Part shown: positions 1-64,000 of the stretch, piece after piece | Layout: every line of letters begins with the position of its first letter | Numbering within the stretch: position 1 is the stretch's first letter | DNA from: Thermodesulfobacteriota bacterium | GTDB taxonomy: Bacteria; Desulfobacterota_D; UBA1144; Nemesobacterales; Nemesobacteraceae | DNA: 64,000 bases | Direction: 5' to 3' | Assembly (NCBI GenBank): GCA_965208155.1 | Contig: OZ242322.1 | Coordinates: 100,305-164,304, forward strand | Notes under the pieces: generated by a model | Database searches by the model: none | The model's input: the letters and a program-made list of their open reading frames with translations, nothing else | Told to the model about the DNA's origin: nothing | Translations under genes and position numbers: made by a program

Positions 1-993
1 AGTTTGCTGCAGATACCTTTTGGCATGGCAAGTGACAGGTTCGGAAGAAAGCCGGTAATAGTGCTGGGGCTTCTGATCTTTTGCATTGGAAGCGTTCTCT
101 GCGCTTTTGCAGATAACATCTGGGAGCTAATAATAACCAGGGCGATTCAGGGAAGCGGTGCGATAGGAGCAGTTGCCATAGCTATTCTCGGGGACTGCAC
201 AAGAAACGAGGTAAGGGCCCAGTCTTTTATGCTGACCGGGATAATAATCGGAGCAGCATTTATAGTTTCTCTTATAGTCGGTCCAGTACTGGCAGCAAAA
301 TTCGGTTTTGAAAGCCTTTTCTTCATCCTCGCAGCCATGGGATTAATGGCGGTGTTCGTTACTCTTTTCATGTTCCCCGAACTTCCAAAGAAAAAAACAA
401 GGAACAGAAAAGAAATTCTTCTCAAACTCAGGGAACCGGAGATGGGAAAAATTCTTTCCTCAACCTTCATAACATCCATCTGTCTTAACCTTATTCTGTT
501 CATCTATCCTCTGGACTGGAAAAATATCGGTACCGAACCCCAAGATCTGTGGTTCGTCTATCTGGTAATACTCGCCCCCAGTGCACTTCTGGCTAACGCC
601 TACATCAGGATCTCAGAAACAAGAAAAAAATTGGAACAGGCAACCAGGTTCGGACTTTTCTTTTTAATAGCCGCTTTTTTAATCTATCTGCTCCGGGCAT
701 CTGACAGTATCACGCTCTACCTCGCGGGGGCGGTGTTTTTTCTTGGATGCTCCATATTCCAGTCCATACTGCCCGCGTTTGTTACGCAAAGGGTCTCCTC
801 GGAGAACAGGGGCGTGCTCTCCGGTTTTTTTAATCTGGCAAACTTCATGGGTGCCTGCGTGGGTGGAATGTCCGCCGGTATACTTTATGAGACACACGAG
901 TCTTTACCCCTGATATTCGGACTTTTGTTCTTGATACTGTGGATCTTTGTCGGGCTTCCCAGACCGCCGCTTGAGCAATCAGAAAAAGAATGA
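1..993 (+). CDS. MFS transporter (YajR-like), 5'-truncated by window edge
   Basis: MFS motif A (GMASDRFGRKPV), many hydrophobic helices. Confidence 0.85.
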   Translation, partial: SLLQIPFGMASDRFGRKPVIVLGLLIFCIGSVLCAFADNIWELIITRAIQGSGAIGAVAIAILGDCTRNEVRAQSFMLTGIIIGAAFIVSLIVGPVLAAKFGFESLFFILAAMGLMAVFVTLFMFPELPKKKTRNRKEILLKLREPEMGKILSSTFITSICLNLILFIYPLDWKNIGTEPQDLWFVYLVILAPSALLANAYIRISETRKKLEQATRFGLFFLIAAFLIYLLRASDSITLYLAGAVFFLGCSIFQSILPAFVTQRVSSENRGVLSGFFNLANFMGACVGGMSAGILYETHESLPLIFGLLFLILWIFVGLPRPPLEQSEKE

Positions 994-1448
994 AGGTATA
1001 TACGCTCAAGAGGACAGAGCTCCTGCCGACTTCCATTGAAAAAGCCTGGGATTTTTTCTCCAACCCGAACAATCTTCCCAGGATAACTCCCCCGGAACTT
1101 AACCTGCGGATAACATCCGAGGCAGAAGAAAAAATATATCCCGGCATGATAATCACTTACACAGTAACTCCAATACCATTTGTCAAAACCAACTGGGCAA
1201 CAGAAATAACCCAGGTCGACCCGCTGCACTACTTCGTTGACGAGCAGCGCTTGGGACCCTATAAATTCTGGCACCACAAGCATTTTTTCACGGAGGCGGG
1301 GGAAGGAACTCAGGTCAAAGACCTTGTTCACTACTCCCTGCCGTTTGGCCCGATCGGAAGGCTGGCAAATCTGTTTTTAGTAAGCAAAAAACTGGATTTT
1401 ATATTCGATTACAGAAGCGCTCGTATTCGAAAAATATTTGAAAATTGA
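990..1448 (+). CDS. SRPBCC/START-like ligand-binding protein
   Basis: WDFFSNPNNLPRITPP...FVDEQRLGPYKFWHHKH family signature; ATGA overlap with the MFS gene. Confidence 0.8.
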   Translation: MKVYTLKRTELLPTSIEKAWDFFSNPNNLPRITPPELNLRITSEAEEKIYPGMIITYTVTPIPFVKTNWATEITQVDPLHYFVDEQRLGPYKFWHHKHFFTEAGEGTQVKDLVHYSLPFGPIGRLANLFLVSKKLDFIFDYRSARIRKIFEN

Positions 1449-1642
1449 GCCAGGAATATGGATTTTCTCTAACTCGGCGCGGCTTGAAGCATAATATAAC
1501 GCAGGGTATATTCTGAAGATAAGATTTGCGCGTAAAGAGGTTCAGAAACCGCTTGAGAAAGGCCATAACTTAGGACTCAAACCTGCTGTACGGTAAGTAT
1601 CGGCACGTGTTGCCAGCATTACAAGAGGTAAGGAAACAGTAG

Positions 1643-2464
1643 ATGTCCACGCATAACCCTTCAGACTCCGCAGAGCCAACCGTCAATGAAAGCCAGAGAA
1701 TAACCGTTACTGCGGTCCGGCAGATGGTTATTTCCACAACCATAATGGCGCTCGTGCTGGTTTCATTGACTCAAGCATTCGTTATGATGAGAAATTCTCA
1801 GCAAATGGCCGAAGCGGAGGAAAACAGATACGACTCATATCTTCTGGCCGATGAACTGCGCCAAAGCTCCGATGACCTCACACGCATGGTGCGTACTTAC
1901 TCCCAGACTGCCGACGAGCGTTATGTAGGCTATTTTGAAGAAATTCTCGATATCCGAAACGGAATTGCTCCCCGTCCCGAAAAATATCACAGCATATACT
2001 GGGACTACGTACTATCAACAGGAACACCCCCACGTCCAAGCGGCACCCCGGTGGCTCTTAAGACGCTTATGAAAAGATCAGGGTTCACCGATGCCGAACT
2101 TGACCTCCTGCAAACAGCCGAGAGTGAATCAAATGCCGTTGTCAATCTAGAGATTCAGGCAATGAACGCAATGGTCGGCCTCTACAAAGACGGTTCCGGC
2201 AATTACACAGTCAGGGGGAGACCGGACCCCGCGCTTGCGCGGCGACTGCTGTATAGCAAGGAATATCACCAAGCAAAAGAACGCGTTGTGTATCCTCTTG
2301 AGCAATTCTTTGACGCAGTAGACGAAAGAACAGCAAAAGAAGTCAAACGCTTTGAAAGACGAGAAGAAATATTGGTCTTCTCGCTAATAGGAACAACCAG
2401 CTTTGCAGGCCTGCTTTCCATAGTTTCTATTATAATGATGGCCGGTTCCGCAAGAAAGCTATAA
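1643..2464 (+). CDS. Membrane protein with chemoreceptor-like extracytoplasmic sensor domain and no cytoplasmic output
   Basis: TM - (LADELRQSSDDLTRMVRTY...IRNG..PRP..Y..IYWD) - TM then stop; GAGGTAAGGA RBS. Confidence 0.6.
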   Translation: MSTHNPSDSAEPTVNESQRITVTAVRQMVISTTIMALVLVSLTQAFVMMRNSQQMAEAEENRYDSYLLADELRQSSDDLTRMVRTYSQTADERYVGYFEEILDIRNGIAPRPEKYHSIYWDYVLSTGTPPRPSGTPVALKTLMKRSGFTDAELDLLQTAESESNAVVNLEIQAMNAMVGLYKDGSGNYTVRGRPDPALARRLLYSKEYHQAKERVVYPLEQFFDAVDERTAKEVKRFERREEILVFSLIGTTSFAGLLSIVSIIMMAGSARKL

Positions 2465-2594
2465 GTCCCAATGCTCACCCTTAACAGATCAGAAATAGTG
2501 GAGTTCATTCTTGATTGCGGCAGTTTCGGACTTTGGGAACCCGTTGGAAATTGAAAAAAGCCGCACTGCAAACTCTGGCTCTTGAGGAAAAACC

Positions 2595-3470
2595 GTGAAT
2601 TTTTCTGAATACAAGAACAAAAAAGATGCTCCTCTTATATCCTTTGAGGTCTTTCCTCCGAAAGACGACACCGAATTCGAAAAACTCAAAGATACTCTCG
2701 CGAAACTCGCCGGATTTTCGCCCGCCATAATAACGGTAACACATGGTGCCATGGGAAAGGGGCGTAAAAGAACGGTTGAAGTCGCTTCCTACATAAAAAA
2801 TGTTATCGGGACGGAGAGTGCCTGCCACTTGACCTGCATAGGATCCTCCGAAAAGGAAATAGATCTGATGCTTGAGCGGATTGAACAGGAGAAAATACGC
2901 AACATAGTGGCCCTCAGGGGAGACATTCCGAAGGAAGGTGGCGAGAAGCTGCTGTCCGAAGGAGCTTTTCAGCACGCAAACCAACTCGTGGAACATATAA
3001 AAAAATACGAAAAAGAAAAACCGCAGCGGTTTTCCATGGCAGTCGCCGGCTATCCGGAAAAACATATCGAAGCCCCGAGTCTTGAGGAAGACATATCCAA
3101 TCTCAAAAAAAAGGTCGACGCCGGAGCCGATATCATAATTACCCAGCTTTTTTTCGATAACCGTTATTATTTCGATTATGTCGACAGAGTAAGGGCAGCA
3201 GGAATAGACCTTCCCGTAATCCCGGGTCTTATGCCCGTGCTCTCATCGAAACAGGTGATAAGAATATCATCTCTTTGCGGAACGGAGATACCCGAAGCCC
3301 TGAGAAAGAAACTGGAAGATGCAGGAGACGATAACCGAAAAGCGGTGGAAGTGGGAATCGCACAGTGCAGAGATCAGGTAAGGGAACTTATCGCCGAAGG
3401 AGTACCTGGAATTCATTTCTATGTTCTTAACAGAACCTCCCACATAGAAAGGATTCTGGAATCCGTCTGA
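2595..3470 (+). CDS. metF: Methylenetetrahydrofolate reductase
   Basis: SFEVFPPK, ALRGD, AGYPEKH, ITQLFFD, GIHFYVLN motifs. Confidence 0.93.
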   Translation: MNFSEYKNKKDAPLISFEVFPPKDDTEFEKLKDTLAKLAGFSPAIITVTHGAMGKGRKRTVEVASYIKNVIGTESACHLTCIGSSEKEIDLMLERIEQEKIRNIVALRGDIPKEGGEKLLSEGAFQHANQLVEHIKKYEKEKPQRFSMAVAGYPEKHIEAPSLEEDISNLKKKVDAGADIIITQLFFDNRYYFDYVDRVRAAGIDLPVIPGLMPVLSSKQVIRISSLCGTEIPEALRKKLEDAGDDNRKAVEVGIAQCRDQVRELIAEGVPGIHFYVLNRTSHIERILESV

Positions 3471-4147
3471 TGCCTGAGACAAAGAAAATTTTCGATGAAG
3501 TGGCAAGTCACTACGACTGGCTAAACACATTGTTCAGCCTTGGAATTCACAAACTCTGGAGAAAAAAGCTCGCAGACGAATTGCATGACGCCGAGTACAA
3601 CCTGGACATAGCAACCGGAACGGCGGAAGTTGCGATTGAGATCGCAAAAAAACACCCCTCGACCAAAACGATCGGGATTGATCCCAGCATGAACATGCTG
3701 TGGATAGCGAAAAAGAAAATTGAAAATCTTGATTTAAAGGGGGAAATAACGCTTGTATCGGCCGCGGCAGAAAATCTCCCCTTCGCGGAAAAACAGTTTA
3801 ACTCTGCCACCATAGCATTCGGCATAAGAAACACAGTCGATTACAAACGTTCCCTAAAAGAGATAAGAAGGGTACTAAAAGAAGACGGAGAACTTCTCAT
3901 ACTTGAATTCGCGATTCCGAAAAATCCCGTTTTCAAACCCATATACATGTTTTACTTCAGAGTCTTGATGCCTCTTGTCGGAAGTGTTTACGGCAGGGGG
4001 AAAGAATACAGATATCTTGCTGAATCCGCCGCCGAGTTTCCTCAGAGAGAGAATTTCATACGCCATCTTGAAAACGCGGGGTTTCGGGATTGCCGATACT
4101 CAGAACTCACCATGGGAGTAGTAGCGCTCTACCGCGCAACCAGATAA
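3470..4147 (+). CDS. ubiE: Ubiquinone/menaquinone biosynthesis C-methyltransferase
   Basis: FDEVASHYDWLN..SLGIHKLWR, LDIATGT, IAFGIRN. Confidence 0.88.
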   Translation: MPETKKIFDEVASHYDWLNTLFSLGIHKLWRKKLADELHDAEYNLDIATGTAEVAIEIAKKHPSTKTIGIDPSMNMLWIAKKKIENLDLKGEITLVSAAAENLPFAEKQFNSATIAFGIRNTVDYKRSLKEIRRVLKEDGELLILEFAIPKNPVFKPIYMFYFRVLMPLVGSVYGRGKEYRYLAESAAEFPQRENFIRHLENAGFRDCRYSELTMGVVALYRATR

Positions 4148-4177
4148 TCAGGGACTATAGATTCTTTTTTCCGCGGA

Positions 4178-4822
4178 CTATGGGTAAAGCCTGTCTATAC
4201 TCCAGCCGCCATCCGGGGAGGGAATATATCTGAAACGATCGTGAAGGCGGTTCTTTCTTCCCTGCCAGAACTCAAAACGCACCGGACTCACTACGTACCC
4301 TCTCCAAAAATCGGGCCGCGTTATACTTTTTCCCTTCCACTCAGAGCGGAACTGGTCGTATTGCTCCTCAAGCAGTTGCCTGCTTGCAAGAACTTCGCTC
4401 TGCTTCGAGACCCACGCTCCTATACGACTTTCACGGGGTCTAGACACGAAGTATTCTTCAGCTTCCCGCTCGGGCAGAAGTGAGACTTCGCCATCTATTT
4501 TTACCTGCCTTTCAAATTCAGGCCACCAGAAACAAAGCGAAGCAACCGGATTCTCGGCTACATCTCGGCCCTTACGGCTAAGAGAATTTGAATAAAAGGA
4601 AAAACCCCTTTGGTCATACTCCTTGAGAAGCACCACTCTTGAGGACGGAAAGCCATCCGCTCCTACAGTGGAAAGAATAAAAGCGTTTGGAAAATCGATT
4701 TCCGCTTCGAGAATCTTCCTGTACCAGAGATCAAACTGAACAAACGGATCTTCGTCAAGATCTCTTCTCTCAAGTTTCAACTTCAGGTACTGGCGTGAAT
4801 GGAACTTATCTTTCTTCGACAT
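4178..4822 (-). CDS. pdxH: Pyridoxamine 5'-phosphate oxidase
   Basis: SRVVLLK, SRKG, EFWQGRKNRLHDRFRY...RLYP. Confidence 0.93.
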   Translation of the reverse strand: MSKKDKFHSRQYLKLKLERRDLDEDPFVQFDLWYRKILEAEIDFPNAFILSTVGADGFPSSRVVLLKEYDQRGFSFYSNSLSRKGRDVAENPVASLCFWWPEFERQVKIDGEVSLLPEREAEEYFVSRPRESRIGAWVSKQSEVLASRQLLEEQYDQFRSEWKGKSITRPDFWRGYVVSPVRFEFWQGRKNRLHDRFRYIPSPDGGWSIDRLYP

Positions 4823-4823
4823 T

Positions 4824-5738
4824 TTATCTCAGAATAACATTCTCAAGTGCGGAGCCCAGATCTTCGTGTAAGAATTCGTAACCGGAGGAAAGAAGTTTCT
4901 CAGGGAAAACCCTGCTGCCGGCAAGCATCGTGGAGCGCCCCATCTCTCCGAAGAAAAGACTTACGGCAAACGCAGGGACTGAAAACCATGCGGGTCTTCG
5001 CAGAACTGACGCAAGCGCAGCAGTAAACTGTCTGTTAGTAACCGGATTTGGAGATACCGCGTTAACGGGCCCGTTTACTTCTCCATGCTCCAGCAGATAA
5101 ATAATTATCCGCGAAAGGTCCTCTATCGATATCCAGCTCAGGTACTGACCGCCACTTCCAACAACTCCCCCAAGACCCATTTTAAAAAGAGGCAGCAAAG
5201 AACTCAGCATGCCTCCTTCGGGGCTCAGCACAACTCCCGTGCGCAGGTTTATGACCCTTATGCCGAGGTCCGAGGCCCTGTTGGCCTCATTCTCCCACTC
5301 GCGGCTAACATCGGGAAGAAACCCGGAGCCGACCGCAGAGTGCTCAGTAAGTCTTTCTTCTCCCCTGTCCCCATAGTAACCGATTGCCGAAGCACCAATA
5401 AGGGTTTTGGGAGGATGTTTAAGTCCAGAGAAGAGATTCACCAGGTAGCGGGTACTGTGCACCCTGCTCCGCCGTATCGAATTCTTTTTCTCTTCAGTCC
5501 ATCTGCAGACTATATTCTCCCCTGAAAGATGAACCGCGGCGTCAAAACCCTCAAGCAAAGACGGATCGTCGATATGACCCCCCTCTGGGTCCCAGAAAAT
5601 CAGATTCTCTCCTTCCGTCCGCGATCTTACAAGACGCCATACCTCATAGGGAATAGAATTAAGAAGATGGGTTCCCAGGGTTCCGGTCGATCCTGAAACA
5701 AGCACTCTCATTCTCCTAGCTGAGGCACCCGGACTCAC
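4824..5738 (-). CDS. TIGR01777/YfcH-family NAD-dependent epimerase
   Basis: VSGSTGTLG, ASAIGYYG, LRTGVVL, GGQYLSWI motifs. Confidence 0.88.
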   Translation of the reverse strand: MSPGASARRMRVLVSGSTGTLGTHLLNSIPYEVWRLVRSRTEGENLIFWDPEGGHIDDPSLLEGFDAAVHLSGENIVCRWTEEKKNSIRRSRVHSTRYLVNLFSGLKHPPKTLIGASAIGYYGDRGEERLTEHSAVGSGFLPDVSREWENEANRASDLGIRVINLRTGVVLSPEGGMLSSLLPLFKMGLGGVVGSGGQYLSWISIEDLSRIIIYLLEHGEVNGPVNAVSPNPVTNRQFTAALASVLRRPAWFSVPAFAVSLFFGEMGRSTMLAGSRVFPEKLLSSGYEFLHEDLGSALENVILR

Positions 5739-6748
5739 GAGGCAAAAGCCTCGATCAGTCGCTCCTGGTACTCCCTTACCTCCCTGAAATCAAGAAAATA
5801 ATGAGGGGCGCTGAGCACAGGAAGATCAACATACTTCCTGTACTCATCCACTCTCTCCCTGCAATGTTCCGCATCCCCTACAACAGCAAACGCTTCGACC
5901 ATCTCATCACTTACACCTTTTATCATCGCACGGACATCTTTTCTGCGAAAAGCATCCCTTATCCCTTTAACCTCACCGGTAAAACCATGAAGCCTGAAAG
6001 GAGGATCATAGGCTTTTACCGTAGCGTAAAAAGCTATGGTCGCCCGGGCAGCCTCTCTAGCCCTTTCCCAGTCATGCGAAACGGCGCAGGTAATAATCGA
6101 GCACTTCGTGAAATCCCCGCTTCCCCTATGTTTCTCAAGTGTCTGGGCAAGCGAAGGTGAAACTACCTTTTTTATATATTCAAGCGAACATACTACATGT
6201 CCCATATAACCGTCCGCGATTTCGGCAGCCGCACCAACCATGTTGCTTCCTATGCCGGCCACGAATATAGGTATATTCTTTCTGACGGGTTCAAAAGCTC
6301 TTTTGTAACCCCTTGTGTTTACGCGGTAGAACTGCCCTTCAAAAACAATCTCATTCCCCGTATGAGCCCTATACAGAATTTCCCTTATTAACCCAACGCA
6401 TTCCCTTATCCTCGCAACCGGCCTGTCTCCATAGAAAACACCGTGGAAATTCTCATTCGTTCTTTTCGCCCCGGTACCAAGACCCAGTATCAGCCTCCCT
6501 GAACTTATTTCGTCAAGATCAAGAGAAGTGATGGAAGTAACCAGAGGGCTTCTCACAAAGGCAAGAGCAACGGCGGTGCCGAGTTTTATTTTAGAAGTAA
6601 CGGGAGCAACAGCTGAGAGCTGCTGAAAAGGGGTCCTGTAAAGTTCTGTGGCCCAGACGGAATGAAAATTCGCTTTCTCAGCAGCAACAGCAAGATCCTT
6701 GAGTTCTTCGATTGATCTCGCATCAAGTATAAACCCGACTCTTTTCAT
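5735..6748 (-). CDS. LLM-class flavin-dependent oxidoreductase
   Basis: VWATE, IKLGTAV, LDEISSGRLILGLGTG, AAEIADG. Confidence 0.85.
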   Translation of the reverse strand: MKRVGFILDARSIEELKDLAVAAEKANFHSVWATELYRTPFQQLSAVAPVTSKIKLGTAVALAFVRSPLVTSITSLDLDEISSGRLILGLGTGAKRTNENFHGVFYGDRPVARIRECVGLIREILYRAHTGNEIVFEGQFYRVNTRGYKRAFEPVRKNIPIFVAGIGSNMVGAAAEIADGYMGHVVCSLEYIKKVVSPSLAQTLEKHRGSGDFTKCSIITCAVSHDWERAREAARATIAFYATVKAYDPPFRLHGFTGEVKGIRDAFRRKDVRAMIKGVSDEMVEAFAVVGDAEHCRERVDEYRKYVDLPVLSAPHYFLDFREVREYQERLIEAFAS

Positions 6749-6819
6749 CAGGTTTATTATAAATAATAGGGGACACGGAAAAAACCCATCCAGATCGTAA
6801 AGGGGGGAAGCAGAGGAAT

Positions 6820-7449
6820 TTAGTCCTCAGCTTTTTCGGAAGAATCAGCTTGCTCTTTGGTTTCTGAGGACTCAGCTTCGGTCATTTCTGCTTCGCCTGG
6901 AGCAGGCTCTTTCTTCGAAGACTTGGCCTCGATCCCCTCGGCTTCGCCCTGTTCATCCACCTCGCTCCCGGCAGCATCCTCTTGCTCAACCAGACCAAGT
7001 TCTTCTGCAGACTTCTTCTTCGAACTTTTCTTCTGCGCACTCTCGGTCTCGGTCTTGGGTTTTGCCTTCCGTCTTTTTCTCTTGGCCTTGTACTCCTCGG
7101 TCACGAGCTCAATAAGAGAAATAGGGGCATTGTCTCCCCTTCTGTAACCAAGCTTCACTATCCTGGTGTAGCCACCGGGACGCTCCATGTACCTCTGGGC
7201 AAGTTCGGAGAAAAGCTTTTCCACAACCGCACGGTCCTTTATATATCCCAGGGCCTTTCTTCTCGCGTGAAGACTACCGTTTTTGCCCAACGTCACGAGC
7301 TTCTCCACAACCCTTCTTATCTCTTTGGCCCTTGTGTCCGTTGTGTTTATCCTGCCGTTACGCAAAAGGTCCGTGGCCATGTTGCGGAACATGGCTTTTC
7401 TGTGCTTCGTAGTAACTCCCAGTTTTCTTCCCGATTTTCTGTGTCGCAT
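6820..7449 (-). CDS. rplQ: 50S ribosomal protein L17 with long charged C-terminal tail
   Basis: [11 protein letters not shown]...[10 protein letters not shown]. Confidence 0.96.
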
Positions 7450-7473
7450 CTTTCCAGCTTATACGGACCCCGG

Positions 7474-8499
7474 TTACTCTCCGGAACTCTCAGAACTCCG
7501 CCTCTCCTTTTCGTTTTCAAAGACCTCACTGTCTATAGCCATCCCGAGACTCAGACCCATTTCCCCAAGTCTGGAGTTCACTTCTTCAAGGGAAGTTTTT
7601 CCGAAATTCTCAAGATCAAGGAGCTGCTGTTCCGTCCTCTGAACCACTTCTCCAATGTATTTTATTTCCGCCTTCTTAAGACAGTTTATAGATCTTACCG
7701 AAAGTTCCACATCCTCTATGGGTATAAAAAGCTTGTCATCAGTCCCACTTATACCCATGGACTCTTCTTCTTCCACCTTGTCCGCGAGTTCCTCATCAAA
7801 ATCGATGAATACGCTTAACTGCTGCTTAATAATTTTTGCACTGTAAGCAAGCGCCTCTTCAGGGAGGATCGTACCGTTTGTCCATATTTCAATGGTCAGT
7901 TTCTGATAATCGGTCCTCTGCCCTACTCTGGCGTTGGTAACCGCGTAATTAACTTTTTTGACGGGCGAGAAAAACGCGTCAACATGTATCAGGCCTATTG
8001 ACTTCTCCGTCTCTCTTCTCGATACCGGCTCGTAACCGCTTCCCATCTTCACTGTCAGTTCCATTTCAAGCTTTGCGTCATCCCCCAGGGTCGCTATGTG
8101 CTGTTCGCCGTTAACCACTTCCACCATGTGTGTAGTAGTTATGTCTGACGCCTTGATTTCTCCAGCACCCTGCGCACTCAAAGTCACCGTCTGCGGTTCA
8201 TAGGTATGCATTTTAAGATCTACGTTTTTTAAGTTCAGTATGATCTCAGTAACATCTTCCATAATCCCCGGGATGGTAGAAAATTCGTGCCGTACCCCGT
8301 CTATTAAGACAGCGGTAATAGCAGGACCCTGTATTGAGGACAGGAGAACCCTTCTAAGCGCGTTACCAAGGGTAATACCGTAACCCGGTTCGAGAGGTTC
8401 GCAGATAAATTTGCCGTAGAAAGGAGTTGATACCTGCTCGTCTTTTTCAAGCGCTTTGGGGTATTGCAAATCTCTCCAGTTTTTCTGAAAATTCTCCAA
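7474..8499 (-). CDS. rpoA: RNA polymerase alpha subunit
   Basis: EPLEPGYGITLGNALRRVLLSS, ELSVRSINCL. Confidence 0.98.
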   Translation of the reverse strand: MENFQKNWRDLQYPKALEKDEQVSTPFYGKFICEPLEPGYGITLGNALRRVLLSSIQGPAITAVLIDGVRHEFSTIPGIMEDVTEIILNLKNVDLKMHTYEPQTVTLSAQGAGEIKASDITTTHMVEVVNGEQHIATLGDDAKLEMELTVKMGSGYEPVSRRETEKSIGLIHVDAFFSPVKKVNYAVTNARVGQRTDYQKLTIEIWTNGTILPEEALAYSAKIIKQQLSVFIDFDEELADKVEEEESMGISGTDDKLFIPIEDVELSVRSINCLKKAEIKYIGEVVQRTEQQLLDLENFGKTSLEEVNSRLGEMGLSLGMAIDSEVFENEKERRSSESSGE

Positions 8500-8529
8500 G
8501 TTTCACACCTCCGTCTGTGCCAAACCTTT

Positions 8530-9168
8530 CTAGACTCTTGAGTAAAATTCAACTATCAATTGTTCATCTATGGGAGCTGTCACGTCTTCTCTCTCGGGAA
8601 GCTTGGTTACAACCCCACTGTAATTTTCCCTGTCAAGCTCGAGCCACTGGGGGGCGCCCCTTCTCTCAAGACCTTCAAGAGACTGATTAACATGAGAGTT
8701 GCTTCTGGTTTTTTCCCTGATCTCTATTTTGTTTCCCTGCTCAACGCTGAAAGAGGGAATATTGACTCTTTTGCCGTCCACAAGAATATGTCCAAGCCAG
8801 ACCAGGTGTCTGGCCTCGTTGCGAGAACTCGCGAACCCGAGCCGATAGACCACATTGTCAAGCCTTCTCTCAAGAAGCAGTATGAGCATGGCGCCAGTCA
8901 CTCCGCTTCTTCTCGCCGCCTCGGCAAAATAACGGCTGAACTGTTTTTCGGTCAACCCGTAAATACGCTTGACCTTTTGTTTTTCCCTCAATCTTATTCC
9001 ATAGTCCGAGAACCTGGAACGGCCAATCGCGGCCCCGTGAACTCCAGGTCCGCGGTTAGGTCTTTTCTGTATGGCACATTTTGACGTATAACATCTGGCG
9101 CCCTTAAGAAAAAGCTGTTCGCCTTCTCTCCTGCAAAGCTTACAAGATGGTCCTCTATACCTAGCCAA
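8530..9168 (-). CDS. rpsD: 30S ribosomal protein S4
   Basis: MARYRGPSCKLCRREG, LERRLDNVVYRLG. Confidence 0.98.
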   Translation of the reverse strand: MARYRGPSCKLCRREGEQLFLKGARCYTSKCAIQKRPNRGPGVHGAAIGRSRFSDYGIRLREKQKVKRIYGLTEKQFSRYFAEAARRSGVTGAMLILLLERRLDNVVYRLGFASSRNEARHLVWLGHILVDGKRVNIPSFSVEQGNKIEIREKTRSNSHVNQSLEGLERRGAPQWLELDRENYSGVVTKLPEREDVTAPIDEQLIVEFYSRV

Positions 9169-9211
9169 TTACCTTATTCCTCCTCCAAACAACGTGAACA
9201 TAACCTCTTCC

Positions 9212-9595
9212 CTACACCCTTCTTCTTCCAGGGGGCCTGCAACCATTATGGGGAATCGGGGTGACATCCTTTATCATCATCACTTTCACCCCGGCGGCCT
9301 GAACGGCTCTTATAGCCGGCTCCCTTCCGGGACCTGGACCGCTTACGTAAACGTTAGCTGATTTCAGCCCGAAGGACTTTGCCTTTTTCGATGCGTCATC
9401 CGCCGCCACCTGGGCCGCAAACGGCGTCCCCTTCCTAGTGCCCTTAAATCCCCTGTTGCCGCCGCTTGACCAAGCTATGACGTTTCCATTCATATCGCTG
9501 ATCGTGACTATAGTGTTGTTAAAAGTAGCCTGTATGTTGACCACTCCATGTTCAACGAATTTCTTTGTTTTCTTCTTTGTGAATTTTCTGCTCAT
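9212..9595 (-). CDS. rpsK: 30S ribosomal protein S11
   Basis: [22 protein letters not shown]. Confidence 0.98.
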
Positions 9596-9607
9596 TTGGA
9601 AAAACCC

Positions 9608-9988
9608 TTATTTACCGGCTTTCTTTTTCTTAGCTATCGCTGTACCCCTGCGACCCTTTCTTGTTCTTGCGTTCGACTTGGTTTTCTGCCCCCTCACCGG
9701 AAGTCCCGTCCTGTGCCTAATACCCCTGTAGCAACCTATCTCCACTAGGCGTTTTATGTTGAGCTGAACCTCCTTTCTCAGGTCTCCCTCAACGGTGTAC
9801 TCACCTTCAATTATCGTACGCAGTTTCGTTACTTCCTGATCGTCAAGATCCCCGGACTTCTTGTCTACATCTATACCGGCCTTAGTGAGTATAACGTTTG
9901 AAGTCGCCTTACCTATACCATAGATATACGTAAGACCTATTTCTACTCTTTTATTAAGTGGTATATCAACACCTGCTATTCTAGGCAT
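9608..9988 (-). CDS. rpsM: 30S ribosomal protein S13
   Basis: [26 protein letters not shown]. Confidence 0.98.
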
Positions 9989-10009
9989 TAAAGCATATCC
10001 TCCTGAGCA

Positions 10010-10123
10010 CTATCCTTGTCTCTGCTTGTGCCTCTTGTTAACACAGATCACTCGCACTACCCCTTTGCGCCTGATGATCTTGCACTTGTCGCATATCTTT
10101 TTTACCGATGCCCTCGTTTTCAC
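10010..10123 (-). CDS. rpmJ: 50S ribosomal protein L36 (GTG start)
   Basis: [36 protein letters not shown]. Confidence 0.95.
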
Positions 10124-10142
10124 CTTGCGTTCGCCCCTGTCT

Positions 10143-10367
10143 TCACTTCTTGAGTCTGTAGGTGATTCTTCCCTTTGTAAGATCGTAGGGAGATATCTCA
10201 AGCTTTACCCTGTCTCCGGGAAGTATTCTTATGAATCTCGTTCTCATTTTACCGGAGACATAAGCCAGCACCTGGTGATTGTTCTCTATCTCGACCATGA
10301 ACATCGCATTGGGCAAAGCTTTTGTTATAGTTCCTTCAAACTCTATTTTTTCTTCTTTCTCCATCAC
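10143..10367 (-). CDS. infA: Translation initiation factor IF-1
   Basis: [31 protein letters not shown]. Confidence 0.97.
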
Positions 10368-10373
10368 CCGTTC

Positions 10374-11138
10374 CTAGTGAATCCTTTCGGTAAGAATTTC
10401 AGGACCGTTATCCGTAAGAGCCACAGTATGCTCAAAATGAGCGGAAAGTTTACCATCATAAGTAACCGCCGTCCACCCGTCTTCAAGTATCTTCGTTTTC
10501 TCCGACCCCTCGTTCACCATAGGTTCTATGGCCATGACAATCCCAGAACGAAGTCTTATTCCTCCTCCCTTACCACTCGGAGGAATAAAATTCGGCACTT
10601 GCGGTTCCTCATGGAGTTCCCTGCCTATTCCGTGGCCGACAAAATCTCTGACTATAGAAAAACCCTCTTTTTCAACATAGGTCTGTATCTCTTTTGATAT
10701 ATCCAGCACTCTGTTTGAACTTTTCACCATGTCTATGCCCCTGTAGAGGGAATCCCTGGTAACCCGAAGCAGTTTCTCGGCAACAGGCCGGATTCTACCA
10801 ACCGCGACCGTTATTGCCGAGTCGGCATAATAACCGTTTAGCAGTACTCCGAAATCTATTCCTACTATGTCTCCGTCCTTAAGCACCTTTTTCTTCGAGG
10901 GAATACCGTGAACTATCTCTTCGTTAAGGGCAAAGCACACCGACGCTGGATAATTCGCGTAACCCTTAAAAGCTGCCTTGAAGCCTCCTGTTGTGCATAT
11001 TCTTTCCGCAATCTCGTTAAGCTCCCAGGTGGTCACTCCTTCTTTTGCCTCTTCTTCAAGCCTCATAAGCACTTCGGAAACCACCCTGCCGGCATCCCTC
11101 ATACGTCTGATCTCTTCTCTGTTCTTCAAGCGAATCAT
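10374..11138 (-). CDS. map: Methionine aminopeptidase
   Basis: HGIP, DSAIT, GHGIG..HEEP, IEPMVN, SAHFEHT. Confidence 0.96.
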   Translation of the reverse strand: MIRLKNREEIRRMRDAGRVVSEVLMRLEEEAKEGVTTWELNEIAERICTTGGFKAAFKGYANYPASVCFALNEEIVHGIPSKKKVLKDGDIVGIDFGVLLNGYYADSAITVAVGRIRPVAEKLLRVTRDSLYRGIDMVKSSNRVLDISKEIQTYVEKEGFSIVRDFVGHGIGRELHEEPQVPNFIPPSGKGGGIRLRSGIVMAIEPMVNEGSEKTKILEDGWTAVTYDGKLSAHFEHTVALTDNGPEILTERIH

Positions 11139-11704
11139 TACTGCAGCTGCTTCAGCACACCATCTATTCTCTCGGCGATATCCGATATCTGTCCTACTCC
11201 CTCAACTGTGCGCAGAACGCCGGTCTTTTCGTAGAAATCCTTAAGAGGAGATGTCTGATCCTTGTAAACTCTAAGCCTGTTCCTTATCACATCCTCCGTG
11301 TCGTCCTGCCTGCCCTCTATTTTCTGACGTTTGGTTATTCGCTGCACAACCTCCTCGTCGGGAACCTCGAGGAAAACAACTGCGTCGATGCCAATTCCAG
11401 CATCGGCGAGAATACCGTCAAGAGATCTCGCCTGGTCCAGAGTCCTGGGAAAACCGTCAAGCATGAAGCCTCCCTCGCCAATCGCAGAGATTTTCTGCCT
11501 TATTATTTCCGTCACGACTTCATCAGGTACGAGCTCCCCCTTGTCCATAAACGACTTGGCGTAAAGCCCGACCTCGGTCTCATTTTTCATGGCTTCACGC
11601 AACACGTCCCCAGTCGATACATGCTCAACCTCATATCTTTCCCTTATGAAATCAGCCTGCGTTCCCTTTCCGGCCCCAGGCGGCCCAAACAGTATCAATC
11701 TCAT
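11138..11704 (-). CDS. adk: Adenylate kinase (short LID)
   Basis: GPPGAGKGTQA, LDGFPRT. Confidence 0.96.
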   Translation of the reverse strand: MRLILFGPPGAGKGTQADFIRERYEVEHVSTGDVLREAMKNETEVGLYAKSFMDKGELVPDEVVTEIIRQKISAIGEGGFMLDGFPRTLDQARSLDGILADAGIGIDAVVFLEVPDEEVVQRITKRQKIEGRQDDTEDVIRNRLRVYKDQTSPLKDFYEKTGVLRTVEGVGQISDIAERIDGVLKQLQ

Positions 11705-11727
11705 AGTCTTTGGTATTCTCCCTCGCG

Positions 11728-13056
11728 TCAGAATCTGTATCTCTGAGGTTCTTTCATTCCCCTTTTCTTCATAAACCCTTCATAACTGTGAGTTATCAGA
11801 AAAGATTCGATCTGTTGCATGAAATCAAGCGTTACCCCTATTACTATAAGAAGTGACACGCCTCCAAAGTAAAACGGCAGATTAAAAGGTTCTCTCTCAA
11901 GAAACGCCGGCAGCACGCAGACCGCTGCCACGTATATAGCCCCTATAAAAGTAATTTTTCCGAGCACATTGCCTATGTATTCCGATGTTTTTCTGCCCGG
12001 CCTTATTCCCGGTATGTTTCCGCCGTTTTTCCTAAGGTTATCCGACAGATCGTCCGGGTCGTATATTATTGAAGTATAGAAGAAAGCGAAAAATATTATG
12101 AGTACGGCAAAGATCAGGTTGTATACGAACACGTTTTGAAACACAAGGTCAGAGAAGGTGCGAAGAGCCGGAAAATCGGCAAACGTAACAATCGTAGCGG
12201 GAAAAATAAGTAGTGAAGAAGCGAAGATCGGAGGAATAACACCCGAAGGATTGGTTTTAAGAGGCAGATGGGAACTCTGTCCTCCCATCACTTTCCTCCC
12301 TACGACCCTTCTGGGATACTGAACCGGTATTTTCCGGTAGGAACGCTCAAAGTAGACTATAAGGCCCATAAGGAATGCCAGGAAAATAAAAATAAGCAAA
12401 ACCCCCAACACTGTAATCTCCCCAGTGCCGACGAGCCTTGAGAGATTCCAGAACGCCCCGGGAATACTGGCGATTATCGATGCGGCGATAAGAAGAGACA
12501 CCCCGTTTCCGATTCCGTTCTCTGTTATCTGTTCTCCAAGCCACATAACAAAAAGTCCGCCTGCGGTGAGTGTGAGAACTGCCGTAATCTTGAACATCAG
12601 ACCGGGGTCTGTAACGGCACTTGCGACAGTAGCCGCTCCTACTCCGCCGCGCTCAAGGGTAACCGCAAGCATAAAACCCTGAACGAGACATATAAGAACG
12701 GTGCCGTACCTTGTGTACTGATTTATTCTTCTCCTTCCGGCGTCGCCTTCTTTCTGCATTGCTTCAAGTGAAGGAAAGGCCTTTACCAGAAGCGACATGA
12801 TGATTGAGGCAGTAATGTAAGGCATAACTCCCAGGGCAAAAATCGACGCCTGCTCAAGCGCTCCCCCGGAGAACATGTTAAGTATGTCGAAGATCGTGCC
12901 GCGGGTCTGCTCGAACATCTTGGCAATCTGGTCCGGATCGATCCCCGGAATCGGGACGAAAACCCCCGCCCTGTAAACAACGAGCATTGCGGCTGTAAAA
13001 AGAAGCTTCCTGTTAAGCTCAGGAATCCTGGGAAGTGAAGCGACATTACTGCTCAT
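11728..13056 (-). CDS. secY: Preprotein translocase SecY
   Basis: SIFALGVMPYITASII, WLGEQIT, IPGIRPG. Confidence 0.97.
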   Translation of the reverse strand: MSSNVASLPRIPELNRKLLFTAAMLVVYRAGVFVPIPGIDPDQIAKMFEQTRGTIFDILNMFSGGALEQASIFALGVMPYITASIIMSLLVKAFPSLEAMQKEGDAGRRRINQYTRYGTVLICLVQGFMLAVTLERGGVGAATVASAVTDPGLMFKITAVLTLTAGGLFVMWLGEQITENGIGNGVSLLIAASIIASIPGAFWNLSRLVGTGEITVLGVLLIFIFLAFLMGLIVYFERSYRKIPVQYPRRVVGRKVMGGQSSHLPLKTNPSGVIPPIFASSLLIFPATIVTFADFPALRTFSDLVFQNVFVYNLIFAVLIIFFAFFYTSIIYDPDDLSDNLRKNGGNIPGIRPGRKTSEYIGNVLGKITFIGAIYVAAVCVLPAFLEREPFNLPFYFGGVSLLIVIGVTLDFMQQIESFLITHSYEGFMKKRGMKEPQRYRF

Positions 13057-13484
13057 ACTATTTCCACTTTTCCTCCCGCGTCGTTTATCTTGCGCGCGGC
13101 CGCCTCACTGCAGGCGTTAACAGTTATGGAAAGAGCCGAGGCAATCTCACCGGTAGCCAGAAGTTTTACGGGTTTTTTGCCGCTTACCATTCCCGCCTCT
13201 ACAAGCGTCTGGATCGTTACAGACCCTGCATCCGCAAAACGCTCAAGATCCTTCAAGCTAATTATGTCGTACTGTTTTTTGAATATGTTTGTAAAGCCCC
13301 TTTTCGGGCTCCTCATTTTAAGTGGGGTCTGACCCCCCTCAAACCACCTAGATACCCCTCTGCCCGACCGGGATCCCTGGCCCTTGTGTCCTCTCCCGCT
13401 GGTTTTCCCCTGGGAACCCGCACCTCTTCCTACCCTTTTTCTTTTTGTTTTAGATCCCTTAACCGGTGAAAGTTCGTTTAACAT
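13053..13484 (-). CDS. rplO: 50S ribosomal protein L15
   Basis: RVGRG..GKTSGRGHKGQGSR, FEGGQTPL. Confidence 0.96.
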   Translation of the reverse strand: MLNELSPVKGSKTKRKRVGRGAGSQGKTSGRGHKGQGSRSGRGVSRWFEGGQTPLKMRSPKRGFTNIFKKQYDIISLKDLERFADAGSVTIQTLVEAGMVSGKKPVKLLATGEIASALSITVNACSEAAARKINDAGGKVEIV

Positions 13485-13516
13485 TTCCTTTTGCACTCCG
13501 TTTCTAAGCATGCGTC

Positions 13517-14047
13517 CTACTGCGCCGCACCATAGTAATTAGGAAGATCGAGGTCCTTTATCTCCTTGTTCCTCGTTTTTGCAATTTCTTCGGGAACCTG
13601 CAGTTCCGAGAGCCCCTTTATAACTGCCATAACAACATTAAGCGGGTTCCTTGATCCGACAACTTTAGAGAGAACATCGTGTATGCCGGCGAGTTCTACC
13701 ACCGCACGCACCGCGCCACCCGCTATAACACCCGTACCTGGAGAAGCGGGCAGGAGCATAATCTTGCTTGACACATATTCCGTGTGAATTCCGTGCGGTA
13801 TGGTGGCACCATTGCGTGGCACTCTTATGAGAGTTTTTTTTGCTTTTTCAACCGCCTTTCTTACGGCATCAGGAACCTCATTCGATTTTCCCAAGCCGGC
13901 TCCCACAATCCCGTTGGAGTTTCCGACCACGGCAAGAACGGTAAAGTGGAACCTCTTGCCACCCTTGGTCACCTTAGCGACTCTCCTTATGTGAACCACT
14001 TTTTCTTGTAATTCAAGTTCCGCCGGATTTATTCTCTCATCTGCCAA
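13517..14047 (-). CDS. rpsE: 30S ribosomal protein S5 (probable TTG start)
   Basis: RRVAKVTKGGKRF, PGTGVIAGG; GGAGG 8 nt upstream of TTG. Confidence 0.95.
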   Translation of the reverse strand: MADERINPAELELQEKVVHIRRVAKVTKGGKRFHFTVLAVVGNSNGIVGAGLGKSNEVPDAVRKAVEKAKKTLIRVPRNGATIPHGIHTEYVSSKIMLLPASPGTGVIAGGAVRAVVELAGIHDVLSKVVGSRNPLNVVMAVIKGLSELQVPEEIAKTRNKEIKDLDLPNYYGAAQ

Positions 14048-14072
14048 AACCAAAGCCTCCTTTAATTTTCTC

Positions 14073-14447
14073 CTAAAACTCCACTCCCGCCTCGCGGATC
14101 CCGTCGGCAAGTGACTTTATCCTTCCGTGGTATGCGTAACCCCCTCTGTCGAAACGCACCCTGGTTATACCCTTCTGAACAGCCATTTCCCCGAGATGCT
14201 TTCCAACCTCTTTGGCAACCTCGGTTTTCTTCATGTTCTCCACAGTCAGCCTCTTTTTCGTCTCAGAAAACATCGTTGACGCCTGAAGAAGGGTGACTTC
14301 TGCGGTATCATCTATCAGCTGGGCGTATATATGTCTTGCCGAACGGAAGATGGAAACCCTGGGAATCTCCGCGGTGCCGCTTATCTTTTTCCTCACAGCA
14401 AGGTGTCTTCTTTTACGCATCAGATTTTTGCTTTTCTTCTTTATCAT
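14073..14447 (-). CDS. rplR: 50S ribosomal protein L18
   Basis: RSARHIYAQLIDD, FDRGGYAYHGRI. Confidence 0.97.
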   Translation of the reverse strand: MIKKKSKNLMRKRRHLAVRKKISGTAEIPRVSIFRSARHIYAQLIDDTAEVTLLQASTMFSETKKRLTVENMKKTEVAKEVGKHLGEMAVQKGITRVRFDRGGYAYHGRIKSLADGIREAGVEF

Positions 14448-14995
14448 TACTTAGCCGCTCCAGCTTTTCCGGGTTTAAGCTTTAACCTCTCGCCTTCGTA
14501 ACGAACACCCTTGCCCTTATAGGAATCAGGTGGTCTTATCTTTCTTATGCGTGCCGCGGTCTCTCCCACGAGCTGCTTGTCAGTTCCGTGAAGTGAAAGC
14601 AGAGTGCCCCGTTCCTCCACAGCAGCCTCTACACCCTGTGGAAGAGCAAAATCAACAGGATGGGAGTAACCGAGTGAAAGTCTGAGTTCGGCTTTTCCCA
14701 CGAGATCTGCCTTGTAACCCGTGCCGGTTATACGAAGCACCTTGGTAAATCCTTCACTCACCCCTATTACTGAGTTGTTAATAAGGCTTCGCGTAAGACC
14801 GTGAAAAGACTTTATTCTTTTCTCCTCGCTTTGCCTGGAAACAATCACGGTTCCGTCCTCAAGTACGGCTTTTATTCCTTCGGGTACAGAAACCTCAAGG
14901 CTTCCCTTCGGCCCCTTGATTTCGATAGCTCCCTGTTTGGGTGTCGCCGTTACCCCGTCGGGAATAACCACTGGTTTTGTTCCTATTTTTGACAT
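14447..14995 (-). CDS. rplF: 50S ribosomal protein L6
   Basis: LGYSHP, RPPDSYKGKGVRY. Confidence 0.97.
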   Translation of the reverse strand: MSKIGTKPVVIPDGVTATPKQGAIEIKGPKGSLEVSVPEGIKAVLEDGTVIVSRQSEEKRIKSFHGLTRSLINNSVIGVSEGFTKVLRITGTGYKADLVGKAELRLSLGYSHPVDFALPQGVEAAVEERGTLLSLHGTDKQLVGETAARIRKIRPPDSYKGKGVRYEGERLKLKPGKAGAAK

Positions 14996-15005
14996 TCGCC
15001 TGTCC

Positions 15006-15398
15006 TCAGATCACCGTGCAGAGAATCTCCCCGCCTATCTTTTTGCTCCTTGCAGCAACCCCTGTCATTATTCCGTTTGAAGTAGAAAGTATTGAAATCC
15101 CCATTCCGCCTCTGACTCTGGGAATATTATCTTTGTCCACGTAAACCCTTCTTGACGGCTTGCTTATTCTTTTTATCTCATCTATGGCCGCCTTGCCGTC
15201 AGGACTGTACTTTAACTTGACAATTATGGTTTTCTTTACCCCTTCTTCAGTAATTTTGTAACTCTCCACGTAGCCTTCCTCAGCAAGAACCCTGGCAATC
15301 TCGCCTTTTATAATCGAACCGGGAATCTCGACACGGCTGTGACCCACCATGAAGGCGTTCCTTATTCTGGTTAGCATATCTGCAATCGGATCCGTCAT
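15006..15398 (-). CDS. rpsH: 30S ribosomal protein S8
   Basis: MTDPIADMLTRIRNA, ISKPSRRVY. Confidence 0.98.
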   Translation of the reverse strand: MTDPIADMLTRIRNAFMVGHSRVEIPGSIIKGEIARVLAEEGYVESYKITEEGVKKTIIVKLKYSPDGKAAIDEIKRISKPSRRVYVDKDNIPRVRGGMGISILSTSNGIMTGVAARSKKIGGEILCTVI

Positions 15399-15418
15399 TT
15401 TCTCTCCAACATGTCTTC

Positions 15419-15604
15419 TTAAAAACTCGCCTTTCTGACGCCCGGAAGATGTCCCCTGCTAGCAAGAGACCTGAAACAGACCCTGCAGATACCGAATTTT
15501 CTCATAAAACCTCTCGGCCTTCCGCAAAGTCCGCAACGGTTAACCGCACGCACACGAAACTTCGGCTTTCTCTTCGATTTCTCAAGTAATGCTTTTCTGG
15601 CCAT
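15419..15604 (-). CDS. rpsN: 30S ribosomal protein S14, short Zn-binding type
   Basis: 61 aa; [10 protein letters not shown]...ICRVCFR. Confidence 0.96.
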
Positions 15605-15616
15605 AGTTCCTCCCTT

Positions 15617-16171
15617 TTAATTTGTCGCAAACGGCACTCCGAGACCAACGAGAAGCTCCATGGCCTCAGCATCGGTTTTTGAAGTGGTAATCAGGCTAAT
15701 ATTCATTCCCTTGTTATACTGAACCTTGCTGTAATCTATTTCAGGAAAAACCAGATGCTCCCTTATTCCCATAGTATAGTTGCCGGAACCGTCAAAAGCC
15801 CGCGGCGACAAGCCCTTAAAATCTCTGACTCTCGGAAGGGCGAGGTTCACCAAACGGTCGAAAAACTCATACATTCTCTCCCCTCGGAGGGTAACCATGC
15901 AGCCTATCGGCTGGCCTTCCCTGAGTTTGAAACCCGCAACTGACTTGCGCGCCTTAGTAATCACTGGCTTTTGTCCCGTTATATCCGCAAGATCCGAGAC
16001 GGCCTCATCTATTACCTTTGTCTGCCTCCCGGCTTCACTAAGCCTCCCAAGCCCCATGTTCACTACGATTTTCTCAAGCTTCGGAACCTGCATAGTGTTT
16101 CCGTAGGAAAACTTTTCAACCAATGCAGGTACGACCTCGCGCATATACAGAGTTTTTATTCTCGGAACCAT
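15617..16171 (-). CDS. rplE: 50S ribosomal protein L5
   Basis: [22 protein letters not shown]. Confidence 0.97.
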
Positions 16172-16175
16172 TTTC

Positions 16176-16505
16176 TCAGATTTCCTTTCCAGTCCTTCTG
16201 TTGTACCTTACTTTTTTGCCGTCCTCGCCGGTTCTGTACCCAACTTTTGCCGGCTGATTGTCCTCAGAATCGTACAGCATCAGATTTGAGACATGGATTC
16301 CGGCCTCTTTCTCGATGATGCCACCAGCGGGGTTTTTCTGGGTAGGACGGCTGTGTCTCTTTATGATATTGAGCTTTTCCACAAAGGCTTTTTCAACGTT
16401 TCTGTCAATTCTCAGCACCTTGCCGGTCTTGCCTTTCTCCTTGCCCGCAACCACGTAGACCGTATCCCCGGCCCTTATGTGAAGTTTTCTCTTTCCAGCG
16501 GACAT
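16176..16505 (-). CDS. rplX: 50S ribosomal protein L24
   Basis: [23 protein letters not shown]. Confidence 0.96.
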
Positions 16506-16507
16506 GT

Positions 16508-16876
16508 TCAAACAACCTCCGGAGCAAGCGAGATAATCCTCATAAAACCCTTGAGTCTCAGTTCACGCGCGATCGGCCCGAAAACCCTCGTACCTATCGG
16601 TTCGTTCTCTTTGTCTATTATAACGGCGGCATTGTTATCAAAACGCACATATGTACCATCCGGCCTTCTCTGTTCCTTCCTCACCCTGACTATCACGGCT
16701 TTGTACACAGAACCTTTCTCCACCTTGGACTTCGGAATGGCCTGCTTGACCGAAACCACAACAACATCTCCCAGCCGCGCATATTTTCTTCCGGAACCTC
16801 CCAAGACCTTTATGCAGAAAAGTCTTTTGGCCCCCGTGTTATCCGCCGAGTCCAGATATGTGCTTGACTGAATCAT
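16508..16876 (-). CDS. rplN: 50S ribosomal protein L14
   Basis: [27 protein letters not shown]. Confidence 0.98.
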
Positions 16877-16907
16877 TTTTTTCTCCCGTAGTCCGAAAAA
16901 CCACGCC

Positions 16908-17168
16908 TTACGCGCTTGCGGCCTGATTGACCACTTTGCTTAGCCTCCACCTTTTGGTTTTACTGTGGGGCCTTGACTCTATTATCACTACCTTGTCTCC
17001 CATGCTGCACTCGTTGCGCTCATCATGGACCTTGAATCGCTTGCTGATTCTTATTTGCTTTTTATACCGACCGTGACTCTTGATCCGCTGCACTTCCACG
17101 ACCGCGGTCTTGTCCATCTTGTTGCCTACCACAATTCCCGTTCTGGTCTTTAACTTTCCTCTTTCCAT
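16908..17168 (-). CDS. rpsQ: 30S ribosomal protein S17
   Basis: [19 protein letters not shown]. Confidence 0.97.
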
Positions 17169-17172
17169 GGAA

Positions 17173-17379
17173 TTAACTCCCCGAGGCCATATCTCGCTGT
17201 TTTTTTATGGTAAGTATCCTAGCAATCTCCCTTCTCAACTGCTTTACCCTTGCATTGTTGGAGTTCTGTCCAGTGGCAACCTGTATTCTGATGTTGAAAA
17301 ACTCTTCGTTCGCGTCACGATGGCGCTTGTCCAGCTCCTCGGGCGTGAGATTTCTCAGTTCTTCCGCGTTCGTTGCCAT
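17173..17379 (-). CDS. rpmC: 50S ribosomal protein L29
   Basis: ELRNLT...RREIARILT; operon position. Confidence 0.95.
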   Translation of the reverse strand: MATNAEELRNLTPEELDKRHRDANEEFFNIRIQVATGQNSNNARVKQLRREIARILTIKKQRDMASGS

Positions 17380-17801
17380 CAGACAATATCCTCCTCGCTT
17401 CTGACCACTATCCTGGTTCTAAGAGGAAGTTTATAGGAAGCAAGTCTTAAGGCCGAACGCGCAAGTTCTTCGCTTACTCCTGATATTTCGTAAAGAAACT
17501 GTCCTCTTTTTACTGGCGCCACGTACTTGTCGACATCCCCTTTACCCTTTCCCATCCTGGTCTCCGCAGGCTTCTTGGTAACGGGTTTATAGGGAAATAT
17601 CCTTATCCAGAGATTCGCTCCCCTTCTCACGTGTCTTGTGATCGCAATACGGGCGGCCTCTATCTGCCTTGAGGTAATCGCTCCGTTCTCCAAGGTCTGA
17701 AGCGCAAGATCGCCGAAGGCGAATGTCGTTCCCCGGGTCGCAGCTCCTCTGTTTCTTCCCTTGAACTGCTTTCTGTACTTTGTCTTCCTAGGCTGAAGCA
17801 T
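17379..17801 (-). CDS. rplP: 50S ribosomal protein L16
   Basis: [23 protein letters not shown]. Confidence 0.98.
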
Positions 17802-18480
17802 CGGTATCTACACTCTCAGGAACTTCGCCTGCTCTCCCTTTAGTTTTTTTCTGTATTATCTCGCCTTTGAATATCCATACCTTTACGCCTATAACTCCGT
17901 AGGTAGTTGACGCTTCGGCAACCCCGTAGTCAAGGTCAGCACGGAGCGTACCGAGAGGCACCCTTCCCTCCCTGTACCACTCCCTTCTAGCTATTTCGGC
18001 TCCGCCGAGACGCCCGGCAACCATAACTTTTATTCCAAGAACCCCGGCCCGGATAGAGGATGAAAGCACTCTTTTCATGGCCCTTCTGTATGCAACCCTT
18101 CTTTCAAGCTGAAGGGCAAGGTTCTCGGCAACAAGCTGCGCATCGGTTTCAGGTCTCTTCACTTCCCTTATGTCAAGAAATATGCCTTTTCCGGTCATCC
18201 TCTGAAGTTTTTTCTTGAGCTGCTCTATTTCCTGACCCTTTCTTCCTATGATGATCCCGGGCCTTGCGGCATACACCAGAATCCTGACCTTATCCGCCGC
18301 GGCCCTTTCAATCTCAATGCTCGAGATGGCCGCCTGGTAAAAGGTCTTCTTCACGTAGTTACGGATGTCTATATCCTCTTTGAGCAGGGATCTGTACATC
18401 TGTTTTTCAGCAAACCACTTGGAATCCCATGACTTGGTTATTCCAATACGAAGTCCTATAGGATTAATTTTCTGTCCCAA
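17788..18480 (-). CDS. rpsC: 30S ribosomal protein S3 (probable TTG start)
   Basis: [28 protein letters not shown]. Confidence 0.97.
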
Positions 18481-18481
18481 T

Positions 18482-18820
18482 TCAGAATCCCCTCTGTTCA
18501 AGTACTATCGTTATATGACTCATCCTGGTCTTACGGGCAAAGGCCCTTCCCATCGCCCTGGCCCTAAAACGCTTGAGCGTAGGACCTTGCGTCGCGTAGA
18601 CTTCCTTTATGTAAAGGGAGTCAATGTCGCTGTATCCTTTCTCGGAGGCGTTGGCCACAGCCGATTTAAGCAGCTTAGAGAGCAGCGGCGAAACCCTCCT
18701 GCGGGCGGAAAGCAGAATCGAGGAAGCTTCCTCGACGCTTTTTCCCCTTATGAGGTCAAGAACCACCCTGGCTTTCTTGGGCGACACCCTGGCGTACTTA
18801 TGCACTGCTTTAGAAACCAT
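18482..18820 (-). CDS. rplV: 50S ribosomal protein L22
   Basis: [22 protein letters not shown]. Confidence 0.97.
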
Positions 18821-18840
18821 ATGCTATCTCTCTATCGTTA

Positions 18841-19119
18841 CTATCTTTTCCTGGCCTTTCTATCTCCCGCATGACCATGGTAGGTCCTCGTGGGAGAAAA
18901 CTCGCCCAGTTTATGTCCAACCATCTGTTCGGATACGAACACGGGAATAAACCTTGTTCCGTTGTGAACCGCAAAAGTCATTCCTATCATCTCAGGTATT
19001 ATCATTGAAGCTCTTGACCAGGTCCTGATGATTTTCTGACTCCCGGAACTCTGTGCCTGCTCAACCTTCTTCATAAGCTTTTCGTGCACGTACAGTCCCT
19101 TTTTACTTGATCTTGCCAT
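18841..19119 (-). CDS. rpsS: 30S ribosomal protein S19
   Basis: [19 protein letters not shown]. Confidence 0.98.
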
Positions 19120-19134
19120 CTGAAGCTCCCGCGA

Positions 19135-19977
19135 TTAATCCATTCCGTAGCCGACCCTTCTCGGCTTAACTATATATTTGTCCATTCTCTTGTTGTTTCT
19201 CGTCTTTTTCCCTATCGTAATCCATCCCCAGGGAGAAACAGGATGAGGGTTTCCCTTGGCCGCCTTGCCTTCTCCTCCGCCATGGGGATGATCAACTGGA
19301 TTCATCGCCACCCCGCGAACCGTGGGTCTTATACCCTTGTGACGGGATCTCCCTGCCTTCCCCCAGACTATAAGCTCGTTCTCGGCGTTGCCGATCCTTC
19401 CCACGGTAGCCATGCACCGAAGATGAATCAGCCTTATCTCGCCGGAAGCGAGTTTTATCTGGGCGTAGTTACCGTCTTTTGCGACAATCTGTGCTGCCGA
19501 GCCTGCGGAACGAACCAGCTTTCCTCCACCTCCGGGCCTCATCTCTATGTTGTGAACAACCGTACCCACGGGAATATTCTCTATGGGAAGAGCATTTCCG
19601 GCTGAAACTTCCACCCCGGGTCCGGAATTTAGTTCATCACCCACCTTAAGGCCGGCAGGGGCTATAATGTATCTTTTTTCACCGTCAGCATAGGACAGAA
19701 GAGCGATTCTAGCCGAGCGATACGGATCATATTCCAGCGAAATAACTCTGGCGGGTATGCCGTGTTTGTTCCTTTTGAAATCTATTACCCTGTAGCGTCT
19801 CTTGTGACCGCCGCCTTTTCTGAAGCTGGTAATCCTTCCATTCGAGTTGCGTCCTGAGTTCTTTTTAAGAGAAACCGTAAGGGACTTGTGGGGCTTTTTT
19901 GAGGTTACCTCCTCAAAATCAAACCCGGACATGAACCTTCTTCCCGGAGACGTGGGGTTGTATTTTTTCACTCCCAT
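19135..19977 (-). CDS. rplB: 50S ribosomal protein L2
   Basis: [30 protein letters not shown]. Confidence 0.98.
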
Positions 19978-19979
19978 GA

Positions 19980-20267
19980 TCAAACTCCCTCAAACAGGTT
20001 GATTTCTCCTTCTCTGAGCTTAATGTAAGCCTTTTTAACCGCTGACCTCTTTCCTACAACCCTGCCGAATCTTTTCACTCTTTTTCCAGGAAGCACAAGA
20101 GTTCTCACCTTGTCCACCTTGACGCCGAAAATCTTCTCGACGGAATCCTGTATCTCTTTTTTGTTGCATCTTCTATCAACGGAAAAAACATACCAGCCGT
20201 CTTCCCTGGCTTCTGTGCTTTTCTCGGTAATCACGGGAAGCTTTATGATCGAACGGGGATCTTTCAT
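19980..20267 (-). CDS. rplW: 50S ribosomal protein L23
   Basis: PVITEKS, KKAYIKL. Confidence 0.96.
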
Positions 20268-20884
20268 GACAGTCTCTCCTGGATTTTTTCAACCGAATCC
20301 CGCACCATGACTATCTTCTTGTGCCTTAGAAGATCGTATACGTTAAGCCCATCATCCCTGAGCACCTTTACGTAAGGTATGTTCCTTGCCGACTTGCGAA
20401 GATTCTCGTTATCCGAACTGACAACCACAAGAGCCTGGGAGAACTCAAAATCCTTCATGAATTTCGCCACCTGCCTGGTTTTTATCTCCGGAAGCTCAAA
20501 ACTGTCGAGCACGACTATCGCACCTTCGCCGAAACGGCTTGATAGAGCGGAAAGAAGAGCCCCTTTTCTCACTTTTTTCGGAATCGAGTAAGACCAGTCT
20601 TTCGGTCTCGGTCCAAAAACCACTCCACCCTTGCGCCAGATCGGGGAACGCCTGGATCCCGCCCTTGCGCGACCTGTGTGTTTCTGTTTCCATGGCTTTG
20701 CTCCCCCGCCTCGGACTTCACCTCTTGTCTTGGTAGAGGAGTTCCCGGCCCTTTTTTTGGCAAGCTGCCAGTTGACTACTTCATGGAGCAAGTGCTTTTT
20801 CACCGGAGCTTCAAATATTTCGGAGCGGAGTTCCATTGTCCCCACCTTCTTCCCGGCGAGGTCGTATACGTCAACTTGAAGCAT
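20264..20884 (-). CDS. rplD: 50S ribosomal protein L4
   Basis: KTRGEVRGGGAKPWKQKHTGRARAGS. Confidence 0.97.
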   Translation of the reverse strand: MLQVDVYDLAGKKVGTMELRSEIFEAPVKKHLLHEVVNWQLAKKRAGNSSTKTRGEVRGGGAKPWKQKHTGRARAGSRRSPIWRKGGVVFGPRPKDWSYSIPKKVRKGALLSALSSRFGEGAIVVLDSFELPEIKTRQVAKFMKDFEFSQALVVVSSDNENLRKSARNIPYVKVLRDDGLNVYDLLRHKKIVMVRDSVEKIQERLS

Positions 20885-21515
20885 CTTTCGCCCCCTTTGA
20901 CGTGTGCTGGAGAACAACCGTCCCCCCCACCGGGCCCGGAACCGACCCCTTTACGAAAAGAAGATTTTTCTCGACATCTATATCAACCACCTTGACGCCC
21001 TGAACCGTTACGTTCTTTCCACCCATTCGCCCCGGCATTTTAATGCCTTTCCACACCTTGGCCGGAGATGACGCCTGTCCTATGGAACCGGGTCTTCTGT
21101 GGGCCATGCCGCCGTGGGACATCGGCTGCCTTGAGAAATTGTAACGTTTTATGGTTCCGGCGAATCCTTTTCCCTTGCTTTTAGCTGTGACGTCCAGAAC
21201 ATCTCCAACCTTGAAAATGTCAACTTTCACCTCATCTCCCACCTCATAGTCATCAGCTGTGGCGGAAAATTCTTTAAGCTTCGCGGCAGGGTTCACTCCG
21301 GCTTTTGTGAAATGTCCCTTCATTGGGCGCGTGAGCCGCTGGGGTTTTACATCCCCAAAACCGAGCTGAAGGGCATCGTAGCCGTCTGAGTCCTTGGTTT
21401 TTTTCGAAACCACAAAGCACGGACCCGCTTCAACCACGGTAGTGACGACCTTCACCATATCGTCGTTGAAAAACTCGGTCATCCCTCTTTTTCTTCCTAT
21501 AAGCCCTTGGATCAT
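20871..21515 (-). CDS. rplC: 50S ribosomal protein L3
   Basis: [24 protein letters not shown]. Confidence 0.97.
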
Positions 21516-21518
21516 TTT

Positions 21519-21839
21519 TTACGAACCCGTCAGTTTTATCTCCACTTCCACACCCGAAGCAAGGTTCAGTTTCATAAGTTCATCTATTGTCTGCTGGGTA
21601 GGTTCAAGTATGTCTACAAGCCTTTTGTGCGTTCTTATCTCGAAATGCTCTCTTGAATTCTTGTTCACGTGAGGACCGCGCAGAACGCAGTACCTGTTTA
21701 TACTGGTAGGAAGCGGAACCGGACCCGCTATTCTCGCGCCGGTTCTCTTGGCAGTATCAACGATTTCCTCCGTTGAATTATCAAGGAGCCTGTAGTCAAA
21801 AGACTTAAGCTTTATTCTTATTTTCGAAGCTTTGCTCAT
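21519..21839 (-). CDS. rpsJ: 30S ribosomal protein S10
   Basis: [25 protein letters not shown]. Confidence 0.98.
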
Positions 21840-23023
21840 CACTCAATTATTTCGGTTACTACGCCTGCCCCAACAGTTCTTCCACCCTCTCTTATCGCAA
21901 AACGCAACTGCTCCTCCATCGCTACAGGCGCTATCAACTCCACTTCCATACTCACATTGTCCCCAGGCATCACCATCTCTACCCCCTCAGGCAATATCAC
22001 CGCCCCCGTCACATCCGTCGTCCTCAAATAAAACTGCGGCCTATACCCAGGAAAAAACGGCGTGTGCCTTCCCCCCTCTTCCTTCTTCAATACATACACC
22101 TCCGCCTTGAACTTCCTGTGCGGCTTTATACTCCCAGGTGCACTCAACACCTGCCCCCTCTCTACCTCTTCCTTCCCTATACCCCTCAGCAATACCCCCA
22201 CATTATCCCCAGCCTGCGCATCATCCAGTATCTTGCGGAACATCTCCAAACTCGTCGCCACTGTCTTCGTCGTATCTTTAAACCCCACTATCTCTATCTC
22301 CTTCCCCGCTACTATCCTCCCCCTCTCCACTCTCCCCGTTACCACCGTACCCCTGCCCGATATCGTGAACACATCCTCTATCGCCATCAAAAACGGCTTG
22401 TCCATGTCCCTCTCAGGCTCCGGCACATACCCATCTATCTGATCCATTAACTCCACTACCTGCTCAGCCGCCCCCGCGTCCCCCTCTATCGCCTTAAGCG
22501 CGCTTACCTTCACTACCGGTATATCATCCCCAGGAAACCCATACTCGCTTAATAACTCCCTTATCTCCAACTCCACCAACTCAAGCAACTCCTCGTCTTC
22601 CAGCATGTCCACCTTGTTAAGAGCCACCACTATGTACGGCACCCCTACCTGCCTCGCCAACAGTATGTGCTCCCGCGTCTGCGGCATGGGCCCATCAGGC
22701 GCACTCACCACCAACACCGCCCCGTCCATCTGCGCTGCCCCCGTTATCATGTTCTTTACATAGTCTGCATGCCCAGGACAGTCCACGTGAGCATAATGCC
22801 GCCCCTCCGTCTCATACTCCACATGCGCTATGTTTATCGTTATTCCCCTCTCCCTCTCTTCCGGCGCCTTGTCTATGTTGTCAAACTCCACATACTCCGC
22901 CTGCCCCCTCTTTGACAGTATGTTCGTTATTGCCGCCGTTAATGTCGTCTTCCCATGATCCACATGCCCTATCGTACCTATGTTTAAATGCGGCTTCCCC
23001 CTCTCAAACTTTGCCTTTGACAT
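21839..23023 (-). CDS. tuf: Elongation factor Tu
   Basis: [28 protein letters not shown]. Confidence 0.99.
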
Positions 23024-23061
23024 CTCTTGGTGACCTCCTTGTTAAAAAGAACATAAAAATA

Positions 23062-25146
23062 TCAGCTGACATTGGCTGCCTGTTTTAACTCTTCGGCTAT
23101 GCTGGCGGGCAAGGCGAAATAATGGGAGAATTCCATAGTGAACAACCCTCTGCCTTCGGTCATTGACCTCAAGTTGGTCGCGTAACCGAACATCTCTCCA
23201 AGCGGAACTTCCGCTTTTACTGCCTGCATAGCACCTCTCATTTCCGTACTGCTTACTCTTCCGCGCCTTGAACTCAGATCACCTATGACGGTTCCCATAT
23301 GGGCTTCGGGAACAACCACCTCAAGCTTCATTACCGGCTCAAGCACAACCGGAGAAGATTTATGGATTGCCTCCTTAAATGCCATGGAACCGGCAATCTT
23401 AAAGGCGATCTCCGAGGAATCGACATCGTGAAAAGAACCGTCGTAAAGAGTGACCGCCACGTCGACGACCGGATACCCGGATACGACTCCGGTCTCCATG
23501 GCCTCGACTATTCCCTTCTCAACCGCGGGAATAAACTCCTTGGGAATCACCCCTCCCTTTATCCGATCGTGAAACTGAAATCCTTCACCTCTCTCAAGAG
23601 GCTCCACCCTTATCTTCACATGGCCGTACTGACCGCGCCCGCCGGTCTGTCTTATGTATTTTCCTTCGGTTTGGGAAGTGGCGGTTATCGTCTCCCTGTA
23701 AGCGACCTGAGGCTTCCCTACATTTGCATCAACATTAAATTCCCTTCTGAGCCTGTCGACGATTATCTCGAGGTGAAGCTCCCCCATGCCGGAAATTACT
23801 GTCTGACGGGTCTCTTCATCGCTTTTCACCTTGAAGGAAGGGTCCTCCATGGCAAGCTTGCTGAGCGAAAGACCAAGTTTCTCCTGGTCGGCGTTTGACT
23901 TGGGCTCTATGGCAATTGAAATGACCGGATCCGAGATATGAAGCCTCTCAAGTATCACGGGCTTTGAATCCGAGCAAAGAGTATCGCCTGTAAGTGTGTT
24001 TTTAAGCCCGACCGCGGCCGCGATGCCGCCGGCCTCAATCTCTTTTATGTCTTCGCGCTTGTCCGCGTGCATGCGAAGAATTCTTCCGATTTTTTCATTC
24101 TTAAGATTGGATGAATTGTAGACGTTAATGCCTGATTTCAGTTTTCCGGAATAAACCCGAAGGTAGGTAAGCTGGCCGACAAACGGGTCCGACATGATCT
24201 TAAACGCAAGCGCGGAGAAGGGTTCTTCTTTGTCGGGTTTTCTCTCGACTTCCTCATCGGTTTTGGGATGAATGCCTTTTACCGGTGGCAGATCCACGGG
24301 AGCAGGCATGTATTCCACAACGGCATCAAGCAAAAGCTGCACTCCCTTGTTCTTAAAAGCCGATCCCAGCATCACCGGGACTATGGTCGCGTCGATTGTC
24401 TGTTGTCTTATGGATTTCCGGATCATCTCTTCGGATATGTCCTCTCCGTCGAGATAAAGTTCCATTATCTCTTCGTCGTTATCCGAGAGAGCCTCTATAA
24501 GTTTCTCCCTGTATTCGGCCGCCTGCTGCTTCGTGTCCTCGGGAATATCTATGAATTCAAACTTGGCCCCAAGGCTCTCCCCGTCCCAGACCGCCATTTT
24601 CATCCTTATCAGATCAACTATTCCGACGAAATCGTCGCCGTCAAACCAGGGAATCTGAAGACACACGGGGTTGGCGCTAAGTCTCTCAATTATCTGGTCC
24701 ACGACCCTGTAGAAATCCGCCCCGACCCTGTCCATCTTGTTCACAAAACACATTCTCGGAACCGAGTAACGGTCGGCCTGCCCCCAAACCGTCTCGGTCT
24801 GAGGTTCGACTCCCCCGACGCAGTCAAACACAACCACCGCTCCGTCAAGCACCTTGAGTGATCTTTCAACCTCTATGGTGAAATCAACGTGGCCGGGAGT
24901 GTCTATGATGTTTATTCTGCAGTCCTTCCAGAAACACGTAGTGGTAGCGGAGGTTATGGTGATGCCTCTTTCGCGCTCCTGCTCCATCCAGTCCATGGTA
25001 GCCGCGCCTTCGTGCACCTCTCCGATTTTGTAGGTTATGCCAGTATAGAAAAGTATTCTTTCAGTAGTGGTGGTCTTGCCAGCATCTATGTGAGCAACAA
25101 TTCCGATGTTCCTCACCCTGTCTATGGGAAATATCTGTTCTGACAC
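23062..25146 (-). CDS. fusA: Elongation factor G (probable GTG start)
   Basis: [27 protein letters not shown]. Confidence 0.98.
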
Positions 25147-25163
25147 CTTGATCCTCCGGGGAA

Positions 25164-25634
25164 CTACCACCTGTAGTGGGCAAAGGCCCTGTTGGCCTCG
25201 GCCATTCTGTGAATATCCTCTTTCTTCTTCACAGCGCTGCCCCTGTTGTTATGGGCATCAATTATTTCCGAAGAAAGCCTGTCTACCATCGATTTTTCTG
25301 ATCTTGAGCGGGAGGAGTTTATGAGCCATCTGATCCCAAGGGACTGCCTTCTGAAAGAACTCACTTCCATGGGAACCTGATAGTTGGCTCCGCCGACGCG
25401 CCTTGACCTTACCTCGACCGAGGGCCTCACCTTCTCAAGAGCATCGTGAAAAACTTCAAGAGGGTCTTTTCCGGTTTTTTCCTTTATCCTGTCAAGAGAA
25501 TCGTAGAAGATTTTTTCCGCCTTGCTCTTCTTGCCGTCGTACATCAGGCTGTTTATGAACTTGGCAGCCAGCGCGTCTCCAGTTCTGGAGTCTGGAGTCA
25601 GTTTTCTTCTTGGTGCTCTACCTTTTCTCGGCAT
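25164..25634 (-). CDS. rpsG: 30S ribosomal protein S7
   Basis: [24 protein letters not shown]. Confidence 0.98.
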
Positions 25635-25651
25635 TTGCTGCTTCCCGCCCG

Positions 25652-26023
25652 CTACTTAGGCTTTTTGGCTCCGTACTTGGATCTCCCGTTTCTTCTGTTC
25701 TCAACTCCAGTTGAGTCAAGAGTTCCCCTGACTATATGGTATCTAACTCCCGGAAGGTCTTTCACCCTGCCCCCCCTGACGAGCACAACAGAGTGCTCCT
25801 GCAGCGTGTGTCCTTCTCCGGGTATGTAACCCGTGATCTCTATGCCGTTTGTAAGCCTTATCCTGGCGACTTTCCTTAGAGCGGAATTAGGCTTTTTCGG
25901 AGTGGTGGTATATACCCTCACGCAGACCCCTCTTCGCTGGGGACATCTCTGAAGGGCTCTGGCCTTGCTTTTCTTCCTGGCCGTCTCTCTTCCCTTGTTT
26001 AACAACTGGCTTATCGTAGGCAT
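25652..26023 (-). CDS. rpsL: 30S ribosomal protein S12
   Basis: [21 protein letters not shown]. Confidence 0.99.
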
Positions 26024-26057
26024 AAATCATCCTCTCCCCGAATTGGGTAATCCGATC

Positions 26058-26087
26058 ATTATAAGCTTAATAACGGGCGGATGTCAA
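26058..26087 (-). promoter_or_regulatory. Sigma70 promoter of the str operon
   Basis: Minus strand TTGACA-N18-TATAAT about 35 nt upstream of the rpsL ATG. Confidence 0.75.
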
Positions 26088-27050
26088 ATAGAAAAACGGA
26101 AAAAACCGCTGAATCCCAAATCAAGGGAAGGACTATACTACAGAAAGAAAACAGGTTTTCAATAAAAAATTTTTGAGATTATCAAATCGCGATTTCTACC
26201 CTCTGAAATCCTGCTTTCACAAACCTGTGGTCCGCATCTAAAACCGACCTGCCAAAGGCGTGCTGGTGCTGTTCGGGGGTCCGATCGTGCTCAAGGGCCC
26301 TTTTCAAGGGGCGTATGATCTGCGGCAGAACTGGAGAGTCATCTGAAACCGAGCGGGTTCTTCACAAACCAACATGTCTGATTGCAACCCTGTAACATGT
26401 CTAATTGAAATCCTTATGTATATCTGATTGCAAGTTTAAAGAGCGGCAATCTAGTTTGGAACCTTGCGACAATTACTTCAGACGGGGTAGAAAAGGGCCT
26501 TTTTGAGGGATATTCGGATGACGGCCACACTCGATTCCACCACACGACATGAAGCACATGCCTCAGCAGTACCGCCATACAGAACCCGGTTTTCCTTTGC
26601 CCTGAAAAATATAGAACAGGGAGGTGGCGGAGCAGGGGATGTTTTTTACGGTGATCTAGTCACAATTAACCCCTGTACGGTTACTTATAGAACCAATCTC
26701 TCCTGCCACCACCCTTATAAAGGAGTATATCATAAATGCGGACACTCTTTCAATTCTTGTTTCAGTATGCTTCCGTTCTAGATTTGAGCACCTGCTAAAA
26801 TCTGGGGCATCCTTTCCATACAATAATGATTTTTCGTCCTTTTTTCGCGGCTTTTCAAGCGGTTTTTTCTGTTTCACAGACTTTCTTACTCCCCCTTTTT
26901 CGTCCTCGCACGCAAAACTCATGCTTCTTCTACAGAACGGAATCATCTTGTTTTTGTGTAGCGCGACAATCAAGATGGCACTGTTGTCTGCGATATGGTA
27001 TTATCGTAAGACAAGTGAATCAATCGAGGTTTCCGCAGGAGGAATTCCAC

Positions 27051-28262
27051 ATGAAGCGCCTTTATAGTCTCTTGATTCCCTTTGCCGCAACACTGGCGGT
27101 AACAACTTTTTTCTACACAGTTACGGCTTCGGCTCACGGTGAAAACCACGGCAATATCCCTGCAACAACAGCCGAACAGGCAGCCGAAGACAAAGATAAT
27201 CTGGAGACTATCAAAAATTTTGTGCTGCACGCAAAGCACCATTTTGAGGGTATTCCTTCAGACAACCTCGCAGCAAGAGCCGAATTCTACAGGGAGACAA
27301 GAGGTCAAGGAACATGGAATCATGGTTCGGTATACCTGATCATGCTGGCGAGCACATACAGCGTGATTAACCATGGGCTCTATACAGAAACCCTGTTCGG
27401 CGAGTCTCTTGGAAGCCTCGATACTGTAATGAAGCTGAAGACGAAACTGGCAGAAAGCGCCGAGGGTGAAGCTGTCTGTGAACAGTATACATACAACGGT
27501 GTTTCAAGGCAGGCCTGCGCTGTTGGGTATACGGGTATGCTCGGGGGAAGACCACAGATGAACATCCTGATCGGCGGCTTTGATCACGACGAGAAAGACC
27601 AGGACATAGTACGTCTTGATTGCACTGACTACGAACCCGCGGTAACCGCGATGGAAGTGAAGGAAAGACAGACCAGGGAAAGCCTTGAGGATTTTGTAGA
27701 GGGAGCGATCATCAGGTTCGGCGACGTTCTAGAACTTCAGGTGAAGGGCGACTCACCGATGGAAGCCTTCAAAATAGTACAGTGCTTTTCAAAACCGGGA
27801 CATTGGAAAGACGGTCCCATATATCTGTTTGTCATGACCGCAGATACCACTGTGGTTCTAAACGGTCTCAATCAAGAGCTTACAGGCACTCCGTTTGTGG
27901 ATGTTTTTGACGAAGACGGGGTTGATATAGGCAAGGAGATTATTGCTGCCGCGGGAGAGAATGGAGCTGCGGACTTTGTTGAATACAAATGGGACGATCC
28001 GTCTGTAGATGGAGACGAAGTTAACGAGTCCGGCAGGTCTCCAGGCACGTCTCCCAAAATAAGCTACGTTGAGGGAAAGATTTTCCCTCAACGACCGCAA
28101 GTTGTTTACATCTTCGGTTCGGGCATTTACCCGAAAGATGATGACGACGGATGCGCAATTGCGGGGACGGGCAGTGAACCCGGAAGCATTGTTTTCAACA
28201 TGTTCCTGATAATTTTTTCCATGGTTCTCACAGTTTCGCTGGCAAGGCTCCGCAGAAAGTAA
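27051..28262 (+). CDS. Exported tandem Cache-domain protein with C-terminal GCAIAG+TM anchor
   Basis: AGGAGG RBS; signal peptide ASA|H; Cache_2-like WKDGPIYLFV...FVEYKWDDP...KISYV...FGSGIY; paralogues at 40126 and 54939. Confidence 0.75.
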   Translation: MKRLYSLLIPFAATLAVTTFFYTVTASAHGENHGNIPATTAEQAAEDKDNLETIKNFVLHAKHHFEGIPSDNLAARAEFYRETRGQGTWNHGSVYLIMLASTYSVINHGLYTETLFGESLGSLDTVMKLKTKLAESAEGEAVCEQYTYNGVSRQACAVGYTGMLGGRPQMNILIGGFDHDEKDQDIVRLDCTDYEPAVTAMEVKERQTRESLEDFVEGAIIRFGDVLELQVKGDSPMEAFKIVQCFSKPGHWKDGPIYLFVMTADTTVVLNGLNQELTGTPFVDVFDEDGVDIGKEIIAAAGENGAADFVEYKWDDPSVDGDEVNESGRSPGTSPKISYVEGKIFPQRPQVVYIFGSGIYPKDDDDGCAIAGTGSEPGSIVFNMFLIIFSMVLTVSLARLRRK

Positions 28263-28351
28263 CATTTGGATGTCCGCGCGCCGCCCTATTGAGAAAAGTC
28301 AGACAACGCGTGGACGGAACTTAACAGAGACCGGATTTACAAGCCGCGATA

Positions 28352-29632
28352 TCAACTGCCGAACCGCGAAAGTGCTTTTTTTCCTATATCGGTCCGGCAA
28401 ATCAGGCATTGCTCGGAGAGAGAGTCAACAACCCTGTACGCCTTGCTTATCGATTCCTCTATAGTGGCGCCAAAGGATGTAATTCCGAGAACTCTTCCGC
28501 CGCTTGTAACAAGTCTGTCCCCGGAAAAAGCGGTTCCCGCGTGAAAAACGACTGTTTCCGCGGTATCCTCGAAGTCCCTGACTTTTGTAAGCTCAACCCC
28601 CTTGTCGTAACTTCCGGGATAGCCATCTGAAGCCATAACCACGCAGACGCAGAAGCCGTCTTTCCATTGCAGAGAATCAGTATTCATCTCACCCCTGGCT
28701 ATTGAATAAAGAACAGGAACGATATCCGATTCCATTTTCATAAGAAGCGGCTGGGCTTCGGGGTCGCCGAAGCGACAGTTAAATTCAAGTACCTTGAAAC
28801 TGTCATCCTCTATCATAAGTCCGGCGTAGAGAATACCCCTGTAGGTCCTGCCTTCTGATTTCATGGCCCGCACGGTCGGAATCATGACCTCGTCGATTAT
28901 TCTCCGTCTCAGATCATCTGTTACGAGCGGGGCGGGAGCATAAGCGCCCATACCCCCCGTGTTCGGCCCCCTGTCTCCGTCAAATATGGGCTTGTGATCC
29001 TGGGAGGACTCAAGCGGAAGTATGTTCTCACCATCTGTAAAAGCGAAAAAAGAGGTTTCCTCGCCTGTAAGGAATTCTTCTATCACCACTTTAGTTCCCG
29101 CTTGGCCGAACGCTCCGCGCTCCATCATTGAGCGAACCGCGTCCTCTCCTTCTTCGCGCGAGTGGCATATGATAACCCCCTTGCCGGCCGCAAGGCCGTC
29201 GGCTTTTACCACAAAGAGAGTCTCCATCTCCGCTGTCTTCGCAAGCGCCTGCCCCATGTCGGAGAAAACGAAATATTCGCCGGTCGGAATTCCGTATTTT
29301 TTCATCAGGTTTTTTGAGAAAATCTTGCTTCCTTCAAGCTCCGCCGCGGCCTTTGAGGGACCAAAAACGAAAAGATTCTCTTTTTCAAAAAAGTCTGTTA
29401 TCCCTTCGCAAAGAGGCTGCTCGGGACCAACTACTGTAAGATCAACAGACTCTTTTTTCACAAACCGCGCGAGCGAATCAAAATCCGTCACCCCTATATC
29501 AACACATTCGGCGTGACGGCTTATTCCCGCGTTTCCGGGAGCGCAGTAAACACTCTCCACCAGAGGGCTCCGGCTTATTTTCCAGCAGAGGGCATGCTCC
29601 CTCCCCCCGCCTCCTACGACAAGTACTTTCAT
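28352..29632 (-). CDS. purD: Phosphoribosylamine-glycine ligase
   Basis: MKVLVVGGGGREHAL, KADGLAAGKGV, GPNTGGMGAY, EFNCRFGDPE. Confidence 0.97.
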   Translation of the reverse strand: MKVLVVGGGGREHALCWKISRSPLVESVYCAPGNAGISRHAECVDIGVTDFDSLARFVKKESVDLTVVGPEQPLCEGITDFFEKENLFVFGPSKAAAELEGSKIFSKNLMKKYGIPTGEYFVFSDMGQALAKTAEMETLFVVKADGLAAGKGVIICHSREEGEDAVRSMMERGAFGQAGTKVVIEEFLTGEETSFFAFTDGENILPLESSQDHKPIFDGDRGPNTGGMGAYAPAPLVTDDLRRRIIDEVMIPTVRAMKSEGRTYRGILYAGLMIEDDSFKVLEFNCRFGDPEAQPLLMKMESDIVPVLYSIARGEMNTDSLQWKDGFCVCVVMASDGYPGSYDKGVELTKVRDFEDTAETVVFHAGTAFSGDRLVTSGGRVLGITSFGATIEESISKAYRVVDSLSEQCLICRTDIGKKALSRFGS

Positions 29633-32589
29633 TTGGAATCCCCCAGCACCATAGATGGTCTGTTCTGCTGATAGCCCGCATAAAGTATCTGGCATATCAG
29701 GTCCTTGATTGACTGGTTTTCTTCTATTTTCTTGTAGAAATCAAACCTCTCATTTACATAGCCAAGCAGCATGTCATTAAACTGTTTTGCGAAGAAGTTT
29801 CTCTTGTTCTCTTCGCTGTTATCATCATTCATGTACTTTGCCACCTCCGTATCGTCGTTTAACCGCTTGTTTATCCGAGAGATATCAAGTCTGTCTTCCT
29901 CCGTAAGATTACCGCCATGAAGACTGTTCACCTGGGTTATGATTTCTGAGAGCAGGTCAAGTTCCGGTTCGGGCGGGGCGCCTCCTTCAAACTCGGGAGG
30001 GGTGAGGGGTGCATTTACTTTCTCAAGCTCTCCGATACGCTCATGGGTTTTCTGTATTCTGAGCGAGTCAAGATCCACGGTATCGCTTATATCGAACCGT
30101 TGCGATTCGCGTTTCGGGAGTTTTTTGTTCAGGTACTTGAAAAAGACAAACGACTTTTCAAGCTCAATGTCGGAGAAGTTTATTATCTGGGAGAGATATC
30201 CGTACATCCTGATAAATGACTGAACCCTTGAACGAAAATCTTCTCTGGTCTCCACATCCTCAATCCTTCTGAACTGATCAACCACCCTGTCAAGAATTGG
30301 GTGCAAATCTCCTTCATCACGGTTTGGGTTATAAAACACCTCGCAGAAACGATTTACGTCTTCATGTGTATACAGATGGAAATCGTAGATTTCTCTTTGT
30401 GTATCGTAAAGACGGTTGGGGTCGGTCTCGCCTTCAAGCATCGTTGACTGATAGAATGTCTGGAAGGAGTTGCGTATATCCTCGGGGGTGTTAACAAAGT
30501 CAAGCACGAAGGTCTCTGTTTTGCCCGAAGCGATCCTGTTAAGTCTTGAGAGGGTTTGTACGCACTGTACCCCTCCGAGAATCTTGTCGACATACATTGA
30601 CTGGACAAGTGGTTCGTCAAACCCGGTCTGAAACTTGTTCGCGACGACAAGAAGGCGGAATCCCGGGTCCTTCAATCCAAGCGGAATGTCGCCACGGTGA
30701 CCCACAGTCTTGTTAAGTCCGTCTTCTGTGTATTTTTCACCCTCAACGGTCACTTCACCCGAGAATGCGACAAGGGACCTGTAGAAGATTCCCCGCTTCT
30801 CAAGCTGCGCGTTTACTTCCCTGAAGTAAAGCACGCAGTGCGCCCGAGACCTGGTGACGATCATCCCTCTTGCCCGGCCCTGGATCTGCTTCGATCCCTT
30901 CTTGATCCAGTGATCAAGCATGATGTTCACTTTGTAGCGGATTGTCTGCTCGTGGGAATCAACGTATTTTACAAGTTCTTTTTTGCCCTCGGATACGGGA
31001 ATCTCTATCTCGTTATCCTTAGTCTGTTTTATTTTGAAATACCGCCTGTAGGTCGTGTAATTGCAGAGAACATCAAGGGTGAAACCCTCGTTGATTGACT
31101 GGTACATCGAGTAAATGTGAAACGGCATGAACTTTTCATCTCCGGTTCTGGTTCCGAAAAGTTCAAGCGTCTTGTCCTTGGGGGTTCCCGTGAATCCGAA
31201 AAAGGATATGTGTTTCTGCCTTCCGCGGTTTTTTATCTCCTGTCTTATCATCTCCTCGTAGTCAAACTCATCGTCATCGTCTGTTTTCGCAAGAGCTTTC
31301 TTGAGTTCCTTTGAAAGTTCGCCGCTCTGGCTTGAGTGAACCTCGTCAATTATTACGGCGAAGGTTCTGTGACCCAGCGAGGAGATAGTCTCCGAGATAA
31401 ACGGAAACTTCTGGATCGTGGAGATGACTATGTCTTTTCCCTGTTCTAAAAACGCCTTCAACTGCCCCGAATCCTTGTCGGCACCGCCCACGACTCCCGC
31501 GGTCTGCTCAAGTGACCGGACGGTGTTTCTCAGCTGATCGTCAAGAACCTTCCTGTCGGTCACTATGACCACGGTATCGAACAGCCGTTTTTTATCATCC
31601 TCAGAGCGGTAAAGAGATGTAAGGGTGTGGGCAAGCCAGCCGATAGAGTATGACTTGCCGGAACCCGTGGTGTGCTGAACAAGGTAGTTGTGACCGGTTC
31701 CGTCCTCTTTTATCTGGCGACGGAATTTTCTTATGAGATCAAGCTGGTGGTAGCGGGGAAAGACGAGAAACTGCGATGTCTTTGTATCAACTTTTTGTTT
31801 TTTTTCGTTGAAGAAATAACTTTTCCCTTCCGACACATGAACGAAGTTCTCAAGAATGTCGAGAATCGAGTCGGGTGTCAGTATGTCTTCCCAGAGGTAC
31901 TTTGTTCTGTATCCGCTCTCTACCTGCGGATTCTCAAGATCCCGATTGTAGGGAAGGAAGCTGGTATTTTTACCTTCAAGCCTGGTAGTCATCAATACAG
32001 CGTTGTTATCCACACAGAAATGAACGATACAACGCTTGAACCGAAGCAACGGTTCCTTCTTCGGCTCTCTATCGTTTTTGTACTGGTTCTGTGAGTGAAT
32101 GATATTCTGTCCCGTAAGCTGGTTTTTAAGCTCCATTGTTATTAGTGGAAGACCGTTTAGGAAAAGGACCATGTCAATTGAGTTTTCGTTATGGTTTGAA
32201 TAATGAAGTTGCCTTATAACCGTGAACCTGTTCAGGTTATAAAACTTGAGGTGGTCGGGATTGAGTCCACTTTTCGGCTTAAAGAAGCAGAGAGAGAAGT
32301 AGACACCTCTATCGACAACCTGGTTTCTTAGAACATCAATGATTCCTCTTTTTGAGATTTCAGATGAAATACGCGAGAGGATATTGTTCTCAGTGTCAAT
32401 TCCATAGATTTTTTCAAGCTCGCTCCAATTATCCGGCTGCGTGGTCTTTATGAATTCAATCAGATCATCACGGATGAGACAAAGAGAGCGATTGTATTCT
32501 GAGAAGTGGCGAGACTCGTAACCGATTGAGTTTAGATGCTTCTCAATGTGCTCTTCAAACTTCTGCTCTGTGGGTTTCAGTCCGTTCAT
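29629..32589 (-). CDS. hsdR: Type I restriction endonuclease subunit R
   Basis: MELKN nuclease motif, HTTGSGKS, IIDEVHSSQ, FTGTPK, QTGFDEP, QTLSRLNR. Confidence 0.95.
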   Translation of the reverse strand: MNGLKPTEQKFEEHIEKHLNSIGYESRHFSEYNRSLCLIRDDLIEFIKTTQPDNWSELEKIYGIDTENNILSRISSEISKRGIIDVLRNQVVDRGVYFSLCFFKPKSGLNPDHLKFYNLNRFTVIRQLHYSNHNENSIDMVLFLNGLPLITMELKNQLTGQNIIHSQNQYKNDREPKKEPLLRFKRCIVHFCVDNNAVLMTTRLEGKNTSFLPYNRDLENPQVESGYRTKYLWEDILTPDSILDILENFVHVSEGKSYFFNEKKQKVDTKTSQFLVFPRYHQLDLIRKFRRQIKEDGTGHNYLVQHTTGSGKSYSIGWLAHTLTSLYRSEDDKKRLFDTVVIVTDRKVLDDQLRNTVRSLEQTAGVVGGADKDSGQLKAFLEQGKDIVISTIQKFPFISETISSLGHRTFAVIIDEVHSSQSGELSKELKKALAKTDDDDEFDYEEMIRQEIKNRGRQKHISFFGFTGTPKDKTLELFGTRTGDEKFMPFHIYSMYQSINEGFTLDVLCNYTTYRRYFKIKQTKDNEIEIPVSEGKKELVKYVDSHEQTIRYKVNIMLDHWIKKGSKQIQGRARGMIVTRSRAHCVLYFREVNAQLEKRGIFYRSLVAFSGEVTVEGEKYTEDGLNKTVGHRGDIPLGLKDPGFRLLVVANKFQTGFDEPLVQSMYVDKILGGVQCVQTLSRLNRIASGKTETFVLDFVNTPEDIRNSFQTFYQSTMLEGETDPNRLYDTQREIYDFHLYTHEDVNRFCEVFYNPNRDEGDLHPILDRVVDQFRRIEDVETREDFRSRVQSFIRMYGYLSQIINFSDIELEKSFVFFKYLNKKLPKRESQRFDISDTVDLDSLRIQKTHERIGELEKVNAPLTPPEFEGGAPPEPELDLLSEIITQVNSLHGGNLTEEDRLDISRINKRLNDDTEVAKYMNDDNSEENKRNFFAKQFNDMLLGYVNERFDFYKKIEENQSIKDLICQILYAGYQQNRPSMVLGDSK

Positions 32590-33899
32590 ATCATTTCTTC
32601 TGCGATTCTTACTTTGCCGGTAACAACATTTGAGATCAGGGACTGGCGATATTCTTTCAGGAGTTCAATACGCCTGGTTTCTTTTTCAATGAGAGAGTTG
32701 ATCTGTGAAATGTTCCTGTCAAGATAGCAAGAAATTGTGGTTTGTTCATTAAGAGACGGAAGTACAACTGGAAAATTGGAAAGACTGTCAGCAGATAATT
32801 CTAAAAATGTAGTTCCATTAGAAACAGAGTTGAGAGCATCCGTATTTACAAGAAGGTAGTAATATAGAAAATTTACGTCCAGATTCTCACGAACACAAAG
32901 AGACTTGCATCCTTGATTGGTCGCAAAATCTACTTTGGAAATACCAACTTTCCCAACAGGAGCTCTAGTGGAGAGAACAAGTGAATCTGGCTTAACCAAA
33001 TTGCATCCACAACTTTTTAATCCCAATTCGGTAATTTTTCTTGTTGATTGATTAAGATATTTTATCGGTATTAATTCTAAATCAGAAGGTGTATACCAAT
33101 TGATTGATCCATTCCAGTATTTTTCAACTCTAGACTTGGGAGTTGAACCAGAGAAAATCGTCGCAATATACTTCATTGAAATTACCGTCCAATGGCTCGG
33201 AATCTCCCCCATCCACTCAATCCCGCTGTCTTTCATCTCGACATCAAGGTCTAAACCTTTCGTCACGCACTGATTGATCAAAGAGGTTCTCTGTTCTTTT
33301 AAGAGTTCTATTTTTCGGGAGATTTTCTCAATCAGGGAATCAATTTGTGAGGTTTGCTTGTCGAGGTATCGGGAAATGAAGGCTTGTTCTTGGAGCAGTG
33401 GAACCAAGACAGAATATCGACTTAAGAATGAAACTGATATTCCTTCCCTTTTATTATCTCCAACCAATCCTCTTAATGGTTTATACTGTGACTCCAAATA
33501 GTAAAACTGGTACTTTGGATCAATCGAATCTTTGAAAGAGATACCACACAAGGACTGATTACATGTTGTCTTTGTCTGCAAAATCCCTACAGTTCCCTTG
33601 GTCTTTCCCTGCCCATTAAGAGCCACCATAACGGTTCCAACATCAAGGAAGGGTGTACTAGAATTCTTCTGTCCTTTTTCGGTAATTCTTCCATCAATGT
33701 TTTTAATAATTCGTTTGTTTATTTCTCCAGAATTCATCCAAGGTATAGTTCCATTCTCCCAATAACTAGGCTCTCTCCGTGAAGGTGTGGAACCATTTGC
33801 TAGACTCCCATACTGATAAATCTTTCCGATGGACCAATGACTCGGAATCTTCCCAATCCACTCAACCCCGCTGTCTTTGTATTCAGGATATCTATTCAC
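32586..33899 (-). CDS. hsdS: Type I RM specificity subunit S
   Basis: Two TRDs each preceded by KDSG(V/I)EW.G.IPSHW; P...EQ conserved helices. Confidence 0.94.
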   Translation of the reverse strand: MNRYPEYKDSGVEWIGKIPSHWSIGKIYQYGSLANGSTPSRREPSYWENGTIPWMNSGEINKRIIKNIDGRITEKGQKNSSTPFLDVGTVMVALNGQGKTKGTVGILQTKTTCNQSLCGISFKDSIDPKYQFYYLESQYKPLRGLVGDNKREGISVSFLSRYSVLVPLLQEQAFISRYLDKQTSQIDSLIEKISRKIELLKEQRTSLINQCVTKGLDLDVEMKDSGIEWMGEIPSHWTVISMKYIATIFSGSTPKSRVEKYWNGSINWYTPSDLELIPIKYLNQSTRKITELGLKSCGCNLVKPDSLVLSTRAPVGKVGISKVDFATNQGCKSLCVRENLDVNFLYYYLLVNTDALNSVSNGTTFLELSADSLSNFPVVLPSLNEQTTISCYLDRNISQINSLIEKETRRIELLKEYRQSLISNVVTGKVRIAEEMI

Positions 33900-35604
33900 T
33901 GATTATCTCCATAGATAATTCCCTAATTTCATCATCAAGATATTTCAGATCTTGAGTGATTTCTCCGAGTGATCTCAACAGAGTGAATTTATAAAAATAC
34001 TTAGTAAAATTGATCTCATAACCAATCTTATCTTTCGATCTGTCTATCCAAGAATCTGGGAGATGAGGTTGAACTTCTGTTCGGAAATATTCATCCACCT
34101 TCTGAGTTAAAGGCACCCGTTCACTGTCCCGTTTTTTAGAATCCGGTTTTGGACCACCTTTTTTGTCAATCTTGATATTGCCATTCTCAACCAATGGCTG
34201 TTCAACGGTGACCTTGGTATATCCAAAAAATTCATTGGAAAATATCTTACAAAAATCTCCCTCATCATTTGCTTGATAAATATCAAATAAGTACTGGATT
34301 TGATCATCCAATAAGTATTTGTTTTTGTTCCCAAGATTCTTTTTCATTGCAGTAAAAAATGATGTTCCATCGATAAGCTGAACTTTTCCTTTACGAGCTT
34401 CAGATTTCTTATTGGTGACAATCCAGATGTAAGTACTGATCCCTGTATTGAAAAACATCCGGTCAGGAAGAGAAACTATGCATTCAAGCCAGTCGTTTTC
34501 GATGATCCACTTGCGTATATCGGATTCACCGCTTCCGGCATCCCCTGTAAACAGAGGCGATCCATTAAAAACAATTCCTATGCGAGACCCCTCAGGATTC
34601 ATCTTGTGGATCAAGTGCTGAAGAAACAACAAAGACCCATCTGAAACTCTAGGGGTTCCAACAAAGAACCTGCCGTTAGGATCTTTCTTTTCTTCCTCGA
34701 CAAAACTTCTTTCGCTTTTCCAGCTCACACCGAAAGGCGGATTGGTAATCATGTAGTCAAATCTGCGACCCTGGAAACGATCATCCGAAATAGATGAGCA
34801 CGGACCGTGGATATTGTCAGGATTATCATTCATCATCAGAAAATCTGATTTGCAGATTGAATAGGTCACATCATTTAGTTCCTGTCCGTACAGATCGATT
34901 TTCAGGTCAGGATTTATATTTTCGTGAACCCACTGCTTGCCGATAGTCAGCATGCCCCCGGTACCGCAGCAAGGATCAAAAACCGAGCGGATTTTCCCCT
35001 CACCCTGAAGATCTTCCCTGTTGCCCCCGAACACAAATGACACCAAGAGTTTTACCACGTCTCTGGGAGTGAAGTGATCGCCGCTTTCCTCGTTGGACAT
35101 CTCAGAGAATCTGCGCAGCAGTTCTTCATAAACCGAGCCCATCTGGTGGTTGTCAATAGCCTGGGGGTGAAGATCAAACTCGGTGAACTTGTCTATAAGA
35201 AGGTAAAGACGGTTGTTTTTGTGAAGTTTCTCAATCAGAGGACGAATAGAAAAGTTTTCTATGATATCGAGAACGTTTGCGGAATATCCCTGAATGTAGT
35301 TGTTAAAATTGATCAGCACATTGTTCGGATCGCTTTTAATTCGAGTCAGGTCATATTTGGAGTAGTTAAAAAACGGTAGTCCGACTTCTTTGCGTATGAC
35401 GGGAGACGGATCGGACAGTTTGTCCTTATAAGATTCGTAGAGTCTGTAAACTTCGTCTTTTTTTGGTTCCAGAACACAGTCAAGACGCCTCATGACAACA
35501 AACGGAAGAATAACCCGACCGTACTCGCTGGGTTTGAAAAGACCTCGGAGAACGTCATCGGCGGAAGACCATATAAGAGAAGAAAGGCTGTCCATGTTGT
35601 TCAT
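33892..35604 (-). CDS. hsdM: Type I RM N6-adenine methyltransferase subunit M
   Basis: HFTPRDVV, DPCCGTGGML, YGQELN, NPPF. Confidence 0.96.
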   Translation of the reverse strand: MNNMDSLSSLIWSSADDVLRGLFKPSEYGRVILPFVVMRRLDCVLEPKKDEVYRLYESYKDKLSDPSPVIRKEVGLPFFNYSKYDLTRIKSDPNNVLINFNNYIQGYSANVLDIIENFSIRPLIEKLHKNNRLYLLIDKFTEFDLHPQAIDNHQMGSVYEELLRRFSEMSNEESGDHFTPRDVVKLLVSFVFGGNREDLQGEGKIRSVFDPCCGTGGMLTIGKQWVHENINPDLKIDLYGQELNDVTYSICKSDFLMMNDNPDNIHGPCSSISDDRFQGRRFDYMITNPPFGVSWKSERSFVEEEKKDPNGRFFVGTPRVSDGSLLFLQHLIHKMNPEGSRIGIVFNGSPLFTGDAGSGESDIRKWIIENDWLECIVSLPDRMFFNTGISTYIWIVTNKKSEARKGKVQLIDGTSFFTAMKKNLGNKNKYLLDDQIQYLFDIYQANDEGDFCKIFSNEFFGYTKVTVEQPLVENGNIKIDKKGGPKPDSKKRDSERVPLTQKVDEYFRTEVQPHLPDSWIDRSKDKIGYEINFTKYFYKFTLLRSLGEITQDLKYLDDEIRELSMEIISE

Positions 35605-35694
35605 AGCTGAAAATTCTTGACCTTAACGCATGGCTTCTGAAGAGATCTAAAATTCCTGCAGTCTTTAGAATTCGCCACTTGGATTTTATGAGCT

Positions 35695-36099
35695 TCAGAC
35701 ATTCTCCAGCTTGATTCCAGCCTTTTCGTATGCTTCCTTTGGAGCTCTGTTTGCATCTAACCACATCTGAATCTCTGTCTTCGAGTATTCACCGAAAAAA
35801 TAATTTTGTTGGACTACGAAAAATCTCTTCTTTTTGTTTGTTCGATAAAGACTCTTTCCGAAATAATTGTGTATGCCCTCTATTCCTATTTTATGAATCA
35901 ATGTGCTCTCCCCGGTGTTGTATTCTTTCCCTCCCCATCTGAAAACCCAATTTCCATTTTCCTCACTTCCAAGTATAGGGCTTTTAGGCCTGAGAACAAC
36001 CTTCTTGGCGTTTCCTCTAATCACCCTCCTTACAGGCTTTACAGATGCAAGGATTGTATCAATGACTTGTAGAATTTTCCAAATCGAACTTATAGTCAC
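35695..36099 (-). CDS. Hypothetical protein (134 aa, AT-rich)
   Basis: ORF with AGAGGA RBS, co-oriented upstream of hsdM; family not recognised. Confidence 0.55.
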   Translation of the reverse strand: MTISSIWKILQVIDTILASVKPVRRVIRGNAKKVVLRPKSPILGSEENGNWVFRWGGKEYNTGESTLIHKIGIEGIHNYFGKSLYRTNKKKRFFVVQQNYFFGEYSKTEIQMWLDANRAPKEAYEKAGIKLENV

Positions 36100-36268
36100 T
36101 CACTTTCCTCTTAACTCACTGTTATAAACGGTATTCTCCCTCAGGAGAGATTCCGAATAGAATTTCTATTTTACCTTACATCGTCAACATCCCTATCTGT
36201 GATATGTAGGGGAATTGTGTTCCGTTTCGGAATTCCACCTAGACCTTGTTTGTTACCAGTAACCAATT

Positions 36269-38144
36269 GAGGCTGTAAAAGAATAATCTGGAATCTCTGC
36301 GGACAAGTCCAGTGAAATCAGTTCTTGTCCTACATAATCTTGTTTAACCCCTTCTACTCAAAAAATCTTCGGATTCTTCCCCAAAACACCGGATTTACGC
36401 TGCTTTTCCCCCATTCCTACCCCGTTCCCCCGCATTTCACCGTCCTTCGGGCGCAATGCTTAATAAAACCCTCCACTCCTACTATCTTCAGCACACGAGT
36501 GAAGTTGTATCCAAGCACCATCAAACTGAATTCCCCCCGACACTTCTCAAGCCCTCGCACCAAAAACCCGTAAGCTCCACTCCTGCTCTTTATTGTGCCG
36601 AACGGATGCTCGACCAAAGAACCCCGTTTTCTCATCTTCTCCCTCGCACCCTTCATCTTCTCAACATGACGCTCCATCACTTCTTCATGCTCCCATCTCA
36701 GTACTTCCCTCGTTCTTGCCTTCTCCCTAAGACACATCTCACGCAACGGACAATCATCACAATCTGCTTTCAAACTCCTGTATCGAACATAATTCTTTCC
36801 GTTCTGTTTCACCTTGCCCCTGGCACGAAGCTCCTTTCCCTCAGGACACCTGTAACTGTCACTGTCCGAATCATACGTGAATCTGTCTTTCCCTATACGA
36901 TCCTTTTTCTTCGATTTACCGCCCCTGTCTATTACGGGCACATACGCCGCAACTCCGCTCTCCTCGCATTCCTTAAGATGAGTGCCGTTGCAGTAACCCG
37001 CGTCGGCCAGCACCTCAAGCTCTTCGGTCTCAAGAGCTTCTTTCGCAATGTCAACCATGGGGACAAGCTGCTTCATATCGTTGCCGTCCTGAACAAGCTC
37101 CTGCCCTACCACAAGCTTGTTCTTTGAGTCCACCGTTATCTGCGCGTTATAACCCGCAACCGTTTTACCCCGTTTTGTCATCAATCTCGCATCTTTGTCC
37201 ACAGTGGATATCTGAGTATCCCCGCTACGCTTAAGCTCCCGCGCCATCTCCTGCGCCTCTGCCTGCTTCTCCTTTATCTTCTCAAGCTTCGCGGCTAACT
37301 CCTCGTCCTCTGTACTGCTCTGCTCCCCCTCACACGAATCCGCAAGTTCAACAGCTTGCTGGTACTCCTCCACCTTCTTCTCTATCTCCTCAAGCTCTTT
37401 GTCCAAAAACTTCTTCGTGCGGATTGTCGTCTTGTTCGCATCTGCCTTGATAAACGTACCGTCCACCGCTACTTGCTGTGCCCCGAAAAGATCAAGCTCC
37501 CTGCACAGTTTCACAAAGTCTCTGTTCATCTTCTTCAGCGCCTCGGAGTTCTCCCTTCGGAAAGATGCTATAGTAGCGTGTGAGGGACGGCTATCCTGGG
37601 TAAGCCAGATCATCTCCATATTACGCAAACACTCCTTGCTGAGCTTGCGGCTGCTGCATATTGAGTTTATGTATCCATAAAGATACATCTTGGCCAGCAC
37701 CACGGGATTATATGGAGGCTGCCCCGCAGAAGTTCTGCCATGCTCTGTGTGCTTGAACTCAAGCGCCCTCATATCAGCCCCTTCCACATAAGCGTCGATA
37801 GCGCGTACGGGGTGATTCTCTCCTATGTAGTCATCTATTTTGTTGGGTAGCAGCATCTGCTGTAAACGATTTTCTCTGCTTTGGTATTTACGACTGGTCA
37901 TTTGTCCCCTCTTCCAAAAGATGTTGATGTGGGTATTGTACCATGGAAAGGGGGTCTAATCAATACCTAAGTAACTGAAATAATGTAAATAATTGCTCCA
38001 AAAAAGACTCCTGAACAATTTTCCGGCCCAAGGTGGAGAATACAGACTCCAAGGGAGAAAAACTCTGTGATTGCCCTCTCTGGTCTGATTCTTAGGCCAA
38101 TCTTTTGAAATGAGCGTCAATCATGATAATACTTTTACAGTCTC
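36269..38144 (-). mobile_element. IS1182-family insertion sequence (1876 bp)
   Basis: Terminal IRs GAGGCTGTAAAAGAATAATC / GAGACTGTAAAAGTATTATC (17/20); AATT duplicated at 36265-36268 and 38145-38148. Confidence 0.9.
36417..37901 (-). CDS. IS1182-family DDE transposase
   Basis: GQPPYNP..LAKMYLYGY, VAVDGT, GYNAQ, LADAGY, VEHPFGTIK. Confidence 0.92.
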   Translation of the reverse strand: MTSRKYQSRENRLQQMLLPNKIDDYIGENHPVRAIDAYVEGADMRALEFKHTEHGRTSAGQPPYNPVVLAKMYLYGYINSICSSRKLSKECLRNMEMIWLTQDSRPSHATIASFRRENSEALKKMNRDFVKLCRELDLFGAQQVAVDGTFIKADANKTTIRTKKFLDKELEEIEKKVEEYQQAVELADSCEGEQSSTEDEELAAKLEKIKEKQAEAQEMARELKRSGDTQISTVDKDARLMTKRGKTVAGYNAQITVDSKNKLVVGQELVQDGNDMKQLVPMVDIAKEALETEELEVLADAGYCNGTHLKECEESGVAAYVPVIDRGGKSKKKDRIGKDRFTYDSDSDSYRCPEGKELRARGKVKQNGKNYVRYRSLKADCDDCPLREMCLREKARTREVLRWEHEEVMERHVEKMKGAREKMRKRGSLVEHPFGTIKSRSGAYGFLVRGLEKCRGEFSLMVLGYNFTRVLKIVGVEGFIKHCARRTVKCGGTG

Positions 38145-38170
38145 AATTGCGTGGGAGACAATGATACATG

Positions 38171-38680
38171 TCAGGTCCTCCTGAGAAACTCTTCGGTATA
38201 GAGCGTAAGGCGACGATCTATTTCCACTTTCGGGAGGCGGCAACGTGGATGCTGGGAAATAGTTGTAAGACCGCTATACAGTTCCTTTGCGGTTGCTGTT
38301 CCGACAGAGTGGATCTCATCCAGCACCCAAAGCACTCCATGACACTCAATTGCCTCTTTGATCGCAAGCTGGCGAAGTACACTGTCGGCGGTGAGAAGTG
38401 TCCATTCATGTGATTTAGCAAGAGCAAGGGCAAAACTGTCCGGCAGAGACAAAGCAGGAGCCCTGCGCCTGTACTCAAGAGCACCCATGACGTCATCACT
38501 ATCCAGGTCTTCAACAATAAGGCCAAGACTTATCAATTCATCCCCTCCATAACCCTTCAATTCCTGCTCATAGAGCAGATCGGGTACAGCGAACTTGAAA
38601 GGAAGCTGAAAACAGGCATCCAGAAACAAGCCGAGCTCAAGATCAACCAAGACGGAGGTATCCGACACCAAAACTCTCAT
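38171..38680 (-). CDS. PIN-domain protein (putative toxin/RNase)
   Basis: LVSDTSVLVDL...LSLPDSFALALA...LLTAD..LR PIN pattern. Confidence 0.8.
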   Translation of the reverse strand: MRVLVSDTSVLVDLELGLFLDACFQLPFKFAVPDLLYEQELKGYGGDELISLGLIVEDLDSDDVMGALEYRRRAPALSLPDSFALALAKSHEWTLLTADSVLRQLAIKEAIECHGVLWVLDEIHSVGTATAKELYSGLTTISQHPRCRLPKVEIDRRLTLYTEEFLRRT

Positions 38681-38684
38681 CCGA

Positions 38685-39773
38685 TCAATGCTTCGGCGCT
38701 TCAGGTTTGAAAGTCGAAGCAACCTCTTCCATGCTCCAGTTTAATTCACGCACCGGGAGACCAAGCAATTCCGCGGCCTTCGACTCGGAAATCACCTCTT
38801 CGGCAAGCGCGCGGAACGTGAGGCGTCTGAAGCGCGTTGGCTCCTCACCTGGAAGGGCGCAGGGCTCTTTGCAGGGCGGCGTACGCCATCCCAGGCGGCC
38901 AAACTCATGGAAGAGGCTCTGGAACAGAGACTCACTGAATATGCCGAGATCCTTGCAGCGATAGGTAATTGCCTGAACGCTGGTACCAAAGAGTTGCTTC
39001 AGATAAAACAGTTCTCGACCGCCGATAAATGTACGACGCTTTCCTATCTCACCCCAGAGAGCTTCGGCAGGCATAAGAAAGGCTCCGGCAAAGCGATGCG
39101 CGGCCTTCTCGCTGTCAACCTTGGAAGACTCATCCATGACCATATGACCCAGTTCATGGGCCAGCGTGAAGCGTTGCCTTTCTCCCCAGTCCTCACGGTT
39201 AACAACAATAACAGGAACTGCTTTTCTGTGGGCACAACTAACGCGTGCCGTCAGACCGGATATATTCGTTAAAGCAAGAGAGAGAATCTTGATTCCCTGT
39301 TTCTCAAGAAGCTCGACCAGATTCGGAATCGGATCAGTTCCTAACCCCCAACACTCACGCAGACTGCAGGCCGCGCGGTCAGCCTCTGAGATGTCCTGAA
39401 CAAGAGGATAGGGAGCTTCCCGCGGCCTGTTCCACTCAACACTGCTAAGACTGAGCAACTCCTCAACCACCAGATACCGCTCCAGAAGATGCAGAACCCT
39501 GGCTTCGACGCGGGATTGCTCTCGCCTGCTTGTAATCTTCTTTTTCCTGAATTCGACCGCCTCAAGCACCATCTCCTGATCACCGACCAGGTAGTCCACC
39601 GATACATCCAGAGCATTAGCAAGCGCGATCAGAACACCTGAGCTCGGCATCGATTCGTCACGCTCATATTTCCCGATAGCCTGGGCCGTAACCAGGTTTT
39701 CAATTCTGTTTGCCAATCTCCTGAGAGATAATCCGGATGCGGCACGGGCAATCTTAAGTCTTCGTCCTATCAT
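38685..39773 (-). CDS. XRE HTH fused to ImmA/IrrE-family Zn metallopeptidase
   Basis: N-terminal HTH (RLKIARAASGLSL...AIGKYE); RQRFTLAHELGH; EKAAHRFAGAFLMP. Confidence 0.9.
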   Translation of the reverse strand: MIGRRLKIARAASGLSLRRLANRIENLVTAQAIGKYERDESMPSSGVLIALANALDVSVDYLVGDQEMVLEAVEFRKKKITSRREQSRVEARVLHLLERYLVVEELLSLSSVEWNRPREAPYPLVQDISEADRAACSLRECWGLGTDPIPNLVELLEKQGIKILSLALTNISGLTARVSCAHRKAVPVIVVNREDWGERQRFTLAHELGHMVMDESSKVDSEKAAHRFAGAFLMPAEALWGEIGKRRTFIGGRELFYLKQLFGTSVQAITYRCKDLGIFSESLFQSLFHEFGRLGWRTPPCKEPCALPGEEPTRFRRLTFRALAEEVISESKAAELLGLPVRELNWSMEEVASTFKPEAPKH

Positions 39774-39793
39774 CAAAGCTGACCTCAGCACTT

Positions 39794-39836
39794 GCAGTTT
39801 ACAAACATATATCAGATTTTGGATATTGTAAACTGC
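39794..39836 (-). promoter_or_regulatory. Promoter with perfect 11-bp inverted repeat (putative XRE operator)
   Basis: GCAGTTTACAA-N21-TTGTAAACTGC; minus strand reads TTTACA-N17-TATGTT inside it. Confidence 0.65.
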
Positions 39837-39858
39837 TATGTCAGGAACCTTTAAACTC

Positions 39859-39961
39859 ACCCGACTAAGAAAACCCGAAGAACATCGTCGGCGGAAGCTT
39901 GTATTATATAGAAGAAAGGCTGTTTGTGTTGTTCACAGCCGAAAATTCTTTTTTAAGCATG
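39859..39961 (-). pseudogene. Degenerate copy of the hsdM 5' end and upstream sequence
   Basis: 39879-39950 aligns to 35549-35618 (blocks 17/19 and 36/41 identical); reads GTG-NNTNSLSSI-stop versus MNNMDSLSSL. Confidence 0.8.
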
Positions 39962-40125
39962 CTGCTTTCAATGTGCCACATGTGCCAGGCGCAACCACAA
40001 CACCGGTTGGCGGAGTTTCATGGACACTTCTCAGTTGCCGAGTCGTAAAAGCGCTTTCCTTTTAATGCTGAGTAAAGCCTCTTAACTTTATGCGCAGTTT
40101 CCGATATTACTGGAAAACCCACCAA

Positions 40126-41382
40126 TTAAATTCGCTCCGCTTTTTTCGACCTGCCTTTCCAAAGAGACAAACAACACATTGAAAATATTATCAAAAACAG
40201 ATTGAATACAGCACTTCGAGAGTTGCCGCCAGACCCAGCAATCGCACATCCGTCGTTACCACTTGTATTATTTTCTTCAAGAGTGCCGTAAATACCGGAA
40301 CCGAAAATCAGAAGGTTCGGAAGCTGAGTGAATTCTACCGCTTCAACATAACTGATCTTCGGCGATCTGCCGGGAGACATACCAGGCACCTGAACATCGT
40401 CCTCTTCTATAAGAGGATTGTCCCACTTGTATTCAACAAAGTCTCCCGCTCCGTCTTCTCCCGCAACTTCAAGGATTTCCCGTCCGATGTCAACTCCATC
40501 TTCGTCAAGAACATTCTCAAAAGAATTGCCGGTTAACTCCGGATTGTTCCCGTTAAAAATCACCGTGGGGGCTCCTTGGGGCGGTTTGATCATGACAAAG
40601 ACGTATACAGGTCCTGAGTTCCACGTGCTTTCGCCGAAACATGCCATCTGGTTAATTACATATTGCGGCAGTGGCAGTTCTCCTGTCGGCGGGTTCTGGG
40701 TCAGCAAATCTCCAACCCTGTCAATCGCCGCTTTTACAAAACCCTTCTGGACTTCTCTGGCGCGCTCCGCACTTACATACTGGCTTGCGATTACATCATC
40801 GGCTGTTACCGCAGGCTCAACTTCCGGACACTCGCGTTTAACTACATGCTGACTATCGTGGTCAAGACCCGCGATCAGGACATTGGGCACTCCCCCGGCG
40901 AGCAGAGGTTTTATTAAAACAGCACAACTCCACTTTGAAGATCCATCCGGGTGAGTGTACTGGGTGCAGACCGGATCCGCATCAACACTTTGTCTGCGAA
41001 GTTTGCCGAGCATTCCTGCTACAACCGGATGGCGGCCCAGCGAAGCTCCATGAAAAGACTTTGTGTCCTTTCCATGATTCCAGATGAAACCGTCTTGGCG
41101 CATTACAATAAGGTAGACAGACCCGTCTATCCAGTCCCCTCCTTCATCCCTCATCTGCCTCAACAGCACCGAAGTCTCACCCGCGCCTTCTGCGGCAGCA
41201 ATATCCATATGATGTTTTGCGTGCAGCACAAAACTCTTCATTGTAGCCTCATCATTTTCCTCGGCCGCCTCCATTGCCGTTGTCTGGGTCTCATGTGCAT
41301 AAGACGAAACAGAAAAAGAAAAACCGATCAGTATCAACATAAGAACCAATACTGCCGTAAAGCTGTTGCCAAAATTCCTCAT
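40126..41382 (-). CDS. Exported tandem Cache-domain protein with C-terminal GCAIAG+TM anchor
   Basis: GGAGGAG RBS; SYA|H signal; FVLHAKHH; FVEYKWDNP...KISYV...FGSGIY. Confidence 0.75.
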   Translation of the reverse strand: MRNFGNSFTAVLVLMLILIGFSFSVSSYAHETQTTAMEAAEENDEATMKSFVLHAKHHMDIAAAEGAGETSVLLRQMRDEGGDWIDGSVYLIVMRQDGFIWNHGKDTKSFHGASLGRHPVVAGMLGKLRRQSVDADPVCTQYTHPDGSSKWSCAVLIKPLLAGGVPNVLIAGLDHDSQHVVKRECPEVEPAVTADDVIASQYVSAERAREVQKGFVKAAIDRVGDLLTQNPPTGELPLPQYVINQMACFGESTWNSGPVYVFVMIKPPQGAPTVIFNGNNPELTGNSFENVLDEDGVDIGREILEVAGEDGAGDFVEYKWDNPLIEEDDVQVPGMSPGRSPKISYVEAVEFTQLPNLLIFGSGIYGTLEENNTSGNDGCAIAGSGGNSRSAVFNLFLIIFSMCCLSLWKGRSKKAERI

Positions 41383-41535
41383 TGGATATCTCCTCCAATA
41401 ATTCCACAGACTGAAATTAGTCTGCGACAATGCACTTCTATATATCCGTCCCGCGGCCTGTTTAAAAATTCAGGTCCTGATTGTGCCCCCAAGAGCGCTT
41501 CGGACCAACCAAGTATTATACCCTCCAGTTTCATG

Positions 41536-43365
41536 CTACTCCACCGTAACAACCTTGGCCAGATTTCTCGGCTGATCAACATCCGTTCCAAGAAGGTTGG
41601 CGACGTGGTAAGCGAGGAACTGCGCTGGAATAACAGATATCATGGGGCTTACAAGGTAAGGGCTTTTCGGGATTACTATCTTTCTGTCCCTCTCATCGGG
41701 AAGCCGCAGAGTCTCATCTGACGTTATGAAGATAATCCGCCCTCCCCTGGCCTTTACCTCCTGGAAATTCCCGAGAATCTTTTTGTAATACACATCCTCC
41801 TCAGGCGCGATGAAAACAACCGGCATGTTCCTGTCTATAAGGGCTATGGGTCCGTGCTTCATCTCCCCGGCTGCATACCCCTCGGCATGAATGTAGGAGA
41901 CTTCCTTGAGCTTAAGCGCACCCTCAAGAGCCACGGGGTAGTTGATCCCCCTGCCCAGATAAACAAAATTCCTGTAACCGTGAAAATCTCTTGAAAGATC
42001 CTTGATCTCAGAATCAAGCTCAAGAACTCTCTGCTGAAGCTTCGAAACCGCCAGGGCATCCGCTACGAGCAGACCCGCCCTGTGAGAATCAATAACCTTC
42101 CTTGCAAGAGCGATATATATGGAGAGAAGATAAAAGGCCATAACCTGCGCCGTAAATGATTTTGTCGAGGCAACTCCGATCTCCGGGCCAGCCTTTGTGT
42201 TTATGACGCAGTCAGACTCTCTTGATATCTTGCTCAGCGTAACGTTCGTTATGCCGAGGGTCTTCATGCCCAGATTCTTTGCCTTCTCAAGGGCCTCTGA
42301 GGTATCCGCGGTCTCGCCTGACTGGGAAACCGCGATAAAAAGCGCGTCGGGACCCACAACCGGGTTTCTGTAGCGAAACTCAGAGGCAAGCTCCACCTGG
42401 GTGTTAACTCCGGCTATTTCCTCTATCATGTACTTTCCTATAAGCGAGGCGTGGTAGGAGGTGCCGCAGGCTGCAATAATAATCCTCTGCGCCCTCTGAA
42501 GAAGCGAAGGGTCCACATCCTCGAGAACCACCTGCTTCATATCCGCCGTGAACCTTCCCCGAAGCGTATCGAAAATGGCGCGGGGCTGCTCGAATATCTC
42601 CTTCAGCATGTAGTGGCGATAGCCCGATTTTTCAGCCGCGGAAAAATCCCAGTCAACAACCGTCGCCGCCCTTTTAACCATCTGGCCTTCTGAGTCAGTT
42701 ACGGATATGCCGTTTTCGTCAAGAACCGCGAAATCGTTATCCTCAAGAAAAACAAACTCTTTTGCGTAGGGCAGAATCGCGGGGATGTCCGAGGCCACGA
42801 AACATTCATCTCCGCTCTGCGCTATTATGAGAGGAGAAAAACGCCTGGTAACCACTATCCTGCCGGGTTCCGTATCCGACATGACGGCCACTGCGTAAGA
42901 GCCTTCTATTTTCCGAAACGCCTTTCTTGCCGACTCAAGAAGCGAGTTTCCTTTCTCCGTAAAATCACGGATCAGATGAGAAATCACTTCGGTGTCGGTA
43001 TCCGAGGCAAATTCGTAACCGCAACCGCAGAGCTCATCCCTGAGCTCCTGGTAGTTCTCCACAATGCCATTATGCACAACGCTTACCGGGCCTGACACCT
43101 GGGGGTGCGCGTTCCGCTCCGAAGGGTCGCCATGAGTGGCCCACCTTGTGTGAGCTATTCCCAGAGAAGAAGTAACGTCGCAGTCAGCAAGCTTAAGTAG
43201 AAGGTTCTCAAGCTTCCCCTCGCTTTTTATGACCCTTGAGCGACCGTCCTCAACAAAGCATATCCCCGAAGAATCGTATCCCCTGTATTCAAGTCTTTTG
43301 AGACTCTCGCAGAGAACAGTTTTTGTTCTCCCGGAACTTCCTACGTAGCCGACTATTCCGCACAT
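41536..43365 (-). CDS. glmS: Glutamine-fructose-6-phosphate transaminase
   Basis: MCGIVG, HTRWATHG, SQSGETAD, DQPRNLAKVVTVE. Confidence 0.98.
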   Translation of the reverse strand: MCGIVGYVGSSGRTKTVLCESLKRLEYRGYDSSGICFVEDGRSRVIKSEGKLENLLLKLADCDVTSSLGIAHTRWATHGDPSERNAHPQVSGPVSVVHNGIVENYQELRDELCGCGYEFASDTDTEVISHLIRDFTEKGNSLLESARKAFRKIEGSYAVAVMSDTEPGRIVVTRRFSPLIIAQSGDECFVASDIPAILPYAKEFVFLEDNDFAVLDENGISVTDSEGQMVKRAATVVDWDFSAAEKSGYRHYMLKEIFEQPRAIFDTLRGRFTADMKQVVLEDVDPSLLQRAQRIIIAACGTSYHASLIGKYMIEEIAGVNTQVELASEFRYRNPVVGPDALFIAVSQSGETADTSEALEKAKNLGMKTLGITNVTLSKISRESDCVINTKAGPEIGVASTKSFTAQVMAFYLLSIYIALARKVIDSHRAGLLVADALAVSKLQQRVLELDSEIKDLSRDFHGYRNFVYLGRGINYPVALEGALKLKEVSYIHAEGYAAGEMKHGPIALIDRNMPVVFIAPEEDVYYKKILGNFQEVKARGGRIIFITSDETLRLPDERDRKIVIPKSPYLVSPMISVIPAQFLAYHVANLLGTDVDQPRNLAKVVTVE

Positions 43366-43366
43366 C

Positions 43367-44752
43367 TCAGGATTTCCCCTTCTTTGTCTTTTTCCTCTCC
43401 GCCCATCCCGCTATCTCTTTCTGCCCCGCGCGCTCTATCGCCAACGCGCCCGGGGAAACATCTTTTGTTATTGTGGAACCCGCGGCTGTAATTGCCTCTT
43501 CTCCCACGCTGACCGGCGCGACAAGCATGGTGTCGCTCCCTATGAAAGCGCGGTCTCCGACCTCGGTTCTGTGCTTGTTTACCCCGTCGTAGTTGCAGGT
43601 GATGGTTCCGGCGCCGATATTCACCCCCTCTCCTATATCCGCGTCTCCCACGTATGAGAGATGGGGGACCTTGGAACCGATCCCTATTCGCGATTTCTTT
43701 ATCTCGACAAAATTGCCGATTTTCGCTCCCTTCTCTATCATGGCTTCGGGGCGCAGATGGCAGAATGGCCCCATCACGACACCGTCTTCCACCTCACACC
43801 CCGTAAGGTACGAGGAGAACCTTATCTCGACGTCATTGCCTATCCGTGAATTCTCAATGTAGGCAGAGGGGCCTACCCGGCACCCGCTGCCGATTGCGGT
43901 TTCGCCGTAAATATATGTGTTCGGATACACTGTTGTATCCTTTCCTATGGCAACCTGATCGGATATATAGGTGGTCTCGGGGTCAAGTATCGTAACCCCG
44001 TTTTCCATGTGACGGCGGTTTATCGAGCGCCTCATGTTCCGCTCCGCTTCCGCGAGCTGTTCTCTGCTGTTCACTCCGGACACCTCCTTCGGATCCTCGA
44101 GGATAAAAGCCTGAAGCTTAAGCCCTCGGGCAACACAGATATTTATGATTCCGGGCAGATAGTACTCTCCCTGGCTGTTTTCGCTGCCAAGCCCCCCTAG
44201 ACTTTCCCAGAGAAAAGATGATTTAACGCAGTAGACCCCGGCGTTTATTTCGTTTTCCTTTCTCTCCTCCGCCGTGGCGTCCCTGTCTTCCACCACGCGG
44301 GTCACCCTCCCCCCGGCGTCCCGCAGCACCCTTCCGTATCCGCCCGGATCATCCACCACAGTGGATACAAACGACACGTCCGCCCCACACTTCGCGTGAG
44401 AATCCAAAAGGTCGCGCAGAGTCAGGAGACTCACGGCCGGAACGTCTGCGCTCAGCATGAGAATATCCCCTGAAAAACCACGAAGAACTTCCTCGCAGCA
44501 CAAAACCGCGTGTCCCGTTCCAAGCTGCGGGTGCTGGGCAACCGTCTCCAAAGGATAATCGGAAACCGCCTTTTTTATAAGCTCCGAACCGTGCCCCAGA
44601 ACAAGAACTGTTTTTTCGGGCTCAGTCCCGCGGGCCGCGTCAAGAACATAGCGCAGCATGGGCTTTTTGAGAATGGGGTGCAGCACCTTGGGAAGCTCGG
44701 AGTTCATCCGGACTCCCTTACCCGCCGCCAGTACTATAACGGCCAAAGACAT
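43367..44752 (-). CDS. glmU: Bifunctional GlmU
   Basis: LAAGKGVRM..PKVLH, hexapeptide repeats, HLSYVGDA, NYDG. Confidence 0.97.
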   Translation of the reverse strand: MSLAVIVLAAGKGVRMNSELPKVLHPILKKPMLRYVLDAARGTEPEKTVLVLGHGSELIKKAVSDYPLETVAQHPQLGTGHAVLCCEEVLRGFSGDILMLSADVPAVSLLTLRDLLDSHAKCGADVSFVSTVVDDPGGYGRVLRDAGGRVTRVVEDRDATAEERKENEINAGVYCVKSSFLWESLGGLGSENSQGEYYLPGIINICVARGLKLQAFILEDPKEVSGVNSREQLAEAERNMRRSINRRHMENGVTILDPETTYISDQVAIGKDTTVYPNTYIYGETAIGSGCRVGPSAYIENSRIGNDVEIRFSSYLTGCEVEDGVVMGPFCHLRPEAMIEKGAKIGNFVEIKKSRIGIGSKVPHLSYVGDADIGEGVNIGAGTITCNYDGVNKHRTEVGDRAFIGSDTMLVAPVSVGEEAITAAGSTITKDVSPGALAIERAGQKEIAGWAERKKTKKGKS

Positions 44753-44783
44753 AGATTTAGTGTATCAGCAAGAATCAAGAGAA

Positions 44784-45221
44784 TCAGAACGGAACGTCGT
44801 CGTTTGTGAGGTCGCCCGAGTTCTCTTCATAGTTGTAATCATCTTCTGGGGGATCCTGAGACGCTCGGCTGCCCTGTCTTGCGCTCTCTCCTCTTGTGGA
44901 GAGAAACTGCACGGTTCTGCCTACTATTTCGGTCGTATACCTCTTGTTGCCTTCCCTGTCTTCCCATGAGCGGGTTCTCAGGTGGCCCTCCACGTAAACC
45001 GAACTCCCCTTGGAGAGATATTCGGCACATACCTCCGCAAGCCTGTCGAACGCGACCACGCGGTGCCATTCAGTGTGTTCCTGCGTCTCGCCGTCCTTGC
45101 TTCTCCACTTTTCCGTTGTGGCAACCGAGAAATTGGTGACCGCCTTTCCGTCCGGCGTATATCTTACTTCCGGGTCTCTTCCCAGATTGCCGAGTATTAT
45201 AGCCTTGTTAACCGCTGCCAT
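44784..45221 (-). CDS. ssb: Single-stranded DNA-binding protein
   Basis: [16 protein letters not shown]-terminal DDVPF. Confidence 0.97.
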
Positions 45222-45309
45222 GAGTTTTTATCACCACCGTTTTGATCTTAAGAGGAATGTACATGAAGACTCTGCGGATTTAAATACCGCCTAAGTAAAA
45301 AACTGGCTG

Positions 45310-46479
45310 CTAATAAATCGTCTCCGTATCTCTGTTAAAAATATCAAGGTGCTCAGCGTACACAAAAATCTTATGCCGATCCCTGCCAGTAACTTCCCTT
45401 ACGATTCCCAGCAGCTCAAGACGGCGAAGGGACCGAAGCACTGTAGGAAGAGAAATTCCGCAGTGCTCCACGATGCCCGTCGTGGTGCTGACGGGTCGAC
45501 GCCTGAGATATTCATATACCTTGAGGAGCCCGGGAGTCGATTTACCGGAACTTTCGATCCTGACACGGTCTTTTTCAAACAGATCCGTAACCGTTTCTGC
45601 TGTCTCAGAAGCCTGATCGGCAGTCTCTATAACGCCTTCGAGAAAAAACCTTATCCACGCTTCCCAGTCTCCCGTTTCTCTCACAGCCTGCAGATGATCG
45701 TAGTAAGCCTGGCGGTTAATTCTGAAATAGAGGCTGAGATAAAGAAGAGATTCTCTTATCGTTCCCCAGGCGTAAAGAGTAAAAGTTATGAGAAGGCGGC
45801 CGACACGCCCGTTTCCGTCAAGAAAAGGGTGGATAGTCTCAAACTGCGCGTGAACAAGCGCGGCCTTTACAAGCGAAGGCAGCTTTAGGGTTTCGTCATG
45901 AAGAAAATTCTCAAGGTCCCCCAGGCATTCCATCAGATTTTCAGCCGGGGGAGGAACAAACCGCGCGACTGAGGGCCTCAATCCTCCTATCCAGTTCTGT
46001 GAAGTACGAAACTCACCAGGACGCGCATGACTATAGCGTTCTTCGTGCATCAGTTTTTCATGAATTTCCCGAATAAGACGCAAGGAAAGCGGAAGTTCCT
46101 TCAGACAGTCAATGCCGTACTTCATGACCTTAACGTAACGCGACACCGAAACGACATCCTCATCTGACGAAATGCCGGGAGCCCGAGTGTTCTCAGATAA
46201 CAGCAGATCGTATAAAGAAGACCGTGTTCCCTCGATCTGGGATGAAAGCACGGCTTCCTTGCGTATATACATGTAAAGAAAAAGCGATGTGTCCGGTAGC
46301 GCGGCGCAGATCCCCTCAAGACGCCCAAGCGCCGCATTCGCCCGATCAAGCAGAGAATAAAGCTCATCCATGCGAATAGGCGGTTCGGGCGGAAGAGGGC
46401 GGGGAATATAGGAGTCATAATACTCCCCGGCAACGACCGAACTTCTTACATATCTGCCAATACGCTTTTTCTTTTCCAT
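45310..46479 (-). CDS. Fic-family protein with C-terminal HTH
   Basis: HPFLDGNGRVGR Fic motif; SSQIEG inhibitory-helix-like motif. Confidence 0.92.
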   Translation of the reverse strand: MEKKKRIGRYVRSSVVAGEYYDSYIPRPLPPEPPIRMDELYSLLDRANAALGRLEGICAALPDTSLFLYMYIRKEAVLSSQIEGTRSSLYDLLLSENTRAPGISSDEDVVSVSRYVKVMKYGIDCLKELPLSLRLIREIHEKLMHEERYSHARPGEFRTSQNWIGGLRPSVARFVPPPAENLMECLGDLENFLHDETLKLPSLVKAALVHAQFETIHPFLDGNGRVGRLLITFTLYAWGTIRESLLYLSLYFRINRQAYYDHLQAVRETGDWEAWIRFFLEGVIETADQASETAETVTDLFEKDRVRIESSGKSTPGLLKVYEYLRRRPVSTTTGIVEHCGISLPTVLRSLRRLELLGIVREVTGRDRHKIFVYAEHLDIFNRDTETIY

Positions 46480-46483
46480 AGGA

Positions 46484-46585
46484 CAACTAAAATAAACGGG
46501 GTTTTATGTTAGTTATATAAAAATAACTAACATGATTGAGAATTACAAAACCGGTGCTAACGTAAATCTGGTTTCATGTTAGTTG
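46484..46585. promoter_or_regulatory. Array of inverted ATGTTAGTT/AACTAACAT boxes upstream of fic
   Basis: Perfect IR ATGTTAGTTAT-N6-ATAACTAACAT (46506-46533) plus further half-sites. Confidence 0.55.
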
Positions 46586-46817
46586 ATCTGGCCCCAGGTA
46601 ACAGAATAAAGGTAATTGTTCACCCAGGCCGTGGCGAGCAATGACAATTGATTTTGGGATATTGCAATAATCAGCAAAAAGTGTGCGGTGATCAGGCAGT
46701 TTCGAGAAGGCGTCGCCAGGCAGAACACGGGACATATTCAAGTGCTGGGGGATTTGAATACAGCCCCTGCCTGGTTAACTCCGTGGTAAAGGCAGGTTGA
46801 CAATATGCCGGAAGGTT

Positions 46818-47219
46818 TCAGATGATCTGGAGGTTGGAGAGAGCCACAAGAATTCCAATAGTTACCACAATTAAAGCTCCAAGCTTTATGGTCATTCTCT
46901 GCTCAAGTTCTTTGATGTTAAACTCTATTTTCTGCTCAAGCTCCTTGATGTCGCGCTTGAGCTCGTTTTTCAGTTCTTGAATGTCGCGCTTGATTTCGTT
47001 GATCTCAAGCTCCATTTTCTGCTCAAACTCCTTGATGTCGCGCTTGACTTCGTTGATCTCAAGCTCCATTTTCTGCTCAAGCTCCTTGATGTCGCGCTTG
47101 GTGGCCAGATTGGATTCAACGATATCGTGCAGAACGCGAAGATGCGCTTCGGCCTGTTTATCTGGAACACCGGCCTCCCTGAGGTTCTCAACATACTTGA
47201 AGGCGTTAAAACCGTTCAT
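46818..47219 (-). CDS. DUF1640/CCDC90 (Bdr-like) coiled-coil membrane-anchored protein
   Basis: LREAGV..KQAEA...LATKRDI, tandem KRDIKE repeats, C-terminal TM. Confidence 0.8.
   Translation of the reverse strand: MNGFNAFKYVENLREAGVPDKQAEAHLRVLHDIVESNLATKRDIKELEQKMELEINEVKRDIKEFEQKMELEINEIKRDIQELKNELKRDIKELEQKIEFNIKELEQRMTIKLGALIVVTIGILVALSNLQII
46897..47100. repeat. Intragenic tandem repeats (54-bp and 33-bp units)
   Basis: ATGTCGCGCTTG at 46981, 47035 and 47089; related units near 46897-46960. Confidence 0.85.
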
Positions 47220-47227
47220 CAGTACCT

Positions 47228-47256
47228 ATAGTAATAAAAAGGCTGGTTGCTGTCAA
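47228..47256 (-). promoter_or_regulatory. Sigma70 promoter, near-leaderless transcript
   Basis: TTGACA-N17-TACTAT ending 8 nt before the ATG at 47219. Confidence 0.6.
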
Positions 47257-47327
47257 TTTGTCGCTCCCTCACCCACGGTTCGGGCAAACACTTACGGATA
47301 AAGAGATTAGTGGAGACACCAGGAAAT

Positions 47328-47918
47328 CTAGCGCTTTGCAAAGCAACCTGAAGTTTTTCCGAAAAATTCATTGAGAATTCTCCCCGTAAGTCCCCATATA
47401 ATGTGATTGCTGTAAGCAAACACGTAGTCATTCACAACCATTCCGTCACGTTCCCTCTCCCTCGTATCCCTGTTTTGAGGGTCAAGCAGGTGAGAGACTG
47501 GAACACGGAAAAATTCTGACACCTCGTAATTGGGAACAAACTCCACTTCCGCGTCTATGATTCCCACAAAAGGCTTGACCGCGTAATGCCTGACAAGCGG
47601 GGTGTAGGGACGCACGAAATCCATTTCCCCGAGAATCTCCACTTCCGCCGCGGCAGAGAAACCAAGTTCTTCTCCCGCTTCCCGAAGTGCCGTATCAGCA
47701 AGGGTTGTGTCGCTTTGCTTTTTCTTCCCGCCCGGAAAAGCGACGTGTCCCGAGAAAACATCTTTTCTGTACTCGGTCCTCCTTATAAACCATATTCCAT
47801 AATCTCCGTCCCGCTCGCAGAGCATTAAAAGTACCGCTGACACGACAAGCCCCCCGCCCGGATCAGTCCGGGTTCCCGGAGGATCAAGAATCCTTTTTAT
47901 TTCTTCCCGAGTGCTCAT
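47328..47918 (-). CDS. Nudix CoA pyrophosphatase
   Basis: SGHVAFPGG..TALREAGEELG, IWGLTGRIL. Confidence 0.88.
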   Translation of the reverse strand: MSTREEIKRILDPPGTRTDPGGGLVVSAVLLMLCERDGDYGIWFIRRTEYRKDVFSGHVAFPGGKKKQSDTTLADTALREAGEELGFSAAAEVEILGEMDFVRPYTPLVRHYAVKPFVGIIDAEVEFVPNYEVSEFFRVPVSHLLDPQNRDTRERERDGMVVNDYVFAYSNHIIWGLTGRILNEFFGKTSGCFAKR

Positions 47919-47935
47919 CGTATCTTCAGGAAAAA

Positions 47936-49882
47936 TCAAGGGGGGAGAGATGCTACAATGTTCCCGTAACTGTCAACTTCGCAGGCAGTATCGGGAGGAA
48001 TAAATGCGGTGGCGGTTCTCTCATGAACTATACAGGGGCCTTCGAACTTAAAGCCCGGCCCGAGCTCATCCCTGCAGCAGCATGCAACTTTTATGCTCCT
48101 GCCCTCAAAAACAACATCCTTTGCGGAAAACCTCGGCTCTGCATCCACCCTGGAAGCGGGAAGAACCTCTATTTTTCGCTCCGGCATGTAGGCCCTGAGT
48201 CTTAAGGTCACTATTTCGACAGCAGAACAGTCCTTTCTGTATCCGTAAACCCTTTCATGCTCGCGGTGAAAATCGCAAGCCATGGAATCGCTGTAGGGAA
48301 TCGTGAGTTCATGGGACTGCCTTCGGTACCTCGCGTCAACATGCTTTTCGAACCTTATATCCTCTCTTGCAAGATCCTCTCGCGCGAGCTTTTCGAGATC
48401 CTCAAACTTTCGGTCCGTCTCCTTAAGATGATCTTCGTCCGCCGAGGAAAAAAATGTGATTCCGTAGTCCTTGAAGGAATCGGCAAGAAGCATCCCGTAG
48501 GCGGAAAGCGCCCCGGGATTCTGGGGAAACACGACTTCACCTATGCCAAGGGAACGTGCAAGTTCGCAGGCGTGAAGACCTCCCGCGCCGCCGAATGAAA
48601 CAAGCGAGAATTCTCTCGGATCGTAACCCTTGGCGACCGACATCACGCGAAGGGCCTTTTCCATGTTTGAATTTGAAATCCTGATTACGGATTCGGCGAC
48701 TTCCTCCGTGGGGTGACCGGGGGCAAGAGAGCGAATCGCTTCAAATGACCTTTCGGGATATATCTTCATCCCGCCGCCGAGAAACCAGCCGGGATCCATC
48801 CTCCCGAGAACTATGTTGGCATCTGTTACGGTCGCCAAGACGCCTTTCCCGTAACACGCGGGGCCGGGATCGGCGCCGGCGCTTCGCGGTCCGACCTTGA
48901 GGATGCCCCCCTCGGCAACATAAGCGACTGAACCGCCCCCCGCGCCTATGGTCGAGATGTTTATCATAGGCACCTTGAGCGCGACGCCGCCCAGGGTGTT
49001 CCCGGTCGTAAAACCTATCCTGCCGTCGCAAAGCGATATGTCTGTCGAAGTTCCCCCCATGTCGTAGGTAATAATTTTCTTCCTCCCGGAGAGCGCGCAT
49101 ATCTCAAACGCCCCGACCACTCCCCCGGCGGGGCCGGAGAGAACTATTTTTGCAGGCTCCTCGGCCGCCTGCTCGGCGGATATCGCTCCGCCGTTTGACT
49201 GCATGATGGAAAGAGATTTTTTTGCGAGTGTCCTGGAGAGCGAACGCATATAGCTGTTCACTTTCGGAATCAGATAGGAATTAAGGACCGTAGTTGAAGT
49301 CCTTTCATATTCCCTGAATTCCGCGACAAGATCCGAGGAGAGGGTAATCGGGATGCCGAGTTCGGCGAGTGTGGCCGCAACCCTGCGTTCATTCTCAGGG
49401 TTTGCGTACGAATGGAGAAAACAAACCGCTATCGCCTCAATGCCAAGAGAAGATATCTCCTCCTTTATTTCCTCTACCTCCGCTTCATCCGGACAAAGAA
49501 GCACACCGCCCCGGTAATCCGTTCTTTCGGAAACGCCAAACCTCTGTTCCGGGGGTACAAGAGGGGCAGCCGGACTCCATAGCAGGTCGTACAATTTCTC
49601 CCTGTTCTGCCGCCTGATCTCGATTACGTCTTCAAAGCCCCTTGTGGTGACAAGGCAGGTCTTCGCCCCTTCCCGTTCCAAAAGAGCGTTTGTGGCCACG
49701 GTGGTTCCGTGAATAATTTCCGATATGCGGGAGAACTCAACGGGATGGGTCTTAAGCCCGTTTAGGACTGCTGTCGAAGGGTCGCGGGGAGTGGAAGGAA
49801 CCTTGTTTACCGATATTCCCTTTCCGTCGAAGAAAACAAAATCGGTGAAAGTCCCTCCCGCGTCTATGCCTACCGAGAGCAT
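47936..49882 (-). CDS. Hydantoinase/oxoprolinase subunit A family
   Basis: GIDAGGTFTD, HGTTVATNALLE, SGPAGG, DMGGTSTD, GAGGGS. Confidence 0.92.
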   Translation of the reverse strand: MLSVGIDAGGTFTDFVFFDGKGISVNKVPSTPRDPSTAVLNGLKTHPVEFSRISEIIHGTTVATNALLEREGAKTCLVTTRGFEDVIEIRRQNREKLYDLLWSPAAPLVPPEQRFGVSERTDYRGGVLLCPDEAEVEEIKEEISSLGIEAIAVCFLHSYANPENERRVAATLAELGIPITLSSDLVAEFREYERTSTTVLNSYLIPKVNSYMRSLSRTLAKKSLSIMQSNGGAISAEQAAEEPAKIVLSGPAGGVVGAFEICALSGRKKIITYDMGGTSTDISLCDGRIGFTTGNTLGGVALKVPMINISTIGAGGGSVAYVAEGGILKVGPRSAGADPGPACYGKGVLATVTDANIVLGRMDPGWFLGGGMKIYPERSFEAIRSLAPGHPTEEVAESVIRISNSNMEKALRVMSVAKGYDPREFSLVSFGGAGGLHACELARSLGIGEVVFPQNPGALSAYGMLLADSFKDYGITFFSSADEDHLKETDRKFEDLEKLAREDLAREDIRFEKHVDARYRRQSHELTIPYSDSMACDFHREHERVYGYRKDCSAVEIVTLRLRAYMPERKIEVLPASRVDAEPRFSAKDVVFEGRSIKVACCCRDELGPGFKFEGPCIVHERTATAFIPPDTACEVDSYGNIVASLPP

Positions 49883-49939
49883 AAAAAGATGTTTACCTCG
49901 CTGTGCGCGGGTTAAAACCGCACGGGGCTACGTGCGCAA

Positions 49940-50152
49940 TCAGTAATTATCTCTATCCTTGGGATATATGACGTTTACCTTTCCTTCGGCTATCTCTCTT
50001 AACGCAGAAACAACATGTTTGTTGTCATCGTTCTCAGAAGCCACTACGGTAGCTCCCTTGGATATCTGGCTTGCTCTTTTCATTGCTGCGATGGAAAGAG
50101 CAAATCTGTTCTCAACTTTCTCTAAACAGTCTTCAATCGTAATTCTGGCCAT
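49940..50152 (-). CDS. rpoZ: RNA polymerase omega subunit
   Basis: [21 protein letters not shown]. Confidence 0.95.
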
Positions 50153-50254
50153 GGATTGTTACCTTCTTTAATCAGTAATTGATTTGCATACTACACCCAA
50201 TATAATTCGACTCTTCGCGGTAATGTCAACTTATTCGAGACTTGATACTCCGTT

Positions 50255-52003
50255 TCACTGAAATGTTCCAGCCTGATTATCGCCACGAACAAGTTCGCGG
50301 TTCTCTTTTCCCGGAAGCACACTGAGCGTCTTTGCTCTTGACGTGAGTTCCCTGAATTCCGGCCGCTTGACGGTATCCACATATATCCACCGCGACTGAG
50401 CCCTCTTCTGAGTAAAGCTCACTATCATATACCCGCGGTCCTTCGTGTTTGAGTAGACAAGACCGTCAACCAGCACTTCCAGATCCCGGGCGAGTTCCTC
50501 GGCCTGCGCCGGTTCAAGTTTAAGATAAGTCTCAAGACCTCCCGAGGACACAGACGCTGTGGCGAACTCAACCCCTACCCGTCTGCCCTCAGCATCCCCA
50601 AGGTTGTTCGCCCACCCGTTATGCGTATCCCCGGCAAGCACCACAAGGTTCTTATCCGCACTGTACGCCGCACCCAGTACCGCTTCCCGTTCCGCAGGGT
50701 AACCGTCCCAGGCATCAAGATTATAGGGAAGCACCGTGTTTATACGGTCCCGTTCACCCTGAATCACGGAAGGATCATCTCGCAGCATCCGCTTCTTAAT
50801 CTCGGTCAGCTCATCAATAAGACCCGCGACCCGCGGCGTGCGTTTACCGAGATCGGGAATTATTTCAGCGGGAATGTTCATTCTGCCCATAAGCACCTGC
50901 TGACCCAGAACCTGCCAGGCGGCAGTTGAATCAGCAAGCTTCCCCTTAAGCCAGACAAGCTGATCCCGACCGAGCAGGGTTCGTTTCGGAGAACCAATAT
51001 CCTCACGAAAACCCCGGGCATGAAAACCGGTATCAGGATCAAAATAATCTTTGTAACTAAGCTGTTTTTCCCGTCCGGCAAGGCGGGTATCGAGCATAAA
51101 AAGTTCAACCAGGTTTCCGAAAGAAAAACTGCGGTAGATCCGTCCGGAATCATTCTCTTCTGCGGGGCGAACCGGCATCCACTCGTAATAGGCCCGAAGC
51201 GCTGCCGCCTTGCGCGCATCGAAACTGCCTTCACCTTCATTATGGTTCTGCGCACCTCCCGCGTAAGCGTCGTTTGCGACCTCATGATCATCCCAGACGG
51301 TGATAAACGGATGCGCGGCGTGAAGAGCCTGAAGCTGCGGGTCGGTTCTGTATAGCGCATAACGACCTCGGTAGTCGTCAAGCGTCAGGATTTCCTGATC
51401 GCTGTAATCCGGAAAGTCCCTGACTGTTCGCCCGGCATTGTCGTTTCCAGAATCAGGCGCCCTTCCGTACTCGTAGATATAATCGCCGAGGTGCACTACG
51501 GCATCGACGTCAGCAGTTTTCGCCGCATGGCCGTAAACGTTAAAGTAACCACCATGAGATGCAGGATAGTTCGCGCATGAAAACACCGCCAGCCTGACTG
51601 AATCCACATCACCTCGGGGCAGGGTCCTGGTACGGCCGATAGCGGATACAGCCTTGCCCGAGCGGAAACGGTAATAGTAAACCGTTCCGGCCAGAAGACC
51701 CTTGACGTCTATCTTGACGGTGTAATCACTCGCGGCCGTGGCGCTCTTAACCGAGTTGTGAACAATGCTTCTGAACTCATCATCCGAAGCGACTTCCACT
51801 TCTACCCTGACTCTTCTCTCTGATTCCCGCGGAGTGACTCTGGTCCAGAGAATAACCCTGTCATCCAGGGGGTCGCCGCTTGCGACTCCATGTTCAAAAC
51901 CCACGTCTCCCGAGCTGCCGTAGAGCGCAAAACCGATAGCAAAAAGCAGAAGGACAAAAAGCAGAACCGCCGAGACATGAAAGAGATTTTTTCTCAAAAA
52001 CAC
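50255..52003 (-). CDS. phoD: Alkaline phosphatase D family
   Basis: [41 protein letters not shown]. Confidence 0.92.
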
Positions 52004-52201
52004 AGATGTATTTTCTCCCCGCCCAAAGCAGTCTTACAGTTATACACCCAAAATCAACAGCGATTAAAGGAAAAGCTGACAGGACGCGGGAGACAGCCGG
52101 GGGGAAGCATAAACATGGCGGTTTCCACACTTCGGCGGTTCTTTGACAACGGAAGCTTTACAATTATTATCTTGACGTACTTTCAGCGGAACGGAAACCT
52201 G

Positions 52202-52861
52202 ATGAATATGGAACTGGAAAAGCTCAAGTTCAGCGACAAAGGCCTTTTGCCCGTGATAGTGCAGGACGCATCAAGCGGGCGGGTGCTTATGCTCGCGTAT
52301 GCGAACAAAGAAGCTCTGGAGATGACCGTCAGGACTGGAAGGACTCACTTCTGGAGCAGGTCAAGAAAAAAGATCTGGAACAAGGGAGAAGAATCAGGCC
52401 ATTTTCAGGACGTAAAGGAAATCTTCGTTGACTGCGACTGCGATACGGTGCTAATAACCGTGGAGCAGACCGGGGCAGCCTGCCACACCGGAGAGCCGAC
52501 ATGCTTTTACAGATCGGGGGACATGGAAGAAAAAGTTGCCCCCGTGTTCGAGGAAGCCTCGCTTAAAAAGGTGTTCTCCGTAATAGAAGACAGGAAACAG
52601 AACCCCAGGGAAGGCTCATACGTAAGCGGCCTTATGAAAGGCGGGATTGACAGGATACTTAAAAAAATCGGAGAGGAAGCCGGCGAAACAATAATAGCCG
52701 CCAAGAACGGGGATAAAGACGAGCTTGTCTACGAACTTACCGATTTGTGGTTCCATTCCATGGTGCTTCTCTGCGAAGCGGGCCTCGACCCTCAGGACAT
52801 ATCAGATGAACTTGAGAGAAGGTTCGGCAGGCGCAAGGAAGAGTACGCGCAGGAAAAGTAA
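52202..52861 (+). CDS. hisIE: Bifunctional phosphoribosyl-AMP cyclohydrolase/PR-ATP pyrophosphatase
   Basis: [34 protein letters not shown]. Confidence 0.95.
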
Positions 52862-52879
52862 CAGCACGGGAAGCGTCTG

Positions 52880-53380
52880 CTACATTTTGCCCTTGGGAGG
52901 CCTGTGCTTTTTAGGCCTGTCCTTCTCCTCTATGTACTCTCCTATGTGAGTTCTACTTCTAACCGAAGGCGGCAGGTTAGAGAGATCGGGCTTAGGCATA
53001 TTGGTTGAGAGGTCTCTGGTAAAAGCGAAAGTCGAGATGACTTTCTCCACTTTCTTTTTCTCCCCGCAGTAGCACTTTACGTTTTTCTCGTCCCCATCTT
53101 CGTATATAAGCTCGGAAAATCTGTAGTTTCGCATGTTAAAAAGCGCAAGCAGGGCTCCGTCCTTAAGATAGAAATCGCTGAATATGGAATCTTTTCCCTT
53201 CCTTCCATGCTTTGCGACTATCTCTTCGCGTTCAAGGTCGATAACTTCTATGGCGTAGATGTTGTCATATTTCTCGACAAGGCCTTTTACGGTCTCCTTG
53301 TCCCGCTTTCTCTCAAGAGCCTTGAGTGATTTCTCAACATTGCCTCTGCACTTGGCACATTCAAATTCATAGAGGGGCAT
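52880..53380 (-). CDS. FmdB-like zinc-ribbon protein with large insertion
   Basis: MPLYEFECAKC ... VKCYCG..VEKVISTF. Confidence 0.65.
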   Translation of the reverse strand: MPLYEFECAKCRGNVEKSLKALERKRDKETVKGLVEKYDNIYAIEVIDLEREEIVAKHGRKGKDSIFSDFYLKDGALLALFNMRNYRFSELIYEDGDEKNVKCYCGEKKKVEKVISTFAFTRDLSTNMPKPDLSNLPPSVRSRTHIGEYIEEKDRPKKHRPPKGKM

Positions 53381-53389
53381 TTGCGTCTC

Positions 53390-53893
53390 CTATCTGTTGA
53401 AATACTGGCCCAGGTGATCCTGCCCGACCCAGTCGCTTGCTATTTCTTCATCCTTTTGCTGTTTGTATTCAAGATGCCATCTAAGCTCATCCCCAGGACC
53501 TGGAGCTCTTTTGCTCTTGTCGTCGAATATAGCCTTGAAGGTGGAAAAAACCCTTCTCACCTCCTCCGAACCGTCGCAAAGAGGACATTTGACTTCCTCC
53601 TGGTCGTCGTCCCCGTACACAAGATGGTTGAAACGGAAATTCTTAAGCTCAAGGTAAAGCACCTTTCCGTTATCCAGCTTGTAACGAAACCTTCTCGCGC
53701 CGCTTATGCCCCTTTCCCCCAGCTCGAAGAAAAATTTTCCGCTCTTGTCGTTTGTGACTTCAATGTAACAGAAATTGCGGTTCTGCTTGAAAACTTTCTT
53801 TGCGTTCGTCTTGGTAAGCTTAGCAACCAGATTGTCTATATCCGTGTTGTAACTCTCCATGCAACTGTCGCATTCATATTCGTATAACGGCAC
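53390..53893 (-). CDS. FmdB-like zinc-ribbon protein with large insertion (paralogue)
   Basis: MPLYEYECDSC ... VKCPLCDG..VRRVFSTF; GGAGG RBS. Confidence 0.68.
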   Translation of the reverse strand: MPLYEYECDSCMESYNTDIDNLVAKLTKTNAKKVFKQNRNFCYIEVTNDKSGKFFFELGERGISGARRFRYKLDNGKVLYLELKNFRFNHLVYGDDDQEEVKCPLCDGSEEVRRVFSTFKAIFDDKSKRAPGPGDELRWHLEYKQQKDEEIASDWVGQDHLGQYFNR

Positions 53894-54015
53894 CTTGCGC
53901 CTCCAGGAAAACTTTTAATCCCGAAGATTATAAACAATATTATCTGAGTTTAAAGCCCGAAACGGCCCAAGCGTCCAAAACATTGCTGAAACAAAGCAGG
54001 TTATGGTTCATAATT

Positions 54016-54675
54016 ATGAAAATGAAAAAAGCCGGGAACCCGAAAACGCCCCGTGGGCAAAACGGAAAAAACAACCTCCCCGCGGGTAAAGATCTGAATT
54101 TCGTCGCCGTTGACGTCGAGACAGCCAATTCAAACGTCTCAAGCATATGCCAAGTGGGAATCGCCGTGGTCAGATCGGCGGAGAGCAAAGACGTATGGAC
54201 GCAGTTTATTGATCCTCATGATTTTTTTGATCCGTACAATATAGCCATACACGGCATAGACCAAAAGATGGTAAGCGGCTGCCCCCGGTTTGAAGAGCTA
54301 TGCGACAAGATCGCGCGACTTCTGGGAGAAATCGTCGTAAGCCATACATTTTTTGACCGCAGGGCAATCTCAAAAGCGTTTGAGGAATGTGGAAAACCTC
54401 TTCGTTACGGAATCTGGATTGACAGCGCACAGGTAGCGCGACGCGCCTGGCCGGATAAATACGCCCTCAGGGGTTACAATCTCGGGAATATTGCCCGCGA
54501 TCTTGGAATCCGCTTTCGCCACCACGACGCCGGAGAAGACGCAAGAGTTGCAGCTGAAATTGTTATAAGGGCATACGCGGATACCGCATTCGGAATAACC
54601 GGGCTGCTGGACCTGGGGACCGGAGCAAAACACTGCAAGTCCCAGCCAGAAACTGAATCGAAACCACCCGGATAA
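54016..54675 (+). CDS. DEDDh 3'-5' exonuclease (DNA Pol III epsilon-like)
   Basis: VAVDVETAN, IHGI, SHTFFD, HHDAGEDA. Confidence 0.87.
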   Translation: MKMKKAGNPKTPRGQNGKNNLPAGKDLNFVAVDVETANSNVSSICQVGIAVVRSAESKDVWTQFIDPHDFFDPYNIAIHGIDQKMVSGCPRFEELCDKIARLLGEIVVSHTFFDRRAISKAFEECGKPLRYGIWIDSAQVARRAWPDKYALRGYNLGNIARDLGIRFRHHDAGEDARVAAEIVIRAYADTAFGITGLLDLGTGAKHCKSQPETESKPPG

Positions 54676-54797
54676 GCCCACTGATTGTGGAAGGATTTTC
54701 GGAGAACATTGCCATCTGAGTGGATCCGCTTTGCCTTAATCCTGTATTAAGGGCTATCTTCTTAAATCTATTTGAAAACCCCTGCCTTCAACAGAGA

Positions 54798-54842
54798 GTG
54801 CGGTCAAAAAGTCTTGACTGCACGCGGAGTTCTTAATATTCT
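54798..54842 (+). promoter_or_regulatory. Promoter with inverted repeat over the -35 box
   Basis: GTGCGGTCAA-N6-TTGACTGCAC; TTGACT-N17-TATTCT. Confidence 0.45.
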
Positions 54843-54938
54843 CGAAATTGAAAACCTTAGAGAAAACCGATAAATTTGCTATGACTGTTTAGTTCATCTG
54901 CAGGAGCTACCACAAAGACCACGCTAGAAGGCAATATT

Positions 54939-56150
54939 TTGAAAATCTCGGCATTAAAAGCAGTTTTTATTTGTGTACTGACATTTATATGCGTTTTTTT
55001 CTATATGCATTCAGCCTCGGCCCACGGCAAGCACGCAAACGACAGTAAAGAAACCGTGACAGCCAGCAAAGCAGGGAACAGCCGAAGCGCCATGCAAGAA
55101 TTTGTACTGCACGCAAAAGCGCACTGGGAAGTTCCGGTTCCTCGTGAACAAAGCCTTGATCTCTGGCAGCAGATACTGGGAGAAGTGCAAGAGGGAGGGG
55201 ACTGGAGGTCCGGTTCCAGCTACCTCATTCTAGTTGACAAACAAGGCAGATCCATAGCTCACGGATATTATGAATCAGCCCACGGCCACGACATAACCGT
55301 CTGGCGGGACGCAAGAGGAACCGACGTAGTGCAAGAACTCATCAAGGTTGCTCAAGCCAATGAGCGGGGAGGTTTTGTTGATTATTACTGGGATGACCCC
55401 GATGATCCCTCGGACAACAGCACCTCGCCCAAGTCAGCCTACGCAGTTAATTACACAGTCCGCGCGTTGGGGATTGAACTCGTCCTGATCGGGGGCCTTC
55501 ATCACGAGGAAGTGATCCCATCCATGCTTGAAGTCTTCAAAGAATACGTGCCCGAAGTGAAGGCAAGCACCGTAAGAGATCCCGACACTTTGAAGAATTT
55601 CGTGGAAAAAGCGACTGAATTTGTTAATCACGTATATGAGACTACGCAGGGCAATATGGACATCACAAACCTGCTGACAGTAAGCAACAGAGATGAAACC
55701 TGGAAACACAATGAAATCTACCTTTTCGCCATGACCAAGCAAGGTCTTGTAGTGTTCAATGGCAACGATCCGGATCTCGTTAAAACACTCGCTTTTAATC
55801 CTATGAACGTAATAGACGAAAACGAGTTTGAAATTGGGAAAGAAATGGTCAAGACAGCAGAGAAAGGAGGAGGCTTTGTCTACTATTTATGGGACAATCC
55901 GTTGGTTGAGGGAGACGAAATCAACGAGGTAGGCAGGGCAAAGGGAACTTCATTCAAGGTAGGATATGTAAAGCAAGTAACACTCGGCGATGACACCTAT
56001 ATTCTCGGTTCCGGCTTTTATCCTGAGGAAGGAGAGAAGTACCTAACCAGATTCAGAGAGGAAGGTAGAGTTACACGTGGAATCATTACCGTATGTCTGA
56101 TTCTACTTTTCGTATTAGGGGCAGTCTGGTGGAAACTGCGCAAGCGGTAA
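54939..56150 (+). CDS. Exported tandem Cache-domain protein with C-terminal TM anchor
   Basis: ASA|H signal; FVLHAKAH; two GGFV.Y.WD.P Cache_2-like repeats; TM + KLRKR. Confidence 0.78.
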   Translation: MKISALKAVFICVLTFICVFFYMHSASAHGKHANDSKETVTASKAGNSRSAMQEFVLHAKAHWEVPVPREQSLDLWQQILGEVQEGGDWRSGSSYLILVDKQGRSIAHGYYESAHGHDITVWRDARGTDVVQELIKVAQANERGGFVDYYWDDPDDPSDNSTSPKSAYAVNYTVRALGIELVLIGGLHHEEVIPSMLEVFKEYVPEVKASTVRDPDTLKNFVEKATEFVNHVYETTQGNMDITNLLTVSNRDETWKHNEIYLFAMTKQGLVVFNGNDPDLVKTLAFNPMNVIDENEFEIGKEMVKTAEKGGGFVYYLWDNPLVEGDEINEVGRAKGTSFKVGYVKQVTLGDDTYILGSGFYPEEGEKYLTRFREEGRVTRGIITVCLILLFVLGAVWWKLRKR

Positions 56151-56163
56151 GAGAGAACCGGAA

Positions 56164-56637
56164 TCAGTCCGCATCCTTAAGCCACCTCGCCAGCGCTTTG
56201 TCCGGGTCGGTTATCTCTTCTACGGAACCATACAAGTAAGCTTCCCAGCCCTTTTCAGGCATACCGGCAAACAGCATAAGGTTAAGCGGATACACCTCGC
56301 TGTCAGTGCATCTGCGGAAGTCATCCCGGAACAGAAATACGGGTTTGTCCCAAGCAATAGCCATCCCCAGTTCCACCATAACCCCTTCGTCCGGCGGACA
56401 TCCGTTGACAACCGCAAACAACCCATCGGCCTCACGCACGTCCCTAAGGTCCGACTGCCCAACCCGATAGGCCCAACCGGCAACCGCCTTGTCAATCTGA
56501 TTATTCCGGGAAAACGGCTCCCATACCTCAGCTCCCATTGATTCCAGAACATCAACAAGAGCCACCAAAGGCCCTTCGCGCTGCTGTACGGAAAAGCCGT
56601 AGGGATTAGCCAGATAAAGGGTTTTTCGTTTCGTCAT
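56164..56637 (-). CDS. Nucleoside 2-deoxyribosyltransferase family
   Basis: YLANPYGFS, DEGVMVELGMAIA, LNLML. Confidence 0.85.
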   Translation of the reverse strand: MTKRKTLYLANPYGFSVQQREGPLVALVDVLESMGAEVWEPFSRNNQIDKAVAGWAYRVGQSDLRDVREADGLFAVVNGCPPDEGVMVELGMAIAWDKPVFLFRDDFRRCTDSEVYPLNLMLFAGMPEKGWEAYLYGSVEEITDPDKALARWLKDAD

Positions 56638-56710
56638 AGTGTTTCCACCTGAGAGCAAGAACCCTCAGGTCTCATGTCATGGTCGGAGAAAAACGCTTCA
56701 GACACAAGCT

Positions 56711-57226
56711 CTATTCTCCGTCCGTTCCGGATCCAGAACCACCTATCTTTTGAAGTTTCTCACGAAGTTCCACGCTGTCAAGCGAGTCAAACGGAAGGGC
56801 CAGAAACGCAGTGACACGCTCTTTTAGCAACTCGTAGGCTTTTTCAAAAGCTTTTAGTTGCTCAGCTTCAGTTCCCTCAACGCCCGCGGGGTCCGCAAGA
56901 CCCCAGTGAGCCATGACCGGCCTCCCCGGCCACACGGGACAAGGTTCATTCGCCGCATTGTCACACACCGTAAAGACAAAATCCATTAAAGGAGCATCTT
57001 CCACCTCAAACTCATCCCAGGATTTGGAACGCAGATTCTCAATGTCGTGTCCCTTGCCGAGCAAGAGATCAAGAGCACGGGGGTGAACCTCTCCCCGGGG
57101 ATGACTGCCCGCACTGTAGCCAATAAATTTTCCGTCGCTATTGTGATTCAAAAGAGATTCAGCAATGATCGAACGGGCTGAATTGCCCGTGCAGAGGAAC
57201 AGCACCTTGTAGGTTCGCCTCTCCAA
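56711..57226 (-). CDS. arsC: Arsenate reductase (LMW-PTP fold)
   Basis: LFLCTGNSARS, TVCDNAANEPCPVWPG, HWGLADP. Confidence 0.88.
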   Translation of the reverse strand: MERRTYKVLFLCTGNSARSIIAESLLNHNSDGKFIGYSAGSHPRGEVHPRALDLLLGKGHDIENLRSKSWDEFEVEDAPLMDFVFTVCDNAANEPCPVWPGRPVMAHWGLADPAGVEGTEAEQLKAFEKAYELLKERVTAFLALPFDSLDSVELREKLQKIGGSGSGTDGE

Positions 57227-57298
57227 TTTTTTATCTCCGCAATTTTCCCGGCAAGTATACCGAAGCAGGCAATTCTTTTGCCGACGCGGTTTGTGCCA

Positions 57299-59053
57299 CT
57301 ACATTGTTTCCGATTCCGAACGGCTACGATATTCCAGAAGACATGACCTTCCGAGAATCTCTATAACACGCACCAGTTTCTCCAGCCCTTCAGAGTCAGT
57401 AAAAAGCAGTTCTTCTCCGGGAATAAAGTGGACCGGCTGTTGCTTTCCCTTTTCAATAGCAATATTTGAAGCATAAAAATAGGTGCGGTCATGTGTATCC
57501 CGAATGGGGTTCAACCTCCCATTCAATCCCGGGATTCGTCCCGTAGACTCGGTGAAAATTATTGAACCGCCTTCGGGTAAAGCTCCAAGTTCTACGGCAA
57601 GAGACGTTTCCGCGGGAATCCAGTTCCGTTCAAGATGCGCCGCAAACCCTTCGGCCGCGACAAACACCGTCATCGGCAAATGAACCGAATGGAGGCTGAC
57701 TGTCGCCTCTCCGTTCTCATCCGTAACGGCAAATTTCCATGTCTTGTTGGGAAAAAGAACCTGTACATTCGCCCCGGCCAGAGGTCTGCCCAAATTGCGT
57801 ACCGTAATTACAGGACTTGCCGCTTCAGCATCCAGAGAAGCCGCGGGAATGGTAAGGCAAAGCTCCGCTCCGTCAATAAGTTTATATTCGGGGACTTTAC
57901 CGGAAAGTTCCCGGGTTTCGCGCCGGATGATGGGAACACCGTCTCCTCTTCTCTCCATAAAAAACTGTCTGTCCCCAGAACCTTTCGTGTTTCCAACGGG
58001 CATTCGTCCAAGCACCGAGGCGAGTATCTCGTTTCGCGTGGACTGTCGAATGTCCATACTGTCCACAGTAAGGTTGTTCGGAAGCGCGCCCGGAGACAGT
58101 ATCTCAATGCGGTCCTCGAACATGGAAACACGAATCCTGCTCCCCCTTACAGAATAATCCCTGTGGACAACAGCGTTTACAATGGCCTCAAAAACCGCTC
58201 TCTCGCTGTACTGCGGCACATCGACCCGGGCAGGCTCCTTGCGTGCCGCAGTCTTCATGTTTCTCAGAATAAAAGCCACCGCATCGGCAATCTGCCGGTT
58301 GATCGGCCCATCAATTTCCTGTGCGTCGATCTGCTTTGATGCCCTGTCTCTGCCAAGATAGCTAGTGGCCATTATGCAGGAGTTGGGAAGCAGCCGTGCC
58401 GGGGAAGCGCTGCAAAGCAGAACACCAGCTACAGTTGCCCTCCTGACGCCGGCTTCATCCTCTATGAGCAGGCCCATCTTTAAAAGCGCAAGTTCAGGAT
58501 TAACAGCACTCTCGGCACTTAACAACGGACTCCAAAGATCCCTGCTCAGCGTTTGAAATCCGGTTTCAGCCACCGCCTGTTTGTCGAACCAGAGAAAACG
58601 CGACTGCCCCCTTGTTTGAGCCAGACGCAGTCTTTCATCGCTTGTCATTCGGCGCTTTGAACTTCCAGTGCGGCGGAAACTGCCTCCGGGACTGTCATGC
58701 TGCGAGTAGCCCTCGGGTATTTCGACCAGCAAGACCGTTCCTTTTCCTTCTATCCTTTTGCGAAAGGTATTTATGTGGACAGAAGGCTTTATCGAATCAG
58801 AACATATTTCAACCAAAAGCTTCTCAAGCTCTTCCATCTGGCCACTGGACATATTCTGCGCTTCTCCACCGTCTGTAACCCCGCAAAGCAATATGCCGCC
58901 ATTTGCATTTGTAAACGCAGCTATTTCATCGGCCAGGTCATCACGGCTTGGGCTTATGGGACGATCCCCTTTAAATTCAATCTGTTTGAATTCCCAGTTG
59001 CTATCCTCACCTAACGACAGCTGCTCTGGAATCTGTTCGCTACTGTAACTCAT
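57299..59053 (-). CDS. Schlafen/AlbA_2 + HATPase_c_4 protein with unusual beta-rich C-terminus
   Basis: EDSNWEFK, AAFTNANGG.LLCGV.D; EAIVNAVVHRDY, DRIEILSPG. Confidence 0.82.
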   Translation of the reverse strand: MSYSSEQIPEQLSLGEDSNWEFKQIEFKGDRPISPSRDDLADEIAAFTNANGGILLCGVTDGGEAQNMSSGQMEELEKLLVEICSDSIKPSVHINTFRKRIEGKGTVLLVEIPEGYSQHDSPGGSFRRTGSSKRRMTSDERLRLAQTRGQSRFLWFDKQAVAETGFQTLSRDLWSPLLSAESAVNPELALLKMGLLIEDEAGVRRATVAGVLLCSASPARLLPNSCIMATSYLGRDRASKQIDAQEIDGPINRQIADAVAFILRNMKTAARKEPARVDVPQYSERAVFEAIVNAVVHRDYSVRGSRIRVSMFEDRIEILSPGALPNNLTVDSMDIRQSTRNEILASVLGRMPVGNTKGSGDRQFFMERRGDGVPIIRRETRELSGKVPEYKLIDGAELCLTIPAASLDAEAASPVITVRNLGRPLAGANVQVLFPNKTWKFAVTDENGEATVSLHSVHLPMTVFVAAEGFAAHLERNWIPAETSLAVELGALPEGGSIIFTESTGRIPGLNGRLNPIRDTHDRTYFYASNIAIEKGKQQPVHFIPGEELLFTDSEGLEKLVRVIEILGRSCLLEYRSRSESETM

Positions 59054-59103
59054 GCCGGATAAATTATACGTTAAAGACTCACCCGCAAACAACTCTTCTG
59101 AGA

Positions 59104-59132
59104 AGTATACGGCAGCAGGAAAAGTTTGTCGA
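59104..59132 (-). promoter_or_regulatory. Sigma70 promoter upstream of the Schlafen gene
   Basis: TCGACA-N17-TATACT on the minus strand. Confidence 0.55.
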
Positions 59133-59374
59133 CGCAGATGAGTTCCACTCCGTTTCGGAACTTGTTCATAACAACAAAGATTGATAATCTTTGTTGTGAA
59201 GTGGATGTTCTGACGCGGGAAGGACTCCATGCTGGCATCAGGGAAAGCATAATCAAGGAGTCCGAACGGATATTCTGAATCTCAGGAACCCGGCCCCTAT
59301 AGCAAGCAGAAACTCAAACTCCTTAAACTACCGTTTAGACAAGACGCCGGGGCTTAATAGTATATAATTTCTCC

Positions 59375-60160
59375 ATGGCTGAAAACAAAGAAATTCTCGT
59401 AAAGACGGAGGGTTCAATCTGCACCCTTACTCTCAATCGCCCTGAGAAAAGAAACTCGCTTACCCCGGAAATTCTAAGACTTTTAACCGAGGAATTTCTA
59501 AAACTGGGAAAAACCACTGAAATCAGATGTGTTGTCATAAGAGGAAGCGGTAATAGAGCTTTCTGCTCAGGATATGATATAGCCGCAATATCCGAGGAAG
59601 AAGTTGCTATCGAAAACGGTCATCCCCTCACCGAAGCCATGCGGGCGGTCAAGTCCTACCCTCTTCCCGTAATAGCAATGATAAACGGTCATGCTTTCGG
59701 GGCGGGACTCGAACTCGCGGCGACTTGTGACCTGAGAATATGCGCCGATGACGCGAAACTGGCAATCCCGCCCGTAAAACTGGGAGTCACATACCATTAC
59801 AGCGGAATAAGGCAATTCCTTAACTTGGTGGGTCCCGGGTTTACGAGGGAACTTTTTCTTACCGGAGACCCCGTCAGCGCAGAAAGGGCACTGGAAAAAG
59901 GGCTCGTCGACCACGTTGTAAAAAGAGACAAGCTTGAAGAGTTCACTTATGGGCTTGCAGAGGGAATAAGTGAAAACGCTCCGCTTTCCATGATATCGAT
60001 GAAGAAGATGATAAACATATGGGAACAAGGGGAACCACTATCAGAAGAAAATGAAGAACTAATAAGGTCTCTTTTCGCCGAGGTGAGGAAAAGCAGCGAC
60101 TCCAGGGAAGGGAAAAAAGCTTTTCTTGAAAAGAGAAAGCCGGTTTTCAAGGGGAAATAA
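59375..60160 (+). CDS. Enoyl-CoA hydratase/isomerase family
   Basis: LNRPEKRNSL, FCSGYDI, INGHAFGAGLELA..CDLR, FLEKRKPVF. Confidence 0.9.
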   Translation: MAENKEILVKTEGSICTLTLNRPEKRNSLTPEILRLLTEEFLKLGKTTEIRCVVIRGSGNRAFCSGYDIAAISEEEVAIENGHPLTEAMRAVKSYPLPVIAMINGHAFGAGLELAATCDLRICADDAKLAIPPVKLGVTYHYSGIRQFLNLVGPGFTRELFLTGDPVSAERALEKGLVDHVVKRDKLEEFTYGLAEGISENAPLSMISMKKMINIWEQGEPLSEENEELIRSLFAEVRKSSDSREGKKAFLEKRKPVFKGK

Positions 60161-60172
60161 TACTTCAGCGGT

Positions 60173-61078
60173 TCAGTCCCCGTAACCGAACTCCTTTATC
60201 AGAAGATCCCTCTGGGTCCAGTTCTCCTTTACCTTTACCCAGAGTTCCAGAAACAGCTTCACTCCAAGTATCCTCTCAATCTCAACCCTGGCCTCAGAAC
60301 CAATCTGCTTCAGCATTCCCCCGCCCTTCCCTATCAGAATCCCTTTGTGGCTTTTTCTCTCAACGTAAATTTCCGCGTTTATCCTGATCAGGTTACGTTC
60401 CGTGTCTTCGCTCCACCCCGAAACCACCACAGCCACCTTGTAGGGAATCTCTTTCCGCGTGAGGTTAAACACCTTCTCCCTTATGAGTTCGCTTACGTAA
60501 AAAATCTCGGGCTGATCCGTGAAAATATCATCGGGGAAATATTTCGGACCTTGCGGCAGATGTTTTTTGAGAAGCTGCGTGAGTTCCTCCACCCCGTCGC
60601 CCGTAAGAGCCGAAATGGGAACTATTTCGAGGAATTTGTCAGAAAATCTCTCGGCAGCTGAAAATATAGAAAGCAGCTTTGATTTCTTTACCTTGTCGAT
60701 TTTGTTCACGACGAACAAGGAGGGCTTGCTGAGCATTTTCAGTATGGATTCATCAGCCGCGCCGAAAGGTTTTTCGACATCCGTGACGAACATGAGAAGA
60801 TCAGCGTCCGACAGCGCACCGCTCACAGCCCGGGCCATTGATTTTCCGAGCCTGCTTTTGTCCCTGTAGACACCGGGGGTGTCGAGGAAAACAAGCTGGG
60901 AATCCTCGAAAGTCCTTACGCCCAGAATCCTGTTTCTCGTGGTGCTGGGCTTATCAGAAACGGCCGAAACCTTCTCTCCGACAATCGTGTTTACAAGGGT
61001 GGACTTGCCCACGTTGGGCCGTCCGACTACGGAAATAAAACCTGATCTGAAATTTTCCGCTGAATGCTCGTCTGGCAT
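60173..61078 (-). CDS. era: GTPase Era
   Basis: GRPNVGKSTL, DTPG, NKID, KH domain ILIGKGG. Confidence 0.96.
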   Translation of the reverse strand: MPDEHSAENFRSGFISVVGRPNVGKSTLVNTIVGEKVSAVSDKPSTTRNRILGVRTFEDSQLVFLDTPGVYRDKSRLGKSMARAVSGALSDADLLMFVTDVEKPFGAADESILKMLSKPSLFVVNKIDKVKKSKLLSIFSAAERFSDKFLEIVPISALTGDGVEELTQLLKKHLPQGPKYFPDDIFTDQPEIFYVSELIREKVFNLTRKEIPYKVAVVVSGWSEDTERNLIRINAEIYVERKSHKGILIGKGGGMLKQIGSEARVEIERILGVKLFLELWVKVKENWTQRDLLIKEFGYGD

Positions 61079-61156
61079 GGGAAATGATCTCCACTTCTAA
61101 AATAATTTAGTTCTTAACAGTATAGTTCGTAAACTTCGAGAATGAGACCTCAAAAC

Positions 61157-61184
61157 AAAAAAAAAGGCCCCGTTGAGAGGCCTT
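61157..61184 (-). terminator. Rho-independent terminator
   Basis: Minus strand GGCC-containing stem (AGGCCTCTCAACGGGGCC) followed by a T9 tract. Confidence 0.75.
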
Positions 61185-61272
61185 AGGTTCTCCTTGGAGA
61201 TTGCCTACGAAGCATTTGCTTCTTGTTATGAATAGCAAATTCGTGGCTTTTTCAGTCAGTTGTAAACTTTCT
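61157..61272 (-). ncRNA. Candidate tracrRNA
   Basis: Divergent from cas9; anti-repeat-like ...TTTGCTATTCATAACAAG, hairpins GAAGCA-AA-TGCTTC and TCTCC-AA-GGAGA, terminator; upstream TTGCAA-N16-TAAAAT. Confidence 0.65.
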
Positions 61273-61788
61273 ATGGTATATTTTACTTTCCAAACATGAA
61301 ATTGCAAATGCGAAGGTCAAGATTATGAAAATGGAAAAATCGTCAGGATACGCGATAGGACTTGATGTAGGAACAAACTCGATCGGGTGGAGCGTCATAA
61401 AAGAAAAAGATGGACAACCCATAGAATTTGTTGACTGTGGAAGCCGCATCTTTATCCGTTCGGTCGAAGATAAATCCCCCATACCTAAAAACAGAAAACG
61501 ACGGGATTCAAGGCTTCAAAGAAGACAGGTACAACGTCGCAGCAGACGCAAAAGTCGTCTTAGAAATTACCTTGTATCAAAAGAGTTTCTCCCTGAAGTG
61601 CTGAAAAACAATCCTGCCCCGGAAGAAGATCTGAACAGACTCGGAGACCCCTATTCCATAAGAAAAAAGGCACTTGATGAAGGGTGCACGACAAATTTGT
61701 GGGAATTTGAGGTTTTGGTAGGTTAGTATTGGCTTTTCGTTCTTTATCTGGTATTTGTCTTTAAAATACCAGTTAGGAGGAACATCCA

Positions 61789-62208
61789 ATGACTGACTCT
61801 TATATACAAAATCTCATTGATCAGCGCAACAGCGCCCTTGAAGAATTTGCCACTCTTGGGAACTTGTGTTCCGGATCCTTGGTTGAAACCTATAGAAAGT
61901 GCGGGAAACCAAATTGTCATTGTGCTAAGGAAGGAGGAAAGAAGCACGGCCCGAGTTATCTGTTAACGTATTTGGTCGACGGCAAACCCAAGTCCATGAG
62001 AGTTAAGGCGGGGCAACTTGAACATGTCCGCGAGCAGATAGCGGAGTGCAAGCGTTTTCGGGAGATGACAAGGAAGTTTATCGAAGTATGTAGCGAACTA
62101 AGTCGTGCGTTGCATAACAGAGTTGGCAAAAAAGAAGGGGATCAAAAAAAAACTCCGATTTCTACACCTCGGTCAAAAGGGAGATCTCGGAGGAAGCGGC
62201 GAAGCTGA
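61789..62208 (+). CDS. IS ORF1, DUF6788-like
   Basis: GSLVETYRKCGKPNCHC....HGP motif; AGGAGG RBS. Confidence 0.8.
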   Translation: MTDSYIQNLIDQRNSALEEFATLGNLCSGSLVETYRKCGKPNCHCAKEGGKKHGPSYLLTYLVDGKPKSMRVKAGQLEHVREQIAECKRFREMTRKFIEVCSELSRALHNRVGKKEGDQKKTPISTPRSKGRSRRKRRS

Positions 62209-63489
62209 CAGAGGACAGTTTTTTTCTTCATTCTGATTTTGAAAAGATAGAACGTAAGGCGAAGGACGCGGCGCTTATGGTTATGAGGAAAGCTGTAGAG
62301 CGGCGGTTCAATTCGGATCACAGTGATAAAAGCGAAGAGGGGGAGTTTTGTGGTTGTGGGAGGATGGCTGAGTATGTGGGTCGTCGCAAAAAACAGTTCA
62401 CTACAGTGCTTGGGTCTATGGTGCTTGAGAGGGCGTGGTATCACTGTGAGAGCTGCAATGAGGGTTTCAGTCCGCGGGACAGGGAATTAGGGCTTTCGAA
62501 TGATTCTCTTTCCCCGGGGGTGCTACGCATGGTAGGGGTAAGCGCAGCGGAGACCAGTTTTGGAGATGCCAGCCGGCTGATTAAGGAGCTTGGGGGACTT
62601 GACGTGGGGACAAAGCAGGTGGAGCGTCACGCTGAGGCGCTGGGGAGAGATATAGTGTTTGACGAAGAGCAGAGGGTTGAGAGTGGACAGTGCGCTGTGA
62701 AGACCTGTTATATGGGGATTGACGGTACGGGGGTTCCTATGCGAAAGAAAGAAACAAACAAAGGGACGGAAAGGCAAGCAGTCTGACGGGTCATCAAAGA
62801 GTCGTGAAGCAAAGCTTGTAGTGGTGTGGACAGCAGAGGGGCGGGATTCTAAAGGCAGGCCGGTACGGGATACTGGTTCTGTGAGCTACAACGCGGCTAT
62901 TGAAACTGTAATGGAAAAGGGAGAAGGTCTTTCTCCTTTTGCGCGCCGAGTGTTGAGGGAGAGTGAGCGCAGTGGTTTTGGGTCTGCCGAGAGACAGGTT
63001 GTGTTGGGGGATGGGGCGCTGTGGATATGGAATCTCTGCGAGAAGCTGTTTCCTGAGGCCATAGGGATAGTTGACATCTATCATGCCAAGGAGCATCTGA
63101 GTGAAGTGGCCAAGGCATTATACGGGGCGGGGAATGATCTTTGTTCTCAGTGGGCAAAGGAGCGTATGGGTGAACTTGATCAAGGGGAACTGGACAAGAT
63201 CATAGAGGTACTCAAGCAGAATGAGCACAGGCATGAGAAGGTCGGAAAATGCATTGTCTACATTAACAACAATCGTCATAGGATGAATTATCCGAAATTC
63301 CGGCGGATGGGTCTTTGTGTTTCTACCGGAGTGGTTGAAGGGGGATGCAAGTCTGTTGTAGGGAACCGTCTTAAGCGAGGGGGGATGCACTGGACTGTCC
63401 GTGGAGCCAATGCGATACTTGCCCTGAAGGCAGCGATTATGAGCAACCGATTCGACCCGTGGTGGAACCGTCGTGCGGCCAGCTTATAG
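62148..63489 (+). pseudogene. ISKra4 DDE transposase, frameshifted at about 62755
   Basis: GIDGTGVPM in one frame; REAKL, GDGALWIW, DIYHA, TGVVEGGCK..RLK in the next frame. Confidence 0.85.
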
Positions 63490-64000
63490 CGCGGATCCCA
63501 CAAATTTGTCGTGCACCCCTTGATGAAGAACTTACTCCTTATCAATTCGGTCGCGCTATTCTTCATCTGGGAACAAGGAGAGGATTTTTAAGCAATCGTA
63601 AAACCTCGTTTGGCGACCTGCTTGATGATACAGAGGCTCGCGAAATACTTGAGAGAGAAGATCAGAAATCGGAATCAAAAGACAAGGAAGAGGGAAAACT
63701 CAAAGAAGAAATCAGAAACCTCAGAGAAAATATACTTAAAGACGGATCCCGCACCTTGGGAGAGTATCTCGCAGGACTTCCACGCAAGCGAAACAGGGGA
63801 TCCTTTCACGACCGTCACACGGACCGCGCAATGTACTTCGAAGAATTCTCTGAGATATGGAAAAAACAATCGAGCTTTAACCCTGGACTCTACAATAAAG
63901 AAACACGAAAAGAACTTGAGAAAATCATATTCTTCCAGAGACCACTTAAATTAAAATCAGACCGTGTTGGACGCTGTTCCTTTGAACCTGCCCTGCAAAG

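Follow-up and report, generated by a model that had tools for sequence, protein, structure and literature searches.

A dispersed family of output-less Cache proteins, most ending in a cysteine-type tail, in a Thermodesulfobacteriota bacterium

Cache domains are typically the inputs of sensors. In the window (that is, the whole stretch of 64,000 nt analyzed here, to which coordinates refer unless C1 is named), three dispersed genes encode secreted proteins that contain such domains and end shortly behind a C-terminal membrane helix. The question is what Cache domains might do in proteins of this kind, and by which route the proteins would reach their place in the cell envelope. The three genes are as follows.

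27051..28262, + strand: gene A (P0001, 403 aa), with a signal peptide, two sCache_2 modules and a Cys-type sorting tail
40126..41382, - strand: gene B (P0002, 418 aa), with the same architecture as gene A
54939..56150, + strand: gene C (P0003, 403 aa, TTG start), with two canonical sCache_2 modules and a plain C-terminal transmembrane (TM) anchor

Three paralogous genes and the extent of the family

All three open reading frames were present where the earlier note had placed them and are paralogous, genes B and C being 47% and 33% identical to gene A, respectively; the longest ORF for gene B starts at 41430 (- strand). The FVLHAK(H/A)H motif reported before could be read from the translations as FVLHAKHH in A and B and FVLHAKAH in C, and the WD.P...K loop was found in all of them. 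Each chain carries one hydrophobic helix near its C-terminus, closed by basic residues, and stops 5-12 residues past this helix, with no cytoplasmic output domain. Three paralogues had been noted, and the family proved to be much larger: the genome (2.44 Mb) holds at least 13 members plus a 92-aa C-terminal fragment, and the members consist of a signal peptide followed by one, two or four sCache_2 modules without an output domain.

Cache fold and predicted ligand pocket

The proposed Cache folds were borne out by profile searches and structure prediction. Genes A, B and C all scored above the Pfam gathering cut-offs of both dCache_2 (PF08269) and sCache_2 (PF17200), with 41 and 31.6 bits, respectively, for gene A and 81.9 bits over two stretches in the sCache_2 model for gene C. 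For the AlphaFold2 model of gene A (mean pLDDT 89.7, pTM 0.80), the top solved structures in Foldseek were sCache_2 sensors (4k08, 2qhk/4exo and 5g4y; TM-score on target 0.71-0.76). The family thus has its fold in common with PscD-SD (5G4Y), Adeh_3718 (4K08) and the Vibrio MCP domain (2QHK/4EXO). Two modules were delimited in gene A.

27171..27578, + strand: gene A Cache module 1 (approximately residues 41-176; Y95, H108, C143-C156 hairpin), based on secondary structure and column counts
27648..28130, + strand: gene A Cache module 2 (approximately residues 200-360; Y258, F260, N271, Y312, W314, K336), based on profile alignment to 4k08, 2qhk and 5g4y and on column counts

The carboxylate hydrogen-bonding tetrad of PscD comprises Tyr90, His103, Tyr143 and Lys156 (PMC5062169). 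In a profile alignment, carboxylate sensors of this type share Tyr, Tyr and Lys with module 2 and Tyr and His with module 1. Y258, Y312 and K336 correspond in this alignment to the carboxylate-binding Tyr, Tyr and Lys of PscD/Adeh_3718; each of them occurs in all 97 aligned relatives, and the tetrad His is replaced by Asn in 94 of these. In module 1, H108 is invariant (97/97), Y95 is present in 91, C143 and C156 in 90 each, and a second Tyr in 67 of the 97 relatives. Judging from these residues, the family probably binds a small ligand, and the likeliest type would be one with a carboxylate, although the Asn at the fourth pocket position of module 2 speaks against the latter. Two elements pointed out in the earlier note, the His of '(N/A)HG' and the WD..K loop, turned out in the profile alignment to be ordinary parts of the sCache_2 carboxylate pocket (PMC5062169).

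The solved domains mentioned above are chemoreceptor inputs, whereas the family studied here has no output. It also differs from sCache_2 sensors in that two modules stand in tandem (one, two or four in paralogues), four Cys are conserved, the beta3-beta4 hairpin contains an acidic insertion about 11 residues long, and the N-terminus has a His-rich feature.

A cysteine-containing tail shared by unrelated proteins

The C-terminal segments of the three proteins were located as follows.

28137..28259, + strand: gene A tail, DDDDGCAIAG, spacer, FNMFLIIF... helix and RLRRK (tail HMM E 5.4e-16)
40129..40266, - strand: gene B tail, TSGNDGCAIAG, spacer, FNLFLIIF... helix and KGRSKK (tail HMM E 2.6e-18)
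56079..56147, + strand: gene C hydrophobic helix plus KLRKR, read from the sequence

The earlier note had ascribed a Cys-containing anchor to the family. This applied to A and B, in which DGCAIAG precedes the helix, and not to gene C, which lacks the Cys motif, was missed by the tail HMM and ends in a plain TM helix like its relatives P0088 and P0167. This helix probably keeps the gene C protein in the inner membrane.

The tail is tripartite, with G-C-[AS]-[IVL]-A, about 10 small residues, and an FNLFL helix followed by R/K. When the genomic hits of a tail HMM were counted, as had been proposed, 22 of the 17,205 ORFs obtained by translating the genome in six frames matched at E <= 2.9e-9, with the next match at 0.0093. 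Thirteen of the 22 belonged to the Cache family (12 of 13 family members and the 92-aa fragment); the nine others included proteins with Calx-beta, LRR and Spondin_N+LRR+Ig domains, and three without a Pfam match. The tail is thus shared with unrelated cargo and behaves as a genome-wide sorting-type signal. Cys was present in every row of 19 aligned tails and in another three ORFs that the HMM picked up; Cys368 of gene A is kept in 90/97 relatives, and the spacer is variable.

No sorting model was matched at or above its cut-off. The gene A tail, searched against NCBIfam at E up to 10, matched no sorting-signal model, its sole match being an unrelated hypothetical-protein model below cut-off, and the gene B tail matched nothing in NCBIfam or Pfam. 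The MYXO-CTERM model (TIGR03901.2, cut-off 20 bits) gave 18.1 bits for one of six tails and no match for the other five, and the best tail score with JDVT-CTERM (NF033191, cut-off 27 bits) was 13.4 bits.

A candidate protease and its distribution

The search for a dedicated enzyme of the rhombosortase or CAAX type, as postulated by the earlier note, yielded one candidate. PF02517 (CPBP) has exactly one match in the genome (C1:1602973-1603578; 201 aa), which scored 67.1 bits, well over the cut-off (22.4). EExxxR, FxxxH and HxxxN, the catalytic motifs of CPBP/Rce1-like proteases, are readable in its sequence, and its gene adjoins no cargo gene. The four best NCBIfam matches of this protease were myxosortase models, namely MrtP (76.1 bits, cut-off 250), Mrt_core (NF040914; 72.2, cut-off 100), MrtS (62.5, cut-off 130) and MrtC (57.2, cut-off 195); since all scores are below cut-off, its membership of the myxosortases rests on rank and not on threshold. 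Exosortase (PF09721), the enzyme of PEP-CTERM systems, had no match in the genome, and the sole rhomboid reached 14.2 bits against a rhombosortase (TIGR03902) cut-off of 84.

Among 120 genomes of the phylum, the protease was found in 85 and tails in 67, and 65 of the 67 tail-positive genomes also had the protease. Only 2 of the 35 protease-negative genomes had tails, and these two are 90% and 77% complete. Three families (f5, f6 and f9) had neither protease nor tails (0/1, 0/6 and 0/19, respectively). It should be noted that these genomes are kin, so that only some three cases in which both are missing count as independent, two of which concern small genomes, and that the 20 of 85 protease-positive genomes without a tail were scored with a tail model built from this genome alone. 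With regard to envelope machinery, the genome encodes a T2SS in one operon (GspC-K), and Omp85 and Lgt were each matched twice. The second Lgt paralogue (clade B; C1:1696079-1696834) occurs together with the myxosortase-like protease and is absent without it.

Taken together, we consider it likely that the window genes are members of a secreted sCache_2 family that has expanded in this lineage, binds a ligand and lacks an output, and that most of its proteins are sorted by the Cys tail through a MYXO-CTERM-like pathway. By analogy with MYXO-CTERM, Sec would export the proteins, the tail helix would retain them in the inner membrane, the invariant tail Cys would be lipidated, with the extra Lgt paralogue as candidate enzyme, and the helix would be cut off by the single myxosortase-like CPBP protease. 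The Cache proteins would then probably be lipid-anchored on the cell surface by an uncatalogued relative of the MYXO-CTERM system.

Relatives without output domains

The expectation that homologues lack output domains also held for the relatives examined, which come from metagenome-assembled genomes labelled Candidatus Dadabacteria or Thermodesulfobacteriota. No signalling output domain was found among the 120 near-length matches listed or 29 longer matches (precomputed Pfam), nor among 41 scanned matches of an exhaustive search. The relatives include lipobox forms without the tail (P0040, P0041, P0050 and the P0115 group), and others carry an autotransporter beta-domain or a T9SS Por_Secre_tail. 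Such anchors suggest that the Cache clade is a surface-display passenger. More distant homologues of the clade are themselves autotransporter or T9SS passengers or surface lipoproteins; none of these anchors is used by the window genes.

The N-terminus and alternative explanations

The N-terminal features of gene A were as follows.

27051..27134, + strand: gene A signal peptide (residues 1-28, ...TASA / HG), by sequence reading with the -3/-1 rule
27135..27242, + strand: gene A mature N-terminus (H29, H33) and helix H60-x3-H64 (FVLHAKHH), from column counts and joint loss

The signal peptide was modelled as a helix (residues 2-27) with low pLDDT. The cleavage site, predicted by the -3/-1 rule only, has Ala at -3 in 80/97 and at -1 in 90/97 aligned relatives. 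Cleavage just before His, as had been proposed, fits all three window proteins, in which AxA is followed by His (ASA/HG, SYA/HE and ASA/HG), and 10 of 11 full-length paralogues in the genome have His within two residues past the AxA site (9 directly after it). The His is not invariant across relatives: position 29 is His in 44, Asp in 37 and another residue or a gap in 16 of the 97, and the closest orthologues have Asp there. A His-brace of the LPMO or CopC type has an invariant His as the first residue of the mature protein, so a classical His-brace, the comparison previously drawn for the mature His1, is excluded. Other His residues are better kept, with H33 in 78, H60 in 89, H64 in 87 and H179 in 94 of the 97 relatives. 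In an alignment of 106 rows, 94 had both H60 and the N-terminal motif (His/Asp), 3 had H60 without the motif, 9 had neither and none had the motif without H60, although the rows are related and this count overstates their independence. The 9 rows without both fall into at least five groups, including both lipobox forms. Because His1 and H60 are lost together, a joint site made up of the N-terminal His and the HAKxH helix is plausible.

The same observations could be read to mean that the family is mainly metal-binding, with the [H/D]-G-x-H N-terminus and the H60-x3-H64 helix as the metal site and the Cache pocket as secondary. The conserved His columns, the presence of His or Asp at position 29 in 81/97 relatives, the position of His next to the AxA site in the genome paralogues, the joint loss and the mean pLDDT of 80 for residues 31-40 of the gene A model are all consistent with such a site, which would be compatible with surface sorting. 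However, position 29 is variable, H108 is an ordinary sCache_2 pocket His, and the amino-terminal Cu/Ni motif requires a His as third residue, whereas here it is the fourth residue of the mature protein. We regard this reading as rather unlikely.

Two further explanations concern the anchor. The proteins might be periplasmic co-sensors whose C-terminal helix is never cleaved and so retains them in the inner membrane, from where they would signal the presence of bound ligand to a kinase or another partner protein via membrane or periplasmic contacts. This would suit the usual role of Cache domains, the plain TM anchor of gene C and its relatives, and the fact that the best NCBIfam matches of the window proteins are the sensor proteins MctS and CtpM, albeit far under cut-off. 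On the other hand, no MCP signalling domain was found in the genome, HATPase_c, which also occurs outside kinases, was matched just 7 times as against at least 13 Cache proteins, and no signalling gene lies beside any of the three window genes; a trans-acting signalling partner, as suggested by the earlier note, is thus unlikely. Moreover, the tail is common to LRR, Spondin_N and Calx-beta proteins, and the autotransporter, T9SS and lipobox anchors of relatives put the protein on or in the outer membrane, which makes the co-sensor explanation quite improbable. Even less probable, in our opinion, is that the tail is a mere membrane anchor inherited within one gene family and not a processed sorting signal. 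Because 13 of the 22 tail ORFs are Cache paralogues, the tail similarity could partly be inherited, but the nine others have unrelated domains or none, the Cys is kept though the spacer varies, relatives without the tail substitute another lipid or surface anchor, and the tails co-occur with the protease.

Comparison with known sorting systems and implications

Sorting through a relative of the MYXO-CTERM system, the explanation favored above, would place the tail close to signals already described. MYXO-CTERM with its myxosortases MrtX, MrtC and MrtP (Haft preprint 10.1101/2023.06.07.544157; Guo et al., PMC11980579) is likewise tripartite, its invariant Cys being followed by a hydrophobic helix and basic residues, occurs on many unrelated secreted proteins of one genome, and has a CPBP-family intramembrane protease as best candidate enzyme and a T2SS. 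According to the same preprint, a second Cys is frequent (GCGC) and the hosts are Myxococcota or Bradymonadales, whereas the tail here comes from another phylum and has a single Cys in G-C-[AS]-[IVL]-A. It further differs in a near-constant Asn at the helix start (FNLFL), in its score below the model cut-off and in having the Cache family as dominant cargo; the protease is short (201 aa) and below the cut-offs of Mrt_core and all Mrt subtypes. JDVT-CTERM (NF033191) with MrtJ also has a single Cys and an enzyme of the same protease family. However, its description is that of two genes forming a unit, one for the enzyme and one for its single target, in contrast with 22 dispersed targets here, and its near-invariant DP before the helix (Haft preprint) is absent from the aligned tails. 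GlyGly-CTERM with rhombosortase, also a tripartite C-terminal signal and found on T2SS-dependent surface proteins, has Gly-Gly where the tail here has Cys, and rhombosortase was not found.

MYXO-CTERM and myxosortases have been described from Myxococcota and Bradymonadales, with relatives in a few other groups. Cys-type sorting would have a wider range if a clear and abundant variant of it operates in this uncultured phylum with small genomes, and current HMMs miss signal and enzyme alike in this phylum. The lipidating enzyme is given as unknown, with Lgt as the leading candidate, by Guo et al. (2025, PMC11980579); since the second Lgt paralogue tracks the protease, it is a concrete gene to test for this role. 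In addition, an output-less clade on autotransporters, T9SS, lipoboxes and Cys tails argues that Cache may be a display or binding module and not just a sensor input. Two linked and more far-reaching claims, which we hold only tentatively and think rather unlikely to be true together, are that this sCache_2 clade has left signalling and that the long-sought lipidating enzyme for a MYXO-CTERM-type Cys is, in this phylum, the clade B Lgt. Under the former, the clade would serve on the cell surface as a binding module, to capture nutrients or attach to a host, that uses at least five export routes across phyla and has gained, in this lineage, a metal-type site from the free N-terminus and the HxxxH helix. 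Finally, as the tail is common to LRR and Spondin_N proteins, it is probably the sorted proteins that shape the cell surface where it meets a host or particles.

Three Cache genes and their family in the genome

The three window genes that the earlier note had taken for paralogues were recovered as open reading frames (ORFs) at the following positions:

27051-28262, forward strand: gene A, Cache protein, from ORF and translation
40126-41382, reverse strand: gene B, Cache protein, from ORF and translation
54939-56150, forward strand: gene C, Cache protein, from ORF and translation

The proteins align end to end, with 47% and 33% full-length identity to gene A for the other two, and every motif listed in that note could be read in the translations. 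Their proposed Cache identity was also confirmed. All three scored above the Pfam thresholds for both dCache_2 and sCache_2, and the AlphaFold2 model of gene A (97 aligned relatives as input; mean pLDDT 89.7, pTM 0.80) showed an N-terminal helix, two helix-plus-sheet modules and a C-terminal helix. The best matches among solved structures were the single-Cache sensor domains 4k08, 2qhk/4exo and 5g4y, with TlpB next (TM-score on target 0.71-0.76 for the first four matches), and a search of the ESM Atlas returned nothing beyond generic Cache clusters. The Cys-type tail claimed for two of the genes was found in genes A and B, where DGCAIAG is followed by a spacer, a hydrophobic helix and a basic C-terminus; gene C ends in a plain helix followed by KLRKR, without a Cys motif of this type. 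Adjoining gene B, the product of 38685-39860 (reverse strand) has an N-terminal helix-turn-helix region and then an HExxH-type motif (AHELGH), and by eye resembles a fusion of a regulator with a metallopeptidase.

The host genome is a single contig (C1) of 2,441,076 bases. The sequencing runs listed for it were three from one study, of unspecified kind, two of which cover the whole window; no RNA run was among them. A profile of the three window proteins matched 14 of its six-frame ORFs, namely 13 family members and one 92-aa C-terminal fragment (E 6e-4). The number of modules per member is one (231 and 253 aa), two (∼400-500 aa) or four (846 aa), and two ORFs are N-terminally short (210 and 220 aa). 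The 846-aa protein (L010, C1:806959-809499) consists of two two-module units fused head-to-tail; relatives of 830-910 aa are recurrent in the genus, often as tandem arrays. Two short ORFs with the tail or the family C-terminus alone (L009, C1:196341-196688, and C1:2340776-2341229) are probably gene remnants, and one in-frame stop was seen within several tail or family matches of relatives.

Predicted ligand pocket and mature N-terminus

The carboxylate ligand of PscD is described as bound by Tyr90, His103, Tyr143 and Lys156, between Trp92 and Trp145 (PMC5062169). Profile alignments to 4k08 and 2qhk were used to map this pocket onto module 2.

Table. PscD pocket residues and module 2 counterparts (gene A numbering), with counts over 97 relatives
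Tyr90: Y258, 97/97
Trp92: F260, 97/97
His103: N271, 94/97
Tyr143: Y312, 97/97
Trp145: W314, 94/97
Lys156: K336, 97/97

From this alignment, we infer that the family ligand would carry a carboxylate. In module 1, Y95 was kept in 91/97 relatives and H108 in 97/97. The His of '(N/A)HG' listed in the earlier note is thus an ordinary sCache_2 pocket His. By the same alignment, the acidic WD.P...K loop corresponds to the usual beta3-beta4 hairpin, here carrying an acidic insertion of ∼11 residues.

The earlier note also proposed a mature N-terminal His as a metal ligand, and this was retained in part. Position 29 varies among the 97 relatives (44 with His, 37 with Asp) and is Asp in the five closest orthologues; a classical His-brace was therefore excluded. 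The amino-terminal Cu/Ni motif follows a rule of His position that a His at mature position 4 does not satisfy; it was rejected because this is where the conserved His lies. On the other hand, His directly follows the AxA site in 9 of the 11 full-length paralogues of the genome and Thr-His in one, giving 10/11 with His within the first two residues. Among the 97 relatives, H33 was conserved in 78, H60 in 89, H64 in 87 and H179 in 94. Over 106 rows, the N-terminal His/Asp motif and H60 occurred together in 94, H60 alone in three and the motif alone in none; the nine rows without both fell in at least five groups and included both lipobox forms, in which the N-terminus is not free. The paralogue His, the conserved residues and this joint loss make it plausible that a site is formed jointly by the HxxxH helix and the N-terminus of the mature protein.

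A C-terminal tail shared with other proteins

When the C-terminal 70 residues of each of the 17,205 ORFs were searched with an HMM built from 19 tails, it gave 22 matches at E <= 2.9e-9, the next match having E 0.0093. Thirteen of these ORFs belong to the Cache family (12 of its 13 members, gene C excepted, and the 92-aa fragment). The nine non-Cache ORFs comprise one Calx-beta protein, two LRR proteins, three with Spondin_N and LRR (and in part Ig) and three without Pfam match, one of the latter being a 115-aa fragment. The consensus is G-C-[AS]-[IVL]-[AS], about 10 small or polar residues, a helix starting FNL[FL]L, and Arg/Lys. This genome-wide occurrence, also on unrelated cargo, supports the suggestion that the tail is a sorting-type signal. 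Six tails scanned alone against NCBIfam (E up to 10) stayed under the cut-offs of described sorting families: MYXO-CTERM scored 18.1 bits in one of six (cut-off 20), and the highest JDVT-CTERM score was 13.4 (cut-off 27). For genes A and B, the tail matched none of the NCBIfam sorting-signal models at E up to 10, and no tail matched Pfam above cut-off. Three tail-bearing proteins of 1073-1368 aa (L004, C1:485700-489806; L003, C1:1797113-1800334; L005, C1:1836263-1840288) contain LRR and Ig repeats alongside Spondin_N, which is a matrix-type domain of animals.

A candidate protease and its distribution in the phylum

The earlier note had anticipated a dedicated sorting enzyme and suggested looking for a rhombosortase or CAAX-type protease. 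Rhombosortase and exosortase systems were ruled out: the single rhomboid of the genome scored 14.2 bits against a rhombosortase cut-off of 84, and no exosortase was present in the genome. The CAAX-type half of the suggestion was productive, as the CPBP/Rce1-like family PF02517 had one match, a 201-aa ORF at C1:1602973-1603578. In NCBIfam it ranked nearest to the myxosortases (MrtP 76.1 bits, Mrt_core 72.2, MrtS 62.5, MrtC 57.2), with all scores under the cut-offs and other CPBP families far behind. The catalytic motifs of the family, EExxxR, FxxxH and HxxxN, are readable in its sequence.

We examined co-distribution in 120 genomes of the phylum, including the host genome. The protease was present in 85, with one full-length match each (G099 also has a 29-residue fragment), and tails were present in 67, of which 65 had the protease. 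Only two of the 35 protease-negative genomes had tails (G047, 90% complete; G091, 77%). Both were missing in families f5 (0/1), f6 (0/6) and f9 (0/19), and all 35 other species of the window's genus had tails (1 to 33 matches each). It should be noted that the sampled genomes are kin, which leaves about three independent cases in which tail and protease are both absent. Tails were undetected in 20 protease-positive genomes, the tail model being derived from one genome; the need for lineage-specific tail models has likewise been described by Haft (10.1101/2023.06.07.544157, section 13). Three members of the genus (G062, G059 and G065) had a divergent protease (54-62% identical) with 1, 6 and 5 tails, respectively, and none of the three matched the family profile at 1e-10; in G062, moreover, Lgt is single-copy. 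No synteny among protease, Lgt-B and cargo genes was seen in the host genome.

Envelope machinery and Lgt paralogues

The working model outlined for Myxococcus comprises Sec export, Cys lipidation, MrtX cleavage and T2SS-dependent surface display, and its account of the lipidation step assigns this to a putative Lgt-like enzyme (PMC11980579). The machinery for the remaining steps of the inferred sorting pathway is encoded in our genome, in the form of a T2SS operon (C1:583740-593340; GspC, D, E, F, G, three pseudopilins and K) together with two matches each to Omp85 and Lgt, the latter being:

C1:472552-473310: Lgt-A, adjoins Lnt, Lgt clade A
C1:1696079-1696834: Lgt-B, adjoins an SPFH protein and TrkAH, Lgt clade B

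At least two Lgt (PF01790) matches were found in 83/85 protease-positive genomes. Among the protease-negative genomes (35), Lgt was matched once in 27, not at all in one and twice in seven (74-92% complete). The Lgt tree contained 40 rows from 23 genomes, with L128 (aberrant), L129 (outside both clades) and L134 (sister to A) set aside. Clade A (22 rows, support 100/99) accounts for the sole copy in each of the seven sampled genomes with a single Lgt; clade B (15 rows, support 92/91) has 14 rows from protease-positive genomes and one from G023. This suggests, as a lead, that clade A is the universal copy and that clade B tracks the myxosortase-like protease throughout the phylum; it is not a finding, because the pattern is confounded by genome reduction. 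Three of six TonB-dependent receptor genes (C1:1052562-1053830, 944676-945899 and 792666-794096) are found no more than 6 kb from a gene with a tail (permutation p = 0.03); as partners they are also only a lead, since the distance threshold was picked after seeing the data.

Relatives lack signalling output and use alternative anchors

The claim that homologues lack output domains was upheld in all sets of relatives examined. A word-indexed search gave 133 near-length relatives, and the precomputed Pfam annotation of 120 of them contained no non-Cache domain among the matches listed. The only one with a named source is a "cache domain-containing protein" of Candidatus Dadabacteria. No signalling output was found in 29 longer relatives, several of which carry an autotransporter beta-domain. 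Exhaustive HMMER searching of 1.84 billion representatives recovered 410 proteins at E <= 0.001 (199 at <= 1e-10). Domains were scanned in 41 of the best 150 matches (all 38 new ones of at least 500 aa and three others), and kinase, MCP, cyclase and HAMP domains were absent from all 41. Above cut-off, the scan found autotransporter domains in P0151, P0152, P0213 and P0250 and the T9SS Por_Secre_tail in P0230, P0258 and P0262. Further partner domains were FlgD_ig, fn3, LRR, He_PIG and PKD; P0216 is a lipoprotein with 13 sCache_2 stretches.

The tail HMM (E < 1e-5) matched 109/121 near-length relatives, 11/29 longer ones and 80/133 new representatives. In the tail-free close relatives P0040, P0041 and P0050, a lipobox-like Cys ends the signal peptide, and the P0115 group has a Tat motif and a canonical lipobox. 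The C-terminus of a distant relative, P0237 (Pro-rich motif, hydrophobic helix, RRRLR), looks like a PEP-CTERM-type signal and would be an additional anchor type. That one passenger is attached variously by a Cys-type tail, by a lipid at its N-terminus, by a barrel in the outer membrane or by a T9SS domain points to a protein that is displayed rather than signalling, and this variety of anchors is the strongest argument for such a role. The Cache part is a true sCache_2 and not a sensor.

The system resembles MYXO-CTERM/myxosortase in its way of working, whereas tail and protease both score under the membership thresholds, and signature, phylum and cargo are different. The main texts of two myxosortase papers (10.1101/2023.06.07.544157 and PMC11980579) mention neither Dadabacteria nor Cache. 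Literature searches on Dadabacteria with Cache domain gave no description of the family, and those on Cache domain with autotransporter no relevant one. Judged by titles, work on Dadabacteria, sponge and eukaryotic-like proteins contained none on the family or signal; for MYXO-CTERM with Dadabacteria, Thermodesulfobacteriota or sponge, there was no such link among the matches listed. The present analysis contributes a phylum-wide profile of tail and protease, the range of anchors used by relatives, a mapping of the pocket, the observation that the His features are lost jointly, and the Lgt-B lead.

In this phylum, matches to the family profile at E <= 1e-10 came almost entirely from the window's genus: they occurred in 32/35 other species of the genus but in 1/84 genomes of other genera, and numbered 2-17 per genome (up to 15 candidates scored per genome). 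More distant relatives were found in MAGs labelled Latescibacterota, Gemmatimonadetes and Acidobacteria.
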